DNA from: Candidatus Omnitrophota bacterium | Lineage (GTDB): Bacteria > Omnitrophota > Gorgyraeia > Gygaellales > Profunditerraquicolaceae | Reading direction: 5' to 3' | NCBI GenBank assembly: GCA_028717245.1 | Contig: JAQUOD010000002.1 | Span: 140,772 to 204,771 of the forward strand | Length of the DNA: 64,000 nt | Shown here: piece by piece, positions 1-64,000 of the stretch | Numbering within the stretch: the stretch's first letter is position 1 | How the letters are laid out: each line of letters starts with the position of its first letter | Notes under the pieces: model-generated | What the model was told of the DNA's origin: nothing | The model's input: the letters and a program-made list of their open reading frames with translations, nothing else | The model's database searches: none | Position numbers and translations under genes: made by a program

Positions 1-2
1 TA

Positions 3-3000
3 AGGGGTATAAGGCTTGAAGAAGATTACCTGGCGGTATTATCTGAATTACATAAGTTACATTTCAGCGATTTTGATACCCAACTTTTTACTGTAGAAGG
101 AAAGCATTATCAGGCGCACGAGAAACTCGGCGCGCATGTCGTTAAGACAGGAGACTGCGCCATAGGTACTTATTTTGCGGTATGGGCTCCTAATGCCCTG
201 GAAGTTTCAGTGATAGGTGATTTTAATAAATGGAACCCAACATCAAATTATATGTACCGGGTGAATTCAAACGGTATATGGGCGCTGTTTATCCCGGGGG
301 TCAAAGAAGGCGATCTCTATAAGTTTTCCGTCAAAGGGTGTGACGAGGTAATCCGTAAAAAGATTGACCCTTATGCGTTCTTTAATCAGTTTCCTACTAA
401 TGAACATCAACTTAGTAATGCATCGATTGTCGGGAGTTTGGGTTATTCTTGGAAGGATGATGCCTGGGTTAATGAGCGTTTATCTAATCAGGGGCCTGAT
501 AAGCCCATTTCCATTTATGAAGTCCATCTGGGTTCCTGGCAGCGCAAAAAAGAAGATAATAGTTGGTTGACTTATAGAGAGTTAGCAGAAAAGCTCGCAG
601 AATATGTTAAGGATATGGGATTTACTCATGTAGAGCTTCTCCCTGTCAGCGAACATCTCTTTTACGGTTCATGGGGATACCAGACAAGCGGCTGCTTTGC
701 TCCCAGTTCACGTTACGGCACGCCCCAGGATTTTATGTACCTGGTTGATTATCTCCATCAGAAGGGGATAGGCGTCATTATTGACTGGGTGCCGGCGCAC
801 TTTCCCAAAGATGAAGCTGGACTTGTAGCATTCGATGGCACAGAATTATATTCTCATAAAAATCCTTTAGAAGGGGAACATCCTGATTGGGGTACGCGGA
901 TATTTAATTATGGGCGTGCCGAGGTAAAGAGCTTCCTTATCAGCAATGCTCTTTTCTGGCTTAAAGAATACCATATTGACGGGTTACGGGTAGACGCGGT
1001 GGCATCAATGTTGTACCGCGATTATGGACGTAAAGAAGGAGAGTGGATTCCTAATAAAGATGGCGGGAGAGAGAATTTTGAGGTAGTAGCGTTCTTGAAA
1101 GAGCTCAACGAAGTAACCCATAGAGAGTGTCCGGCTATCCTGACCATTGCTGAAGAATCTACTGACTGGCAGGGAGTTTCGCGTCCCACAGATGGGGGAG
1201 GTTTAGGGTTTTCTCTGAAATGGGCAATGGGATGGATGCATGATACGTTAGAATATTTTAGACACGACCCTATACATAGACAGTACCATCAAAAAGAATT
1301 GACTTTTTATCCTTGGTATGCTTTTTCTGAGAATTTTACTTTAGTTTTATCTCACGATGAGGTAGTGCATGGTAAAGGCTCATTAATAGAAAAGATGCCC
1401 GGAGATTACTGGCAGAAATTTGCCAATTTGAGATTGCTCTTAGGCTTGATGTTTGCTATGCCCGGGAAAAAACTTTTATTTATGGGGGATGAGATTGGGC
1501 AACATAGAGAGTGGAACCATGACGGAAGCGTTGATTGGTATGTTCTCGATAAAAAAGACGAACATTCAAATATGCATAGAGGCGTACAGAATCTCGTAAA
1601 AGCCTTGAACCAATTATATCAAAGCGAACCGGCGCTTCACCAGCGTGATTTTGAATCTTCCGGTTTTGAATGGATTGATTTTAAGGATGCCAAACAAAGC
1701 GTAATCAGTTTTATCCGTAGAGGCAACAACCCTGACGAATCTGTTGTGGTAGTTTTCAATATGACTCCCGAGCCGCGATATAATTACCATATCGGCGTTC
1801 CTTGCGGAGGAGTTTGGCGCGAAGTTCTTAACAGCGATGCTAACGAGTATGGCGGTAGCGGTATGGGTAATCATGGGGTAGTAGATGCCACAAGTGAGCC
1901 GATGCACAATCGCCCCTATTCTTTAAATCTTACCTTGCCGCCCTTGGGAATGCTTATATTAAAAGTTAATAACCAAGCCTCCTCCGCCACTACAAAAGTA
2001 CAGGAGGATTCAAGAACTCCCCAGGATAGATTTAGAGAATTTTTAGGGACCAAACCAGAAGAATTTAATCTATGCGAGGCCTTAAAGCGATTTGGATTGA
2101 GTTTGGAAGAAGGAGTTGGTATTTTACAAAAGGTAAAATATGATTTTGGCGAGTATCTTGAAGTTTTGGACGAGAACGGAAAGTCAACCGGAAGAATGAA
2201 ACAGAGAGGCGCCATCCATGAGCAAGGCGATTGGCACAGGACAGCGCATATAATTATTATAAATAAGAAGGGTGAGGTTTTGCTTGGAGTTAGAGGCAAA
2301 AAAGCGCATAGTTCCCAGGGCAAGATTGATATATCCTGCGCCGGCCACGTTGCCATAGAAGACGGCAGGGATACTGCTTTTGAAGAAATCAAAGGCGAAT
2401 TAGTGATAGATAAAAATGAATTGTCCGAATTATCTGTTATCGGGCAGGAGAACGGATTCAAGAAGATAGGCGCTCTGCAACAGGAAGAAAAGATTGATGC
2501 CTGCGGGGTTTATTATTACCGGACAGCCGGGATAAATAAAGAATTTTCTACTCTTTATGTTGCCATAACAGATCTAACTGCCGATGAGATTAACGCGAGA
2601 TTACGCAAGCAAGGGGAAAATCGCGCGGTCGAAACAGTTTACTATGCCAATATAGAAAAAGAAGTTAAAGATCCAAACAAAGACTACAGTATCTATAGCA
2701 GCACTTTTAAGCAATATTTCTTAAATAGGGCAATATTGGATAAGATAATTGTTTTCACTAACGACGGCTCAGCGGACACCGCCTTAGAACAAGCTAAACA
2801 TAAGGCGTGGGGAATATATATTGAAATAAGAAAGCAAAATAAAGTTACATTCAAAGATGGCCGTGAATTCGAGGCTTTCGCCCATCAGATAGCCAATGAG
2901 GTGGGTGTAGAATTTGGATTAGATGCGAATCAGATAATAAAAGTTGCCCTTTTCTTAACTACTGCTTTCTTCCCGGGATGGGGCGGCCTGCCGGCACCAA

Positions 3001-6000
3001 TGCCTAATCCATCATATAAGAGCTTAGGATCCCTTGATTATAAGAAGCTTGTAGAACAGGCCTTAGGCGCCGGCACGTCACTAGAAACATTCGAAGGTAT
3101 TATGGCAATTCTAGAAAAGTTTGGAGATAGAATGATACGGGCTTATATTTTAACATACGCCAAATCCAAGTTGTCTAATAATGGAAGGCTCGTTGTCCAG
3201 ATAAGGGCGGAGGAAATTATACGTGCCATGGAAGCGCCTCATAAAAATAATAACAATGGCTATTATAATAGGAGAAAGAGAGAAGAAGAACGGCAAAGAA
3301 AAATACCTGATGTTATCGATAAAAAGGGTCTTCTTAGCAGAATGGTTGGCCGGTTGAAGAAAGCAAGCCCCGAAGAAACAGCGCAGATAAAGAAAAAATT
3401 AATTGAAGCCAGCAAAGATGATGCGGATGCGGTTATCGGTCCTGTTGTCGGCGCCTTTGTTGATCCTGAAATAAAATGTGCCGAAGAAATCCTCTTTGGT
3501 ATCCTGGATACAACCAAAGACCCGGCTAAAGTTTTCAATCGTGTTGTCCGCGCCTTGCATGAACGCAAAACAGATTCGGGTAAAACCCTATACCTCTGGC
3601 AGGGGCAGTGGTATGAGCCTACTCCGGAGGAAGCATTACAGCGGATAAGGCGCTTAGAAGAGTTTATTCGAAAAGCTGGTAAGCAGCATCCGGTAGAGGC
3701 CGGCAATGCGCTTGTCGGCGCATTGGCTGATTCTGACCCGCAGGCAGTGCTTTCAGCAGAAGAACTTCTTTTGGGTATAACAGAAGTATTCCCGGGAACA
3801 ACTGACAGGCAGCGTATCGTTATTTTTCTTCACTCTGTTAGAGTAGCTTTGGCAATAAGAATATTTACGAAGATAGCTAAAGAAAAGCCGTCGGAAGTTA
3901 AAGACGTACTGACCAGAATTTTCGAGGATAGGCATAATTCAATAAAGGCCAGAAACAGCGCCTTTGAAATCTTAAAGGCATTGAATGAAACGTCCATTCC
4001 GGCTGGCGCGATGAATGGTGGAATAGGGCAACAGCCGGTTGGCGCAAGCAACCCTACTCCCTTCTCCCGCCCTGTCTCTAAGGAAGCCCAGGAGCAGGCA
4101 GAGAAACTCTATGGCAAGAACTGGACATCTAAAGCGTTTACCCTTGATGACCTCCGGAATAATATTCTTGTCCAGGGGCTGACTAAAGATAATGCAGAAG
4201 GATTAATAAAGCAGATAAATGAAGTATCAGAAAACATCACTAAGACAGGCCCTCCGGAAGATTTAGCTAAAACCAAGGAAGCCTTAACGCAAATAAGGTT
4301 CTATCTCTCCAATGACACGGAAAAACTTGAGAAATACCCTGGAACAGATCTTCCTAATGTTGCCTCTTCCATAATTGATTCAAAAGAGGTTTATCTACAC
4401 GTTATAGGTTACTGGCAACAGCCCGACCAGCAAACAATTCTCCACCACGAAATCAAAAGCCACATCGCTGACAATGAGGCGGATGAAACTAAGGCGATGA
4501 AGGATACGCAGAGGTACTACCCCAGAGTAGTAAAGATTGAACCTTCTATACTTGATGTATCAGACGAGGAATTTGAAACCAAGGTTCGCCAAGCAGTGCT
4601 TGCCGGAGCAGACCAGCTACATACTGATTGGACGGATATTGAATTTACAAAACGGCCAACTGATATAGAGAATCTTACATCCAAGGTTAGATTCCTTAAG
4701 AAAAATTTTAACTTGCCGGTAGATGCCCATTTAATGGTGGTGGTAGATAAGCCCGAAGAGAATACCTATATTAACGCGGCTATCAATGCCGGCGCGGATA
4801 TTATTATTGTGCATTTTAAGGACGCCCATCGGGATTTAGAGCACCTTAAAGAGACTATCGCATATATTAAGTCAAAAGGCCGTAAGGTGGGCATAGCGCT
4901 TAAAATACCCGAACCCATTAAGGAAATAAAAGAGATTCTTCCCCAGATTGACACGGTCCTCTTATTGGCAGTAGACCCGGGTTATGGCGGGAGCCCATTT
5001 GATATAAGCGTATTGGGTAAAATTAAGAAACTAAGAAAGTTTATAGATGCAAAACACTTGAAGGTTGAAATTCAGGTAGATGGCGGCATTAGGCCCGCGA
5101 TTGCCGAAATAGTTTTTGATGCCGGAGCGGATATTTTAATTTCTGGTTCCGCCATATTTAAAGCAGAGGATATTTGTCAGGCCATTACGAACTTAAGAAT
5201 CTATTCGTCTAGAGAGCGCCTGATACGATATTTACGCCGTTACAAACCGGGCGCGGCAATACCTCTTCAAGAGGTTTCCCGGGCCATAGGTATTACACTT
5301 CAACAGATAGAGCCGCTTTTAGACGCCATTATTGATGAGCAGCCCGGTAAGTATATAGTTAAAAGGCAGGATGGCGGATATGCAGTTCCTCGCGGTTTAG
5401 GTTGTGCCTCGCCGAGAGAATTTGAAAACTCTGATAAGCAGCTACCTTATCGTGTTTTTACCGGAAGATATGCCCGGTATACAAATGTGGATACGACACA
5501 ATTTGAGCAGATTATATTAGGGTTATTTAAAGTCAAGGCGTTATCTGAGTTATCCCGGGAAGTCCAAAGAGAAGTATGGCGATTTAAACAGGCTTTACCC
5601 GAAATAGAAGATGTCCATTTTCAGGCAAGGGGTACCGCCGATATTATGGGAGGCGTATTGAATTGTGAAATTTGGGATCCCATGGTACCCCCAATTTTAC
5701 ATAAATATCAGTTAAAAGCAAGGTTAATCCGGCGTGAAAAAATGAAAATTCCCAGATGGGCGCTTAATGATTACCATCAATATACAATTACCGAAGTAGG
5801 CGGGCACGAACTTATTGTTAATGTTACAGCTGACCAATATGAGTTTAAAGATAGCGGCGCATTTGGGGCAGCCGCATATTATGACTTGGGCGTGGTGGTT
5901 ATACCGATAGAGGCGTTAGAAGATGGAACTTTATTTATGTATGCAACAGGCTTTCCCCGCGAAATACCTATGGAGGGAGTAAAAATTTCTTCTGATCCGA

Positions 6001-9000
6001 AAGACCGGGTCCAAGAGATTAGTCCTAATCTTATTGGTCCGCTTAGCATCGAACAGCAAAGAGACATCGTTGATTATGTCCTGCAAGAGGCGCAGCCGCA
6101 GATATCTTTTGACCAGGTTATTCCAGTGCGGGAAAAACAGGCTTATAAAAAATTATTTGCCAGATACGAAGGATATAAAGCGAGATTAGAAATAGACCAG
6201 ACTGTCCCGCTACCTAAATATTATTATGTATATTATGCTAATAATCCGGTAGGTGGTTTAAGAGTAAATTTAGAAAGTAGAAGTATTGATTCTAAATGGT
6301 TTGATGTAGGCACAAAAGGCGTCTTCTGTAATGATTATCTTCCCGCAATAGCTACTACAGGAAGGTTTGTCCCTGAATATGTCTGTGTGCTTATGGCCTT
6401 GCCTTCAGATATTGAATCGGCTGTAAGGCCAGAGATATGGGAGGTAATAGAAAATAAAGGGAATAATATCATTTTTCGTAAGGATGTGCCTTTTGATTAT
6501 AACCAAATAATACTTATAATAGACGAAGAGCGCATAGGCCGGGATGAACTTAATCAATTAAAGGAGTTCGTCGATAAATATAAGCTAACCCTCATCAGCC
6601 TTCAAGAGGCACAATTGGAGGCAGAACTGCTTTTTGAAGCGCGCAAACTCTACGACCGTGCCAGTCTCATTGCAGAAGGAAGGTTAACCTTAGATGAAAT
6701 CAGGATTTATGACAGGCCGGATAATATGGTTGAGTTTTATGAAGATTTACGGCCCGGAGATATAGTAGCACTTACCGATAACGAAGCGTATAGAGAAGCA
6801 TTCAAATTAAAAGTTTACGGCTATATTACCGAAGAAAGAGGAGATAAGTATGTGAATTTCTATCACCATCGCCTGGGTAGAATGCAAAGGAAGAAAATTG
6901 ATATTCCCGATAAGGTCTTGGGGAGGGATTATTCTCCTTGGTTTGGCATATATGCTACGGAGTATAAAAGTTATGACCTTTATCTAATCCGGCCTACTAA
7001 CGTGGTAATTCCCCTTGAGTTTTTATCTTATCTACATTTTTATGAAATCCTTGCTTCTGAGGAATATTCCTTGAAATTAAGCTTAACCCCTAAGTTACCC
7101 AGTAAGGGCATAAACTATTTAGATACCCTGTTTTCTCTACCTGAAGAGACGATAAGTGTGGCCTTAGAGTATTATAAAGAGGCAATAAGGATTATGGCGC
7201 TTCCTGAGCCCGAAGAGTATATTTACCGCCTGAGTCGTGAGCCTACTCCTAAAAACGTACGATTGCTATTACAAATTACCCGGATAATTCTTTATGAAAA
7301 AAGCCCTGATTTAGTACCTCAGGAAGTTATAAGCATGCTTCACAATGTAGCTGAATATAAAATTAAAGAAATTCCGTTTAGCTATAGAGATTGGGCTAGA
7401 TACATATTAGAGGCAATTGAAGGCAGAAGAAATGGGGGTACTGCTGGCTTTATGGATGATTCACTTCAGCCCTCCCTCGTGGCAAAGTACATTAAGGATA
7501 TAAAATATACTCCCTTACGGCTACTCTTGCAAGTATTCTTCGCGCCTGCCATTGTCCCCCATGAAATTGCGCATCTGCTCAGGGCTATTAAAAGGAAAGA
7601 ATTAAAGGGATTCAGGCCAAGGCATCTACTGGAAGGCATCCCTATCTTAAAAACCGGCCTGCCCATCTTGAGACTAGAAGGCTGGATTACCAATATCGTA
7701 TTGGCCGCTATATCTCTCATAGTATTATGCCATGCCCCTGCCTTAATTATTATCTGGATATTTCTTACCAACTTATTTCTCACCATATTTGAGCCATTAT
7801 TAAGTTTCAAAAATAATGAAGGCGATTTTATTTCGGAAAAAAAGAAAGGGCTTTCGAATCCATTTATTGCCGGCTGCCTGTTGCTTTTTATTCCGGTGGT
7901 TTCCGGATTTATCATAAATTCATGCAGTATTTTAAATATCGAATCTTACTTTTTCATAATTGGTTTAGTTTTATTAGTTGCGATTCTGGCGATTTTCATT
8001 CTTAATTACCCGGATAAATGGTGGTCGGATTTTAATGCCCCCTCCGCCAGAGAACACAAAACCCTTAATTTATATAAGAAACGCATTATGGAAACGGTCT
8101 TGCATTGGGCTGAAATGTTATTGCTATCCGACCAAAGTCCGCTTGTAGTACGTGGTGCCATCACAGACTTATCTGACTTCGTTGTTGAAAATAAAAATGA
8201 AATCGAATCCTCAGAGTTTATTAAGCGTTTAATTGAAGAAGTAAAGGATTTAGGTTGGCTTACCTATAATGCCATGGTTTCCGCCTTAGAAAAATTAGGC
8301 GCTACCAAAGAAGAGTGGTTGGATTTTTGCGAGATTAAAAATGTAAAAAGCATAGATAAGCTTACTTACAACGCCATAAAAGGCCTATTAGTAAAGTTAG
8401 GCGCTAACGAAGAACAGATGGCATATTTTTATAATCAGGCAAAAGCGGTTGGTTCAGATGCGCAAACCCGTCAAGCCGCTGAAGGATCATTGATAGAGAT
8501 TATCAATTCAACTTCTAATAATGGATTATTGCTGAGATTATTATCGTTAAATGAAGGGGAGGATGATTTTAAAGTTAACCGGGCTATACGTAGGGCGCTG
8601 GATTTGTTAGCAGCCCAGGCAGTACTCAAGCGAGGGTATCCTGAAGGGGCCATACCAGCCATATCAGAAGAACTCAAGAAATTACTCTCTGAAATAGGCC
8701 CTTCTTTGAGCCAAGGTTTAAGGCTAGAGAATACTGAACTATTAAAGGAAAATCTCCGGAAATTATGCTCATTAATTACTGAGAAAGGCCATATAAATGT
8801 TAATTCTCCCAGCCCATTGATTAGGCTTCTGGTGACCAGCCTGAATAAGGAAGATGTCTTTAAAGTAATAGACCAGGCTGTCTCCATTGAGAAGAAACGG
8901 GAATTAAAAAAGATTCTGGTAAGCTGTGTTGCAGTTTCCCAACTAACTTATATCATCTTAGCCTTATTGGGTCTTGAGGTAAAAGGCGTTATTGCGCCTA

Positions 9001-12000
9001 TGCACGCTTTTACCTTAATCCCTCTTTCTGGTGGAAGGGTTTTATTTGTAGATTTTAGTCTCAAGCTGATTTTAGAGATAGATCTTCTAGAACATTATCA
9101 AGAAGAAGGAGAAGGCAAATACCTGGTTCTAAAACCAGAATACCGCATTACTCCTGAAAGATTACTTGAGCTTCAGAGGCAAAAAGAGCAAGGAATCTTT
9201 AGATACGATAGATTAACAGAAGAAGAACTATTTAGCCTCTTCTATTCTTATATACAGATAACCGATGGTTATGCCTTAACTTCTGCTATGTATAACAACC
9301 TCGGTAACACCTACGCTAAATTAGGCAGATATGCTGAGGCAATAGCAGAATATCAAGCGGCCTTAAGGCTCAATCCTAACTATGCTGCAGCCCACAACAA
9401 CCTCGGTGGCACATATTTTATATTAGGCCAGTATGCTGAGGCAATAGCAGAACATCAAGCGGCCTTAAGGCTCAATCCTAACTATGCTGCAGCCCACAAC
9501 AACCTCGGTCGGATCTACTTTGGATTAGGTAGATATCCTGAGGCAATTGACAGTTTGGCAAGAGCAGTTAACTTACGCCCAGAATTAATAGATAATCTTC
9601 GCAAGATAGAAAGCGTAAGGCAACTGGTAAAGGCGAGGGCAGAGGAGTTAGCTAAAGAAAACAATCATGGCCTTGCCTCCGCAGCCCAGGCAGCGATAGA
9701 GGAGGAGGATAACCCCAGCCGCACAGGAGAGTCCGAATCCCCCCAGCGTGGCGAGCGGGGAGATTTTACCAAAGAACAGATATTAAACATCCGCCAAAAA
9801 ACTATTGCCATTGCTGAAGGAAAAATGCAGATAGTGGAAATGCCCTGGGTAAATATGACTTTAAAGGAACGGCGCGATTCCTTCAAGGAGCGGCTCTCCA
9901 GAGAGGCTCCTGCCAGAGACCCGCCTTTAGCCGTTGGCCATATTGAAGTCCTGGCTGTTGCTGAAGAAGATAATTTCCGCGCCATGGCACTCGATATTAA
10001 CGGTGAGTGCGTCCTTCTCCTTACCAAAGAAACCTACCTAAAAGAATTTTCCGAAAAAACCCTCGACCACGAAGTATTGGAGTATTGCCTGGGTGACCAT
10101 AATAAAGCAGTAGCCTTAGTTAAGAAAGAAGAAAAAGAAGAAAACTTCATCCAGCGCCTAAAGCAAACCTTAGATAGCAGTGATATCCAGAATCTGCCCA
10201 AGGTATACCAGGCTTTGGATAAAGACCCGGAATTATTAAGCCTTAAGGCTGATCGTGCCAGGCAGCTATATAAACATTTTGATGATTTAGGTAATGAAGT
10301 ATATAACCAAGGCCGGGAAGAAGAGGCTATCTCCTGCTATAAGTTAGCTATCCTCTTTGCCAGGCGTGCCGGCGCCTTATTTGTGCACCGTAATGAAAAG
10401 CAGTGGATAGGCGATATCAGCCTTTTAGGAGGCAAGATCTCTAACTCTTTGGATATGATGACTGGGAATTTGGAGGTTCCGCCCTTCTTTGGGACAACCA
10501 GCGTCCTGCAGAAATACCTCTGGCTGTATAACCAGCTGTTGAAGCCGATGCGCGAGATTGCTTTTGACGTAGATGCCCAGTATGACGTGGATATCTCTAC
10601 TGCCGAGGGCCGGATGAAGGATATGGTTAACAACGCTAATTTTTCCGAGGACACAGCAGAGGCTATGTGGGAAGAATTAAAGGCCATTGCCGCTGCCGAG
10701 GGATTAGATCCGATCGAGCTTGTTGAATTTATCTTCAGAAGTTCGCAGGGTTTAGAGGATTTGCCGGGCATACCTTCTGCGGGTATCGGCGATAGCATTC
10801 CGGTGCTGGGCAGGATTGAAGATGCAATTAATGTATTTAAGCAGGTTGCCGGCTCCACTTACAATAAGCGGGCATTCCAGTACCGCGATAAGGTAGCTGT
10901 CTTCAGGTGGTTGATGTATGAAACGACCCTTAAGGATTTAGAATATCTGATAGAGACCATCGAAGAACTGAATAAAGAGGTTAAGCGATTTGAGGTTGCG
11001 GGCATCACCAGGGATATTGAGCCCATATTAAAGGATTTAAAAGAGAATATCTCGCCGATAAAACGCGAAAGAAAACAAATGTGTTATGTTTCCTCAAGGC
11101 GCATATTGGCATTATTAGAACTGGCCAAGGGACGTTATCCTGAGAGGCGTTTTCTTGTTCAGATGATTTCTTCCTTAGAAAAAATAAGGACAGAGAGCCT
11201 GGATCCGGTAAGGATCGGCGGCGGTATACAGGTGCAGTTGATGCGCTCCAGCGAAGTATCCTTTGTTGGTTTTACGGTGAACAAGATAACCGGTTGGACT
11301 GGTTTTAGCAATGGCCTGGCAATTGTGGATTTTGATGTAGCCTATGGCCGGGGGGAGAATATTGTCCAGGGCCGCATTATCACTGACCACTACAAGATAG
11401 CCATTAACCCTCAAACAAAAGCTGTGGTTATCCTGAATAAGACCTGCGGTTCTAAGATAGCTATGCTTAAGCGTGGTGAACCGGGGCAAAAGTATCTGGC
11501 CTGGAAGGATATAAAAAATGGCATTACCGAGGAGATTACTGCCCAGTTAGGAAAGGAATACAATATGGTTACTCCGGAAGAGATGCGCAATAAATTCGTC
11601 ATCTCTGATGAAGAGGCAAAAGACTTTGCCTTCAGGGCCTACAGGACGTACCAGGTGCATAATAGGAATAGGCCCCAAACACCCATTCCTGTAGATTTAG
11701 AGGCTTGCCTCTATCGTGATGCGCGAGGCAAGAGGCAGTATTCTATCGTGCAGAAGAGAGACTCTGCCTTAAGGAACGGTTTTGATTTTGAGGACCCGGA
11801 TATTCTGGAATTAGTGATGCGCGAGGTTGTTGCTTCTGATGCTGAAGAGGCCCAGGCAGAAGGCCGGCTGGTTGGCCGGGGTTTTGAGACGCTCAATGCT
11901 GCTGCGGGCACCTCTTTTTGGGTAGAAGAAATCTCCACAGAAAGGATAAGAACTGCTTTGCTCCAGATTTGGGAGGAAGGTAAAGACGAATCTGCGATTG

Positions 12001-15000
12001 AAGATTTAATCCCGGAAGGCTTCTCTCAACTGTCTGAAAAAGAGCTCCTGATTTTAAGTAAGAACCTAACGCAAAATAAGGGTTCTCTCTCTGAAGAAGA
12101 GCAGATCGCCTTGATTAAAGAGAAAAAGGCGGTTAAGGGGCTTTATGCAAAAGAGGAGCTTTCAACTTTAGTTAATCGTATAAGGAGGCTGCAGGAGTTG
12201 GCTGAATCAGGGATCCAGCAGGACTTTGATGTTGAAGGGCTGCAAAGAGAATTAGCCAAGGATACAGCCGGCATAATCAGTAAAGGAGAGCCTTTAAGTG
12301 AAACAGAAAGGCTGACCCGCAAAGTCTTGGTTGATGCTGCGATAACACAAACTAGTATAGAACGTATTATTCAGGGCATAGAAAAGCTCTATAAATTTGA
12401 GGCTGATGCTGACGGCAGGCTGAATTTATTCTCTTTAATCATCAGGTTGAATCTTTTCAGCAAACCCAAGGGAGATTTAAAGAGTGCCTCCCTGGAAGAA
12501 GAGACAGCTAAATTATCCCGCCAGCTTTTAGACCGGCAATTTGAGATAGTCAAGTCTTTTGATAATGTTATTCTGGTTGCGCCGGAGACCAACCCTAATT
12601 TTAATGATATTATGCAGTTGGTAGATACCAAGGGCGGCGCTACTGTCACCTTGCAGGGGGGCCCGGGAGCGCACGCGATTATTATTGCCACTCAGTTTGG
12701 TTATTGTGTAGTAGGCGGGGTACAATTTGCCGATCCTAAGATATTAGATAGGATCAGGAATGGCGAAAGGCTGCCCTTGACCGTAGACGGCAACAAGGGC
12801 CTTGTTTATTCAGGGAAGTTAGGTATTTCCGAGTTCTCTATCCTGAATCAGGTAAGCCGCTGGGGGAATTTCGGCAAAGAGATCGGATTGATTACTAATG
12901 CCACCAATGAATTAGAAAAGGCCGCAAAGCTTGCCAGGTACCAGGTCGTTGTCAACAAAGAAAGATATCCTTATATGCACGAGGATAAGGTAGGCGCCTA
13001 TATGGTCAGCTTGGACAGGATTGAGGAGATATTATTGCTTTTAGGTATTGACTTCAGGGCAGCATTTGCCTATGGCAGGCTACAGGCTTTAGAAAGAGGC
13101 GAGCTAAAGGAACTTGATTTAAACCAGCAGCAGCTAAATGATGTTGAGAAGATGCGCGCCAGAAAGGATGTCCAGGAGAAGATCAGAAACAAAATACCCG
13201 GCTTTGCTACGCCGGTTGAGTTCTTGCGCAAGTCCCTAAGTTACCACTTCTTACAGATGGTTTCGGTAACCCGGCCGGGCCAGATAGTTCAGGTCAGGGA
13301 AAGAGACTTTAAGAAAAGAGAAATTAATAAGACCCAGATTGGCGCTGAGCTCTATTATAACGATGAAGAAGCCTCTATGATTGGTGACCGCGGCAGCGGC
13401 CTTGAAGTAAGGGATGAGAATATCGAGGCGCTGGACCTTCAGCTTATGGCTGTCTCTGATGCCATAAAAGAGGCTAAAAAATTAGGCAATGTAGGAGATA
13501 TTGGCTTTATGTTTGTATTTAACCGCAAGATAGATGATTTTAAGAAGGCCCTGGGGAGAATAATTGATCTTTACGATAAAGGGATATTAGAAGAAGTGCC
13601 TAAGCAGGTAGGGGCGATGTTTGAACTAGGGATTAATGCCATATTGGCTGACCGGCTAATGCAGGCCCTGCTTGATTTCCAAAGAGAAATGCGTAAACGG
13701 GGAATAGAGCTAAAAGTTTACATCTCTCACGGCACAAATGACCAGACCCAGTCTGTTAAAGGCAGCAGGGATGAGGTCCGTTACATAGCTATAGATGCGT
13801 TCCTTCCTGGCGGAAAGAGAATAAAGGATATCCGCACCTTTTATGAGGGCGACAAAGGGTTGGTGGATAATGTAAAACATGGCAATGCCGTAGCAAGCAA
13901 AATGGGCGTTAAAAGTGGCCTTTGCGGTGAGGCGCAAAATAGCCTGATTACCCGCGGTAGCCCTGATGCCTTAGATGCCTGTTCAGACATAGCCAGCGGC
14001 CTTGATTCTGTTGGCGGCAGCGTGAAAAACTATTCCAAGCTGGTAAAATTATACGCGGATATGCAACTAAGCCGGCAGTCTATCCCTGAGGCAGTGATAA
14101 GGAGAGCAAAGGTTATTGCCAAGGGTATATCTTTGTTTAATAAAGGCGCTGATGTAAGAAGGGTTGTGTTTATCAGGGATTTGAATGATTTATTTAAAGA
14201 GCATATTATCTTAAGAGATGGCGCAAAACGTAAAGAGACGCGTAAGATCTCCAGGGTAGTGGAAGGGGATATTATGATTGTTGCCAGCGGCATTAACAGC
14301 GATAATCCGGACTTCCTTAAAGCCTTAAATCGCCGCGATGGCTATGCCAGCGGCATGGTTATTACAGGGCAGATAGAAGACAACAGCCCTCTCCTTTACA
14401 AGGCGAGGCAGTTAGGCATACCCACCATGCTCGTAGAAGAGGATTTATTTAATAATAAATTAAAGGATGGCCGGGAATGTGCTTTTGATTTCCAGCGCGG
14501 CCTGATCTGTGAGGTTGAGGGCATCAGTTTTGATATTGCGCCTCTGGTTGACGACACAGCTTACACGACTATAAATTGGAGCGCAGAACCGGCCACAATT
14601 AATACGAAATCTTTCTCTATGGATGAGATATACCGGGAAATAGGCCTGCATCCTTTGGCATTACTGCTCTATGCTTATCATACCGGCGAAATCCCCAACC
14701 CCCTCATAGAAACACGGCCTGACGGTGTTCAGGTAACCAAACTTGACCTTATCTTCTCGCAGCATAAAATACCTCTTCCTCGAGAAAAGCTCCCGGAAGT
14801 CTATGCTGATGTAAAAGAGCGCCTCAAGGATTATCAGGTAACCAGCGTAAGAGAATTATTAACCAAAGTATTCCTGGCACAATGCAATGCCGCTAAAGAA
14901 TCATTAGGTAAAGATACCCGTTTGGTATTTGAAACCTCTAAAGCTGATGTCTGGTTTTTTGAGACGCTTAAATGGGGTAAGCGCGAGACTGAACTTGAGC

Positions 15001-18000
15001 TGAATGTATTTAACGTGCCCATAGACTTAAGGGGCCTCTTAAAGACTATCTCTCTTGGCTATGGTGATTTGTTTAATATCTTCCTTGAGTTGGTTCAAGA
15101 GCAGCGCGAGGAAGGCAATGATATCGCCATCCAGCTGGATTATGTCCAGGACCCCGAGAAACTGGATTTGGCCTTAGAGTTCCTTAAATATTACGGCCTT
15201 ACCTCTAATATAGGTATGGAAATAGCCACTACCCATAACTTCGTCCGCGCAGCGGATTACTTTACTAAAAGCAGGCTGATTGAATTTGTAAGTTTTAATG
15301 ATGACCTTTTACTGATGAACTTTGCCTTAGCTAATTTAGACCATCATACTGATGTCCTGCTCTGGACCGGCCAGATGGTTCCCCTTATTGACAAGAATGA
15401 AAAAGATTTCCAGGATGCTTTAAAGATAGCCAGGGCAATGGTCAAGACAGCTATGGTAGATAGAGGAATATTATCAGCTCTGCCTGTTGAAGTTCCGAAG
15501 CGGAATAAGGAAGAGGGTGGTCAAACTAAAACTAATAAAAACCTCTCCAAAGGACTGACTCCAAAGGATGAAATTCCTATCAGGCAGGCAATAGAGTTAG
15601 CTTTTGCGCAAGGAAGAGTAGAGGAACCGAGCCAGAGAATGAAAGAAGTTTTTTGTCAGTATGCGCAAGATTTGCGCAAGCGAAGAGAGGAGGGCTCGGC
15701 GAGATTGCTGGAGAGGGCAGAATTTAGATTGGTTGAGCAGCCGAAATCAGAAATCAAATCCCGTTCCCCGCCTTATTGCCTCTGGTATAAATCCCCCGAG
15801 AAATTTCTCGTAGCTTGTGTCTATGAATATGAAGGAAATAAAATCATCCTCCTGCCTTCTTATTTAGTAGAACTCCTCCTATACCACAAAGAAATAGATT
15901 TACTTATCCGGATTTTATCCCACGAAGCAAGGCATATCTATAGGCCTTTTACATCAGATCAAGAACACAATCAAGATGTAGAAGATATACTTATTAAGTT
16001 AGAAGAATTAGAGAAGAGGCTAAAAGTCATAAGCCCGGATTATCAAGGCGGACTTTTAGAGATAATTTCAGGGCAGAGCCGCCTTATCCAGGCAGCGCCT
16101 GAAGGCCGCGCAGGAGAAGAGCTGGCCGTAATACTGGCAAACACCCTGTTAAACAAAGAAGCCACATTTAGAGCGCGAAAAGAAGCAGCAGAGGGATTAG
16201 CTAAGTTAGACCCTCAAATTACATTATCTGTTTTTAGAGCAGTATTAAGCGATGGGTTCACGGCCTCGCCTTTATGCCAGATATTAATTGAGCTTACGGC
16301 AGGGATTGGCAGCGCCGAGGCGGTTGAATTAATCATAGATGTATTAAATCATAGCAGTTGCCTGTTGGTTAGAAAAGAGGCAATTTTGTTGCTGGAGAGG
16401 TTTAATGATGAGAGGATTTATCCGGCGCTATTGCCTTTTCTTAAAACAGGAGGCGATATTCTCTTTGAAACCGCCGCGGGTGTGCTTTACGCGTATAAAA
16501 AGAAGAATCCAGCAGCATTTAGAGAGTTGGAGGAAAACAGTTTTAGTATTGTCTTCCTAAATCATCCTAATCCGGGTTATATGGATGCCCGTCAGTTACT
16601 TACCGAAACAGAAAGGGTTTTAGAGAGTGTGGGACTGTCCTTCTTTTTGAGTAATGGGCGCGAATACAGGTTTGATTATGTAAGGTCCATATTCATAGAT
16701 TTAGGATTTGAGATAACAGCGCAATATTTTGGCAGGGATATACCCGCCAGCTATCCGTTAGCAGCAACCGCAGGCCAAATAATTGAACTATACGGCCGAG
16801 AGGAACTTTATCTGATAGTTGCCAGAAAAAATGGACTGCCGCATCGCCTCGCACCTTTAAAAGTGCAGGATGCTCAACCTTCCGTGGCTGGTGGGGGGCA
16901 TTTAGGCGGTGCGGCAGTTATTTCGGCTCAAGGGCCGTTCTTTGACAATGGTGGAGGCGTTAATAAAACAGCCGAAACCTTAGAAAACCCCGGACCCTTA
17001 AGTTTAGAGTCAAAGGTAAAAAAATATGCCATAGATTTATGCTCTATTGATGAGGCCGTCCACTCCGGGGCATTAAGAGCCCTGGTGGAGATGGGAAGCA
17101 TAGCTGTTCCTTACCTGATTAAGATATTAAGAGATACTGACTGGTATCATGAGAATAACTTTCACATCCGCTTATATGTAAAAGAGGCCTTAGAAAAGAT
17201 TGGCTCACCGGCTATCCTTTACCTGATTGAGGCATTAGAAGACAGCCACAGCGATGTCCGCTCTGACGCAGCCGACGTCTTAGAAAAACTCCATGCCTTA
17301 ACCGTAGAATTAAAGATGAAAAGATACATTGTAGATTTAAGCGATAATGACAGCAGTGTCCGTGCCCAAGCAGCTGAAGCTATGGGTGATATGGGCCTGC
17401 CTGCCGTTCTCCTCTACCTGATGAAGGCGCTAAAAGATAGTGATATTTATGTCTGTTACAAAGCAGCCGAAGCCTTAGGAAAAATCGGGCCTGCGGCTGC
17501 ACCAGCTGTTTCTGCGTTGATTGAGGCCTTAAAAGCAAAAGAGAAGGAGTATAGTTGGTATCTGCGTTCCTACGCAGCCCAAGCTTTAGGAGAAATCGGC
17601 ATAGCCTCTATGCCTGTTATCGATGCCTTGACGGAAGCCGTAGAAGATAGTAACAGCGATGTCCGCGCCAAGGCCTGCACAGCCTTAGAAAAACTCAATG
17701 CCTTAACCGTAGAATTAAAGATAAAAAGATACATTTTGGATTTACGCGATAATATCTCCGGTTCAGCCCAAGCTTTAGGAGAAATCGGACTCCCGGCTCT
17801 CTTCGCTTTAGTTGAGGTATTAGAAGATAAAAATCTTAACAGCAATGTCCGTGCCCGGGCAGTTGAAGCCATAGGGTATATGGGCCCGCCTGCTGTCCAC
17901 TACCTGAAGAAGGCATTAAAAGATAGTGACGCGAATGTCTATTACAAAGCAGCCGAAGCCTTAGGAAAAATCGGGCCTGCGGCTGCATCTGCTGTCCGCC

Positions 18001-21000
18001 GGCTGGTTAAGTTATTAAAAGCAAAAAATATTTACTGGGCTATCCGTTCCTACGCAGCCCAAGCCTTAGGAGAAATCGGCATAGCCTCTATGCCTGTTAT
18101 CGATGCCTTGACGGAAGCCGTAGAAGATAGTAACAGCGATGTCCGCGCCAAGGCCTGCACAGCCTTAGAAAAACTCAATGCCTTAACCGTAGAATTAAAG
18201 ATAAAAAGATACATTCTGGATTTAGGCGATATTGACCCATATACCCGTTCCTACGCAGCCGAGGCCTTAGGGGAAATCGGGCCTGCGGCCGCGCCAGCAA
18301 TCCTTCATCTGATTAAGTTATTAGGAGATAGCCATAGCGATGTTTACTATAGAGTAGTCAAAGCCTTAGGAAAAATCGGGCTGCCGGCTGTGCTTGCTTT
18401 AATCGGGATTTTAGAAGATAGAAGTAAAGACAGCAATAGCCGCGGCCAAGCAGCCAAAGCCTTGGGAGAAATCGGCCTACCAATAGCCGCACCCGCTCTC
18501 CCTTACCTGATTAAGGCATTAGAAGATAGTGACAGCAATGTCTCTTCTAAAGCTGCTGAGGCCCTGCTAAAAATCGGACTACCAGTTAAAACCGCGTCCT
18601 CCACTTTGCTTAAGATAGCAGAAGATAGCCATATTGATAGCGATGTCCGCTCAAGGGCCGCTGACGCCTTAATAAAAATGGGCCTTTTTAGAGGGGTTAC
18701 TTATAGCGTATCCTCTATAAATAATCTTTTATCCCATGTTACCTTAGGAGGCAAATTGTATGCCGGCGAAGACCCGGACAGGTTTATTTTTAATCCTACC
18801 ATATCTGCCCAAGAATTAGCCGGTCAGATAAAAGCAAAGATAAGCAAAAGAGGCGAACTGCAGGTGTCCGTAGGTTTTGATACAGGAGAAGGCATCTACA
18901 AACACCGGGCTAAGTTTATTGCTCTCGCTTTATTCATTGCCTCTACTAACCTTAAGAATAAGAATTTCCGGGCATTAAAGAGCGTTACCCCAAGAGATCC
19001 CGATGCAGCCTGTGGCCTTATTATTAGAGGCAAAAATGTAAGTCCGGTAAACGAGATTAACGTTCAGGAGCACCGCATTGACTATATCTTGCAAATATCC
19101 AAAGATATAACCAAAGAAAACCTGGCCTATTTTATTTCCTTTATCCAGTACCTTAACTTAGGGCTTCTGCTTACTGTTGCTCACAGGAGCTATGCCCGGT
19201 TAATGGATAAAGGGTTTCCCGGGATACCTCCCCAACACCTCGCCATTATTGAGGCATACGAAGGCTTTGAAGCGGCTCTGGTGAAGCTCTTGAGAAGATA
19301 CGATTCTTTGGTTAGCCCTGATTCGATCAGAGAGATAGAAGACCAAGAAGAAGAACACAAGGAGAGGGTGCAGGCCTTATTAAAATACCTGTTAGAAGAG
19401 TGCCTCTGGCCGGATAAGATATGGTTAGTGGACTTACACCAGAAGGATACCTCCTGGAATATCCTCTTACCTTACTTAAGAGCCCCTGAGGCAGTCTTCT
19501 TACACCGGGAAGCAGAAGAGGGCGAGCTGCCTATAGGCGATAAATTTATCCGGGAGGCCCGCCAGCTCCTCTTTAATAAGGCCCTTGAGATTAAGGATAT
19601 CTTGGAAGTAAAGAGAAGCCTCTCTAGTTATCCCGCCAGTTTAAGCCCGGAGAGAGACCCCTTCCTGGATTTAGCTTATCCTGAACAGAGCGCCAGATAC
19701 GCTAAGGCAATGAAGTCTTTAATCGCACGAGGGAGATTTAACGAAAATATGCTCTCTGTTGCGCCTGCATGGATTGAATCTTTTGTTCCGGAAGAGAAAC
19801 TCTCTTGGGATAACGGCGGCTCTCCTGAAATTGCCCCGTATAATACTAGAAAGGAAACTACTCCCAGAAGAGAGCCTGCAGAGGTACCCGAGAGAGTTGC
19901 CCCTCGGCCTAAGCCTCAGCCCCTGCCTCAACCTCAAAAGGAACCAGCTACTCCAAAAATACCTGAAAAAGTGAGGGTTCCGTTTCTCAACAAGAGCCTT
20001 TCTTATTCACCACCTCAGACAATTAAATTCATCTTCCTGCATGAAAATAGTATTTTATCTCCGGCCCATAGTATACCTGTTCAGATAGAAAAAGCCTTGC
20101 CTCTTAAAATTATTTCTCCCGAAGGCCTCTTCTTACGAAAATTCAATTTAAAGGCAATTAGGAAAAATCAATACCTTGTGGATGACTTATATGGATTAGC
20201 ACAAAAAATTAAATCCGCATCCGGGGAAGAGATAATCTTCTTAATTACAGACGCAGATATTACGGGTTATCGCGATGGCGAGTTACGCCGGTATCTTTTT
20301 GGCCGCAGCTGGCCCGAAGACAAAGTTACAGTTATGTCCGTAAACCGCCCGTATTCACCCGATGAAAAGCTTTACGGGGAGCGTATCCTAAAGAATGCCC
20401 TGCACGAATTAGGGCATGCATTCGGCCTTAGGCATTGCGATAACCCCGGATGCGTAATGCAATTCTCCGAGACGGTAGAGGCCTTAGATAAAACAGGCTT
20501 AGAATTCTGCCCTTCTTGCAGAAGCAGGCTGGCATCTCCTCAGTTAATTGCAGCCTCTTTCGACAATGGCGGAACATCTCTTATTTTTCACGCCAAACGT
20601 AAGCCCGGGTTTACCAAAAACCAAGTAAACAGAGAGATAAGAAAGATACTAAAATCAGAACTCAAGGGATGGCAGGCGGCGGGTATGGATGAGCCTTATG
20701 TAATAGCTGCTTTAAGGCATTTTATTCTGAAAGGCGAGCAGGCCCAGTTATTTGAAATGCTTGTTAATGCAGGAAGGCTTATGAGAGGAGAGGCAAAAAC
20801 CTTTTTTGGGAATACGATAACCTACCAGGGCAATAAATATATGCCTATAGCCGATGATGACCCTGATCCTGCTTCGACCATAGTGCACGAAATGGAACAC
20901 CTCTCGGGAGTTATTGATGAAGGCAAATGCGTGCAAGCAGAAAAAGAATTCAGGGAGCGTAGGGATATGGTTGCCTATGGGTATCCGGCGCATAAACATT

Positions 21001-24000
21001 TTAAAGACAGAAGTTTTATAGGCCATGGGTTAATGCGGAGTATGATAATAGACCTTAGCGCGAAATTCAGCAGTATAGATAGGCTTGTTGCCGGCCCATC
21101 CTTAAAGAAAATTATGATTATTGCTTCGGATACGCCTTATGCGCCGATTTATATCTCAAGTATTTTACAAAGTAAATTAGGTAAGGGTATTGAGGAAATA
21201 TCGCTATTGTCTGAATACCGCTACTTAGGATTAAAAGGAGAAGAGTGCCTCAGCGAATTTATTAACCAGATTAGAGCAGCAGACCTTTGGGATTTACCCC
21301 AGCAGATACAAGGTATTTATCAGGGGTTAGAGAGTAGAATACCCGCGATGTTAGCGAAAAGTAAGATTAGTTTTGTGACGCAGGCTGCTAAAGGCGAATT
21401 TGATTTTGTATTTATGCCAGCCTCGCCCGCGCCGCAAGAGTTAGAGAAGGTCAAGGCAGCCCTACGTGAAGGAGGCATATTCGCAGAAGATAGCGGGACG
21501 GATATCTGCCTATTTAAGAAAGCCAAGGGAGAGCTAGTTAACGTCTATCACATAAATGAAAAACCAGACTACAAGAATAAATTGACCCTTTGGGATTTAC
21601 GCAATACTCCTAATGCCTGGTTAGGGGCAGAGAATGTCATGGTGGATGTTGAGAATAAATGGCTTAATAAATTAAGTTTTGAATTAGAATCGGTTTTTGC
21701 TGCCGAAAGGCCTGAGAGGGCATCACATCACGGTCTGTCACATTCTTCGCGGATGTGGGAGAAAGCCAAGATTCTGATTGAGCGGCTCAGATTAAATGTG
21801 GATATTGAAGTTTTAATTGCGGCGGTATTCTTACATGATATAGCCACAGCTTATAGCGATGAGCCACAACATGGAGAAATCAGCGCGCAAAAGGCTGAGC
21901 CAATCTTAAGAAAAATCGGGTTCCCCGAGGAAAAGATACTCGCTGTCTTAGAAGCAATTAGGCTGCACGATGCTTACGAGGCAAAGAGGCAAACGCCAGA
22001 GGCTAAGATTTTATTTGATGTTGACGAAATTGATGCTTTCGGCGTAATAGGTATCTGGAGATATCTGATGATTTATTATGACCGTGGCTGGGACTTAAAC
22101 CGGATGGCCACTCATATAGTTAATAATATCCAAGTAAGATTTAATAATTTGCATTTCGCAGAATCCCGCTCTATGTGTAAAGTGGATTATGAGTATGCTT
22201 TAGGATATTTTGAAAAACTATGCGCAGAACTAAAGTCCGGCTATGATATACAAAGCCCATTCGGAGCAGTCGGTATTTATAATCTCCTTGTTCAATATAA
22301 AACCTCTTCCTTTAAAGATACGCCCGCTTTAGCAAACAAGGAGCTTTCAAGTGAATTTAATACGTTAAGCCCAGAAAAGCAAGAAGCAAATAGGGACGGT
22401 TTTACTTTCGCTGTGGAATATCTTGACAGATTTTTAAAAAATAATGCAGGATCCGTAAATGCTACAGCTTTATCTTATGCTGAAGACGGCGCGCCTAAGA
22501 AGAGATCCGAAGACCAGCGAGGCTCTTTAGCAGGTACGTCACCTAAAATTATTATTGCGATCGCACTGGCTGCGGTTGGCGCCACACTCGCCGCCGTTTT
22601 CCTGCCGGGCTACGAGAAAGAAATCGCCGTCATAGCGCCCCTGCTTATGTTGCTGGGGATAATAAAATCAAGGAATTTTATTCTCAAAGAAGATTTTCGA
22701 TCCATTAATATCGGCGCACAGATAAATTCTTCAATATCCGCGTTCATCTGGCAGCTCATTAGCAAACACCTTAAGAATATCGATGAAAAACAGGAACTTG
22801 AATTACTGGAGAAGCTGGACAGCTTCATCGACAACCTTGTGAAATTGAATATTATTATGATTGGCGGCATGGGTAGCGGAACGCACTCAGTACCAATTAA
22901 TATTCATAACATAGTTATCGTTGATATTCGCGCCTTGCAAATGGACACTTTTGGAAACTTCAGGGTAGCCCTGAGCAATGGACAGAGTGCTGAAGACCTT
23001 ACGGTCCTGCAGAAGATAATGAGAAAGCTCTTAGATATTCAGGACAAGGTCGAACTGCTTAAGTACAAATGCATGCTGGAGGCGCCTATTTTACTTACTG
23101 GCCGCGGCAGAATCGAAGAAGATATGATCGAATACGAATCTGAACAGGCAATTGCTCAACTGGTAGAATCATTTATCGATGTTGAATATCCTGTCATGCT
23201 TATCCATGAACTGAGATATCTTTATTTCCTTATCGATTCCTGGAAAGGTTCTACGAACAAGGCAAGCACCGGGAAATCTATCCTGGCTCTTTTGGCAAAA
23301 CTGGAACAGGAAATTAAGCAAAAACTGCAAACGGTGGCTAACAAAGAAAACCGGGCTTTGACAATTCAAGATCAGGATATGCCCATCGGTATGAAAAAAG
23401 ATCTTGAACAGGCGCTGGTTGAACTTTACAAACTAAAGGAATTAGCTGAAAATCTGAAGGTTGAGCAGCCTTCCACCATTGAAACCGGCATCAAAAATGA
23501 TCTTCCGAAGATCTTGATAGGTAGAATGTTCAATGTCATCAGTTCGCTGAAAGAACGTTTCCGTATTAGCCCCTATGCATCATCCAAAGAAGAAGCCGCG
23601 GGAAAAATTATTGATTACTCAAACGATAACAGGCAGGATATACTTTCAAAACTCGACGATCTGGATCGGTCAATTAATATACTGGCGAGTGCCGGGGCGG
23701 ACGATAATTTTGTTTTATCTGAACATCTGGCAGATCTCACGCGGCAATTAAGTGAAACGTTCATTACGGCAATGGCTCTGCACAACCTGGAAAAAGCTCT
23801 GAGGGCCATTGAAGGAATCTTCAGAAAGATTATTACCCTTGAAGAAAAGGCGCGGAAACTGGGAAAAGACAGGGATACAACAAGGTTTGCTCCTAATGTA
23901 GATATTATCAGCAATATCGACAACCTCCTGCCGCTAATCGATCATCCGATAGTAATGGTGGGCATCCTGGATTATTTTAACCGGTATGTTGCCTTTAACC

Positions 24001-27000
24001 TGGATTTTACTGACCGCGAGGCAAAGGCCGATAAGTTGGAGTTACTGGATGAACTCAGGAAAGCAGTTGCCGTAAAGAAGGAAGAACTGACACATTCCCA
24101 GGATCAATCGGCTGGCATCATAGAAAAGGAAGATGTATCCCAAAAGATCAATGACTTATCTGCCGCTGAAAAACTTATTGATGATCTGGAAAAGAATATA
24201 AATCATCTAAGAGATTTTTCTGACGTTCAAAATCCAATTGATGAAACAATTAAATCATTAGACCAAAGAAAATTGCTTCCACCCGCAACTAACCTGCCGA
24301 CCATGACAGGACTGATGGGCCCCTTAGCGGCAGTGACTATCATCCTGTCAATGGTATTAGCACAATACATTTTAGGTTCAGGCTTCGGTCAGGCAATCGA
24401 TAGTGTGCGGCTTGTCCAGGCAGGGATACTGCCTGATCTTTCCCGGCTTGGGCTTGCGGGCCTCTTGCTCCCGCCTCTTGTTCTTCTCGGGATGGCGATG
24501 TCAGGAAAAGAAAGTCCGGCGTCCTTTCAAGCGGGAAAGAATGAAGCACTGATAAGGATGCGAATAGGGACTCTGCGATTGCAAGATTTGAAATATATTA
24601 CTTTTGAAGATGTTGAACGAATCACCATAAAAGGTTTGCTCCTTGGGCTTCTTACTGATCAGTCGGCGGACGTCAGGGCAGCAATAGCAGAAAAACTCTG
24701 GTTTGACGGAAAGATAACCGATAATGCAATGCTTGCAAATGTTGCAATTCAGGATTTGAATAACAGAATTCAAGAAATGGGAAAAGGTTTTGAGGAGGAC
24801 AAAAATGTCCGCCTTGCGATTGTTAAAACCCTGGTTCATATGCTCCCTCAGTTTATAAGAAATCCCAAACTAAACAAAAATAAGGCATTTGTGGGCAATT
24901 GTTATGCAAGCGTAGAAAGGGAGCTGGGTGCACTTTTGAAAGAAGAAGGCCCAATAAAGAAAGGGGCTGAAATTGCCTGGGCAGAATTTGTCAATATCGA
25001 TCCGGGTGATACGCTGGAGCTTCGAGAATCAAAAGAATTTAGCTTCAGCTTCAAGGCAGGATATGGCATAGATACGGCTGATATCTGGAATATGACCGTA
25101 GGAATAACTAAAGCAGACCTGGGTGAAATTCCTTCTGATGCTATTATCATTGGTCTTGATTCAAACATGACCGATCAAACCGGATTTGCTGACAAAGCAA
25201 TAAGGATTATTGCCAGCAAATTGTTTTTCCCGAGAAAAAGTAATTTATCATTGACAAAGGATCTCATTTTCCCGACAAAAGGTTCTTTGAACCCAGGGCA
25301 TGCTTTAGCGGTACTCCTTGGATCAATGATTGATGATGCGCGATTGAATAAAGCGCCCGGATGGAAATATGCGATAAGCGTAATTACCCATTCGCCAGAG
25401 TCGAAGACTCCGAATGAAAAGGAATTCAAATTAGCAATAAATAATGCATTGTTGTTAGCTGAAACAAATAAGGCTAGCTCGGTTACAATTACGATCTTTA
25501 AGGCAATTAATGACAAGACATCAGCAAAATGGATGCTTTCTGCAATTGAAGAATTTGCAAGAGACTCTAAGCCCAGGAATTTGAAAAGAATTATCATCGC
25601 TCTAGAAGACAATCACGAACAATATATGACATTCCTGAATGAATTGCTGTCAAAGGAGAAGCCAAAATATAGGCAACAAATTCCCCTTTCTCAAAAGAAT
25701 AACCAGAAAAATAAAGCTAATGAATCCTTGTCGCAAAAACCAGCCGCAGTAGTGCCGGATGAAAGCAGGCAAACATCAGCACAACTTGCCAGGGAAAAAA
25801 TATTGTCAGGTTCTTTTAATACAGAAGATCTAAAGCAAATAACATTAAAGGATATAGACCCTAAATTACTTGATGCGTTGTTGTTTCAGCTGCGCACCAA
25901 TCCTTCTGCCCAGATTCGAATGGAAATACCATCGGCTTTATGGTCGAAAGGAGAGATTACCTCGAATCTGGAATTGACATTAAAGGTAATATGGTCCTTG
26001 TCATGGCTTTTACGTAGAGGCTCTGAAGTACAAACTGATAGCATAGTCAAGCTATCAATGGCATTTCTTCTGGGTAACATTGAAATTGCCTACCTGAGTA
26101 ACCAGCAAATCAGGGAAAACCTTGACCATGCAGCCGCTGCTGCAAATGAAGACCTTAATATTCATTTTACCACCCTTCAGAACGAATTGGACGCGCTGTC
26201 AAATGACAAAAATGAAGACGTGAAAAATGCGGCAAATTTACTGTCCGCAAACATAAAAGAAAGGCTTGTTTTATTTAATATCTTAAACAAAATACCGGTA
26301 TTTGGCCGACGGCCGCCGGCGCAAAGAGGCCAGAATGCAACAAGCGCCGGTGCCCGTGAGCCGATTATAAACTTTGCTATACCCAGCAATGTCAAAAGCA
26401 TTTTAATAGGTAATCTCGAAATTGCAATAGTTAGAGAAGACATAGGCAAAATAAAATCCGACGCCGTTATCGTTTGCTTAAACTCCGATATGAAGGCTGA
26501 TACTGGAACCGCGGAGAAAATAGTTGCAACGGTTGCTGATACGGATTATTACAACCACAACCAAAAACTGGCACATGATTTTATATTCCCCAGGAAGGAT
26601 GTCAATGTCGGATCAGCCTTTGAAATATTTCTCAGAAACATCAAAAATGAGCCAAAATGGCAGACTGCTCCCGGCTGGCAGTATGTAATAAACACCATAA
26701 CCCACCAATCAAAATACGCGGGTCCCAGCATCAATAACTTCCAGTTGGCTATCAAGAGTGCGCTGGAACTGGCTGAAAAGTACAGGCTGAGATCAGTTAC
26801 GATACCGGTTATCAAGTTGAGCAACGATGAAACATCAGCCAACTGGTTGGTTACTCCTGTTGGAAACTTTATCAGGGATAAGAAACCCAGGAATTTGGAA
26901 AAGATAACAATTGTCGTCAACAGTACCAGTCAGCAAGCGGCTTTTACTAAAGCCTTGTTGAAACTGCGAAATCTTGCGGTCGAAGAAATGGCGAGAAGCT

Positions 27001-30000
27001 TGCCAGGGCCGCAAAGAGGTGCTCGTAGCCTGTTCATCGGCTTAGCTTTTGTCGCGGGAGCGCTTCTTGATTATCTTGGGATCGGTCCGGTGCATTCGCT
27101 GCAAATCTATCGCGCCGGATTATTTACAGACCTAATTTCACTCGCGGCGCTCGTTGCCGGAATAGGGTTAATGATATATGCTATTTATGCGAAGATAGAC
27201 ATCGAGAATATAACCAGGCGCTCTTCCTCCAAATTTGGCCCACATCCTCTGCAGGAAGGCTTAAGGCCTTTATTCCAGAGGGTTGCTTGGGCAGATAAGT
27301 ATGCCCCGGCTGGTTTTAAGATTAAAGATATCTACGTCTTTAAAGTGCAAAAACACGGCATGGCCCCTACTCCGGCTATCTCATTTGGGATGGTTTTAGA
27401 GAATGGCGTAGTCTTAGAGCAGGCAGGGGTAATGGGAGGGATATCCAAAGGAAAATCCGAACCTGAAACCCACCCCAGCATTGATCAGGCAATTGAATTC
27501 TTCAATAAAAATGTCAGAAAGCATTTTATCGGGCTAAACGTCAGCCAGCCTGATGAGATCACCGATAAGATCATTGACTTAGATGAGCAATTCCGGACCC
27601 AAGCCGAAAACAAAGATAAACCCCGCTTCTCTTATATTGGCGCTGAGCTATCAGTAGGCATCTCCATGATTTGCTCAATTGCCTTTGCCGAAAGATTAGG
27701 CGTACCTTTAGAGATTATCACCAACTACCGTTATAACAAGTTCTGTTTAACTAAAGGCTATTCTAAAGAGCTTCGTCCCATGACTATCCCCGTAAACTAC
27801 TCTGTGGTCTGGGAAGGGGGTAAGCATGGCGTAGCCAGGCCATTAAAGGAGTTAGTGGAGCAGGGCATTATCAAGGATGCCTCAGAATTCCCGGATAAAA
27901 ACATAAATTTAGCCATGATCCCGCCGCAGGAAGTGCAGGTTATGGCCTTTACTCCTACCTGGCAAGAGGCAAGAGAGATCGCTATCCGGCTTACCGAGAA
28001 ATTCCAAGCCCTCTTAAAGAAAAAAGGGATTGAGATTAAGTATAAGTATGGCGCTGAATCCGGCTGCACTACTGAGCAGACCTATACCCAGGATGGCCGG
28101 CTGATTACCTTAGAGTTAATCCTGGATATCCTGGATGAGGCACGTAAGGCATTAGGGGCTGATGCCAAGTATGTCCGGTATGCCTTGGATATTGCCTCCT
28201 CTGAGATGTATATCTCCAAGATTGATAAATATTATATTGGCCCATCTTCTGCCGGCAATGAGAGCGGCTTAGTGACCAATGAAGAGTTCACCCAGTATAA
28301 ATTAAAACTCTTTAAGCGCTATCCTTTTATCTCTGTAGAGGACTGGGCTGATGAATCTAAATTAGAACACTGGCTCTCCGGCAAGGCGATTATGCCTTCC
28401 ATGATCCAGATAGGCGATGATAATGTCGTCTCCCGCGCAGACTTAATCTTAAAATTCAAAGACGTGATTAATGCCCATCTACAAAAACCCAATCAATCCG
28501 CAGAAGAATTGGCCATGATTCTGGCTGTAGCCACCAGCCATAAACTGGGTAATGTCGTGGTCTTTTCTCACCGCAGCACCCGGCCTGAACTGGAGACCTA
28601 CACCGCGCAGACAGCTATGGGTATGGGCGCTTTTGGAGGCAAATGGACTCTCTGGGGCGCTGGCCGGGGAGGCCTGATTGCCGCTACTAACCAGGCTGAT
28701 GAACTCTATAACCAAGGCCCTTACAAAAATGTAAAGCTTCCTTATCAGGGCGGGCTGGCCTTAGACCCAAATGGCCCGTATAAAGATTATGGTTGGGCTA
28801 AGAGGGTGAGAGAAGAGATTGCAGACCAAGAGTTACAGTTTAGGAACGAGCAGGGTAAGAGCAATTATCCTCTGGACTTAAGGAGAGAGGCCCCGGCCTT
28901 ATTTGAGCTGGCAAGAAGATTCCGCCTGCCTATTTACTCTAAGCTAGATGAGACAATTTACGTCTGGGATGCGGATGGTGTAGAGAGCGCCCTTCAGGCA
29001 AGATATGCCCAGGGTCAGAATGACCAGGCAATGATCTCTATTATTACTATCGGCCAAGACGGCATGCCTAAGTCAAGATTAGATAAGGGGGGGGCGGTAT
29101 TAAATATTAATTTTAGAAAAGACAGGCAGATACAATGGGTCTCCGCTATAGTTGACCCTAATTTTAATGCCTTCAAAGTTACGCCTCAGGCAAAAGATAT
29201 AAGTATCACCGGCACGGTCCAGTATGTCCCTGAGCTGGCGCAAGAGAGGGCTATTTTAGCTGATACCATAGTAGAAAATAGTTTAGCGCAAGTCTTAAGC
29301 CGGGAAGGTATTCATACCGTATATTTGTTTGATGCGGAAAAGAGCGTTTTTAGGGCTGTGGTTAAAGGCGGTAGAGAAGAACTCTTTAAAAATGAGGATA
29401 TAGAATATGCTTCCATCTCCATGCCGGTACTGATGAACCTTGAGCAGATAGGAAAATACAAGCCTGATGAATATAAGCAATTGGATAAAGATAAATATGT
29501 GGCTTGGTTTTATGGCCCGCTGCCTCAAACTGAAGAGTTAAAACAAATACAAAATAGAGACTACCGCATGTATCCGGCATTAAGCATGTTCGTTTTAGCC
29601 AGGGCAAATATAAGAAAGATTCAGACTGCCCGGCCCGGGACGCACGGTTTTACCAATTTATCCGCGCTGGATTTAATCGGCCACGTAGCCAAAGAGGACA
29701 TAAAGAAGATCACCAAACTCTTTGTAGAAAGGCCCGACGGCACATTTGAAATCAAAGAAGGAGACGGCTGGGCCTGTATAATGGAGTGCCTGAAGGTCGG
29801 CGATACCTGCGTAAAGATGATACTAGAGGCAGTAGAGCAAAAAGAAGGGGTGCTCATTCTCTACGGCGACCACGGCTCTGTAGACGATACCAGCCAGCCA
29901 GGCCATAGCTTTAATAATGTGCCGATATTTATTATTGATTTTAAGAATAAACAGGTCAAATTAGTCAGGCATAAAGGTAACCGAGAAGATACCCAGGCAG

Positions 30001-33000
30001 ACATTGCCGTAACTGTCTTGCACATTTTAGGGATAGCCAAGCCCGAGGAGATGACCGGCAAGAGCCTCCTACCGGATGATTATGTGGGCGCTAAAGAGAG
30101 GATTGTCTGGGAGGTCCTCTTAGACGGCTTTGGCCACACTGATTTTGCTGATCCAAAAAATGCCTTTGGCCCGGCAATCAAGCAGGGCATCATACCTACG
30201 ATTAAAGGATTATATGACCAAGATAACTACGCTATCCTTAAGGCCGCAGGTTGGTATGCCGGATTAAGAGGCGGCAGACAGGAAGATTTTAGGCCCGAGG
30301 AGATAAAGAACAGGGAGACGATGTTAAAAGGGGTGGCCCAGGCTGCTGAAAGTCTTAAGCTCCCCATAAAGATTATTTATTATGATTACCGTAACATCCC
30401 TGAGGCAACTAAAGCCTACGATTATCAGGCAGGTATAAAAGAGCTTCGGGAGAGCCCGTTCTTAAATGACAAAGATTTTGTCGTCAAGACGCTGGATAAT
30501 GAAGTTAATGTCCTTTGCCTTGACCCGGCGCAAATGGGCTCCACTGAATATAATACCTGGACTATAGGCGCAGGCCGCATTGTCAAGCAGTCCATTGTCG
30601 TCTTGGATGAGCAATTTATTAGCGGGGAAATCTGGGGAAATCCGGCCTTAAAAAATTATCTTGCCTTGGCTAAGAAACAAGGCTATGCCCACATGGTAGG
30701 CTTATTGCAAGAAGCCGGGGTGCATGCCTCAGCCACTCAGCTTTACTATCAAAATAAAAATTTCAAGAAAAATGGCATAGAGAGTCTTATGTTTGACTTA
30801 GGCAGTGACGGAAGAGACGAAGGGCCGAGGGATTGCCTAGGTCGCGTGCGCCAGCTTAGGGGAGCGCTTAAATATTTTGGCATAACAGATTATACAATCA
30901 ATATCCGCGGCAGAGAGATATGTTTTGACCGGGCTAAGAATTGGAAATTGACCGTAGCCTTTATTAACGAGCTTGTATTTGGCAGCCGGCTTGAAAAAAG
31001 AGCGCTGCAATCCGAGGAGCATAGAAAAGACAATCCCGGCTTTATCAAAGGCATAGCTTTATTAAATATGCTCTTAGTATTATTCGGGCTGGGGATTGTA
31101 GTTTCGTTATTGTTAGGTGTTTTTAAAAATGACATGCCTGTCCTTGCTGGATTGCCTCAGGGGTTTTTAAACTGGTTTGTACCAATGAGTGGGGTTGGTA
31201 TCAGCGCATTGATATTCTTGGTGGGGGTGTTAAGGGGTAGTCAATTCTTTGACAGCAGAACCTTAGAAAAAGTTATTCGCAAGCTCTTTGATATTGCTAT
31301 TGGGAAAACTGCGGGAGATAAAGAATATGCCGGGGGACTTTTAAAACAAATAGCAGAGAAAGTTGATAGTGATGATGTATCGCTGGGAGTGCGGCAAATA
31401 GCTGTTGGTTTGTCAACGCTGGAAGGCCTGGTTAATAATAATCCCCCGGATAATAAAAAAATAGGCTCCATTCTTAATATTGTTAATAACAGATTTACTG
31501 AAGGGGTAGAGGTCATATTAGATAACGAGAAATTATTAAAGATATTGATTCAAGCAATGAGCAGAGACAAAGAGATAAGCTATCAGATAGACTATGTATT
31601 GTCTTTTGAATTAGGCCTGGGAGAGAAGCTACGTGATAAAATCAGGCAAGCCACAACTTCTTCCGACCTCGAATTAAAGGAATGCGCCCAAAAACTGTGG
31701 GAGGAATTTGTAGAAGATACCAACAAAATCATAGATACAGATTTAAAAAGAGGCCGGAATTGGCAAGGCGCCATGGACACGTATTTGGGGACGGCTAATG
31801 ACGAAGGCTCAAAATTTTTATTAAAGAGGTTATTAGAGCCCAAAGAAGATCTTCTTGTGCAAATATACTCATATTTATGGCAGGTCAAAAGATTTAAAAT
31901 ATTTCATCAACATCTTTTGCAAGCTATGCATTCATCGGACGAAGAATTAATTAAGCTGGCTAAGAGTGTATTTGATTCTTTTAGTGAAATGATTACTAAA
32001 GATATAAGAGTAGAGGTAGAGATAGATATGAGAGATTACTACATTGATGCCATTAAGATATATCTTGATTTTCCCAATGGCCCTTCTTTAGATTATCTAA
32101 AGAAAATGTTCAACCAAAACACAACATATAAATTGGGAATACGTAATGCTATTATGAGTATATTATTGAGTAGCGAAGACGCAGATTTGCAGGCAGAAGC
32201 AAAAAAGTTATATTATGAACTTTTCCCAGAACCCGACACAAACAGCGACCACAACCTGCGCCTTGATACGCAGCGCCTGGCTGGCCGCATTTTAGAGGTT
32301 GTTCAAAAAAATAATATTTTCTTAAAGGTATATAATGAAGCCTACAAAAATAATTTAGAATATATTCAGGAACTCCATGGCAACAGGGGCCCGCCAACCA
32401 AAGTAGAGAAACGCTTTGCCCGCACTAACCCCATTGCCCGCGGCCTTACCCCCGATGGAGATATTAACTGGCTCATCTCCGCTAAATTCAGAAAGTTCTC
32501 GCCCAAAGTGCTCGCCTCCATTAAAGAACACGAATCCGGACGCACGGAACTACAAGGTTTAATCAGGCAGTATAATCAATCCCGGCAGAAAAAAATTTCT
32601 CCTATAACGAAAGCCTTTTCTAAAGTATTTAATCCGCAAAGCCTAATTATCTCATCATCCGTTATTTTTATCTTAGCTTGTTTAGGTATAATAATCGGCA
32701 AACTTAATGCTATGGGATTATTTGTTATCTCAATATTAATGGTGGGGATGGTTACGACAGCCCCCTTGATGCCTTCCCGCGATTGGATGGAATGTTCCCG
32801 GCAAATTGAAGCATGGGTAGGTATCAATACCGCTGAAACTAGAAGTTTGATTATATCCATGTTCAATGACCCTGACCGTACGGTAAGATTAGCGGCAGTT
32901 AACGCCTTTAATAAAATTAAAGACGAGCGGGCTGGCTTTGGGTTGTGTCAAATTATAAAAGACACCGATGAATATTTTCAAGTGAGGGCAGCGGCTATAT

Positions 33001-36000
33001 GTGCATTGGGCAATAATGCCCAAAAAATAGACGGCCGGGCCAAAGAAGCACTTGAGGCAGCAGTATTGGGCGGTTCTTTAATCGCAGAAAAGATTGCTAT
33101 TGCCCTTAGGCAGATAGGCGACCCGGAGGGTTTAGTTATACTTAAAAAAATATCTATACCAGCAAATGAAGATAGATTAAAAAGGCTGGTTAAATTCGCC
33201 AGAGATAAATTGGAAGGGAAGTCTATTGAGGATAAGCTTATAGCTTTTGCCCAAAAGTGCACAGGTAAAGATTTGGTTACTACCACAGCCAGCGAGTTAT
33301 TAGGAGAAGATTCCAACGACCTCTATATATTTCCGGGAGATTTTATTATACCCGGGTTGAATATAACTCCAGAGGGGGGTTATGATCCTGACTTGTATGT
33401 CGGTAGGCGCCAAATTAGTGATGGCCTAAAGATTGTTTATGAGATGATTCTCGCAGCAAAAGAAGGCAAGATTGTCGGGCAACGTTATTATCAATTCGAG
33501 TTTGCTGGTGATGGGCAGCCACCCTTGGTAAGGTTTAATTTTATAGTTGTGGATGAGGCTTATAGGCGCCAAGGCATAGGGAGAATACTGATGGATTTGT
33601 CCGTTGAGAAGGCGCTTGCATTAGGATGCACAGAAGAAGCGGATTCTGGCGTGGCTAATACGTCATCAGCCGAGGGTCTTCATAAGAAATTGTATGGTAT
33701 GAATTCAATTCCTTTGGGAGAATTTACCTTTCCTTTAAAGTTAATTCAAAACAATATAAGAAAAAATTTTAGGGAGGTAGCGGCGAGAGAATGGCAGATG
33801 AGTGGTAATCCCGCACTTTTTATCCTCGAGAGTATGCCTAAGGTAGAGGAATTCGTCAAAGAATACCCGGATAAGGTACTTAAGATATCCAAGGCATTTT
33901 CGCAGCGATTGGGCATAAGCGGCTTAGACGTCGAATGCGCCATAGCCAATTTTCTACGGTATTTCGTGTTTACGTGCCGGTTTACCGATATCTATAAGGG
34001 TTCTTTGGAAGGGGTGCTTGATGCCCTTATTGCTTATTCGGATCCGGTATTGCGAGAAATGGTAGATATATTCGGCGAGCACTTTAATTGGCAGCAACAC
34101 CATGTGGAGAGTTATTTCCTAAGATTCATCGAAACCGAGCAGGCGCGAGATTTTATCGCGAAGATCAAAGAGATAATCGCGCAAAAAAGGAAAAATAAAG
34201 AGGCGACCATAAACATCCTTATTCCCGCTTGTGCTTTCGGCCAGGAGATGATTACTTGGGCCTGGTACCTCAAGCAGAATATCGACCCTTCGGTTTTGAA
34301 AGAATTTACCTTTATATTCATCGGAATAGATAAGGAAGAAGTAGTGAAAGTAGCTAAAAGGAAAATGGAGTCAGGGTTCGATATTCTTTCGGCGTTGAAG
34401 GTCGATATGAGGGTAGACCAGTCAAAAAAACAGATAAAGAAAATCCTGGATTTAAAGGACGAGGTTAACAGTAATCTTGCCTATTACCGCAAGAAGATAG
34501 ATTTTGTTGCGGACACACTTCCTTCCGATAAGTTCAAGAGGATGCTTCAGGGCGCGGATCTGGTGATCATCAATAATCTGTGGGAATATCTGAATTACGA
34601 ACAGAAATGGGAGTTCGCAAAGATGCTACGCGCAGCGTTAAAACCTCGCGGGCATTTGCGTATTGTAGGCAACGACCTTGCAGAAGGCAGTTTCCGGTGG
34701 TTAGTCACTATTCCTGCTCAAAGCGTTGAGTCCAAGCAGGGGCCTCCGGTTTTTTGTTTTACCGGAGGTATTGTTGAGTTGGGAATTTTAACTTTATTAG
34801 CGCAGTCATTGGAGTTACCTTGGACACTTACCGTTAGCGCTGGTATTCTTGTAGTAATAGGAGGCTTATTCGCCTTCAAAAATAGGCATCGGATAATGGC
34901 TAAATTGAGAGAAAAATTCAAACGCCAAAAATCTTCTCCCCCAACGAAAGCGGTTGTTAGGCAAGAAAGAGAAGATTACTTCCCCAGCGAAACTCTTGCT
35001 CTAATTAATAAAGGTTTGCGAGACCCATCGGTTCGCAGGGAATTAAAAGAGGCTTTAAAGAAAAAGGATGCTCGTCAGAATTGTATTTATCCGGGCGACA
35101 GATGGGAGGCTTATTTAAATGGAGTTAAAGGCAGGATAATCAGTTTTCAAGTAATTTATCCTCTGCAGGGATTACCTCAGGTAATTATAGGGGAAGACAA
35201 ATATATTATAGCCGGCCCTTCAGAATTAGAACAAGCAATAATTGCCGAAGCGAAAGGAGAAACTACGCTCCGGTTTACTTCCAAGGTTCCTTTAGGCGGC
35301 CCTTTAAACCTTAAAGACATTTCAGTTTATAATACAGCCTCAAAGGAGGTTTTGGATTTGGCTTCTTTCCTTAATACATTCGCTCCCGCGCCGAGTGCCG
35401 CAAAGGGTGAACTGAGCCCTATAGAGAGCATAATGAATGCCAAGCCGCGCGGTGTAATAACGAGAGATAGAGTAGGCGAATTCTATCCTCGCCGCTTAAA
35501 CATTTATTCGTATTGCATTAATCAGCGCTGGTTGATTACAGGTTATAACGGGAAATATTTTCCCGGGGAAGAGCCCCTGGTTTTTTATAAGGTTATTTCA
35601 GGGGACGTATCAGACATATTTTCTTTCCATAAACTCGCAGAATTAATTTCTAACTGCGCATATAGTGAACCAAAAAGAGACGGGGAGAGGGTTGCGCAAC
35701 TATACCTTACAGAAAGAAACGATGGATTGTTGTTTATCCCTAGAAAAGAAATCGATTGGCTTAATGCCCGCGGAGCCCTTTTAGAAGGATATTTACTCCT
35801 TCAGGAAGCACATCCACTTAAGCAGGGACCAATAAGAGAATCATTCGGGCACTATTTTATTATTAAAGGAGCCAAGAATTATAAAATTGAAAAAGATAGG
35901 AAAAAGAAGGTTATCTCGCGGTACGAGCGGAAGGCACCCATAGAAAATAATCCCACTATGACCCATAAAGGCGCTATGGTTTCGGCCATAGTTACTATAA

Positions 36001-39000
36001 TTCTTGCAGCGTTTGGTTTCCGCTTAGGCCTGCCGCAGAAATTTATTTTATCCGGGGAAATAGTGGGCGCATTATTTTATGCTACAAGCTGCATAGTTAA
36101 GGTATATGAGCTCGCCTTAGGTGCGCATCCAACCCGGGCCGGGCCGGAAGGAGTTATCGCTACACCGGAAGAATTCTATGTGTTAGAGGCAATAAAAGCA
36201 CGCATCAAAGAATCCGGTTCTTCCTTGACTAAAGCCTTGTTCTGTTTCTCCGCTTTACCTTTATATATTCTTTGTCCTTTTATCTCTATCCACGAAATTA
36301 TCGGGCACAAAATCCTAAGGATCTCAAAGAACCAAGACTGCTTTGCCTATATTCTTCAGTGGTTATTGAGTTTTGCCCTTATCTTCCTATTCATCAGTGA
36401 GTTACCTTTAGCGATTGGGGCGGGCGTGGGCTTTATATTTGTAGGAATGGCTTACTCCGGGCTATTCGGGCTGCCCCGCCACAAAGAATTATTAGGGCAT
36501 TTATCCCAGATTAAGGGATTCAGGAATAAGGATTTCTCTTATGACAGATTACGGGAGAAAGTGCGCTTCCTGCTTTTATATAAAGGTAAATCAGAAAATA
36601 TAGTCCATACCTTTGTTTTTGAAGCAACAAAAACGATGGCAGGCGCTGTATTACGGGGCGAGAAATGCCGAAGCCAGGTTTTAGGGCTGGCAGGCGCGAT
36701 ATCCGGCCTTTATGAAATAGTTATAAAAAGAGGGACTACTCTTGAGAGCGTCAACTTAGGAAGGCTTTTGGCAGTGCCGGAGTTTGTATGCGATAACGGC
36801 GTGGTTTTAAAAGAGTTTGACGCAATGAGCAGCAATACGGCCTTTGAATTTAAATTCCATCTTAGTTTGCGTAAACTTTATCAGCAGGTAATAGGCGTGG
36901 ATTCGGCGTGCCTGCCCCATCTGAAAGTATTGACTGTTTATCCCAGATTCAGCGGAATAAGAAATTTAGTGTATTTCGGAGAAGCTGATAACGGCTATGT
37001 AGTTAGGGCAATAAATGATTTTGTTAAAGCCAGGCCTCAGTTCGCGCGAAAGCTAACGGTTACCCAAAAAGGAGGCGTGTCTATAAAATTAAGCTTGCCT
37101 GAGATAAAAGAATTCCTCTTTTGCGAATCTACCTTGGCGCTCGCCCGGCGAGAGGAGAAAGCATACAAACAAAAATTATTTACGGATAATTTTAAGATGT
37201 ATCGCCAGGAGATGGAAAAAATAATAGATGACAAAAAAGGACAACTCCAAGGGAAAAAGTTTGATGTGATTATTGCGGTAAGCAATTCTAGAATAAGCAG
37301 AGCTTCTCTAAATACTGTTTTACCCGAGGAAAGAATAATTTCTCTTAGAGACATCCTAATAAAAGAACTTGGGCAAGGTATCCGCCAGGGCCTAAGATTT
37401 ATGGATTTAGGAACCGGTGATGGAGGATTTTGCTGTGAATTTAAGCTTTTTCTTCACCATAAACTTGGTATACCTCTTAATAGTATAGCCGGTATCGGCG
37501 TTAATGATAATACTAAAGATGGTATTGACCCGGGGTTTAAAGATGATGGCGCAAACTTGTTATTTATTATCAGTAAGGTAGAAGATTTGCCGGAACAGGC
37601 TCCGTATCTGCAAGATAAGTCCATAGACATTATTACTATCAATGCGCCGTGCTTAACCAACAATAGCATCAACTTTCCTCTTTGGTTAGAGGCGGCAAAG
37701 CGTTATTTAAAAGATAGCGGCCTGGTTCTTATAAGGCTTTGTTTGTGGTTACCTGGCTCCGACCAGGATGTTCCTGAAGAAGCCGGGCTTGGGCTAGCTC
37801 TGGAAGAATTAAAAATCTTAGAAAGCGCTTTAAATAAAGATTCCGGGCTTATTTACCAAAAATTCGCACAACTTGATTCGCCGGATTACCCGCGGGGCCA
37901 ATATTGGTTAGGCCCGCTTGTGCTGGTTAAAAAAGCTTCAGCGCCTTTTAAAGAATGGTATCCAACGGGAAGCATTCAAAACTGCACCCCGAAGGATTTG
38001 ATTAAATACGGCTCTAAATTAATCCTAAAAGGCTTAATCAGAAAAGGCAATATAAGGGGCGGTTTGTTCTTGGAATATCTTGCGATGCGGATTATTCTTG
38101 CTTTTATCAAGGAATACGGCTTGATTAACGGCCCTCCTTTTTGGATGTTCACCCGGTCTGTTGCTAATAAGGAGATTGCCAGTATTAAGGAATTAGAAGA
38201 ATTTGAACCTGCCGCAAAACACCTGCCCATAGAACTCCAAAATTCCATTGTTTTTGACCACGAAGAAGCCCATCGCCAGGGGAAAAATGAAGAAGAGGCA
38301 TGCTTAGCCCAAACCCAGAGATGGCGGCAGGCAGGTATAGAGGTTATAAAGCTTTCATTCCCGTCGTTAGATAAACCTGTGTTGGCTATTTTTGATGTGC
38401 ATGGAGTCTTACTTCAGCCGACATGGAGGCAAGAATATGCCTTGGCTTATTGCCGGCTTACGGGAAGAACTGAAGATAAAGGGGGGATTAGGTGGGTTAA
38501 TCAAAATGTGATTCATGCCTCAGGGGAAGAGGTTATTCGTTTGTTATCTCAAGCATCCGGGAGAATAGAGAAAGAGGCTTTGGAGTGCCTTGCTCAAGCA
38601 CGAATAGATTCAAGGAGAACTAGTGTCCCTCTGGCTATGCCCGGTGTCTTGGAACTTATTAGGGCGCTTTATGAGAGAGGCATACCCATTGTGATTACGA
38701 GCGGCTCAGAACATTCTCTGGTTATTCGTCAGCTTAAAGAGCGCGGTTTCCTTGAGTTTATTCCTGAAGAGATGGTTATCTGCGCAGACGATATTTCGCT
38801 TTCTACGCCAAGCAGAAATGGCAAATCGCGATACCGGGATTTGGTTATAGAAAGCCTTAGGCACCATTTCCCGGGATATACATTTTTGTTTTTTAACGAT
38901 TGGGTTGAGGGCATTAAGGCAGTGAAGGAATCAGGCGGCATAATTTTAGGTTTGCCTCAAGGAAAAGGCCGAGAGAGAACGTTTAATCGCGAGGCGTTAA

Positions 39001-42000
39001 TTAAAGAAGGAGCTGACATTATTCTTGATGGCTGGCGCAACTGGCAGGGCCTTTTAGAGATATTGCGCCTTCAAGGAGAAGCCCAGAAGCCTTTTAGGCA
39101 AAAGGATAGGATAGAGGCCAGGATTTATTCTGATACCCCAGCGCTTTTAGAAAGGTTTAATTCGCTTTTAAATATTAAGAAAAGCCTCTCAGAACAGAGC
39201 TTAAGACGGATGTTTCCTGAGATCTACGGTTATTTATACCAGCGCTCTGAAGAGATGAATTTTGATGCCGAGAAAGCGCCCTTTGCAGGGGAAAGGAATC
39301 TTTCGCTAACGAAGCATATTCTTGAACGTGGTTTTGGCAGAAAACTTTTAGGCTTAGAAACAAAAGACATAAAACTCTTCCAGGATGAACCCGGTATTTC
39401 CAAGGAAGAGTTTAAAAAACTTTGCAGCATAGTCAGGTTTCTTAAAGAAAATAATCTTCTTGCTCATCTACGCGCGGCCTTCCTCTACCATGATGCGGCT
39501 AAAGCCGGCCTTCCTGAATTGAGGAAGGAATGGCAGAAAATCGAAGGGATAGATTTTAGGATTCCCAATAAAGCAGCCGGCCTTATCTTGCGCAATAAAG
39601 TTTCTTCCGGCAGTTGGCAGAAAGGCCTTTTTGAAAATATTGAGTTGTTTAGACAGCATCCTTACAGCCAAATTCTCAATGAGTTCTTTTACCGTCTCAT
39701 TGAGATGCGCGGATTCCCCGGGCAATGGGTAAGAGGAGAGGTATCTTACGATGTTTTTGTTGATTTTACAAATTGGGTCCGGGCAAATTTATCCGCTTTG
39801 TCCGAGGCAATTGGCTGTAAAGATCAAATAAGCGCTGCCGGAATAATAGCCGGTATCGTTTATCTCTTTAATTTCCTGGATACCGCTAGCCTTCGTGAAG
39901 GATTGATGACCACTCGTCTCAACAGGCAATTTGAGGAATTCTTTATGGATATGTACCGGGTGATTAAGCCCGAAGGAACAGAGTTTAAAACAAACTGGCA
40001 GGATATTCTTATTGCGCGCTGGGGGGACCTTGCTTCTGTTGAGGCACAAAAGAAATATCTAAAGGACCGCTTAGGGCGTTTCCGCCAGGAAAGAAGAGAT
40101 TTGGGCGAGCCTCTGCATGAGATAGGGCGGGTTATAGATAATTTGAGCCTTGATGCCGCCAGTGTTCTCTTTAGCGACTTACAACATTTCCAAGGTTGGT
40201 ATGTGGAAAGCGCCACTTTTGGATTACGGGCTGAGACTCAAGTAAAGGTTATTGCGCTTGCTTTAAATATGGCTAAGAGAAACAAAGTGAATATAAACGA
40301 ACCTTTCCACATTAGTTTCTTTGATTTTATGCATATACTCTCCAGCGGCCGGCACCAATTTGATTTATATAAAATCAGGATTATTGAGTTCCTATTACGC
40401 GATATAAAGTTAGAAGACTTAATTTTAAATCCGCAGGCCTGCGCGGCTTTTGACCCGGAAACTTTAACCCAAGGCCAGGAACCTACATTTGGGTGCGTAG
40501 AAATGGCCATAGAGGGCAGGAAAGCTATTTCTTTTGATTTTAACTTTAGCGAGGAAACAACCAGCCTCTTGGCCCTGGTGCATAAATATGAATTAAGGGA
40601 CTCTATTAAATTCCAGCAGGCGCTAAAAATGCTGTTAGACCTGTATGGAATTCGTATAGACGGGTTTGACCGGGTTAGTAACGAACTTCTTTATTTACAG
40701 GCAATGGAATCTGCCATGCCTGATAAGGCTCGGCTTTTAAATCACGGTAAAGGTAAAGTTTGGGTTGATGTTGGCCCCGGAGCTGGAGGGACGCTGGAGA
40801 TAGCCGAAGGGTTAAAGAAATCCAGAGGGATAGAAAGAATAGTGGCGATAGAGAAGTCCCAGGCAGCATTTGAGAAGTTACAGCAACAAATAGCCACGAA
40901 ACATCTTTCTGCCCAGGCGGTAAAAGACGAAGCAGCTAATCTTTCTCGCATCCTAAGGGAAATGGATATTCCGGCAGTAGATACAATTATATTCTGCTCG
41001 ATACTGCATGAAATATTTAGTTATCCGGGCAAAGACGGTAGAAACTTTAATATTGAGTCGGTAAAGGATGCTTTACGGGCAGCCCTTTTGTCTTTGTCCA
41101 GTGGTGGGCGCATTCTTATCCGGGATTGGCCTATGCCGGAAGATGGCGAGGGAATACAGATAGTTGAGTTAAGAGGTAAAAATAATAAAGAAGCATTTGA
41201 TTACTTTATTCAGAATTTTAAAGGTAGGGATTTATCAGGGGCCTATGAAATTATTGAGGAAAATTTAAAGAATGAGATATGGAAGATAAAAATGTTGCGT
41301 AAAGACGCGATGGAGTTTCTCTTTAAGTTAAGCTGGTGCTATCGCCCCGAATACAGCCCCATCAGTTTAACATATGAGGTAAGAGAGCAATACGGTGTGT
41401 TTACTCGAAGCGGGTATATTAAATTGTTTAATGATATAGCCCAAGAGCTAGGAATTACCGTAAAAGAAGTCCCCCTGGCTTTAGAAGAAGAGTCTTATTT
41501 ACAGCGGGGTTACGTTGATAACTTGAAAGGCAAGGCGCGGCTTTTGAATCTGGAAGGAAAAGAAGTCCCGCTTCCTGACAGCAATATGATGATTGTCATA
41601 GAGAAAGTTACCGCGGTAGAACCCTCCGGCGCGCGGGAGGATAGAGCACAGAATGAGGAAGGTTTAATCAATAGAGTAAGTAATTTTATCCGGGGCATAA
41701 ACCCCGCCTTGCAGAAGATTCTAAGAGAACACGAAGCTGGGTATGACGGCAGAATTCCAGAAACTAAATTATACAAATACCCCTTTGTCTGTGAGTTTGC
41801 TTCACAAGTTGAGAAAGAACTATTGATTAAGAAGTTTGGCAATTTAATAAAAGTTAGGGTAGTACAGGGAGAAAAAAGAACTCTTTCTCAATCTCACCCT
41901 TTCGATCCTCACTGGTGGATTGAGATAGATTTCAGTAATGTAACATATTACCTAAGTTTTACAGATACCCAGTATTATCCTTTTGAGGACGGAATCAAAT

Positions 42001-45000
42001 GTTTTTCTTCTAAGGAGTTTGATTTTTACACTAATCCTGTATTCTTAGAGAAAATTGACAATATACTCATAGAAAATCTGGTGAGATTTGAAGCAATCGG
42101 CGAAGATTTCTATACAAGGGAGATGCTCGATATAAAAAATAGAGATATTCCTGGTTATCAGATACCCATTTTACCAGAAATTTTAGAGCAGCTTAAGGCA
42201 GGCGGTTATGATATTGACGATGAAAATAATGGGGAAAATAATAGTGGCAAGTCCACTTTTAGTGACGGCAACGCTATGTGTATTCTTCTTCCTATTTTAG
42301 CAGGGCTGGGTGCGGGTGGCGTTGTGGGGGCTGCGGTTTTTGCAGTTTCCTCGTGGGTAATGCCGGTAATTCTAGTTGGAATTGCTGCTTTAGCTATAAC
42401 ATGGATATTTGGTCACAAAAATGAGGAGAATAACAACCTTCTTATACTTTTTAGCCTTCCTATAATTTCACTTTTGCTTTTATATTTAACCGGGCATATT
42501 CTTAGTAATCACCTAGATTTACAGGTTTTTATTACTCCTTTTGCCTCCGGAGCGCCCATATTATTAAGTTTGGCCTTGCCCATTATTCTACCCGAAGATA
42601 ATAATAAGGAGAATACCCTGAAGCGCCAAATCCTTACTTTAGCGGCTCAAGGATACGGGAATAAAAAGATTGCCCAAGAAATAGGGTTATCTGCGGTAGA
42701 AGTAAATAAGGCAATGCATGCTTGGTATTTAGAATATAATATTCCCAGCAGAAAGAAGGAAAATCGGAAAAAATTAGTTTTAGCGGTAAAGAAGGCAGGT
42801 GAATTATCAGACGACTTGGAATTTAACCCGCTTACTCAACGTGAGACCCTGGTATTAAAACTTGTTGCTCAAGGTAAATCTAATCAGGGAATCTCCGAGG
42901 TCCTAACTATTTCCAAAACAGCTGTGCACGGGCATATATCATGTATTTATAGCGCATTACGCAAAATAGGCTTTGATGCCAGAGGCCAGTTTAAGCGGCT
43001 ACTGATGGTAAAGTTCGCCCAAGACAAAGGGTTTATTCCCCCCGGTATAGACATTACCAAATTAATAATAGATAGCTACGGTAAACGTAAAGTTCGTGTT
43101 GTTGAGTTAATTGCTGAAGGTAAGAACTATAAGGAGATCAGTATTAAACTAACAATGCCGATAGGCCAAGTGAGAAGCGAGGTATCGAAGCTATACCAAC
43201 TATCTGGTGTTCGCGGCCCATTAGAGCTGGTAGAATGGGCAATAAAAGAAGGAATAATCTCTTCCCAGAAGTATAACCTGGAAGCTATTAAGCGTAAATT
43301 TAGGAATCCCCTTAAGCCGCGAGAAATAGACACATTGAATCTAATGGCTCAAGGTAAAACTAACTCCGAGATTGCCGAAGGTTTACAGATTGGCCTTGCT
43401 ACAATTGAAGATTATGTAGGCACTATTTTTGGTAAACTCAAAGTCGATGGCAAATCCCCTGATGCCCGGCTCATAGCTGTAAGAAAGGCTATGCAAAAAG
43501 GCTTCATTACTTTACAGGACACGTTTGAATTAGAAATAGGATTAAAGAACCCTTTAACAAATCGGGAAATGGAAGTGTTAATTTCGGCTGCCGACGGCCT
43601 TTCAGAGGAAGAGATTTCTGAAAAGATCGGAATCCAGAAGCGTAAGGTGCGCGAATACCTAAAGAGTGCAAGGCGCGCATTAGGTTTAACAGACGAAACC
43701 CCCAATCTTAGGGTAATTGCGATAATCCTATTCTTAGCTATCAGTAATCCGGGATTAAAACCGCAGGAGATAACACAATTCCTGATTACAGGCCAGCCAA
43801 AATTGAGTTTAGGAAGAATTTGGTTTACCAAGCCCGAAGTGCAATTATATACTTTTGAAGGCCGAAGAGTTATGCTCCGTATTCCAAAGGAGGCTGTTAA
43901 TAAGGATGTCAATCTGGAATTATTTAAATTTAACGGAGATTTCCGGGGTTTCTTAATCCGGGAATTAAACAAAGGCAAACCCGGAAAGCTTTTAGATAGC
44001 TGTGTCTTATTCAAAGGGGCATTCCTGAAGACACCCGAGCGAATCCCTACTGTTTTACTCGGTAAGTTTCAAGAAGCTCAATTGATTGCTTTTGACTACA
44101 GAGAATTACTAAAAAAGCTGCAGGCTATTCAGAAAATCCCCTATCCTGAACGGGATAATATCGCAGAGATTTTGTTTTATGCCGGGAAGCTGTATCCGCG
44201 AGAGATGGCAGAGCGCCTTAGTATGTTAGAAAAAAAAGTCGATCCAGCTAAAAGGTATAGCCCCGGGGTAAACAGGATACTTAAGCAACTCAGCGAAAGT
44301 GTTAAAACAGAGCTATTTGCAATAGATTCAGAACAGATTCGTCAGGCTTTGAAGGCTTATGCTAGCGGCGTAAAATCTACTAAAGATGAGCAATTAGTAT
44401 ACTTATTATTTAAAGCTGTAAATAGCAATGATAATGTTGTAACTCTTGCCAGGACCATTAAGAGAATTATTCGAAAGGATAGAGATTTTCGGCAAGAATT
44501 CGCTCAATTTACATGCAGAAAAGGATTAGACAATCCTAACGTCCGCAGGTTATTAAGTTTGATATATCCAGAAAATTCTTTGCTTGGGGTTAAGAATGGG
44601 TTTAAATCCTGCGGCAATGCGTTAGGAGTCGGCACTATTTTTTGCCTGGCTTTTGCTATCCTGGGTTCAGCCCTGCTTGTTTTACATTCCCTGCCTGCCG
44701 CAGAGGCAGGCATGGCTGGCGGGGGGCAAATATTTAAATGTATTGCCGGGGCTTCTACCTTGGGTCTTATATTGTCAGTTGATGGGGACACGGGATGGGC
44801 CTATAGCGGGGCCAGATGGCTTGAGGGCACACTCGAAAAGAGGCTCGGAATCAAATATTCATCCGGGCTCAGAAAAATAGGGGAGTGCCTTAGGCGTTGG
44901 AAAGATAATACTTTATCTCTTGAAGAATCAGAGCTGCTTATAGAGTTTTACGAAATATTTAAGCAAGATATGCAATCCCTCACTGGAATTACTGAAAACG

Positions 45001-48000
45001 AAAGGAAAAACAAGGGGATAAGAAGCAATGATGCGCAACACCAATTAGATATTATAGCCTTGCTTTTACAGGGGATGCCGGTTGCTCAAATAAAAGATGC
45101 AAGAGGCATTTGGTATGCCCGCTCGCGCCCGACAGTCTATAAACTTAGAGATGAAGCCTTGGCGAGGCTGTTCTACGGAAAAAGATTAAACAGGACAAGG
45201 GAATTTTTAATCAGGATAGGAAAGCTGCGCCAGGCGTCTTCCATGTCTTCGGAGGAGTTTCTCAGCGAGGCTGTTAGAGCAATAAAGATGGATAAAATCG
45301 CTTTGGCCGATGGTATCTCTTTATCAGAAATAAGCCTGCCTGATAATTGGGATTGGAAGAAAAAGAGTATTTTAGAGTTAGGCTCTGGCTTAGGTTACAA
45401 TGCCTTTTATGCCTATTATCAAGGCGCTAAAGAAATACGCGGATTGGATATCTCGATACGGGCAATAAGATTAGCCGGGGAGTTATCTAAATATCTTGAT
45501 GATGCAGAGGTTAAAAGGGCTATTTTTAGCGATTCTCCCGACGACATCGTCCAAAGGGCCAGCGATATAAAAAGGGAGGCAGAAAAACAAACGGCTAATA
45601 TAACTTTACACCGGCCAGAAAATTTGGCCTTTCGGCAGCACGATATCACCACGCGCCTGCCCTATGGGAATAACTCATTTGATATGGTTAACGCAACATT
45701 CATATTACATCGCTTAAGTAAAGAAGGGCAGGAATTTGCCATTGAGGAGATGTTGAGAGTTATTAAAGCCAATGGCCTTGTGCACGCTACTCTTTTGACA
45801 AGCCGCGAGATAAAAGAATTGTTTGTAAAGGCAGCAGAGATTTTACAGCAGGAAGAAAAAATGCCTGTCTCTTATGATATTAGTATTTCTGGCAAAGGCA
45901 CAGGATGGTTGGTTAAGGTAAAAAAGGCAGAAGTAGGATTAACAGAGGAAAGCAGGGAAGGCACGCTTGCCGAGGCGTTACGGGATCTTGTTGATATGCC
46001 CCTAACCAGCGCTGAGTTACGGGAAAAAAGAGGCGTACACAAGAAAACCGGGAAATTCTTCCACATCAGCGTATTCCACAAAGAGCTCAATGGCTTAATG
46101 AAGTTTGGCTTGGTGGAGTTAAAAGACGGAGAGTATTTCTTGACTGAAGTCATAGCGCGGGCTCCGCCGGAAGCAAGAAGAAAAATTGTTGAAACCCTCA
46201 TTAAAGAAATTCCCGAACTCAGCCGCGCAAGCCTTTCTAAATTCTCTCCCGAAGAAATCGAGCGGATAAAAGGCAACATAAAGCAGGCCTTACAAAAATT
46301 TTTCATTGCCTGGAAGCTTAGCTTATTTGAGGCTTACCCGGCCCCGCTGACGCCAAAAGGCAATGCTGCCTTGTCAGAGGTAAAACAAAGGCTTAATTCT
46401 AAGGCATTAACCCCTGAAGATAAAGAAGAGATTCTTAAGCTTTTGAGTAACCCTCCCTTTGAGTGGTTTGAGGGATATTTTAAAGGAATAGATAAACAAA
46501 AAGTGTTGGAGTGCCTTTTTAAATATTTATCGAACTTTAAGGTAAGTGTCACCGAGGGCTGTTCAGTGCAATGCGATTATTGTATGCGGGCAGCAGGAAC
46601 AAAAGTCTCCTATATGCCTTGGCCTTGGGTTTATGAATTAATAAAGTTTTCGGCAGAATATAGAGAGTTTCTTAAAAATAACCGCGATAATCTGCCCCTT
46701 TATCGTAATGAAGAAGAATTAAGTTCGTTTGGCAGCTGGTTTGATAATGACCCTATGCGTGATTACTATGACCCGATTTACGATAAAGATTACGCTGACA
46801 TTATTTCTGAGGTAATAAAAAATAATGCTGTGTCTTACGAGGGTGTACACGCTCCTACGTCGGGTTGGGAGATCGGTTCAATAGGCGAACGCGCGATGCG
46901 CAAGCTCATAGGAATAAAACACGAATATTCTTACCTTATGATTCATATCAGCTTTAACATAAGCGCGGAGAAAGAGTGGTTTAGAAGAATAGGGCGCGAA
47001 GAATATATCCGCCATATGAAGGCAGCGTATGATTTGGCACGGGAAGTACGTCTGATATTTGAAGCGAGTTTTGAAGTGGGGGGTTTTGAGTATTGGTCAA
47101 CCGGCCCTGTGGACGCAGAATTAATACAAGCAATAGTAGGGAAACTCCTTCCGCATCATTTAGAGTTGATATCCCAGGAGTGCAAACCAGAAAGAGTGGG
47201 CAGGGCCATCCAATTCCCCGAAGAAAAAACGCGAAAGTATATAAAAGAGAAGCCGGTTATTCTTTTTCGGCCAAACATAGACATCATCGTTTTCGAGCAC
47301 GACAAAAAAGGCCGAATAAGCAAGGAATCTTTATTGCCGGTTTTGAGCAAACAAAGCCAACCTGAAAGCATGGTATCTAAACGCGTCAATCTAAACCCTG
47401 ATATTTCCCTGGATGGCCCAGAAACGCAAAAACGGGATAGGGTAAATGAAGAATTTTTGTTGAGGCTATCTCCACACCTAAAAGAGGCGTTAAGAATCCT
47501 TGAGGATTTAAGAAGGGAAGGGATTGTGCAGCATTATTATCTTGCCGGCAGTTTAGCCAGAGGAGATTTTAAAATTCCGCCTAAGGATGTTGATTTTGCC
47601 ATTAGTTTGACGGTGCGCGGGTTTAATGAGTGGCTTACCTATCAAGATAGGGTAATAGAAGGCCTGGAAGACTTAAGAAGGAAAACAGGAATAAATTTTG
47701 TAATTTCATCTACTGAGCCGTATGGCCAGCTATATAAAGTTGGCGAATCGGGTATTGAGCCGGAAGATATATTGCGGCCGGATATAATAGAGAAGACAGA
47801 GGACGGCAAGGAATGCATTCTTATTGATTTAGGCGGTGCTTATAAGTATATCTTCACTAAAAATGATTTCTTTGTCGAATTGTATCGCAAGATCCGCGAT
47901 TATAATAAGAAGAGGCAATCTACTCAACCCCAAAAAATAATTGGCCCTGGCGCCCCGCACATCTCAAATATTTTACTAATTCTGGTTTCTGCGGCTATAA

Positions 48001-51000
48001 TCTGGTCGTTTATCAATGGCCATTGGCAGGCAGGTTTAACTGCTGCATTTATTCCATCTTTTATGGGCGGCCTGGGCGCATCTAACCCGCTTGAATACGC
48101 AAACAGGGTTAAAGAAAAGGCGGAAGAGCTTTTACAAAAGAAAAACGCCGCAGAATTACCTGAAATGGAAGTAAGGGCGTATGAAGAGATATTAGAATAT
48201 CTTCAGTTAGCAATCGCGGGAGATGAGTTTGTAGATGGCAGCACAACAGAAGGCTATGAAGATATTATAGAAAGTGGAAAATATGACGATAAATTGAAGG
48301 ATGAAGCAAGGCGTAATTTAAAATCAGTTTACATGGAGATGATTGAGATTTACCAAAAATTATCCCGCCTGACAGGCGAGGATTATATTGATGCAATACT
48401 CGGTTCTTATAATGAGGCAATAAGGTATAATCCCAAAGATTTGGAACTACACGCAGGATTAGCAAAATATTGCTTAAAGAATGGCCTGCTCTCCACTCTA
48501 TCCGAAGCAATAAAATACCTTTCCCAGACTATTGAGGGGCAATTGAAATTAGCCCGGGTTTATTCAGATTCAGAAATGTATGAAAGCGCAAAAAATGAAG
48601 CCTTTGGAGTTTTAAGCCGCGAGCCGGACAATACTGATGCTCTCGCTCGTTTATTATTTCTCTATAATGTCATAGGCGATATGGATAGGGACAGGGTTAT
48701 TGCTGCGGCAGAGTATATTATAGACAATGCCTCTTTGAAAAAAAAGAAAGATGTTTCTAACGCTCTATGGCGGAGTTTTAATAACGTCCAAGAAGCATTG
48801 TTAAGAAGTGAAAAACTGGAAAACATATTAAAGAAGGCAATAGCGGCTTATCCACATCTGGGTGATAGATTTGGGAGGTTCCTGGTAGTATTGGGAATGA
48901 ACACAAAAGAAGAGATTGGGCAGTTGCAAGAAACCCAACTCGGCATAAATAAAAAAATCACAGCTTATCAACAGAAAATAGCATCTCAGATTAATCTTAA
49001 GTCAACCTGGCAGGGAAGGGAAAAATTTGTAATCGGAGTTTATAGGCAGGCCTTAGCCGATGGCATCATAGGCTCTGCCGAGATTCTAATTTATTTTTTC
49101 CGCGCCTCTTATTCTATTAACTATCCCCTTTATTTTATTTTGAAGGAAATAGAACCTCGCCTTCAACAAAGGCTTAGCCTCGGCGAAGCGGAAAAAACAA
49201 AACTTTTGCGCCAGTTGATAGAAGAAGAAACAAGAAATCATCAGTCTAAATTAAGCAATGAGGAGAAGGATGAGCTATGGGCAATCTCTAGTGTAATAGG
49301 AGGGGAATTTGGTGATGCCTGGTTGGAATGGATTGAAAGAATCTTTACCATCGTTTTACCATTTTTATTTTTAGGTTTAACTATTTGGCAGATGTTTCAG
49401 GGAGGGGGGATTCCAGGCGCGCCTTTGGTTGCCTTAGGAGTTATTCCTGCTATACGGCCACTTCCTGATTTAGTAAAAAATTTACGTCAAGGCCTTAAAC
49501 CTTTACCTAACGACAGCACAGTTTATCTGCCTGAGGGGAATATTGCCAAGAAAAAAAGAGGGCATAAGATAGGGATTATAGTTGCCACAGACGGTAAGAA
49601 AAAAATTAAATGGCATGCGAAAGAGCGTAACTTGCTTTTAAGAAACGAGGCAAACAAGAAAGAGTTAATGATTACAGTCTTGCTTAAAAGCCTTAAGTTT
49701 AGGCCTATAGATACAATCTGGGTTGGCGATACAGAATATGCCTTAATTCAAGATAGGGCTGATAAGAGAAATGTTTTTATGAGAAAGATAAAGAATGAGA
49801 GTAAGGACGGCAGCTTAATTTTTGATGGGAAAGAGGCGTATCAGTTAAGAAAAGGCGCGCGGGCAAGACTAATAATTAGCCTTGAGCAATTAAAAGAGAA
49901 TCCGGATGTAAAGAAATTTTACGGTAACGAACAGCAACAAAAAAATCTCCCGGGAAAAATCACTGAGGATGAGGCGCATTTCAGGGATTATTCCGAGGAT
50001 TTGCTGGAGAAGAACCTGGAGCTTTTTGTGCTTCTTTCCAAGAGGATGATGTTAGAAGGTAAGGAGAAAGAAGAGACGGCGCAAAGAAGGGAAGAGCTCG
50101 TAGGAGAACTCTTAGATTGCGCTATTAAGTACCATATTCAGAGGTTTAAGAATGATAAAACCAAAGTCAGGGTAGCCAAAATAAATAGAATGATTTTAGA
50201 AGCAGTGCAGCTGATTAACGCGGATAATGAAGTGGCAGCCCATGCAACTTTATATGGCGCAATAAACAGGATTAATGATATTCGCATAGAGTTGCTGAAA
50301 GCGCGGCTTAAGAAGAGAAGAGGGTATGGGCCAAAATTATGGTGGGATAGCAGCGCGGTATGTATTTCTCAACAGAGGTATATCGTCCCAGAGGGCGGTA
50401 GGAGGCCTATGTTAGGAATAGCCGTAATAAAGTATAGAACGCTCTGGGAGGCAATTAGGGGGACAGTTGAACAGGTTAATTCCGAGGCAATAGAGAAACG
50501 CTGGGCCGCTAAGAGCATAGAATTGGTTTCCGCAGCGCTTAATTTGATGGAGAGAGTCAAATCAATTCAGGATGGTGTTCCTGAAATAAAATTAAGCCAG
50601 CAGGAGCGCGAGGAGATAAAAGCAAAACTTAATAGTATGCTTAGCGCAATCGGCCAAGTGCGGGTTGAGGAGAAGAGGGCCGTGAGGCTTCTAATAAAAG
50701 CGGCCCTGGAGATAATATCATTGGGAGACAGGCATAATCTGACTGCCGAAGCATTTTTAATCATAGCTAGATACTATCTGCAAGAGAGGGAGGAAGATAC
50801 CGAGGCAATGATTAAATCGCTTAAGACTGTAAGCACCGAAGGATTAAGAGGCATGGCAAGGACCAGAGACAATTATGTATTAGAGGCTAGTGGAGAAATT
50901 ATTGATTTAATAAATAAGGATAAGTTAGGGGCTGCCTGCAACGAAATTAATAAAATGATGCGGCAATACGGCCTTACCCAAGAGCCCGAATATTTAATCC

Positions 51001-54000
51001 ATAAGATACTCAATCCCGCCTTAAGGTTTCTTAACGCCAAGAAAAAAGCCGAAGCAATTTCTTTAATGGGATCCGTTAAGAAGAAAGCCAAACTTTCGGT
51101 AATCCTACAAACGATATTAGCTGAATACCGCAAGAGGTTAACCGATATTCTACTGGACAGAGAAATTTCCGCAGAGGAGAGAGATGTTTTATTAAAGGAG
51201 GTATTTTCGGCGGTTCTCGAAGATATTCGTTCTTCTGGCAAGGAGTTATCTGAAGAAGGAGTTGCTATATTATGGGCAAGGGCATATCAGGCCGTAAATA
51301 TAGCTCCTCGGGTTCCTGGCGCCAGGAATAGAACCGAGAAAGTAACTAACAAAACCTTTGAAGCTGCCCAAAGATATATCCGCCTCTTAGGGCTCCTGGG
51401 AGATGATTCTATAGAAGAAATCCTTAAGAAAGGATGGATTTATAAGCCAGAGTTTAAAAATATGAGAGTATTTTTAAAAAGAGTGCAGATACAGATAAAG
51501 GAAAGAATGAAAATAAGTCCCGAGACCGCGGCAGAGGTTAGTTTGAGAATACGCTTGATACCAGATGATTTCTTGTGTTTAGCTGAAATATTAGCCAAAG
51601 AAAAAGAACTTAAGCTTGATGTTGAGCAAATGGAGCTACTTAGGGGTTGTGTTTGGGTTGATACAAATTGTCCTTCCAAAAATACCGGCACTCATACGGG
51701 CGCAGAAAGGGCTTTTAAGTCTGACCCTAAGGAGAGTTTACCGGAATCATATTCAAGCCGTAGCACACACGCACATTTTCCGCAGGATCCTCTTGACAGC
51801 CCCTTTACTTATAGCAGAGGTGCACATTATTTTACCGGAAGTATAGTTGGCAGTGCAGGCGTTATGGTTGACTCTACTAACAACATAGGGAGTCCCCAAG
51901 GTGAATTTGATCTCGCGATAAAAAAGGCAGGCTTGTCTAAGACAGCCAAGGGTAGGTTTAAGCCTGTATTGTTTATAACGAGAAAAAGGCATAGGCTTAT
52001 CTTTTATCAGAAAGGGCAGAGGCTCCCTATCCAGGATATTATTGTTTTATTTAGAGGTTGCCGGGCTAAAGAAGGCAATAATAGGTCATTCGGCTGGAAA
52101 AATATTAAAGAGAATATTCGGGCGCGTTGGGAGAAAAAAGGAAAGGCGATATTCGGCGCTAAATTCTCAGGCAGCCAGCTCATAAATGAGCAAGAGGTCC
52201 TGGAGAAGATCGCTAAGACATTGGAAGCGGGTGAACAGATCAGGGAGAATTTCTCAGAAGAGAGGGCATGCACCCATTATATATTAAAGGACGCAGAAGA
52301 GGGGAAGTTATATGATGTTATTACCGGTACTTTAGGCGATGTGGTAAGAATTGACGAACTTCGGATTGACTACTATCCAGCGTATATTTTCTATATTCAG
52401 TCCGGTATTGGTGATTTCTGGTTAGCCAAGTATTTAATAGGTATCCTTCAAGAAGGCAAATTAAAGATTGGCCCAAAATATTATCCCCGTCCAGGTTACC
52501 AAAGAATAAGAGTTAATGACTTGGCCCGAGGCAAGGCGCTCAAAGGCGTAAAGATAGAGAGAAAAATCTTCTTTGAAAAAGCAAAGGGACTAATATACAT
52601 CATAGATGCAAAAGAAGGCGATTGTTTAGTAGTTGACGTAAAGGGGCATTACTATGCTTATTGGTACAGGATAAAAACCGGGGATTTTATAGACAGAGAC
52701 GAATATTTGGAGATAACAGAAATTGTTAATTCCGGCGCAACGCAGCGCCAAAATACCGGCACTCATTTTGGCGACGAGGAGACTTATGACCCTGATTTCA
52801 GGCCGTTTATTATTAAGGGTAAGAGGATGAATTTCGATGAAGCGCATAAGGCATTTGTTAAACAATATATACACAGCCCGGATACCTTAGTAATCAGGCT
52901 GCAAAACGGCATCTTAACGCAAATCAACCCTAACGCTCCGCCTCAGGAAATACCCGCAATAATTAGCAAACCCATTCTAAAACTAGAAAAACCCCTCGTT
53001 TCCGGTAGATTGATTCGTTTCTGTATATTTCAAGGAAAAGCCAAAGACTACATATACGGGATTAATCCCTATTCTTTATTAGATGCGCAAGGCAGGGCAG
53101 TCTACGCCGAGGCAGGAAGCGGAGGCAAAAATGAAATAGGCCAATACCACAATATCATTTCTATATACCTCAGCCGGGAACTCTTCATGATTTTATCTAC
53201 TGAAGCCATGGTGGAAAGGCTTTCTGAAGAGCTAAGACACGCCATAAAAAAGGTTGAGCAGAATAACCATACTCAGGAGAAATTTGATAATGACCCGGGG
53301 AGGCAAAAGAAATTAGACTCTATACAGTCTCGAATGAAAGGCATAGGCCCGATTTCGCCTTTCTCAAGGGAAGAATTAATCAAGAGAATGGAAATCACAC
53401 CTACAAAATCAGATAGGTTGTATGATTTGCGAAAGTATAGCACAGCCGTAGATTATTTAAGGAGAGATGAAGAGCAAATCAGAGGTTTCTTAAAAGCTAA
53501 ACATTCATTAGAACCCTGCACTTTGGCAGGGATTATTCAGGCGTTATCTTCAGATTTCGCCATCATTCAGAATGAGGCGGAATTAGAAGAGGCAATCAAG
53601 AGGCTTATTTTAAAAGGTAATCAGATAAGCTGGGTTGAAGGCAAAAGAGTAATCTGGAATGAGCCTTATGGCCAGCCTGTCAGCGCTAAAGAGAAAGCTA
53701 AGAAAAATTCAGCGGATGAAAGTACAGGAAGTGACGTAGAACCTAAAATACCAAAAAAGAGCTACGTTTTTGAAATAGGAGAGAAGGGGGCTATTACCCT
53801 ATCTTTACCTGGTGCAAGGGAAAGGGTAACTTTCTCATCCCAAGAAAGAGCCATATTAATTGCTTACGGATATACTGATGGAGAATTAATGAACGAAACC
53901 GATATTAATAACTCTAACTGGGTTAAATCCTACATAGGAAGTATTATTAGTAAAATAGAGGCGATCGCTGAGTTGAAATTCAAAGCGCCAAAAGGAGATA

Positions 54001-57000
54001 TACCAGGTGCATTAAAGGAAGCAAGGCGCCTCTATCGTGAAACAATAGAGGGCGACTTAATAAATGAAGGATATCCAGAGCCCATCGCTATTGTGGCAGC
54101 CAGGGAGAAGAGCCCGCGGGGATTAGCAGAAAGCCTGAAAAGCCAGATGCAAAGGGAGTCAACGCCTTACGGCGTGATTTTAGATAAGGCGCCTCAACAG
54201 GCAAAGGGTGCCTTGCGCGAATTTTTACTCGCGTTCTTAGAGAATAAGAATCCTGACTACATCCAATTTTTTGAAGGTTTGACAAAAACAGCCACTCCTA
54301 AAGCTATGACTGATGAGGTACGCAAAATTTATTCGACCGATTCGGAAATATTGAAAGAGTTTTTAGAAAAAGAAACCACAGGCCAATTTAGAGAATTAGT
54401 TAAAAATGTTGTTCGCCCGAATCTTCCTCAAGGGTTAATTTCATTAGTCCTGATACTCTTTCTTTCTGTAAGCCTCTTCTTTAGCGCTTGCAAGCCAGTC
54501 GGCCCACCAGCAGTTTCTAATAATCCTACCTCAACGCCTCCTGTTGTATCTACGCCCAACGAGCCGGAAATATCTTTAACTGATGCCCAGGAATGCAATA
54601 GTAAAGGTGTTGATTTGGTTGAGGCCAGAGATTATAAGAATGCAAAGAGATATTTTGAGAAGGCCATTGAACTCGACCCTAATTTTGCCGAGGCATACGC
54701 AAATATAGGAACGCTCTACGGTGAATCAACGGAATATGAGATGGCTATTGAATATCTCAATAAAGCAGTTTATCTGGATCCTAATTCAGCCGTTGCCTAC
54801 GCAAACTTGGGCAAGGCCTGGCTAAACTTAGCGAAATTTCCGGGAGATGTCAATCATGCGGTAAAATATCTTACCAGGGCCATAGAATTAGACCCTCGAT
54901 ATAAGGATGCCTATTACGATTTAGCTATTGCTTATAGGATAATAAAAGATTATGACCGGGCAGAGGGAGTTTTGCTTAAGTTAATTGAGAATAGGCCCGA
55001 TGATGCCAATGCCTACAAGAATTTGGGCGCGGTATATGTTAAGAAAGGCGATTTTCAGCGTATCGAAGTAGGCGATTTTATTCAGGCAGTAGAAGATTAT
55101 AAAAAGGCAATAGAGTATTTCCAGAAGGCAGCGGACCTCGATCCAAATTTACGGGATATTGTAGAATATAATATCAAGCAAATTAGGGAATCGATAAATT
55201 TAATGTGCCCCCAGGCGCATAATCCGATAGACTCATTACCGCTTGCCTTGATGGCGGCTGGCGTTGTTCCTCTGGGAGTAAGAGGAGGGAAAAAGAAAAG
55301 AAAAGAAAAAATCATTGGCGAGAGAGAAGAAAGATTCTTTGTTTTTCAAGGCGAACTTAGCAGATTTATCCGAATAAGCGCCGAGAAATTTAAGGCGATA
55401 ATCTTGGAATTACAGCCATATAAGCCACTGGTTGAAGAACAAAGAAAAGAAATCGGGGAATTCTTAGAAGCCTTAGGAGAAATTGGCAGTTTAAGAGAAG
55501 ATTATTTGATGGAGGAAGATTATCCTTATATCTGCGATGGTTATGCGAAGAGAATGGTAGGGATTCTAAGAAGATACGGGCTGAGTGCTGAAGAGGAAGC
55601 CCGGCAATGGCCGGAATTAAAGCCGATTATGGAAGAGTTTGTAAAGAAGTTTGGAGAAAAGATTGAAGTTTATTCTGAACACCATTTTGTCCGGTGCAGA
55701 ATTGCCGGGTACGATTTCATTCTTGATATTACTGCTGACCAGTTTGAAATAAGAGACCTGACAGGTAGATACCAGCAATTAGGCATTGTGGTTTTGCCAT
55801 CGGTCATTGCTCAGAGAAATCCTGCAAGATTCTGGATGTATAATTGCAAGTTATCTGAATCATTTGCCGAAGTTCTTGAAAAAGACAGGCCGATTATGCT
55901 TGAAGCGTTTTGTGATATCCTAAGAGTCCTTAACGAAGGGGCAAAAGCGAGGTTATCTACAATTTTGTGGCCTGCAGTTAGAGCTTCAATTAATAAATTA
56001 AATCAGAGGGAATTACCCAATGAAAAGGAAATTTTTCCGAACCAAGTTAGAGAATATCCAGGTGACCCATGGGGCATCCTGCCTAATAAAGGCTCGACAG
56101 CGGATTTCTTGAAGGATTTATGGAAATTTAGAGATATCCTGAAAGATTATCCGATAATTCCTGCTCAGCGGGGTCAAATAGAAATTGCCAATAGCGAAAC
56201 AATAATATGGAGGCGGTTGCATAAAACAAGAGGGGCTCCGCAAGGCTTGCCTTTTAGCCGCGAAACTTTAAGGCAAGAAATACTCGCCGCCCAAATATTA
56301 GGTTTTCTCGACGAAAACCATAAAATTACCCCTAAGCTCCTGAATCTCACCCATGAGCAGTTAAATGAAATCTGCAATATTCCCAAATTAACCCAGTCTC
56401 CTATTAGGGTAATCAACTTAAGGAGAAGGCCAAAAAGACTTCTGATAGAAATTGATTTCGCCATTTTTGGGTTTGGCAAGATAAATCCAAGAGTGAGGCA
56501 GTTAGCCATCCAAGTCATTGCCGCAGGAAAAGAGTTAAGCCGGATTACGGATGAGGAGGCCAGGCAGGATGTTGAGGATTTAGTTCGGCTTTATCAGGGG
56601 ATGAAAATAGATGAATTCCTGCAAAATAGTTTTGACAAATTATCTGCAGAAGAAAAATTGGCGTGGTTAAGAGCGCTTATAGAAAAGAGGAAAACAGAAA
56701 TAGAATCATTGGATTTTCGCAGGCTTGCATCTGGTGGGGTTGATTTGGCAATCTCTGCGTTATTCCGGGCCTATAGGGATAAGGAAGTGAAGGAGCCTGT
56801 AAAAGGGATGCTTAAAGATATTCTTTTTTATAAATGCAGGGGCCCGATTGAGCCAATTACTGCAAATAATGTTGCAATCTACCTTGAAGAATTATCTAAA
56901 ATGTATGAGATTTACCAGCCGTATAAAATCACGAAAGAGACGTTAAAAGGCACAGCCACAGTTTTGACGAGTTTCTTATTTTATTGGGGAGGCAATATTT

Positions 57001-60000
57001 ATGTCTTCAGCTACGAGAAGGACGGCGAGATAATGCATACTCTCATTGATTCAGGCGATAGGCAGCATAGGCCACGCATATTAAGATTATTGAGAGAAAA
57101 CGGAGTTGAGCCGGCCAATATTGAGAAGATTATTTTGACCCACCACCATTTCGACCATAGCGGTTTGGTTAATGTTCTCTGTTTGGTTTCTGGTGCGAGG
57201 GCCTTGGTTCATCCTAATTTTAAAGACATAGTTGAAGGCAGAATAGTTGATTATGAGGTTACGGCGAAAGCGGCAAGTAGGCTTAAGGTAGAATATTTGT
57301 TTTCCGCTGGCTACCAAAGAAATATAGGCGGGGTTGACTTCCCTGCTTTTAAGGCGGTTGATATCGGAGAAGGGGTAACTTTAGAGATAATCGGCCTTCC
57401 TAAAGCTGAATTGTTCCATACCCTTAACCAACTCTGCTGTATATTTACACCTAATGCCCCTTTTAAGCCCGCGGATGAGATGATTTTTTCCGGAGACCTC
57501 TGGTTGAAGGAGCCCCCGGGTATTCCAAAAAATATTTCATTTTATTCACCGCACATTTTTGAATGGATAAAAGAACTCAGGCGTGGCTTTGATTTTCGCC
57601 CGCAGGACCGAAGAGCAAAGGATGCGCTTAAGAAAGGTTTTAGCCTTATCGAAGTAAAGCCCGGCCACGGCGGACCATTTTTAGGCACTACAATAATCGG
57701 CACGCTGCTTGCCCGCCGCGACATCTTAGTAAAATTGGGTTTTGGCGAAAATGCGGATAAAGCCATATTGGATAAAGAAGATATGGTTCTCAAGATAAAG
57801 GAATTAAAAGAAAAGGCCTACCAGGGTTTTATTAAAGAATTAAAATTCTGGCAGAGGCCTCTTATAGAAACAGGATGGTCCGGTTATAGCGTTGAGGAGA
57901 TATCCGGCTTTTTACTGCGGGTATACCAGGAGCAAAGCGGCGGGGGAGAATTAGTCGGAGAAGACAGAAAGGAAAGGAGAATTGACCTTAAGGATAAATT
58001 ATGGAGATTAAAAAGCGATGAGCAGCAGCTAGTAGAGTTACGCCAAATAGCCGAATCCTCATTAGCAAAAATTGAGGGGCTATTAACGCCGCGCAAACCT
58101 GATTTTAAATCCGATGAGGTTGCAGAAGATTGTAATCCCTTTAATTCGCTGGGTGGTAGAGCACATACACACCATCCGGAAAATAGTTTGTTTCCTGACC
58201 CAGTTGGCTTTGACCGCTGGGGTAATCCTTCGCTGCGCTATCGGGATGGAGCAAGAAAAAGAGGGCCAAGGCAGGATGATATGGAGCCATGTCTTGAAGT
58301 AACAATTAGAATTGACGAGGAATTTCGAAAGAAGGCGCAGGAGATCCTTGGCGAGGGTTATAAGAGAAGGGCTAAGCAACCGCTTAACCTTAACCCCCCT
58401 GAATTAGAGATGCTCAGATTTATTATCGATGGCGACAAGGCCAAAACCAAAGAAATCCAGTCTAAATCAGATAGTTCTCTTTCAAGATACCTGAAAGGCA
58501 TATTGGAAGATTTGAGAACAAATAACCGTATCCACGCAGTAATATTAGGTATAGCTTTAGGCGCAACCGGAGCCGAGGAAATCAAGTTTTTCATTAAAAA
58601 AGAGCCTCAGCGGGAATTGACTAAGCATGAGCAAGAGATACTGATACTGATTGCCAGAGGATACAGCAGGAAAATGATAGCCGCTAAATTAGGTATCCGC
58701 CAGCATAGAGTTAAAATAGAAATTAGAAAAATATGCGATGATTTTGGTATTTATATTAAAGCAGACAGCTCTGCGTCGCAAATGCAAGCAGTATTAATTG
58801 CGCTCTGGAAGGGACTGTTTAAAGATAAGGATTTAATTAAAGAGATAGGCTCAGAAGAAAAACCGGAGCAGCCATCGGTGAATGAGCCGCAGTTGGAAGA
58901 GGAATTTAAAAGAAAAATCTCGCCTGAATTAGCCGAATCACTTTACGCACTGACAGGCAGGGGAAACAATATCTGGGAGGGCGCAATAAACAAATTGACG
59001 CACGGACAAGTTGTTCAATTAAACAAGATACTCAGTTCACCCGGCCTGGTTGATCCTTTATTAATTCATCTTTATTTAGTCAGCTATTTTAAAAGAAATC
59101 GCAATACTAACGATCAGGGCTTGGCATTAATATTATTGGAATATCTCGTTGATAATTTTAATAACGAAGAGGAATTATTAGGACAGGCCGGAGTAAATAA
59201 GGAATATTTCCAGCAACTAAAGAAGCTATCCCGGTTTGAGCAATGGTCAAGAATGATATGCGGCAGCGGTAAAAAGCGTTATAGCCTTGATGAAATCGCC
59301 ACCAGAAGCGGGGTGGATAAAGATTTTATTGAAGCCAATAAAGATATTATTCAAAGGCATATCTTATGGATGCAGAAGCTTGACTGGGTAGCTGCATGCA
59401 GAGAAAGGATCCAAGACGATGGTAAAGCCAAGGGATGGACTAAAGAGCAGCTGCGTCAAAAACTAGGGGTTCCTTATGATAGGGTTATAGGGTTGGCATG
59501 GACAGGGGGGATATGGGCCGTTAATGTGCGCAAGGCCGCTGACATATTTGAACGAGAAGCAGCTTTCTTTATGTACGGTGGCGCAGAAAATAACCTGCTG
59601 GAAAGGTTGCCCTTTAACAGGCGGATCGAGTTCTTTAGGTATAAGGAAGGCTGGAGCCAGGAAGAGCTCGCATCGCAATGCCGGGTTGCCACTATGGAAG
59701 TAAAGCGCTGGGAGAATGGCGTATTCATCCCTGCGCCTGAAATGATGTTGCGCTTAGCCGAGATATTCAACGTAGAAGTAAGCGAGCTTATGTATGGTTT
59801 AAAACATGCCGAAGCGCTGAAAGGATTACCTTTCTGCAAACAGATTGAATTGTTAAGGTATGAAAAGGGATGGACCCAGAAGGAGTTAGCGTTAAAGTGC
59901 GCAGTTGGCACTACGACCGTAAGATATTGGGAATATGGAATGAGTTCCCCTAATCTTCAGTACAGGCAAAGGTTAGTGAATATTTTAGGGGAAGAAATCA

Positions 60001-63000
60001 TCGATGGCGAAGAATTCAATAGCGACGGAACGCGTAAAATGCCCGATAAAGATACGGGGAGGGATGAGATTGAAGAAATCATTAAGTTAGGCGAGAAGGG
60101 GATAATCGCTTTACATAAAATGCTCAGGCCCGAAAGCAAAGGCGGTATCAGCCAAAATCAGGCAGGGCTTAGAAAATACATTTGGGAGAAGATAATCGCT
60201 TATTCTTTCGGGGGCGCGAAAAATATCCGTTTTATCAATAAAGATAAATTGCCTCGCGGTGCCGCATATGAGCGCTATAAAGGCTTAGGGCATATAGTTT
60301 TAAAAGGCCGCCTTCCGCCTCGTAGCGGCAGTTTAGACGCAGGGAGGCATTGGGTTGAATTTGAGGAATACGCGGATGTCGGCGCCGGAGCAGATTATTT
60401 ATTAGAAATGAACGACGGAATTCCGGTTAGGATATTCTTTTCTAAAGATTGCTCTGCCTTTGAGCTCTTACCTATTATTGACAATAAGGCAGGGCAGGTT
60501 ATCAGGGCCCACCGCGGAAAAATAATGAGGGTTGAATTCGCTAAATATGGATATGTCACTACATATACATACTCAACCCGCCTAGAAGGTCTCGTTGAAA
60601 TTGGCGGGGGCAGGCCGATGTATAACGGCCAGATGCCTAAGAAAAATAGGCCCTGGACAAAATTCAAGGATCATCCTGATGAAAAGATAAGGTTAACAGT
60701 CAAAGGAGGTTTAGTTGTAAGATGCACTTCCTTAGAATCAGATTTGGATGAAGAGTTCTTTTTAATCTGGCATAAACCAACGCAGCGTTATACGACTATC
60801 TTTACGCGGTCAAATGCGGACGAATTTAACCAATTAGGCCCGGATTACGAAGTTTATCGTAGTTTAAACAAGAATGGTTCTTTATATGCAGGGGCCGAAG
60901 AACCGGTAATGAAATTTAACCCCAAATACGCTTATAAAACGGCCAGAGCGTATGATATCCGTAATCCCACAGGTAAAAAGGCCTTTGTTGTAGGAGCAGA
61001 GGTGGTAGAAGGAGACAAGGTTTTAGCCAGAAAGAGCCTTCATTTGATTTATGAGGTCCCTGAGAATAGGCCCGAAAAATCTTTTGCCAAAGCAGATATA
61101 TTCGCTGCCTTTGAAAAGTGGAGTGAGGATAAATTATTACGTCCGGATGGAACAAAATTAGGCACTTATATTATTGCTGAGATTAAAACTGATAAGAAAG
61201 GTTTTTTAAGGGCAGATGGGTATTGGAGCGTGTTTAGCCATTATCCCGAGGCAGAAGTTGAGGCAAAGGTTATAAACGGGGACAAGTGTTTTGTAAAGTT
61301 TATCAAAGATAAACAAGGCAATCCTATTTTGAATATAGAAGGTAAACCATTAATTATAGATATCAGGCAGGATATAAAAAGTCAGATGAAAGGCATACGC
61401 ATTAAGCCCGTTATTGAGCCAGGAAAACAAATGCCGGATAAATCAGCGAAAAGAGAAGATACGCCGGAAGAGAAGGGAAGCCCATCGTCTGAAGAAGTGA
61501 AAATCCGGATGCAGAGGATCCCTGAGTTAAAAGCCTATCCAAGTCTGATGGTAAAATATGCATTACAAAGAGATGGGACTTCTGATGAGGTATTGTTAAA
61601 AATAATAAGGCTGCTTAATAGTATAAGGGGGGCCTTAATTAAAGAACAAGGCTGTGAGGAGCAGTTGGCTACTATATTGGCATGTTGTTGCGATGAAGAC
61701 CCCAAGAAAGCAATTGCAATGTTTATTAACGGGATTACTTTTGAAGAGGCGTATAAATTAGCCGAAACTAAAATTATGCCCGCTCTCGGTTCTGCAGGCG
61801 TAGGAACTGGCAGCCAATTAACGAGCCATAAAGTTGTGAGAGAAGAGCTTAAAGCCGGTAGGCCCCATAATCCTGCGCAACCAGTAGAGAGTAAGCCGGC
61901 CGCGAAAGAAGAGCCCAAAGTGCCTGTTTCTGGTAGCGTTGTTCAGTTAGAAGAAGAAAAAAGCTCGCCAAGGCAGCCAAAGATTGGTGATACGGTTAGC
62001 TACAATGGTTACGGCAGAGGAGTAGTTACCAGAATTGGAAATGATGAACAATACGGGCTCTCAGTCAGGGTTGAATTTGAGAATGTAAATGTAGGAGTAA
62101 AAAATTTAATCTGGGAAATTGCTGCAAGAAAAATTACCTTTGAACATACGGAGGTAAAAGCCGCGGATAACACAGGGAATGTAAGTAATGGCGGTAAAAT
62201 CCCTCCTGGGCCTCATCCGGCGAGTCCGTCAAGTGTGGCATCCCTGGAAAGATTGAAAGACGATATCGCGCGCATAAATGCCGCATACGCGCAAGGCACC
62301 GAAAAACCGGAAGAAGAGGAAGAGGAAATCGCCTTGCAGGAAGATGATGAGGATAATAAAGCGCCAAAAGATAAGCCAGTAGCTGATAAAACGCTAATCG
62401 AAGATTGCGTCCAATCTTTTTCTGAATTAACCGGCATCAAATCGGAAACATGGCGAAGAGCGATAGGATGGCTCACGCCCAAAGACATAACTGAATTAAA
62501 TAAAATTATGCTTGGCTCAGTTGTAGTTTTTGGCCATCTGAAGGTTTCTTTCTTACTTTTTCAATTCCTCCAGGACATAGAAAATGATGATTGGAGTTCG
62601 TGCCTCATGGCCTTACGTTATCTTGCTGTGGGGGCATTAAAGGAGGGGCTTATTGAAGAGGAAGACCGGCAGGATTTTGAAATGTTCAAGAAGCTATGCT
62701 TATGGGAAAAAAATGAGAAAATAATCAGCACAGAGAAAAGCAAAAGGTATACTACTACCCAAATTGCCCAGATGAGCGGGGTTAATGAAAATTATGTAAA
62801 CCGGTATAAGGACGCGGCCCGCAGGTTTATCTTGTGGATGCAGCGGATGGGTTTGGATAAGGTTTCCGGGATAACAGCAGGAACAGGGGCAGGATTAGCA
62901 TTATTATCTAAGAGTGAATTAGATGCATTAAAATTAGTTGCCCAAGGCTATGCTACTTTAGATATTGCAAGATCTTTAGGCTTAACGAAGAAAACTGTCC

Positions 63001-63998
63001 AGGGTTACTTGAGTAGAGCATTGGAAAAGTTACAAGTTCATAGCCGTAAAGAGGCAGTAAAAATATTCTTGGCAGGAGAGGCATCCTTAGGGAAAGAGGG
63101 CCTACCGGCCGCATCCGAAATCAAGCCCGGAGTAGCAGAGAATAAGGAACTCGGAGTCAACTTCCTTACCGATGGCACAGATATGATAAGTTCGGGAATT
63201 GGAATCGAACGCCCGTCATCGTGGCCGCCTTGGGGTATGGTCACGAGAAAATTAGAAAGCGGAATCGAGCCGTTAGGCGGGGCAGGGCAGAAAGATTTTA
63301 GTAGCTTTAAGATTGACCCCAGGCCGGTAGAATACGGGTTAAGGCACCCTATATTTGTTGCCTATGATATGGCGCAAAAGGAAGTGGTGAATCCTAACAA
63401 CGAAGAGAAAGTCGCCCTTTATGGTTGCTCCGGGGCTGACTACTCAAGCATAATGCTCTCCACTAATGCCACCGAGATTTATTTGGTTGATAGGACACCT
63501 ATTAATATACCAAGGCTGCGGGAATTATTTGCTTATTGGGATGAGTTAAAGCAAGGCGATAAAGTTAAGGATTACCTTCAATTTGAACAAACTCGGAATT
63601 ATGCAAGAGGCAGCGAAGGCGGAATGGCAAACCTCGAGCTGAAATTAGTTCTTCAGTTACAGGCTATGGGGGTAAAAAAAGAAGATATGGAGGAGCCCAT
63701 TGATAATTTGGATGGTGCAGTTACGCTCAAATTTAAATGGGCATATTTCGGGCAAAAAATAAAGCCCTATGTTATTACTTATATAGAAGCGGACATTATT
63801 AATCCTGATAATTATCCGCAAAGGCCGAACGAAGTTTTAAGAAAAGGAATTGATATTTATTATCAGAAAGCAGCTTGCGAGATGACAGGAAGATACTACA
63901 GGTATTTAGTATCTATTGCCTCAAGCATTAAAGAAGGCGGCTTGCTGATGACAGATGATATTAGCCTTGAAGAGCTGAAAGCTGTAAATCCCGAGCCA
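3..63998 (+). CDS. Fragment of one giant multidomain ORF of at least 21,332 codons, open at both window edges with no start or stop in the window. Predicted to be a membrane-tethered mosaic or polyprotein-like protein.
   Basis: A codon-by-codon walk of the frame starting at position 3 found no TAA, TAG or TGA across the whole window. Recognisable protein motifs appear in this same frame at both ends (GlgB at the 5' end, LuxR HTH at the 3' end) and throughout. I confirmed the frame at spot checks near 20403, 28563, 46542 and 62883. The other five frames carry only short ORFs, as in the supplied track. The absence of any listed ORF in this frame fits a frame that is never closed by a stop. Confidence 0.9.
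57..1977 (+). other. glgB: Domain: 1,4-alpha-glucan (glycogen) branching enzyme, essentially full length (CBM48 N-domain, GH13 catalytic barrel, C-terminal beta domain).
   Basis: Translation shows GKHYQAHEKLGAHVV, then FAVWAPNALEVSVIGDFNKWN (CBM48). GH13 region I is GVIIDWVPAHF, region II GLRVDAVASM (nucleophile Asp), region III AILTIAEEST (acid/base Glu), region IV LSHDEVVHGKGSL. The C-terminus ends ...LPPLGMLILKVN, where free-standing GlgB proteins normally stop, but the frame continues. Confidence 0.9.
2190..2720 (+). other. Domain: Nudix / isopentenyl-diphosphate isomerase type 1-like fold.
   Basis: HRTAHIIIINKKGEVLLGVRGKKAHSSQGKIDISCAGHVAIEDGRDTAFEEIKGEL resembles the IDI/Nudix core (HRAFSVFLFN.KGELLLQQR...PG..TNSCCSHP...E...ELGI). 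Confidence 0.45.
4590..5200 (+). other. Domain: ribulose-phosphate 3-epimerase-like TIM barrel. The first metal-binding motif looks degenerate.
   Basis: LHTDWTDIEF (compare LHvDvMDGHF), then LPVDAHLMVVV...AGADIIIVHFKD...KVGIALKIPEPIKEI...IDTVLLLAVDPGYGGSPFD...KVEIQVDGGI...AGADILISGSAIFKA matches the RPE pattern (dvHLMv...aGAd.itvH.E...GlalnP.T...vDlvLlMsVnPGFGGQ.F...ieVDGG...aGad.lVaGSaiF). Confidence 0.55.
5760..5960 (+). other. Recurrent domain of unknown function, copy A (TADQ[YF]E motif).
   Basis: ITEVGGHELIVNVTADQYEFKDSGAFGAAAYYDLGVVVIPIEALEDGTLFMY aligns with a second copy about 50 kb downstream, VRCRIAGYDFILDITADQFEIRDLTGRYQQLGIVVLPSVIAQRNPARFWMY. Confidence 0.4.
7540..8030 (+). other. 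HExxH metalloprotease-like motif followed by a multi-helix hydrophobic (membrane) segment.
   Basis: FAPAIVPHEIAHLLRAI (cat gaa att gcg cat at about 7558-7572) is followed by hydrophobic stretches GWITNIVLAAISLIVLCHAPALIIIWIFLTNLFLTIF, NPFIAGCLLLFIPVVSGFIINSC and YFFIIGLVLLVAILAIFILNY. Confidence 0.4.
9270..9570 (+). repeat. TPR repeat array encoded by near-identical 102-nt tandem DNA units.
   Basis: Protein: NNLGNTYAKLGRYAEAIAEYQAALRLNPNYAAAH / NNLGGTYFILGQYAEAIAEHQAALRLNPNYAAAH / NNLGRIYFGLGRYPEAIDSLARAVNLRPE. DNA 9331-9407 and 9433-9509 are near-identical (atgctgaggcaatagcagaa[t/c]atcaagcggccttaaggctcaatcctaactatgctgcagcccacaacaacctcggt). The string aacaacctcggt recurs at about 9296, 9398 and 9500. 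Confidence 0.85.
12600..14000 (+). other. PEP-utilizing-enzyme-like module: phosphohistidine swivel domain plus PEP/pyruvate-binding TIM barrel signatures (PPDK / PEP synthase / Enzyme I family).
   Basis: TKGGATVTLQGGPGAHAIIIATQFGYCVVGG then LPLTVDGNKGLVY matches the swivel-domain signature GGxTSHAAIIARelGIPaVVG...vtvDG.tG.vy, with the His retained. Downstream ISHGTNDQTQ matches the barrel motif SiGTNDLtQ, and LCGEAQNS matches the conserved MCGE region. A possible degenerate second swivel-like stretch (ASGMVITGQIEDNSPLLYKARQLGIPTMLVEE) sits near 14330-14450. Confidence 0.5.
16130..18680 (+). other. Long array of PBS-lyase-type HEAT repeats.
   Basis: About 30-residue repeats of the form D.d..VR..AaeALgkiG.paa...Li.aLkD.d..V, e.g. 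DSHSDVRSDAADVLEKL, DNDSSVRAQAAEAMGDMGLPAVLLYLMKALKDSDIYVCYKAAEALGKIGPAAAPAVSALIEAL, SYAAQALGEIGIASMPVIDALTEAVEDSNSDVRAKACTALEKL, DSDSNVSSKAAEALLKIGLP, DSDVRSRAADALIKMG. Confidence 0.7.
17297..18217 (+). repeat. Near-identical tandem DNA duplication (unit about 480 nt, 160 aa) inside the HEAT array.
   Basis: 17561-17733 and 18041-18217 are almost identical (...cgttcctacgcagcccaagc[t/c]ttaggagaaatcggcatagcctctatgcctgttatcgatgccttgacggaagccgtagaagatagtaacagcgatgtccgcgccaaggcctgcacagccttagaaaaactcaatgccttaaccgtagaattaaagataaaaagatacatt). gcagccgaagccttaggaaaaatcgggcctgcggctgca occurs at about 17465 and again at about 17945, 480 nt apart. Confidence 0.85.
20090..20540 (+). other. Domain: archaemetzincin-like zinc metalloprotease (peptidase M54-type HEXXHXXGXXXCX4CXM...CXXC signature).
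   Basis: ...ITDADITGYRDGELRRYLFGRSW...VMSVNRPY...LKNALHELGHAFGLRHCDNPGCVMQFSETVEALDKTGLEFCPSCRS. cac gaa tta ggg cat is at 20403-20417 in the giant frame. The His-Glu-x-x-His-x-x-Gly pattern, the third His, two Cys pairs and the Met-turn are all present with archaemetzincin spacing. Confidence 0.65.
21690..22100 (+). other. Domain: HD metal-dependent phosphohydrolase.
   Basis: ERASHHGLSHSSRMWEKAKILIERL...DIEVLIAAVFLHDIATAY...PQHGEISAQ...ILAVLEAIRLHDAY...ILFDVDEIDAFG shows the H...HD...H...H...D...D residue series typical of HD domains. Confidence 0.6.
22540..22670 (+). other. Predicted transmembrane hairpin.
   Basis: PKIIIAIALAAVGATLAAVFLPGYEKEIAVIAPLLMLLGIIKS: two hydrophobic helices separated by a short polar turn. 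Confidence 0.5.
24290..24500 (+). other. Predicted transmembrane hairpin.
   Basis: LPTMTGLMGPLAAVTIILSMVLAQYILGSGF...AGILPDLSRLGLAGLLLPPLVLLGMAMSG. Confidence 0.5.
25080..25640 (+). other. Macro-like (ADP-ribose-binding/processing) module, copy 1 of a tandem pair.
   Basis: GITKADLGEIPSDAIIIGLDSNMTDQTGFADKAIRIIASKLFF...PGWKYAISVITHSPE...KASSVTITIFKAINDKTSAKWMLSAIEEF fits the macro pattern (gDIt...DAIVNaANs.L.gGgGV.gAI...aG...yviHtVgP...SiAfPaIstG). It is paralogous to copy 2. Confidence 0.4.
26390..26940 (+). other. Macro-like module, copy 2.
   Basis: IGNLEIAIVREDIGKIKSDAVIVCLNSDMKADTGTAEKIVATVADTDYY...PGWQYVINTITHQSK...RLRSVTIPVIKLSNDETSANWLVTPVGNFIRDKKPRNLEKITIV aligns residue for residue with copy 1 (PGWKYAISVITHSPE...SVTITIFKAINDKTSAKWMLSAIEEFARDSKPRNLKRIII). 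Confidence 0.4.
27320..28720 (+). other. Domain: enolase-like (N-terminal capping domain plus C-terminal barrel, with enolase signature residues).
   Basis: N-domain: IKDIYVFKVQ...GGISKGKSEPETHPSIDQAIEFFNKNV...RFSYIGAELSVGISMICSIAFAERLGVPL (compare lGANAILaVSlAaakAaA...gvPLY). Barrel: YALDIASSEMY (DvAASEfY), ISVEDWADESKLEHW (sIEDPFdqdDWeaW), LQKPNQSAEEL (IKvNQIGtlTE), VFSHRSTRPE (SHRSGETED). The metal-ligand Asp/Glu/Asp and the Lys/His positions appear retained. The N-domain SGASTG loop is replaced by GGISKG. Confidence 0.6.
29000..30070 (+). other. Domain: alkaline-phosphatase-superfamily phosphomutase-like metalloenzyme (cofactor-independent phosphoglycerate mutase / phosphopentomutase-like).
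   Basis: ISIITIGQDGMP (compare vLiilDGlgd), LILYGDHGSVDDTSQPGHSF (compare tADHGnDPT..gt.Ht), DTQADIAVTVLHILGIAKPEEMTGKSLL (compare DiaPTiLdLlGlekP.eMtGksLl). Confidence 0.5.
31040..31230 (+). other. Predicted transmembrane segment (2-3 helices).
   Basis: GIALLNMLLVLFGLGIVVSLLLGVF...LNWFVPMSGVGISALIFLVGVL. Confidence 0.5.
33390..33690 (+). other. Domain: GNAT N-acetyltransferase.
   Basis: VGQRYYQFEFAGDGQPPLVRFNFIVVDEAYRRQGIGRILMDLSVEKALALGCTE carries the GNAT motif A (V..xxRrqGiG..Ll). Confidence 0.55.
35950..36480 (+). other. Predicted multi-helix membrane segment.
   Basis: AMVSAIVTIILAAFGFRLGL...IVGALFYATSCIV...LFCFSALPLYILCPFISI...ILQWLLSFALIFLFISELPLAIGAGVGFIFVGMAYSGLFGL. Confidence 0.5.
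37380..37780 (+). other. Domain: class I SAM-dependent methyltransferase.
   Basis: Motif I LRFMDLGTGDGGF, an acidic motif II (GIGVNDN), then KSIDIITINAPCL ... SGLVLIRL. Confidence 0.5.
38370..39040 (+). other. Domain: HAD-like hydrolase fold with an atypical motif I (DxH instead of DxD).
   Basis: LAIFDVHGVLLQP (motif I-like), IPIVITSGSEH (motif II Ser/Thr), GKSRYRD (motif III Lys), FFNDWVEGIKAVKESGG (motif IV-like). Confidence 0.35.
40740..41130 (+). other. Domain: class I SAM-dependent methyltransferase.
   Basis: GKVWVDVGPGAGGTLEIAEGL (motif I), RIVAIEKS (motif II), AVDTIIFCSILHEIF (motif IV region), SSGGRILIRDW. Confidence 0.5.
42250..42600 (+). other. Predicted multi-helix membrane segment immediately upstream of the LuxR array.
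   Basis: CILLPILAGLGAGGVVGAAVFAVSSWVMPVILVGIAALAITWIFG...LLILFSLPIISLLLLYLTGHIL...FITPFASGAPILLSLALPIILP. Confidence 0.5.
42600..43700 (+). other. Tandem array of five LuxR/GerE-type helix-turn-helix DNA-binding domains (about 80-aa period).
   Basis: (1) TLKRQILTLAAQGYGNKKIAQEIGLSAVEVNKAMHA; (2) NPLTQRETLVLKLVAQGKSNQGISEVLTISKTAVHGHISCIYSALRKIG; (3) RKVRVVELIAEGKNYKEISIKLTMPIGQVRSEVSKLYQLSGV; (4) LKPREIDTLNLMAQGKTNSEIAEGLQIGLATIEDYVGTIFGKLKV; (5) LTNREMEVLISAADGLSEEEISEKIGIQKRKVREYLKSARRALG. All fit LT.RE.EVL.l.a.G.sNkEIA..L.iS..TV..H...i..KL. Confidence 0.7.
45330..45800 (+). other. Domain: class I SAM-dependent methyltransferase.
   Basis: SILELGSGLGYNAFYAYYQGAKEIRGLDIS (motifs I and II), then NNSFDMVNATFILHRLSKEGQEFAIEEMLRVIKANGLV (motifs IV and V region). 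Confidence 0.5.
46540..47110 (+). other. Domain: radical SAM core (CxxxCxxC cluster-binding motif).
   Basis: VSVTEGCSVQCDYCMRAAG spans 46542 onward in frame. It has the canonical CX3CX2C with an aromatic residue before the third Cys. Confidence 0.45.
47480..47640 (+). other. Domain: minimal nucleotidyltransferase (polymerase-beta-like) fold.
   Basis: GIVQHYYLAGSLARGDFKIPPKDVDFAISL fits the hG[GS]...D.D motif. Confidence 0.45.
54420..54580 (+). other. Internal lipoprotein-signal-peptide-like segment (basic n-region, hydrophobic core, LxxC lipobox-like SAC) followed by a Ser/Thr/Pro-rich linker. It leads into the TPR array.
   Basis: VKNVVRPNLPQGLISLVLILFLSVSLFFSAC KPVGPPAVSNNPTSTPPVVSTPNEPEISL. 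An in-frame ATG lies upstream at 54307, but there is no stop codon anywhere upstream in frame. Confidence 0.4.
54580..55150 (+). other. TPR repeat array.
   Basis: ...NAKRYFEKAIELDPNFAEAYANIGTLYGESTEYEMAIEYLNKAVYLDPNSAVAYANLGKAW...AVKYLTRAIELDPRYKDAYYDLAIAYRIIKDYDRAEGVLLKLIENRPDDANAYKNLGAVYVKKGDF...AIEYFQKAADLDPN. Confidence 0.8.
55650..55860 (+). other. Recurrent domain of unknown function, copy B (TADQ[YF]E motif).
   Basis: HHFVRCRIAGYDFILDITADQFEIRDLTGRYQQLGIVVLPSVIAQRNPARFWMY, see copy A at 5760-5960. Confidence 0.4.
57030..57710 (+). other. Domain: metallo-beta-lactamase fold.
   Basis: MHTLIDSGDRQ (motif 1 Asp), IILTHHHFDHSG (HxHxDH), ARALVHP, MIFSGDLWL (Asp), EVKPGHGGPF (His). Confidence 0.6.
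58390..58750 (+). other. Two LuxR/GerE-type HTH domains.
   Basis: LNPPELEMLRFIIDGDKAKTKEIQSKSDSSLSRYLKGILEDL and LTKHEQEILILIARGYSRKMIAAKLGIRQHRVKIEIRKICDDFGI. Confidence 0.6.
59610..60000 (+). other. Two tandem XRE (Cro/C1)-type HTH domains.
   Basis: RRIEFFRYKEGWSQEELASQCRVATMEVKRWENGVFIPAPEMMLRLAEIFNVEVSELM and KQIELLRYEKGWTQKELALKCAVGTTTVRYWEYGMSSPNLQYRQRLVNILG. Confidence 0.65.
62890..63060 (+). other. LuxR/GerE-type HTH domain.
   Basis: LSKSELDALKLVAQGYATLDIARSLGLTKKTVQGYLSRALEKLQVHSRKEAVKIFL, read in frame from 62883. Confidence 0.7.
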
Positions 63999-64000
63999 TT

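Follow-up and report, generated by a model that had tools for sequence, protein, structure and literature searches.

The window analysed here, a stretch of 64,000 nucleotides (64 kb) from a Candidatus Omnitrophota bacterium, places an HD domain, an MBL fold, a Nudix-like domain and two macro-like modules in a single reading frame, raising the question of whether these folds act together in nucleotide or ADP-ribose signalling or are merely neighbours in a very long protein. Frame +3 (nt 3–63998) contains 0 stop codons, compared to 656–1973 in each of the five other frames, and all of the Pfam and NCBIfam matches obtained by tiling the entire window fall in this frame. As both ends of the ORF are open in the window, its 21,332 codons are a lower bound. 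The features considered are as follows, with the evidence for each in brackets.

nt 3–63998, + strand: uninterrupted ORF of 21,332 codons, open at the 5′ and 3′ ends, carrying all modules listed below (stop counts)
nt 2151–2612 (3′ end estimated), + strand: Nudix/IDI-YfcD-like module with a degenerate Nudix box (Pfam sub-threshold, NCBIfam, homology to P0047)
nt 21687–22073, + strand: HD phosphohydrolase of the YedJ/YpgQ type with a complete H...HD...H...D set (Pfam HD, NCBIfam PRK10119, PDB 3gw7 and 5dqv)
nt 22548–22604, + strand: hydrophobic TM-like helix 3′ of the HD block (Kyte-Doolittle scan, crude prediction)
nt 24303–24503, + strand: two TM-like helices directly 5′ of duplicated unit 1 (Kyte-Doolittle scan, crude prediction)
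nt 24567–25079, + strand: helical, possibly HEAT-like, N-terminal half of duplicated unit 1 (self-BLASTP; sub-threshold Pfam HEAT, 20.2 bits)
nt 25080–25640, + strand: macro-like module, copy 1, with degenerate ligand loops (BLASTP to copy 2, NCBIfam, hhalign)
nt 25809–26389, + strand: helical N-terminal half of duplicated unit 2 (self-BLASTP; sub-threshold Pfam RPN1_RPN2_N, 19.7 bits)
nt 26390–26940, + strand: macro-like module, copy 2, with degenerate ligand loops (Pfam sub-threshold, NCBIfam, AF2, Foldseek)
nt 27132–27197, + strand: TM-like helix directly 3′ of duplicated unit 2, with another hydrophobic stretch just 5′ of the helix (Kyte-Doolittle, crude prediction)
nt 56919–58088, + strand: MBL-fold hydrolase with a conserved C-terminal helical subdomain (Pfam Lactamase_B, homologue alignment A3, AF2, Foldseek)

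The HD, MBL, Nudix-like and macro-like folds are four mutually unrelated members of the approximately 30 protein families identified in the ORF. The approximately 25 further families include GlgB, ribulose-phosphate epimerase, PPDK/PEP synthase, archaemetzincin, enolase and iPGM, along with GNAT, methyltransferases, HAD, HEAT/TPR scaffolds, and LuxR/XRE helix-turn-helix domains; the GlgB is full-length and scores above its equivalog cut-off (936 versus 741 bits). A Kyte-Doolittle scan, which provides only a crude prediction, returned about 20–28 TM-like segments in the window. Distances of 3 to 30 kb separate the four folds, and the DNA in between encodes hydrophobic helices as well as unrelated enzymes.

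The HD domain, previously described at nt 21690–22100, was recovered by Pfam PF01966 (41.5 bits, cut-off 22; E = 1.9e-10) over profile positions 2–115 of 116, corresponding to aa 7245–7345 (nt 21735–22037). The best NCBIfam match was PRK10119 (E = 1e-16), and amongst PDB entries the module matched YedJ (3gw7, E = 9e-11) and YpgQ (5dqv, E = 2.9e-4) with the motif residues lining up and the set of metal ligands complete. The full HD domain, the H...HD...D ligands and an extra histidine are shared with YedJ and YpgQ, while the module differs from both in being an internal part of a giant protein and in scoring far under the equivalog cut-off (61 versus 286 bits). For YpgQ, Mn-dependent pyrophosphohydrolase activity on (d)NTPs has been reported (PMC8177086); based on its sequence, the HD module is probably active, predicted to be a metal-dependent (d)NTP or nucleotide phosphohydrolase.

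The MBL module was likewise recovered above threshold by Pfam PF00753 (Lactamase_B; 48.4 bits, cut-off 22.7), and its HxHxDH motif, reported as intact in the preliminary description, reads THHHFDH (nt 57141–57158). All of the ligands (D19016, H19047, H19049, D19051, H19052, H19139, D19165 and H19222) are present and occupy invariant columns in alignment A3. The fold was thus correctly assigned to nt 57030–57710, but not its end, as the module spans about nt 56919–58088 and continues into a C-terminal helical subdomain. It has 33 homologues at 38–55% BLASTP identity and is collinear over ~390 aa with stand-alone MBL hydrolases of ~420 aa from the Thermodesulfobacteriota, Dehalococcoidia and Chloroflexota (e.g., P0023, P0028 and P0030; 40–58% identity in alignment A3), with which it shares the invariant His/Asp ligands and a C-terminal helical subdomain bearing EQxGG...DRxxRR. 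In contrast to this stand-alone family, the module is embedded in frame within the giant ORF; a 7-residue insertion and two loop deletions also set it apart, all of them common to its closest relative, P0014. An AF2 model (pLDDT 77) matched MBL structures in Foldseek at a probability of 1.0, with the closest folds being B3 lactamases, flavodiiron proteins and PqsE, and not nucleotide phosphodiesterases. The module is probably an active hydrolase, predicted to hold a dinuclear metal site, in a family with no assigned substrate. No conserved gene neighbourhood was found amongst the inspected neighbours of the stand-alone homologues. One homologue adjoins a SIR2 gene, a weak hint of a NAD-related role, and others are located near a NUDIX or HD gene.

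The Nudix-like domain near 2.2 kb named in the preliminary description is real, but its Nudix box is degenerate. The segment aligned with a true NUDIX protein, P0047 (Pfam NUDIX, 105.7 bits), at 37% identity over 103 aa (E = 4e-15), and NCBIfam returned IDI (E = 1.8e-5) and YfcD (E = 8.6e-5), though the Pfam NUDIX score (16.5 bits) was under the cut-off of 21.1. The N-terminal strand-loop pattern of the IDI type 1/YfcD branch (WHR..H....N..GE.LL..R...K....G..D.S.AGH) is present in the module, but the intact box and above-threshold score of the superfamily are not: REUxEE reads EEIKGE, with the R replaced by E, one of the EE pair by G, and the final G by V. The module is probably non-canonical, and its catalysis may be impaired or repurposed.

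The two tandem macro-like modules are paralogous, as had been proposed, with 36% identity over 198 aa (BLASTP, E = 4e-42) and the motifs APGW[KQ]Y.I..ITH and SVTI common to both copies. The unit of duplication is larger than had been claimed: self-BLASTP aligned aa 8189–8540 with aa 8603–8978 (nt 24567–25622 and 25809–26936) at 30% identity over 380 aa, such that a unit of ~380 aa comprising the helical part and the macro fold was duplicated. The ORF contains no third copy. Between the copies, identity is 31% at codon position 3 and 51–60% at positions 1 and 2. As the synonymous sites are saturated, yet 36% amino acid identity, long conserved motifs and the higher identity at positions 1 and 2 have been retained, both macro units appear to be under purifying selection; the tandem duplication is old and both copies are still conserved. 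Separately, a search of the PDB with the helical half of unit 1 returned PP2A-A as a non-significant match.

Assignment of these modules to the macro fold was not attainable from Pfam Macro (cut-off 22), for which copy 2 was sub-threshold (17–18.5 bits) and copy 1 had no match, but was established by other means. NCBIfam matched copy 1 to an ADP-ribose-binding protein (E = 9.5e-4) and copy 2 to NF001668 (E = 5e-8), and hhalign matched a profile built only from the two copies to a bacterial macro subfamily (99.6% probability, E = 8e-24). An exhaustive HMMER search with a profile from the window copies alone yielded only 11 matches in 1.84e9 proteins; all of the bacterial matches carry Pfam Macro, and one of these is a Ca. 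Omnitrophota protein with a macro domain annotation. On the eukaryotic side, the match that was looked up is PARP15-like. The ORF copies share the GW.Y.I..I.H and FP motifs with a small subfamily of bacterial proteins that is marked by the AGWKYVISAIIH motif and includes MCX5678841.1 from Ca. Omnitrophota. Copy 2 was modelled by AF2 with a pLDDT of 80 and a pTM of 0.80 (85–92 pLDDT across the remodelled loop), from an alignment that included true macro domains and so leans towards the macro fold. Foldseek matched this model to macro domains only, the top matches being macroH2A, the PARP14/9/15 macro domains and Af1521 (E about 1e-11), which have the same order of secondary structures and the same fold (TM about 0.7). 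Together with the hhalign match, these results support a macro fold over an unrelated one.

Despite the shared fold, the canonical ADP-ribose contact loops have been lost in both copies. Where the macro domain (PF01661) has GDIT, the copies read EDIG or ADLG; the Gly-rich loop GxGVTG is DTGTAE or QTGFAD, with one glycine kept; and the diphosphate loop FPAxGTGxLG is IPVIKL----S or ITIFKA----I, a 4-residue deletion that removes the P-loop-like segment (loop roles, glycine-rich catalytic loop and diphosphate-binding loop, from PMC5413906). The adenine-side Asp and one loop-1 Gly remain. The copies also differ from PF01661 in their sub-gathering-threshold scores, their fusion to a helical N-terminal part and their tandem duplication. 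Canonical ADP-ribose binding and hydrolysis are thus putatively gone and the function is probably non-canonical; the copies may bind a non-canonical nucleotide ligand, and would act as structural or differently liganded units on helical repeats.

Could the four folds nonetheless form a working signal toolkit on one protein, with the macro modules removing or reading ADP-ribose, the Nudix and HD modules degrading nucleotide signals, and the MBL acting as a phosphodiesterase? The HD module is of a nucleotide pyrophosphohydrolase type, the macro copies are true macro-domain homologues whose closest relatives carry ADP-ribose-binding or deacetylase annotations, a Nudix homologue is present, and one stand-alone MBL homologue adjoins SIR2, with others near a NUDIX or HD gene. 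Such a toolkit is unlikely, however. The hydrolase folds of the preliminary description stand as fold assignments, but a repertoire for ADP-ribose or nucleotide signalling is unsupported, because the macro loops are lost, the Nudix box is degenerate, the nearest MBL folds are not phosphodiesterases, and no writer (ADP-ribosyltransferase, SIR2 or TIR) or cyclase was detected in the 21,332 aa by Pfam and NCBIfam tiling of the window. Nor was a defence-system signature found, with PADLOC returning only two marginal MBL matches (14 bits, E about 3e-3 to 4e-3), and the neighbours of the MBL homologues are not conserved. The modules are far apart, separated by unrelated enzymes and TM-like helices, and their co-occurrence in a mosaic of 30 families is to be expected because HD, Nudix, MBL and HAD are amongst the largest generic hydrolase superfamilies.

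The same losses could be taken to mean that the macro-like, Nudix-like and perhaps other modules are functionless passengers in decay within an ORF that stays open for reasons unconnected with them, a reading consistent with the sub-threshold scores against curated models and with the generally high divergence of domains in published giant proteins. It is made improbable by the purifying selection evident in the macro units, by the confident AF2 prediction across the remodelled macro loop, and by the HD and MBL modules, in which every ligand is retained. Far more remote is an artefact, either an assembly chimera or a frame that is no real gene: the collections searched held no sequence identical or nearly identical to the window, and exact 40-mer scans of GTDB genomes and JGI metagenomes gave no match, but neither chance nor the joining of unrelated contigs could yield 0 stops in 21,332 codons and ~30 families in one frame, and such genes have been documented from complete long-read genomes.

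Most likely, the window lies within a >64-kb gene for a membrane-anchored multi-enzyme giant protein of the 'Archaeovorin' or multi-enzyme type, made up of captured modules that are independent of one another. The HD, MBL, Nudix-like and macro-like modules would each derive from an ordinary stand-alone family and be strung in frame, with hydrophobic helices setting the module blocks apart, and would share no common nucleotide or ADP-ribose signalling pathway. Archaeovorins consistently possess glycosyl transferases, methyltransferases, peptidases and NUDIX, frequently HEAT, TPR, PPDK_N and HAD, and many TM helices (West-Roberts et al. 2023, bioRxiv 10.1101/2023.11.21.568195), and a 2026 preprint (10.64898/2026.06.07.730766) lists HD, GNAT, HAD, methyltransferase and NUDIX for a multi-enzyme class. 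In common with these Omnitrophota giants ('Archaeovorin' or 'multi-enzyme metabolic cluster'), the ORF has tens of thousands of codons, many TM-like helices, HEAT/TPR scaffolds, PPDK_N, glycogen/glycolysis enzymes, methyltransferases, GNAT, HAD, HD, NUDIX and a peptidase, as well as divergent domains and old protein-level repeats that have dissolved in the DNA. GT5/GT1 and radical SAM domains were not seen in the 64-kb window, nor was SecA_DEAD, which is reported for full-length giants; the absence of the latter is not decisive because the ORF is incomplete. Neither preprint refers in its text to macro or MBL modules. The giant-protein type and its mix of domains have already been reported for the Omnitrophota, and the four folds account for only a few of the ~30 families in this ORF and probably form no signalling toolkit.

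Frame +3 of the window (nt 3-63998) contains no stop codon over 21,332 codons, compared to 656-1973 stops in each of the other five frames. This single stop-free frame on the plus strand is open at both ends, so the real gene is longer than the window, and ORF listing identified no second ORF >200 aa in the 64 kb. The ORF was scanned as 1000-aa tiles against Pfam and NCBIfam, and its hydrophobic segments were located with a Kyte-Doolittle scan.

Features of the stop-free frame (nucleotide positions in the window, except where marked aa)
87-1964, + strand: glycogen branching enzyme GlgB, full-length and well conserved (NCBIfam, 936 bits against an equivalog cut-off of 741; profile positions 5-618 of 619)
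20106-20531, + strand: archaemetzincin (Peptidase_M54; Pfam, 78.9 bits; NCBIfam archmetzin, E = 1.8e-28), ~1.2 kb upstream of the HD module
25080-25640, + strand: macro-like copy 1
26390-26940, + strand: macro-like copy 2
~27950-31030, + strand: pieces of enolase (partial, profile positions 170-383 of 425) and of iPGM
~42600-43680, 58617-58733, 59643-59996 and 62901-63065, + strand: helix-turn-helix (HTH) arrays, with at least six LuxR/GerE-type domains and two XRE/HTH_3-type domains
aa 2560-2670, 7516-7555, 8091-8168, 9010-9065, 10350-10410, 10875-10925, 12078-12158 and 14089-14197: examples of transmembrane (TM)-like segments (Kyte-Doolittle)

Further modules matched in the same frame by the Pfam and NCBIfam tiling include a ribulose-phosphate 3-epimerase, TPR blocks, split parts of PPDK/PEP-synthase, a long HEAT array, GNAT, CheR-type and other SAM methyltransferases, HAD, and a bacterial sigma-70 r4 domain. 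The in-frame GlgB module scores above its equivalog cut-off, while most other modules fall far under theirs. The glycolysis modules look fragmentary or permuted, with the iPGM parts occurring out of order (profile positions 215-349, then the Metalloenzyme C-terminus, then profile positions 41-233). Two regions on the plus strand (~5400-8100 and ~45900-54300, corresponding to ~0.9 kaa and ~2.8 kaa) had no Pfam match at E ≤ 0.01 and no NCBIfam match at E ≤ 1e-4. Internal paralogous pairs with 27-30% identity, separated by as much as 50 kb, were also observed (aa 1816-1968 with 18445-18599; aa 19642-19793 with 20801-20949), as was a register-shifted self-match of the HEAT array (aa 5657-5997 with 5757-6198, 48% identity). 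By the crude hydropathy scan, approximately 20-28 hydrophobic TM-like segments, often in close pairs, lie between blocks of modules, and the DNA-binding-type HTH domains sit within a protein rich in such helices. If truly paired hairpins, these segments would place all of the modules on the same side of a membrane, a reading beyond the resolution of the Kyte-Doolittle method. Whether a cluster comprises an odd or an even number of helices shifts with the hydropathy threshold, and no topology is claimed.

Among the folds under study, the HD domain and the metallo-beta-lactamase (MBL) fold were identified with their metal-ligand residues in place. The HD module (aa 7245-7345) passes the Pfam threshold (PF01966; 41.5 bits, cut-off 22) over nearly the whole profile (positions 2-115 of 116). 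Its top NCBIfam match is the YedJ-type phosphohydrolase PRK10119 (E = 1e-16), though the equivalog cut-off of that model is not reached (61 vs 286 bits), and the module is a related domain rather than an orthologue. The best solved relatives include YedJ (3gw7, E = 9e-11) and YpgQ (5dqv, E = 2.9e-4), and the motifs SHHGLSH, FLHD, RLHD, and FDVDEIDA line up with YedJ 3gw7 such that the H, HD, H, and D residues are all present. These are exactly the HD ligands of YpgQ, a Mn-dependent (d)NTP pyrophosphohydrolase (PMC8177086). The HD domain proposed in the preliminary description is thus upheld both by the Pfam threshold and by the alignment of the full set of metal ligands.

The MBL module exceeds the Pfam cut-off (PF00753; 48.4 bits, cut-off 22.7), though only with the first half of the profile. 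Its homologues (n = 33) are, with one exception, proteins of about 400-435 aa that align at 38-55% BLASTP identity over 95-100% of the query, and the source-named ones are MBL fold metallo-hydrolases from Thermodesulfobacteriota, Dehalococcoidia, and Chloroflexota. In an alignment of 18 MBL sequences, the window is collinear with the stand-alone proteins for ~390 aa, a stretch that takes in a helical subdomain at the C-terminus bearing the conserved signature EQxGG...DRxxRR. All five MBL motifs (D, HxHxDH, H, D, H) are present at D19016, H19047-x-H19049-x-D19051-H19052, H19139, D19165, and H19222, and are invariant in this alignment. An AF2 model of the module (pLDDT 77) matched MBL structures in Foldseek at probability 1.0 (TM ~0.5 per target), including B3 metallo-beta-lactamases, the MBL domain of flavodiiron proteins, and PqsE. 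The intact HxHxDH that had been proposed is present, and the predicted fold is that of an MBL protein. Based on the collinearity with the stand-alone family, the module reaches ~nt 58088, past the 57710 given previously.

The closest MBL relative, P0014 (55% BLASTP identity, 58% in the 18-sequence alignment), shares loop deletions and a 7-residue insertion with the window. This protein is encoded on a 1442-bp contig (L004, JGI 3300046703) without gene context, with a stop codon ~300 bp before the contig end, and could be an independent gene or the C-terminal end of a giant gene of related type. Across five gene neighbourhoods of stand-alone homologues no conserved partner was found, with SIR2, AMP-binding, NUDIX, and HD occurring once each. 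On a Dehalococcoidia-type contig (L001, JGI 3300002052; 5204-7281), a SIR2-family gene lies directly upstream of the MBL homologue on the same strand, followed by GH4 and GH1; this SIR2-MBL arrangement is absent from the other four contexts.

The Nudix-like segment near 2.2 kb falls under the Pfam NUDIX cut-off (PF00293; 16.5 bits, cut-off 21.1), with NCBIfam matches to IDI (E = 1.8e-5) and YfcD (E = 8.6e-5). A single relative was found in the database, the true NUDIX protein P0047 (Pfam, 105.7 bits), to which the segment is 37% identical over 103 aa (BLASTP, E = 4e-15). Homology to Nudix proteins is accordingly retained from the preliminary description, but the Nudix box (GX5EX7REUXEEXGU) is degenerate: where P0047 has RELEEELGI the window has EEIKGELVI, a difference that removes the Arg, one of the two Glu residues in the EE pair, and the last Gly.

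The two macro-like copies are recognized less readily. Neither reaches the gathering threshold of Pfam Macro (PF01661; 22 bits), with copy 2 at 17.3-18.5 bits and copy 1 without a match, and a word-seeded homologue search with copy 2 against 5.8 billion clusters returned nothing at E ≤ 1e-3. An exhaustive HMMER search using a profile built from the two window copies alone recovered 11 matches at E ≤ 1e-3 among 1.84 billion representative proteins, the only detectable relatives in that set; the macro subfamily is rare and divergent. Seven of the 11 are long bacterial multidomain proteins for which the aligned region is the Pfam Macro domain; the remaining four are proteins with repeated macro-like regions, of which the sole source-named one is PARP15-like. 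All eight bacterial segments in the macro family alignment match Pfam Macro (best E = 2.6e-12), and the labels of these bacterial relatives include a macro domain-containing protein of Candidatus Omnitrophota, the only one of the nearest macro relatives labelled Omnitrophota, and an O-acetyl-ADP-ribose deacetylase. A search of genome contigs with the macro alignment matched 572 patterns, none of which was confirmed.

Profile and structure comparisons agree on the fold of these segments. The window-only profile aligned to the profile of the eight bacterial segments with 99.6% probability (hhalign; E = 8e-24, 176 columns), and NCBIfam models of ‘ADP-ribose-binding protein’ matched copy 2 (E = 5e-8) and copy 1 (E = 9.5e-4). 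Against PDB sequences the window-only profile placed the PARP14 macro domain at the top (E = 0.15), which is not significant alone. The AF2 model of copy 2 (pLDDT 80, pTM 0.80), computed from an input alignment that contained true macro domains, had as its top Foldseek matches macroH2A1.1, the macro domains of PARP14, PARP9, and PARP15, and Af1521 (E ~1e-11, TM ~0.7), and the top 50 PDB matches were essentially all macro domains or macro-derived scaffolds. The macro-like segments are macro-fold homologues, with a three-layer alpha/beta/alpha arrangement in the model of copy 2; as had been proposed, hhalign, HMMER, and Foldseek all identify a macro fold and not an unrelated one.

The internal duplication holds at the protein level and involves a larger unit than had been claimed. 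The two macro-like copies share 36% identity across 198 aa (E = 4e-42), with the motifs PGW[KQ]Y.I..ITH and SVTI in both, and no third copy occurs in the ORF. Self-BLASTP extended the match to a unit of ~380 aa (aa 8189-8540 with 8603-8978, 30% identity), composed of an N-terminal helical half, for which only sub-threshold HEAT and proteasome-repeat Pfam matches were obtained, followed by the macro-like half. Between the units, BLASTN detected almost nothing and identity at third codon positions was 31%, which is taken to be at or near saturation, while identity at positions 1 and 2 was 51-60%. These values indicate that the duplication is old and that both copies have been conserved.

Though the fold is retained, both copies depart from their relatives at the blocks that contact the ligand (family, hhalign, and PDB alignments). 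The GDIT motif is replaced by EDIG or ADLG, with the Asp kept, and the Asn of the GDIT/N block, which in macro domains helps to hold the distal ribose, is kept in copy 2 only. The glycine-rich loop GxGVTGAI is replaced by DTGTAEKI or QTGFADKA, with one Gly kept. The loop S-I-x-F-P-A-x-G-T-G-x-L-G becomes SVTIPVIKL----S or SVTITIFKA----I, a 4-residue deletion with loss of both glycines, such that this P-loop-like loop 2 (beta6-alpha4, S-x-G-[VI]-[YF]-G) has no glycine in either copy. Across the shortened loop the AF2 model of copy 2 has a pLDDT of 85-92. In MacroD-type enzymes, the catalytic loop is the glycine-rich loop 1 (beta3-alpha1), by which the distal ribose is held, and loop 2 is the P-loop-like loop that binds the diphosphate (PMC5413906). 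From these residue changes we infer that canonical ADP-ribose binding and hydrolysis have probably been lost in the macro-like modules.

Taken together, the four folds had been read as a repertoire of phosphoester and ADP-ribose hydrolase folds of the nucleotide and ADP-ribose signalling type; no support was found for a link to such signalling. In addition to the degenerate ligand motifs of the macro-like and Nudix-like modules, no ADP-ribosyltransferase, PARP, SIR2, TIR, nucleotide cyclase, or cyclic-nucleotide sensor was identified by Pfam and NCBIfam tiling of the 21,332 aa, and the nearest folds of the MBL module are not nucleotide phosphodiesterases. The folds lie at about 2.2, 21.7, 25-27, and 57 kb and are separated by unrelated enzymes and TM-like helices. 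Because HD, Nudix, MBL, and HAD each form a generic hydrolase superfamily of very large size, their presence in a mosaic of 30 families is unremarkable. PADLOC defence-system models had no match to four of the five segments and only marginal matches to the MBL module (PDC-M48B, E = 0.0026; LmuA, E = 0.0042; about 14 bits). A viral polyprotein was also considered, as macro domains occur in the nsP3 of RNA viruses, and was ruled out by the bacterial LuxR, sigma-70 r4, and XRE HTH domains and by the enzymes of central metabolism in the same frame.

The architecture is most likely that of the published giant proteins of the Omnitrophota, by analogy with the features reported for them. Among these giants HEAT_2, TPR, PPDK_N, and HAD_2 are some of the commonest domains, TM helices are numerous, and domains are highly divergent (10.1101/2023.11.21.568195). 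A ‘multi-enzyme metabolic cluster’ class combines methyltransferase, GNAT, HAD, HD-domain, and NUDIX modules with HEAT scaffolding, and in this class repeats persist at the protein level while nucleotide repeats have dissolved (10.64898/2026.06.07.730766). Like the Archaeovorin/multi-enzyme giants, which consist of a single ORF >10,000 aa with many enzyme Pfams, HEAT/TPR scaffolding, and numerous TM helices, the window has at least 21,332 codons, a similar set of modules (methyltransferases, peptidase, NUDIX, PPDK_N, and HAD) with HEAT/TPR scaffolding, and the TM-like segments found by crude hydropathy. The features listed here from the two preprints, whose supplements do not tabulate macro, MBL, or HD by Pfam family, are all shown by the window. 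Exact 40-mer scans of genome and metagenome contig collections returned no contig matching the window. The divergent SecA_DEAD domain of such giants was not found in the window, beyond both ends of which the ORF continues.

As to the origin of the modules, the collinearity of the MBL module with a stand-alone gene family along its whole length and the score of the GlgB module above its equivalog cut-off make both look, at the level of sequence, like whole genes captured in frame. Among the captured modules, HD, MBL, and GlgB have kept their active sites intact; macro and Nudix have been remodelled, as have enolase and iPGM, which are split. A speculative extension, which we regard as unlikely, is that the helical-plus-macro units represent a previously undescribed ‘pseudo-macro’ class, in which the diphosphate and catalytic loops have been lost and two old copies under selection would serve, on a giant membrane-tethered enzyme scaffold, to bind either a different ligand or a partner protein. 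In a wider version of this idea, the in-frame capture of whole stand-alone genes, as for MBL and GlgB, would be the way in which giant genes expand, and some of the captured genes would then be remodelled into non-catalytic parts.

Overall, the preliminary description is confirmed once its boundaries are corrected, and its interpretation is supported in part: for the folds and the duplication, which are real, but not for the reading as ADP-ribose and nucleotide-signalling hydrolases. On its own the finding adds little new biology, as none of the domain families is new and earlier work has described giant multi-enzyme proteins with HD, NUDIX, HAD, and methyltransferase modules. More remarkable than the four folds is the giant ORF itself, yet it is of a reported type. 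Some novelty lies only in the tandem pseudo-macro unit, which is conserved and comes from a macro subfamily that is very rare; the degenerate form of this subfamily could have a ligand different from ADP-ribose. Two of the four ‘hydrolases’ are without their defining ligand-binding motifs, a caution against assigning function from fold labels in giant proteins. The MBL module provides a residue-level case of a complete stand-alone hydrolase family of ~420 aa that lies collinear inside a giant ORF and retains an intact active site, which bears on how such genes are built.

Follow-up and report, generated by a model that had tools for sequence, protein, structure and literature searches.

A stretch of a giant Omnitrophota open reading frame probably carries independent, membrane-tethered enzyme modules

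In this study, the window (the whole stretch of 64,000 nt that was analysed) was found to be occupied by a single giant open reading frame (ORF; nt 3..63998), and this ORF and all features described below lie on the plus strand. Frame +3 contained no stop codon in the 64,000 nt and the other five frames contained 656-1973, every Pfam and NCBIfam match fell in frame +3, and the chance of 21,332 stop-free codons calculated from base composition was about 1e-616. The ORF encodes at least 21,332 amino acids and is open at either end of the window; both of its termini, a signal peptide if there is one, and the adjacent genes lie outside. A first-pass annotation had read the interval at 33.4-47.6 kb as a block of modification and tailoring enzymes fused into one polypeptide, and the fusion is borne out at the level of the ORF. 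On both sides of this interval the ORF runs on with enolase, iPGM (in separate pieces that are out of order), PPDK, GlgB, HEAT/TPR repeats and HTH modules, and an HD domain is also among the Pfam families that tile it. The block is therefore cut arbitrarily from a single gene of more than 21,000 codons. Along the interval, a GNAT domain and a CheR-type methyltransferase (MTase) are followed by a highly conserved module termed M with an MTase and a HAD-like domain, then by an MTase of the PRK06922 type and five HTH units of LuxR type, and last by a further MTase, a radical SAM domain of divergent sequence and a minimal nucleotidyltransferase (NTase). Approximately 44% of the interval is without annotation.

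The motif strings quoted by the first-pass annotation were all recovered at its positions in frame +3, and its calls of a GNAT domain, three MTases with a weaker fourth and a HAD-like fold obtained profile support from Pfam or NCBIfam. The GNAT acetyltransferase domain (33444..33689; PF00583, E 6.9e-8, 33.2 bits against a gathering cut-off of 20.7) has an intact acetyl-CoA motif A, RRQGIGR. The CheR-type class-I SAM MTase (34125..34673; PF01739, E 9.8e-6) scored 25.6 bits, slightly under the cut-off of 27, and its SAM loop reads PACAFGQE. The second class-I MTase (Methyltransf_31; 37383..37751; PF13847, E 1.6e-7, 31.6 bits against 27) contains LRFMDLGTGDGG at nt 37392, with DLGTGDGG as motif I. 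The last of the four by position (Methyltransf_25/11/31; 45357..45818; PF13649 E 1.9e-12, PF08241 E 5.9e-11) contains LELGSGLGYN at nt 45372, with ELGSGLGY as motif I and the acidic end of beta-2 in GLDIS. In the HAD-like hydrolase domain (38385..38936; PF00702, E 8.1e-5, 23.5 bits against 26.4), motif I (DVHGV) retains the nucleophile Asp and has His in place of the Asp+2 general acid; motifs II and IV read TSGS and NDWVEG, and the NCBIfam matches, to inorganic diphosphatase and a PhnX-like model, were weak.

The third MTase (40161..41606) belongs to a PRK06922-type module with strong homology to the stand-alone NF005379 proteins of about 680-890 aa over profile positions 242-676 (342-676, E 6.9e-64; 242-324, E 2.4e-11), although its 216 bits are far under the equivalog cut-off of 602 and the N-terminal approximately 240 profile positions have no counterpart in it. 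Its Pfam match was weak, and its motif I, VDVGPGAGG, lies at nt 40758, the position of VWVDVGPGAGGT. The 31 homologues found, from Gemmatimonadota, soil metagenome and Lederbergia, mostly span 78-95% of the query, over which the stand-alone bacterial proteins (about 650-900 aa) share 28-37% identity with it. The domain is embedded in a giant ORF here, whereas it stands alone in diverse bacteria. To our knowledge, no substrate is known for this family.

The radical SAM call of the first-pass annotation corresponds to a divergent domain, family A (46356..47363), in which CSVQCDYC begins at nt 46560 and contains the Cys triad C-x3-C-x-Y-C (nt 46560-46583), the single CxxxCxxC of the whole 21,332 aa. 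On the giant ORF itself PF04055 matched over profile positions 1-20 only, with 19.3 bits against a cut-off of 29.5. The call is nevertheless upheld by a rare conserved family, with 48 cluster representatives among 1.84 billion, in which C71 and C78 are invariant, C75 is conserved in at least 90% and 18 of 28 members match PF04055. The family profile retrieved only radical SAM enzymes from the PDB (YydG/EpeE at the top, E 2.3e-5), with an alignment spanning the beta-2 'GGE' and beta-3 'NG' strands. In addition, a confident AF2 model (pLDDT 84.4) gave DesII, SuiB, EpeE, viperin and others as top Foldseek matches, and the Cys motif lies within the predicted radical-SAM-type fold of this model. 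The closest solved structures are the peptide epimerase YydG/EpeE (8ai3), DesII (8hzv), SuiB (5v1t) and viperin (6q2p); Foldseek probabilities reached 1.0, with TM-scores of only 0.25-0.45. Family A shares with the superfamily the CxxxCx(aromatic)C after beta-1. It differs in that the canonical GGE is replaced by its own motif, (N/S)DP-x-RDYYDP (NDP(M)RDYYDP in this ORF, where the 'TNG' strand reads TSG), and in an extra conserved MPWPW element. Moreover, the domain has cysteines only at positions 55, 71, 75, 78 and 278 and carries no SPASM, twitch or other auxiliary cluster.

The adjoining minimal Pol-beta-type NTase-like domain, family B (47427..47930), carries GSLARGD at nt 47547 and DVDF at nt 47586. 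Here also the earlier assignment, to a minimal NTase, holds despite a sub-threshold Pfam score (about 18-19 bits against 21): the family has 20 related cluster representatives, S51 and D63 are invariant and G50, G55 and D65 are conserved in at least 90%, 19 of 21 members match PF01909 (NTP_transf_2; best 9.4e-8) and 16 match Polbeta, and the best PDB profile match was ANT(3'')(9) (E 0.004) across the GS...DxD core. The hG[GS]-x9-13-DhD signature of minimal NTases (PF01909/PF18765; ANT(3'')(9) 7uy4, MNT-type) is conserved in family B as well. In contrast to these enzymes, no conserved third carboxylate was identifiable in family B, the family has its own C-terminal extension of approximately 100 aa (FH.T...PFG.VY...LIDL...FF..LYR), and no HEPN or other partner adjoins the domain in the giant ORF.

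Three kinds of feature within the interval were omitted by the first-pass annotation, namely module M, the five HTH units and the hydrophobic hairpins and bundles. Module M (36438..37289; approximately 280 aa) shares 45-57% identity with segments of other giant ORFs, shows the invariant pattern K.FDA.S...FEFKF.L.L.KLY.QV.G...RN.VYFGE...FDVII..SN in the alignment and also occurs as stand-alone proteins of approximately 330 aa. Its AF2 model reached a pLDDT of 82.4 and a pTM of 0.81, and no match was found to Pfam, to PDB profiles or, with Foldseek, to structures in PDB and BFVD. The LuxR/GerE-type array (42618..43688; PF00196, E 2.1e-37, with NCBIfam LuxR-family matches) was resolved by jackhmmer into units at 42618-42731, 42828-42995, 43077-43220, 43308-43469 and 43551-43688, which share 25-34% identity. 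Hydropathy scanning (Kyte-Doolittle) and charge counts predicted a hairpin of two transmembrane (TM) helices (34746..34877) with a 6-aa loop free of K/R and 9 K/R within 20 aa of its C-terminal flank, a cluster of four helices (35958..36395) with 7 K/R in its N-terminal flank, a further cluster of four helices with very short loops (42282..42587), and a probable hairpin (47937..48071) with 7 K/R in its N-terminal flank that closes the MTase/radical SAM/NTase module. The topology is based on a crude scan, which picked up buried enolase strands as well, and at the apparently single segments at nt 44628 and 47937 the predicted side flips if they are not hairpins.

The ORF itself was absent from the databases searched, and the GTDB representative genomes gave no match. 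The closest named relatives were giant proteins of Candidatus Omnitrophota, and the best segment identities in these databases were 48-57%. Stand-alone homologues were found for domain A (P0007, P0009, P0012), domain B (P0020, P0036, P0043 and others) and module M (P0074-P0080). In one relative (P0002/L009), A and M occur with three further modules, X, Y and Z, in the order X-A-M-Y-Z within approximately 2,900 aa, against 8,326 aa in the present ORF and with A and M swapped; no Pfam match and none of the named enzymes of the interval were found in it. Another, L007, carries A-M-B. Of 10 giant ORFs that contain module M, eight have nothing else in common with the window within 10 kb on each side. 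In L012 and L015 the neighbours are unrelated; in P0006 a GNAT domain precedes domain A, and in P0021 nothing adjoins.

The giant ORF belongs to a kind of multi-enzyme giant protein already described in Omnitrophota. Of two bioRxiv preprints, one (West-Roberts et al. 2023; 10.1101/2023.11.21.568195) deals with giant proteins of the 'Archaeovorin' type and the other (Nielsen & Lui 2026; 10.64898/2026.06.07.730766) with long 'multi-enzyme metabolic cluster' proteins that contain Pfam Modules 1 and 2. They describe a repertoire of HEAT_2, PPDK_N, Radical_SAM, HAD_2, MTases, GNAT and glycolytic enzymes, and an architecture that is studded with TM helices and possibly faces the cytoplasm. The first also cites reports that such ORFs are transcribed as a single mRNA and that a 39,678-aa example was detected by proteomics. 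The present ORF shares with them a stop-free frame of tens of kb, many Pfam families on one polypeptide (HEAT_2 arrays, TPR, PPDK_N, glycolytic/glycogen enzymes, peptidase, HD, GNAT, class-I MTases, HAD and radical SAM), approximately one TM helix per few hundred residues, and few sequence-level relatives combined with a recurring domain repertoire. Not visible within the window are the full length and the N-terminus, a SecA-like domain, GT5/GT1 or NUDIX domains, or secretion genes on the flanks. In the sections of both preprints that were consulted, no mention was found of LuxR-type HTH arrays, the PRK06922-type MTase or families A, B and M.

Taken as a slice of such a gene, the interval probably comprises independent, membrane-tethered modules with variable cargo and no assembly line. 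Free-living single-gene homologues exist for each module, and the cofactor-binding motifs are intact (by motif reading, in the GNAT domain, all MTases, the GS/DxD of the NTase and the Cys triad of the radical SAM domain), so that each would act on its own, as an enzyme or as a DNA-binding unit. The hydrophobic hairpins, with K/R-rich outer flanks and short K/R-free loops, would serve as inner-membrane anchors that keep the soluble parts of the modules on the cytoplasmic side, which would supply acetyl-CoA, SAM, NTPs, the [4Fe-4S] reductant and DNA. The conserved, Pfam-dark modules X (31.0 kb), M (36.4 kb), A (46.1 kb), Y (50.3 kb) and Z (55.3 kb) may form a backbone, and the enzymes between them may represent cargo, gained and lost through domain shuffling as these genes evolved. 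Some modules may be inactive or perform different chemistry, since the Asp+2 general acid is missing from the HAD-like domain and the canonical GGE from the radical SAM domain.

A polyprotein, from which built-in peptidases release soluble enzymes and transcription factors so that the fusion serves co-expression only, is rather unlikely. The same ORF does contain a peptidase domain of the M54 (metzincin) family near nt 20.1 kb, and autocatalytic cleavage has been proposed from recurrent C39/S8 peptidase domains (West-Roberts et al., 10.1101/2023.11.21.568195). The modules equal whole stand-alone genes, and the LuxR HTH units could act only if they were released or if DNA came to the membrane. 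However, the internal repeat search detected domain-level repeats only, with no cleavage-site repeats or linker motifs, and the TM hairpins that separate the modules point to lasting attachment.

It is improbable that the protein is a prey-directed effector, exported or surface-anchored, whose modules act outside the bacterium or within an attached host or prey cell. In the 'Archaeovorin' predation model (10.1101/2023.11.21.568195), the targets in the attached cell are envelope, proteins or nucleic acids; the model cites flanking type II/IV secretion genes, TMHMM 'outside' calls (most such domains are predicted to be extracellular) and up-regulation on attachment to Methanosaeta. A signal peptide with TM helices is also recorded for 39% of long Omnitrophota proteins. 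Moreover, homologues of families B and M occur in genomes (MAGs) labelled Altiarchaeota and Euryarchaeota, as expected for an archaeal episymbiont through mis-binning or gene transfer. Against this, the modules of the interval all need cytoplasmic cofactors (acetyl-CoA, SAM, NTP, reduced Fe-S) or, for the LuxR HTH, DNA, and the hairpin flanks obey the positive-inside rule for a predicted cytoplasmic location. Nielsen & Lui (10.64898/2026.06.07.730766) place some multi-enzyme giants outside the membrane and hold Modules 1 and 2 compatible with the cytoplasmic face.

The tailoring block of the first-pass annotation stands in its domain calls and its fusion, and is not supported in its reading as natural-product, RNA or protein modification. 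A fused pathway of this kind, RiPP maturation included, working in sequence on one substrate, is very unlikely. The 14 kb are indeed dense in group-transfer enzymes (acetyl, methyl x4, nucleotidyl, radical SAM), the RiPP-modifying YydG/EpeE and SuiB are among the best matches of the radical SAM domain by structure and profile, and the pairing of module M with an MTase is seen also in P0001. Nevertheless, profile searches of the 64 kb found neither a core synthase nor a core of PKS, NRPS, terpene or RiPP type, and no precursor or carrier domain. TM hairpins and the HTH array stand between the enzymes, the internal repeat comparison detected no relatedness among the MTases, and the interval is a slice with the ORF continuing on both sides. 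Order and neighbours are conserved in no relative, P0002/L009 doing without all the enzymes, and A and B never occur together among 68 cluster representatives. In addition, this domain mix is already described in the literature as typical of Omnitrophota giant proteins. Like PKS/NRPS megasynthases, the ORF places many catalytic domains on one very long polypeptide; unlike them, it has no carrier, condensation or ketosynthase domains and no repeating module logic, while TM hairpins lie between its domains and domain order varies among relatives. A decaying mosaic, in which a runaway ORF captured domains as relics that lost catalysis, is scarcely credible, for although the CheR, HAD, radical SAM and NTase domains score under curated thresholds, the HAD domain has DxH for DxD, GGE is missing and iPGM is scrambled, 64 kb without a stop requires selection, the cofactor motifs are intact, and the conservation of the divergent motifs across each family implies constraint.

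One association counts against the preferred reading of independent, tethered modules: families A, M and B recur jointly across three related ORFs, and this recurrence could reflect a functional link beyond shared ancestry.

In this study, the segment at 33.4-47.6 kb, which the first-pass annotation had described as a block of modification and tailoring enzymes fused into one polypeptide, was found to be a slice of a giant ORF. Its limits are arbitrary, because the same polypeptide also carries carbon enzymes, HEAT and TPR repeats, a peptidase and HTH units. Six-frame translation demonstrated that frame +3 is free of stops over the entire 64,000 nt (21,332 codons) and open at both ends, with a chance probability of about 1e-616 estimated from base composition, which bears out the fusion; the other five frames contain 656 to 1,973 stops each. 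Moreover, the cumulative GC skew climbs almost unbroken and is positive throughout the window. The ORF listing comprises ORFs lying wholly within the window and therefore holds only three short ones of at least 150 aa, all on the minus strand and antisense to the giant ORF (43412-44014, 1916-2461 and 10337-10858). These are most likely by-products of codon bias, since minus frame 0 has only 656 stops. The first lies opposite the LuxR-type array described below and the segment just downstream of it.

Profile searches on the plus strand outside the block identified a GlgB-like branching enzyme (90-1970; CBM48, alpha-amylase and its C-terminal domain), a ribulose-phosphate 3-epimerase (4530-5160; E 7e-41), PPDK (10420-12800; PPDK_N plus the PEP-utilizers mobile domain), enolase (27420-28630; N and C domains) and iPGM (28977-31029), all within the giant ORF. 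The iPGM is out of order, with iPGM_N profile positions 135-215 followed by the Metalloenzyme domain and then by iPGM_N positions 5-147. An archaemetzincin-type M54 peptidase (20110-20530; E 5e-22) and an HD domain (21735-22040) were also found on the plus strand, together with TPR blocks. A plus-strand HEAT_2 array at 16965-18700, with at least eight Pfam stretches and internal repeats of 38-54% identity, is the strongest internal duplication of the window. Three further plus-strand duplications are dark to Pfam: 25083-25620 and 26406-26934 (39% identity), 58926-59379 and 62403-62847 (30%), and 5448-5942 and 55335-55997 (27%). Downstream of the block, a metallo-beta-lactamase-fold domain, two XRE-type HTH_3 units and further LuxR-type HTH units occur on the plus strand (57036-57270, 59640-59790, 58614-58745 and 62904-63050), and DNA-binding modules are repeated along an ORF with many putative membrane segments.

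Giant multi-enzyme ORFs of the Omnitrophota rank among the longest genes known. The present ORF, at no less than 21,332 aa, lies above the 10,000-aa single-ORF threshold of the catalogue of Nielsen & Lui (2026), which comprises 916 long proteins and defines a "multi-enzyme metabolic cluster" class. The catalogue places MTase, GNAT, HAD and HD in Pfam Module 1 and radical SAM in Module 2, reports a TM content of 2% and discusses an inner-membrane-anchored, cytoplasm-facing reading. In West-Roberts et al. (2023), "Archaeovorin" giants are described with HEAT repeats, TPR, PPDK, glycolytic enzymes, MTases, SAM-dependent methylases, peptidases and GNAT, and Radical_SAM, HAD_2 and PPDK_N stand among the 20 commonest domains. 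These authors also cite work by others on single-mRNA transcription of such ORFs and on a 39,678-aa example detected by proteomics. The window ORF fits the multi-enzyme metabolic cluster or Archaeovorin-type class, being tiled by the same HEAT_2, PPDK_N, MTase, GNAT, HAD, radical SAM, peptidase and sugar/glycolytic Pfam families. Further traits given by West-Roberts et al. are a divergent SecA DEAD-like domain, an N-terminal C39/S8 peptidase, GT5/GT1 and NUDIX domains, and flanking type II secretion, pilus and PilZ genes; none of these was seen within the 64-kb window, beyond which the ORF and its neighbours extend. The named nearest relatives (P0001, P0002, P0010, P0073 and P0083) are Candidatus Omnitrophota proteins (labelled Omnitrophota or Omnitrophica). 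The window is thus one more example of its class and leaves the overall picture unchanged.

The domain calls of the first-pass annotation were judged right, those of the HAD-like and nucleotidyltransferase domains less firmly, and all six peptides that it quoted were recovered where it had placed them. The GNAT (PF00583, 33444-33689) scored 33.2 bits against a cut-off of 20.7 (E 6.9e-8), and its acetyl-CoA motif A reads RRQGIGR, an intact form of the expected R/Q-x-x-G-x-G/A. The three principal methyltransferase calls were likewise upheld, namely those at 37.4 kb (Methyltransf_31, 37383-37751; E 1.6e-7), 45.37 kb (Methyltransf_25/11, 45357-45818; E 1.9e-12) and 40.76 kb (40161-41606). The last gave a weak Pfam match of 18 bits and a strong match to NCBIfam NF005379/PRK06922 (E 6.9e-64; profile positions 342-676, with 242-324 upstream); its relatives, found in diverse bacteria, are ordinary free-standing proteins 650-900 aa long. 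These three domains, by curated Pfam score (Methyltransf_31 and Methyltransf_25) or by the NCBIfam match, are class-I MTases, and in each a GxGxG motif I is present and beta-2 ends in an acidic residue. A fourth, weaker methyltransferase suspected near 34.2-34.7 kb matched a CheR-type profile (34125-34673; E 9.8e-6) with a PACAFGQE loop, at a score 1.4 bits under the cut-off. The HAD-like call was supported in part: PF00702 matched at 38385-38936 (E 8.1e-5) with 23.5 bits against a cut-off of 26.4, and motif I reads DVHGV, in which the nucleophile Asp of canonical DxDx(T/V) is retained and the general acid at Asp+2 is replaced by His; candidate motifs II and IV are present. BLAST detected no paralogy among the four MTases. 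Structure-based homology, which had been proposed for predicting the MTase substrate class, was uninformative for the MTases, GNAT and HAD, as solved structures were matched too weakly or not at all. Of the PADLOC defence models, an MTase (mad2) and an HTH (CARF3) were matched in part, both generically, with no defence-system membership.

The radical SAM call required a more qualified reading. The CxxxCxxC motif occurs once in 21,332 aa, and the sequence by itself scored 19.3 bits against PF04055 (gathering score 29.5) over profile positions 1-20 only, below threshold; the NCBIfam MoaA and KamA models matched around the Cys motif only. An exhaustive HMMER search with nt 46350-48149 against 1.84 billion representatives recovered only 68 proteins, which split into two domain families. 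The first, family A (query residues 3-338, nt 46356-47363), has 48 representatives, including multi-thousand-residue proteins and small ones of 278-500 aa. In an alignment of 28 family A sequences, C71 and C78 are conserved in 100% and C75 in at least 90%, and an aromatic residue precedes the third Cys in most, giving the CxxxCxPhiC pattern. The triad is followed by the conserved elements MPWPW, DP.RDYYDP, T(S/A)G...GS.GERA and S..W.R..G...Y; the canonical GGE is absent, with NDP in its stead within the DP.RDYYDP motif. PF04055 matched 18 of the 28 members individually. The family profile searched against PDB matched radical SAM enzymes only, the best being the peptide epimerase YydG/EpeE (E 2.3e-5), in whose alignment "sDpLrD" of family A is matched to the "GGE" strand and "TsGf" to that of "sNGf". 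Furthermore, an AlphaFold2 model built from the alignment (pLDDT 84.4, pTM 0.85) gave Foldseek top matches in PDB that were almost all radical SAM enzymes (DesII, SuiB, EpeE, viperin, MgmA, RimO and AprD4, with HydG, OxsB, BtrN and LIAS lower), at probabilities of 0.87-1.0 but TM-scores of just 0.25-0.45. On the strength of the member matches, the profile comparison and the model, the Cys motif sits in a predicted radical-SAM-type fold of a divergent lineage that lacks the canonical GGE, so that the refuting outcome named in the first-pass annotation, a motif lying outside such a fold, did not arise. The check for a SPASM domain or auxiliary-cluster Cys motifs that it proposed came out negative, since the 350-aa segment holds only two further Cys, neither conserved, and thus no SPASM, twitch or other auxiliary cluster.

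The minimal nucleotidyltransferase proposed at 47.5 kb belongs to the second family, B (query residues 360-527, nt 47427-47930), which counts 20 representatives, among them several free-standing proteins 177-210 aa long. Within the family S51 and D63 never vary, and at least 90% of sequences retain G50, G55 and D65, yielding a GS...DxD signature of the hG[GS]...DhD type. Although this sequence reached only 18.8 bits against PF01909 (cut-off 21), the model was matched by 19 of 21 family members (best E 9.4e-8) and the Polbeta model by 16; the best PDB profile match, to an aminoglycoside adenylyltransferase, covers the GS...DxD core (E 0.004). On these data family B is likely to belong to the Pol-beta-type nucleotidyltransferase superfamily; no third catalytic carboxylate was identified in it.

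Between the CheR-like domain and the Methyltransf_31 domain lies a strongly conserved, Pfam-dark domain of about 280 aa, module M (36438-37289, plus strand), which had been overlooked in the first-pass annotation. It shows 45-57% identity to copies in other giant ORFs, also exists as stand-alone proteins of about 330 aa and, across 13 sequences, keeps some 40 positions invariant, including K.FDA.S...FEFKF. It is encoded at 20 metagenome loci, 10 of them inside ORFs open for more than 4,000 aa. The AlphaFold2 model of module M is confident (pLDDT 82.4), and no match was found in Pfam, in the PDB profile search or by Foldseek against PDB and BFVD. The invariant FDA...FEFKF spacing and the alpha/beta-strand pattern of the model recall a PD-(D/E)xK nuclease, a conjecture that the same PDB profile and Foldseek searches did not confirm. 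Homologues of family B and module M (P0036, 185 aa, and P0084, 2303 aa) occur in MAGs labelled Candidatus Altiarchaeota or Euryarchaeota; these may reflect a mis-binned, archaeon-attached Omnitrophota episymbiont or transfer between partners.

Also missed at first were five tandem LuxR/GerE-type HTH units (42618-43688), with more at nt 58614 and 62904, and hydrophobic hairpins and four-helix clusters at 34746-34877, 35958-36395 and 42282-42587; single hydrophobic segments lie at nt 44628 and 47937. In total, 33 hydrophobic 19-mers were counted, many in hairpins or bundles, by a crude predictor that also placed some segments inside enolase, and about 44% of the interval is without any annotation. 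The hairpins have short loops free of K/R and outer flanks rich in K/R: at nt 34746-34877, for instance, the loop contains no K/R and the C-terminal flank nine, and seven lie in each of the N-terminal flanks of the segments at nt 35958 and 47937. This pattern fits the positive-inside rule, with the soluble parts facing the cytoplasm. Each module would be an independent enzyme or DNA-binding unit, probably acting on its own, as judged from intact cofactor motifs and free-living homologues. Moreover, every module in the interval would depend on a cofactor or partner found in the cytoplasm, be it DNA, a reducible Fe-S cluster, acetyl-CoA, SAM or NTP. The flank charges and these needs together favour a putative membrane-stapled string of modules facing the cytoplasm, which bears on whether such proteins serve predation at the cell surface or act as scaffolds tethered to the membrane inside the cell.

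Given the crude predictor, an N-terminus beyond the window and the published TMHMM calls, two other arrangements keep some probability. Translation of the ORF followed by cutting into separate units is considered unlikely; the M54 peptidase could bear on such self-processing. A prey-directed effector, whose modules would act outside the cell or in the prey, is likewise unlikely in view of the same cytoplasmic cofactors, although published TMHMM runs put many such domains outside.

The reading as a tailoring pathway is unsupported: profile searches of the 64 kb revealed no core scaffold enzyme, precursor peptide or carrier domains, and no conserved co-occurrence of tailoring enzymes was found, their order and neighbours varying among relatives. 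A GNAT lies immediately upstream of the family A domain in P0006, nothing is adjacent to it in P0021, and P0002 has no Pfam matches at all. In eight of the 10 module M ORFs longer than 4,000 aa, the 10 kb to either side show no further resemblance to the window. The loci L012 and L015 are the closest by module identity, yet their neighbours are quite different (PRTase, Metallophos, WD40, GNAT, Methyltransf_28 and HTH arrays in the former; glutamate dehydrogenase, MraZ, cytidylyltransferase and DHBP synthase in the latter). A conserved pairing of families A and B was also considered, and none of the 68 representatives has both.

The metagenome locus L009 shares 98% identity with P0002, an NCBI MAG protein, and has thus been recovered in two independent assemblies. 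It has five modules in common with the window, in the order X (dark module at 31.0 kb), A, M, Y (50.3 kb) and Z (55.3 kb, 52% identity), and these span about 2,900 aa there and 8,326 aa in the window, without any of the Pfam-recognisable enzymes of the block. Since neighbours are shuffled among relatives and this protein keeps the dark modules without the enzymes, the named enzymes behave as cargo that varies, set between dark backbone modules that are conserved, and the evidence says that the block is not a functional unit. GC and GC3 are uniform across cargo and backbone, and nothing points to recent foreign acquisition of the cargo. The comparison sorts backbone from cargo and suggests how such genes grow.

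The modules X, A, M, B, Y and Z are common to the set formed by L009/P0002 and L007, the latter with the order A-M-B, and module M has a D...ExK signature. They could conceivably form the conserved functional core of a giant-protein subfamily, in which the A, M and B trio (radical SAM, nuclease-like domain and nucleotidyltransferase) would be a new machine directed at nucleic acids or nucleotides, and the recognisable enzymes would be cargo gained by accretion and tethered at the membrane next to DNA-binding HTH arrays; we regard this proposal as rather doubtful.

The results most worth keeping are this backbone-versus-cargo comparison, module M, which combines strong conservation over 280 aa and a confident predicted structure with no fold relative in the libraries searched, the rare NTase lineage and the rare divergent radical SAM lineage, defined by GCSxQCDxC...MPWPW...DPLRDYYDP...TSGxxxGSxGERA. 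Both lineages exist as small stand-alone genes that could be expressed and assayed. The neighbours of stand-alone family A genes (L001-L003) and module M genes (L004-L006) included nothing else in common with the giant ORF and offered no clue to function. At L001, the stand-alone family A gene (P0012) lies in a tight same-strand run of six small genes of 108-238 aa (3244-6418, plus strand) with no Pfam matches, none of which resembles other giant-ORF modules, in ordinary surroundings (LipA, homoserine dehydrogenase and HIT). Stand-alone copies of module M lie between a Peptidase_C69 gene and a FabH-like gene. In addition, the family A protein P0006 (2965 aa), which also has a peptidyl-arginine deiminase-like domain besides its GNAT, has at its start a sigma-70 factor complete with regions 2, 3 and 4, indicating that this window is not alone in having transcription-factor modules fused into a giant ORF.

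Follow-up and report, generated by a model that had tools for sequence, protein, structure and literature searches.

The closest described systems are the giant proteins of Omnitrophota (class Gorgyraeia), a recognised puzzle, which include 'Archaeovorin'-type giants (West-Roberts et al. 2023, bioRxiv 10.1101/2023.11.21.568195) and a class termed 'multi-enzyme metabolic cluster' (Nielsen & Lui 2026, bioRxiv 10.64898/2026.06.07.730766). The published giants carry numerous transmembrane (TM) helices and have PPDK_N, HEAT_2, TPR and HAD among their top domains, and SecA_DEAD and/or C39 peptidase domains are reported in most of the full-length members. TM predictions for these proteins have been called unreliable in the literature, and internal signal-peptide calls were suppressed in the 2026 survey (bioRxiv 10.64898/2026.06.07.730766) as chunking artefacts. 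Whether the giant products work as a single chain or are processed into pieces is a question that the literature itself asks, no cleavage points being known, and internal lipoprotein-type signals are not described in either bioRxiv 10.1101/2023.11.21.568195 or 10.64898/2026.06.07.730766.

The window, meaning the whole stretch of 64,000 nucleotides that was analysed, matches a 'multi-enzyme' giant membrane protein of the Omnitrophota kind. Frame +3 was found to be open from one end to the other (21,332 codons, 0 stops), giving a giant multi-domain membrane protein ORF (3..63998, + strand) that runs off both window ends. The statement in a first-pass annotation of this DNA that no in-frame stop lies upstream of the segment considered below consequently holds for the entire window. 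Stop counts in the remaining five frames were 656-1,973 each, and recoding or an assembly artefact was rejected as an explanation of the giant ORF because each of the three stop codons is common in the other frames while none occurs in frame +3. With at least 21,332 codons, the ORF is past the 10,000-codon criterion for giants. Pfam tiling returned more than 20 unrelated families along its length, none of them dominant, including GlgB, Rpe, PPDK_N, M54, HD, enolase-like, iPGM-like, GNAT, HEAT, CheR, methyltransferases, HAD, GerE HTHs, TPR, MBL and XRE HTH. Most of the ORF is orphan sequence, and the few homologues whose source is named belong to Omnitrophota. Given the match to the Omnitrophota giant membrane proteins, many TM helices are to be expected, and 23-26 hydrophobic segments, about one per 800-900 aa, were found scattered along the ORF by Kyte-Doolittle and uncharged-run criteria. 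A difference from the published giants is that no SecA_DEAD, C39 or dockerin domain was present among the Pfam matches of the 64-kb slice, although the ORF extends beyond it and could carry SecA_DEAD or C39 there. No Rfam families were found in the window. The sequence 'HEIIGH' at aa 12097, within a TM cluster, was dropped as a candidate intramembrane zincin motif, being HExxxH and not HExxH, and the derivation of a global topology from TM parity was abandoned as unreliable in view of extra weak hydrophobic segments in the ORF.

At nt 54,390-54,584, the frame +3 translation reads FRELVKNVVRPNLPQGLISLVLILFLSVSLFFSAC and then KPVGPPAVSNNPTSTPPVVSTPNEPEISLTDAQE, after which TPRs follow. By its sequence, the segment is laid out like the N-terminus of a lipoprotein. 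A basic n-region-like stretch, RELVKNVVRPNLPQ (aa 18130-18143; 54390..54431, + strand; net charge +2), provides R18130, K18134 and R18138 ahead of the hydrophobic core, in keeping with the Lys/Arg requirement of PS51257, and the 15 residues preceding the core have a net charge of +2. The core, GLISLVLILFLSVSLFFSA (aa 18144-18162; 54432..54488, + strand; Kyte-Doolittle 2.6-2.9), corresponds to an h-region or TM helix, and AlphaFold2 predicted a helix over aa 18143-18162 that stops at A18162, just ahead of Cys18163. Its uncharged run of 19 residues lies towards the upper limit of what free-standing TPR lipoproteins show, for which the median is 14. The core ends in a lipobox-like motif, F-S-A-C (54480..54491, + strand), in which Cys18163 is encoded by the TGC at 54,489-54,491, and LSVSLFFSAC fits the PS51257-type lipobox pattern, {DERK}(6)-[LIVMFWSTAG](2)-[LIVMFYSTAGCQ]-[AGS]-C. 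Only two matches to this pattern occur in the 21,332 aa, and Cys18163 alone terminates a hydrophobic segment. The Pro/Ser/Thr-rich tether that follows, KPVGPPAVSNNPTSTPPVVSTPNEPEISLTD (aa 18164-18194; 54492..54584, + strand), is predicted to be disordered (pLDDT ~50), and the 30 residues after Cys18163 form the most P/S/T-rich window of the ORF (0.53 vs an ORF-wide mean of 0.13, the 99th percentile being 0.33); a comparable tether follows none of the other 22 hydrophobic segments. After the helix, the first 15 residues carry a charge of +1, and the next 15 (PPVVSTPNEPEISLT) contain two acidic residues and no basic ones. The in-frame internal lipoprotein-type signal and lipobox claimed in the first-pass annotation are therefore present as anatomy, and are unique within the window. 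The same criteria gave 0 internal sites in ~169,000 residues of other retrieved proteins, and no internal lipoboxes were seen in ~27,000 aa of other large proteins, four of them Omnitrophota-named, a sample too small to generalise from. That the segment is one of some 23-26 hydrophobic segments in the ORF had gone without mention in the earlier annotation.

Free-standing TPR lipoproteins for comparison (P0044, P0117 and others from metagenomes) were taken from the matches of a homology search with aa 18000-18450, which was itself swamped by generic TPR proteins. These share with the segment the basic n-region, hydrophobic core, lipobox Cys, P/S/T tether and about six TPRs. The alignment to P0044, a free-standing SP-lipobox-TPR protein, is colinear through the h-region, the Cys (+/-1), the P/S/T tether and the first TPRs, and does not prove common descent because its signal-peptide and tether parts are of low complexity. 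Lipoprotein signal peptides proper (Sec/SPII, PS51257) differ in that the segment is internal, lying more than 18,000 residues from the frame's in-window start, has no start codon in range, has the longer h-region noted above, and bears a Phe at -3.

The TPR solenoid that follows the tether comprises about six repeats (aa 18195-18401; 54585..55205, + strand), was detected by Pfam TPR with E = 1e-17 to 1e-22, and was modelled by AlphaFold2 with pLDDT >90. Its best Foldseek matches were consensus-TPR designs, the OGT TPR domain and MamA. Membership of a named TPR lipoprotein family was rejected, since all NCBIfam scores were below cut-off (PrsT 87.4 vs 312, PilW 57.5 vs 154, Tgl 49.1 vs 225, NlpI 33.8 vs 250 and GltE 29.7 vs 225) and Foldseek indicated generic TPR; unlike PilW/PilF, Tgl, NlpI and PrsT, whose cut-offs lie far above its scores, the module is a generic consensus TPR by fold. 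Downstream of it lies a second short hydrophobic segment, SLPLALMAAGVVPLGV (aa 18411-18426; 55233..55280, + strand; Kyte-Doolittle 2.07), a candidate out-to-in helix of 16 residues containing two prolines, in which AlphaFold2 was only moderately confident of a helix (aa 18408-18418). The charge flanking this segment is -2 before and +6 after, the latter due to a polybasic cluster directly adjoining it, RGGKKKRKEK (55281..55310, + strand; net +6 over 15 aa), which is among only 13 clusters with a net charge of at least +6 in 21,332 aa and may serve as a positive-inside stop-transfer signal. Neither the second hydrophobic helix nor the polybasic cluster closing the TPR module had been remarked upon in the first-pass annotation. 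The downstream edge of this TM-TPR-TM cassette is set by the next module (aa 18447-18599; 55341..55799, + strand), which is paralogous to aa 1818-1968 (self-BLAST, 27.6% identity over 170 aa, E = 1.6e-10) and for which no external homologues were found. The order given by AlphaFold2 is thus TM helix, disordered tether, high-confidence TPR solenoid, short helix and basic stretch.

A unit with whole-gene character was also found near the beginning of the window, where the 1,4-alpha-glucan branching enzyme GlgB (aa 22-658; 66..1976, + strand) is, by its sequence, complete with catalytic residues intact and has both natural termini inside the ORF. It scored 937.9 bits against the NCBIfam equivalog NF003811 (cut-off 741), with residues 29-654 covering positions 5-618 of the 619 in the profile, and 874 against a cut-off of 464 for TIGR01515, and aa 22-658 covered positions 8-630 of 633 in PRK12313. 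It is closest to free-standing GlgBs of 630-660 aa, at 60-63% identity, with q21-654 aligned to s12-635 of 639, and GH13 regions I-IV are intact (DWVPAH at 261, GLRVDAV at 327, AEEST at 383 and LVLSHD at 447). The natural C-terminus falls at about aa 658-666 (nt ~1,975-2,000), beyond which the frame continues; an earlier claim that GlgB (57-1977) ends at its natural C-terminus and yet reads on is upheld by the full-length profile coverage and the alignments. The unit has neither start nor stop of its own, its first Met being aa 84, within the CBM48 domain, and no stop following aa ~660. It therefore resembles free-standing GlgB (GH13_9) in scoring at equivalog level over its full length and in having all four GH13 catalytic regions, and differs in being embedded at both ends in a giant frame. 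Compared with the domains of published Omnitrophota giants, reported to be highly divergent, it is unusually well conserved. As GlgB is complete with both ends in frame, and as a segment resembling a lipoprotein N-terminus and colinear with P0044 is present, there is support for the giant ORF being built at least partly from whole-gene-like modules, and to this extent the accretion idea of the first-pass annotation is borne out, with the loss of stop codons as its putative mechanism. Such a make-up is in line with the published 'multi-enzyme metabolic cluster' class of giants.

Counterparts of the two junctions were sought in large sequence collections. A search with GlgB and 240 downstream residues returned no protein sharing the downstream part, and the three longer top matches were unrelated high-GC proteins in which a second GH13 unit is fused to GlgB. 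When all 1.84 billion representatives were scanned with HMMER for aa 17095-18194, the scan gave 10 distant matches, none of which reached the helix, and its few source-named homologues were all Candidatus Omnitrophota. The junction peptide had no match in GTDB genomes and JGI metagenomes, and alignment-based rescans yielded none in genomes and one unrelated 2,357-aa ORF in metagenomes. Neither junction had an orthologue, in split or in continuous form, in the 1.84-billion-representative or 5.8-billion-cluster libraries, GTDB genomes or JGI metagenomes.

The reading to which we incline, with somewhat more confidence than doubt, is that the segment is a signal-anchor inside the chain that stems from the N-terminus of a lipoprotein and exports a TPR loop of one giant membrane protein. 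The positively charged stretch and the 19-residue helix would insert in an N-in/C-out orientation, placing the disordered P/S/T tether and the solenoid (~250 aa) on the outer face of the cytoplasmic membrane, and the short second hydrophobic helix, followed by KKKRK, would span the membrane and return the chain to the inside. It is because the TPR module ends in this second helix and the polybasic cluster that it reads as an exported loop of one membrane protein. The shortness of the second segment, its two prolines and the moderate confidence of its model count against such a loop; however, if it did not span the membrane, ~2,900 downstream residues, HTH domains included, would end up outside the cell, an implausible outcome. 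A comparable arrangement is known from CcmI/CycH, inner-membrane proteins in which a periplasmic TPR domain is held by flanking or N-terminal TM helices. The likeness lies in one or more TM helices followed by a TPR domain, with a periplasmic side probable for the module in the window, and the difference in the domain context, the module here being a loop inside a giant polypeptide. The Pfam TPR_CcmH_CycH match was weak (26.8 bits, below the 42-bit cut-off) and does not indicate membership. The lipoprotein look of FSAC and tether is best accounted for if the beginning of a TPR lipoprotein gene was its ancestor or was captured, and the GlgB unit would likewise be a captured whole glgB. For a simple TM anchor both the lipobox Cys and the tether would be superfluous, and the fact that they have been kept hints at a capture not long ago or at genuine lipidation or cleavage.

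It was also considered that the lipobox might function as an internal lipoprotein signal, with Lgt adding a diacylglycerol at Cys18163 once the segment is in the membrane and signal peptidase II (Lsp) cutting between A18162 and C18163 in the manner of a polyprotein. The pattern match falls exactly at the end of the helix, the P/S/T tether after the Cys has parallels in 2/14 of the free-standing TPR lipoproteins retrieved, and the combination occurs nowhere else in the window and not at all in the control sequence of ~169,000 aa. Cleavage of the giants is held to be an open question in the literature, one published giant has a signal-peptidase-II domain, and the suppression of internal signal-peptide calls in the published topology survey means that such sites would have been missed. 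Nevertheless, we regard the working signal as an unlikely explanation. This is the sole site in 21,332 aa, so no general processing scheme for the protein follows from it; the h-region, longer than the median, has the look of a stable TM helix; the Phe at -3 is non-canonical; no Lgt or Lsp domain was among the Pfam matches in the window; and no bacterial precedent for processing at an internal lipobox was found in a full-text literature search. The nearest analogy is with polyproteins of eukaryotic viruses (pestivirus and bunyavirus glycoprotein precursors), where signal-like segments in mid-precursor translocate the next domain and are cut by signal peptidase. Both have a hydrophobic signal-like segment midway in a long precursor, but the viral case depends on the ER of eukaryotes and on signal peptidase I or SPP, whereas SPII cleavage in the window is putative, with neither a bacterial nor a lipobox precedent found in the full-text search. 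The corresponding outcome, in which the precursor would be split into an upstream membrane-anchored part and a lipidated Cys-tether-TPR product, is likewise doubtful.

Chance resemblance, with Ser-Ala-Cys closing an ordinary TM helix of a polytopic protein by coincidence and a flexible linker coming next, was judged very unlikely. TM helices are expected in this protein class, one ending in [AGS]-C among ~23-26 hydrophobic segments has a probability of ~0.2-0.3 by a rough composition-based estimate, and Pro-rich linkers are common after membrane anchors in periplasmic-domain proteins. However, the same site also has the top P/S/T window among ~700 independent 30-mers, giving a joint probability that is roughly estimated at ~1e-3; the criteria gave no match in the control residues; and the site is colinear with a real lipoprotein N-terminus.

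More doubtful still is the possibility that the segment is purely a fossil, the neutral scar of a recent stop loss that joined an upstream gene to a TPR lipoprotein gene and left a helix without a role. The lipoprotein N-terminus anatomy would fit such an origin, and GlgB is an example of a whole gene that came to lie in frame, but the region between the two putative genes has the character of ordinary coding sequence. The nearest upstream in-frame ATG (M18102; 54306..54308, + strand) precedes 'KNVV' by 32 codons of such sequence, and the TTG at 54,351 is the sole in-frame start-type codon between this ATG and Cys18163. The first-pass annotation was correct in stating that an in-frame upstream ATG exists, but it is situated at 54,306-54,308 and not 54,307, and 61 codons before the Cys and not ~55. 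An SD scan found no SD-like motif at either codon, and across the ORF such motifs are depleted at in-frame ATGs (19/346, or 5.5%, vs a background of 9.6%; p = 0.004). Promoter-like sites were not enriched in 52-57 kb (14 vs 10.7 +/- 3.1), promoter-like and terminator-like sites were at shuffle level, and a weak 5-bp hairpin at 54,162-54,175 was not above expectation. At the junction, therefore, these scans revealed no leftover start codon or ribosome-binding site and no trace of a promoter or terminator, nor was there a spacer or stop relic. The intact helix is, moreover, paired with a downstream hydrophobic segment and polybasic cluster, as expected of a working membrane loop, and an unintegrated hydrophobic signal within a cytoplasmic protein would probably be deleterious. 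The segment is best explained as being today not a separate gene and as having no start site of its own. Internal initiation at the ATG or TTG, which the first-pass annotation had offered as an alternative and which would yield a separate TPR lipoprotein from the giant mRNA, has the presence of an in-frame upstream ATG as its sole support and is scarcely credible, as Cys18163 would be residue 62 or 47, beyond the 15-35 range of the PS51257 rule for lipoprotein signal peptides, and as the SD and promoter scans gave no sign of it.

The FSAC site is a sequence-defined candidate cleavage point in a giant protein of a class for which none is known. If it were processed, the Omnitrophota giants would at least in part be polyproteins inserted in the membrane, from which pieces are freed at internal signal peptides, and the site would give this protein class its first concrete cleavage point, by a mode of processing known for eukaryotic-virus polyproteins but not for bacteria. 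Even if the chain is left uncut, the segment may offer a route by which a TPR binding module is exposed outside the membrane while enzymes and DNA-binding domains are kept inside. The segment also exposes a blind spot, in that the published survey threw out internal signal-peptide calls as artefacts. Taken with the intact in-frame GlgB, it indicates that giant genes take in whole-gene-like units, signal peptide included.

A single reading frame, frame +3, was found to run along the + strand from nt 3 to 63,998 (21,332 codons, numbered here from the in-window start) with no stop codon and open at both window ends, and each of the other five frames contained 656-1,973 stops over the whole window. 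No more than three ORFs of 150 aa or longer fitted entirely inside the window, and each of them was on the minus strand. The + strand was purine-rich in nearly all 2-kb windows, as expected for one long coding strand; GC skew was positive in every 2-kb window except 18,001-20,000 (-0.010), and AT skew was positive or no more than 0.002 from zero in all of them. Mutually unrelated Pfam families tiled the frame, comprising enzyme domains (GlgB, ribulose-phosphate 3-epimerase, PPDK_N with PEP-utilizer, peptidase M54, HD, enolase-like, iPGM-like, GNAT, CheR and other methyltransferases, HAD, metallo-beta-lactamase), repeats (HEAT arrays at 16965-18686, aa 5655-6228, and two TPR blocks) and DNA-binding domains (several GerE/LuxR HTHs and one XRE HTH), with 23-26 hydrophobic TM-like segments interspersed among them. 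Giant Omnitrophota genes with numerous TM regions have been described in two preprints (West-Roberts et al. 2023, bioRxiv 10.1101/2023.11.21.568195; Nielsen & Lui 2026, bioRxiv 10.64898/2026.06.07.730766); their commonest domains include PPDK_N, HEAT_2, TPR and HAD, and among the classes described is the 'multi-enzyme metabolic cluster', whose TM helices occur at a roughly constant density (Nielsen & Lui 2026). The present gene is of this known kind, exactly the class of the two preprints. Three to four TM helices clustered at 42273-42591 (+ strand, aa 14091-14197) were followed directly C-terminally by a LuxR/GerE-type HTH (KRQILTLAAQGYGNKKIAQEI, from nt 42594, aa 14198), and GerE HTHs recurred at aa ~14277, ~14445 and ~20967, giving membrane-tethered DNA-binding modules within one giant protein.

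With the GlgB equivalog model, the GlgB unit (1,4-alpha-glucan branching enzyme, nt 66-1976) reached 937.9 bits (cut-off 741) over profile positions 5-618 of 619. It shared 60-63% identity with hundreds of GlgBs that are free-standing proteins of 630-660 aa, and all four of its GH13 catalytic regions were intact. Alignments put its natural ends near aa 3-10 and 658-666; the first Met was at aa 84 and no stop followed the natural C-terminus, confirming the first-pass annotation, which had described a frame reading straight on. The Rpe unit was full-length (155-167 bits), and the enolase-like (27954-28631), iPGM-like (30489-31055) and PEP-synthase-like (10200-13052) units scored 80, 131 and 103 against cut-offs of 300, 331 and 598, respectively. 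Judged by these scores, the four units are much more eroded than GlgB, and the contrast between a near-canonical GlgB and low-scoring units suggests that modules within one ORF differ greatly in age or constraint.

The lipoprotein-like N-terminus noticed within the stop-free frame was also borne out: nt 54,390-54,584 read in frame +3, with 0 stops, as RELVKNVVRPNLPQ - GLISLVLILFLSVSLFFSA - C - KPVGPPAVSNNPTSTPPVVSTPNEPEISLTD, followed by TPRs, the lipobox-like FSAC ending at Cys18163 (codon 54,489-54,491). The PROSITE-PS51257-type lipobox pattern matched only twice in all 21,332 residues, the second match, Cys10893, lying mid-TM helix. The 30 residues after Cys18163 had a P/S/T fraction of 0.53, the top window in the entire ORF (mean 0.13, 99th percentile 0.33 for 30-residue windows), and no comparable PST-rich stretch followed any of the other 22 hydrophobic segments. 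By the same criteria, no internal site was found in ~169,000 residues of other retrieved proteins or in ~27,000 residues drawn from other large proteins, four of which are named Omnitrophota. On balance, we lean towards an internal signal-anchor, which would derive from a lipoprotein-type N-terminus and export a tethered TPR loop while the giant membrane protein stays one continuous chain. The main rival, that the lipobox is in use, with Lgt lipidating Cys18163 and Lsp cutting before it, is considered unlikely. Chance resemblance is more doubtful: with ~23 helices, one that ends like a lipobox is, by rough estimate, not rare (order 0.2-0.3), but its coincidence with the top PST-rich window is of order 1e-3, so the lipoprotein-like anatomy is real.

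A homology search with the TPR part, consensus-like by fold, retrieved thousands of generic TPR proteins. An N-terminal lipobox was present in 17 of the best 120 matches (about one in seven) by a loose regex, and in 14 of all retrieved proteins under stricter criteria; two of these 14, the free-standing metagenomic lipoproteins P0044 and P0117, were built, in order, of a signal peptide, LAGC, a PST tether and TPRs. P0044 aligned colinearly in BLASTP from the signal-peptide core into the TPRs (32% identity over 235 aa), with the Cys shifted by one position and the tethers aligned as NPTSTPP against SPTSTPA, whereas the alignment of P0117 started only at the TPRs. The P0044 alignment, low-complexity in its signal and tether parts, shows that the architecture is shared and fits common descent without proving it. 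The TPRs fall in none of the named lipoprotein families: PrsT, PilW, Tgl, NlpI and GltE all scored far under their cut-offs. The uncharged run before the Cys measured 19 residues, which suffices for a permanent TM helix; in the 14 free-standing lipoproteins its median length was 14 and its maximum 19.

In the AlphaFold2 model covering aa 18125-18470 (mean pLDDT 82.6), aa 18143-18162 formed a helix that stopped right before the Cys, aa 18163-18194 a disordered tether and aa 18195-18401 a TPR solenoid of about six repeats, modelled with high confidence. A short helix at aa 18408-18418, of lower confidence, belongs to a second hydrophobic segment, SLPLALMAAGVVPLGV (aa 18411-18426). Charge was +2 before the first helix and +1 in the first 15 residues after it, residues 16-30 (PPVVSTPNEPEISLT) containing two acidic and no basic residues; at the second helix it was -2 before and +6 after, with RGGKKKRKEK directly C-terminal to the hydrophobic stretch, among only 13 window clusters with a net charge of at least +6. 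This charge bias supports a putative in-out-in hairpin, whose second segment is short and proline-containing. Only the tether and TPR module (~250 aa) would then lie outside the cytoplasm, and the domains downstream (metallo-beta-lactamase, XRE and GerE) would remain cytoplasmic, the proper place for HTHs. The edges of the TM-TPR-TM cassette are clear: it is flanked by 540 aa upstream and 530 aa downstream in which no Pfam domain was found.

The 1,100 aa upstream (aa 17095-18194) had only ten homologues among 1.84 billion representatives, those with source names all being Candidatus Omnitrophota. An orphan conserved domain of ~200 aa at 52725-53357 (aa 17575-17785; GTHxG...FDxxH...LTQINPxAPP...YxEAGxGG...E..H) had only ~9 homologues in the same set, mostly large proteins and, where named, all Candidatus Omnitrophota; its invariant His and Glu hint at a metal site. 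One metagenomic protein carrying it (P0130, 1,089 aa) contained near its C-terminus, at residues ~1005-1025, a segment (SRRTFLATALLAFAGMLEGC) that by eye resembles an internal twin-arginine/lipobox-type signal and fails the PROSITE pattern because of a Glu at position -2. The module following the TPR cassette (55341-55799, aa 18447-18599) is a paralogue of 5454-5906 (aa 1818-1968); further pairs were 24606-25622 with 25824-26936 (aa 8202-8540, 8608-8978) and 58926-59381 with 62403-62849 (aa 19642-19793, 20801-20949), and the HEAT arrays at aa 5655-6228 are likewise internal paralogous segments. Internal duplication thus feeds growth of the ORF beside foreign-module capture.

Accretion of whole-gene-like modules, as originally proposed, is supported by the GlgB and lipoprotein-N-terminus architecture, with stop-codon loss as a candidate mechanism. 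Searches of sequence libraries, GTDB genomes and JGI metagenomes turned up no orthologue of either junction, whether split or continuous, and no trace of a former start codon, RBS, promoter or terminator was visible. A weak terminator-like hairpin at 54162-54175 (+ strand; 5-bp stem, T-rich tail), ~130 nt upstream of the internal ATG, was probably due to chance, since 52-57 kb held four such sites against a shuffle expectation of 5.5. That the segment is a functionless fossil is slightly less credible again than chance. Separate products from internal starts, the other suggestion made, are highly improbable: the nearest in-frame ATG exists, but at 54,306-54,308 rather than 54307 and 61 rather than about 55 codons ahead of the Cys, the sole start-type codon in between is a TTG at 54,351, the Cys would be residue 62 or 47, and neither start has an SD-like motif. 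Met made up only 1.6% of the giant ORF, and SD-like motifs preceded 19 of 346 in-frame ATGs (5.5%) versus 9.6% of in-frame positions generally (binomial p = 0.004), a depletion compatible with selection against spurious internal initiation on a very long mRNA. Chance, functionless fossil and internal initiation are all less likely than a signal-anchor or a used lipobox. Overall, the first-pass observation was confirmed and its interpretation partly supported.

No report of internal lipoboxes in bacteria was found in a full-text literature search, and in the 2026 topology survey, signal-peptide calls at internal positions were treated as chunking artefacts and suppressed (Nielsen & Lui 2026). 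The internal lipoprotein-type signal is new within a known kind of giant gene. According to the preprint authors, it is unknown whether giant products are cleaved, and no cleavage points are known; if the lipobox at Cys18163 were used, it would give giant proteins of this kind their first candidate processing site.
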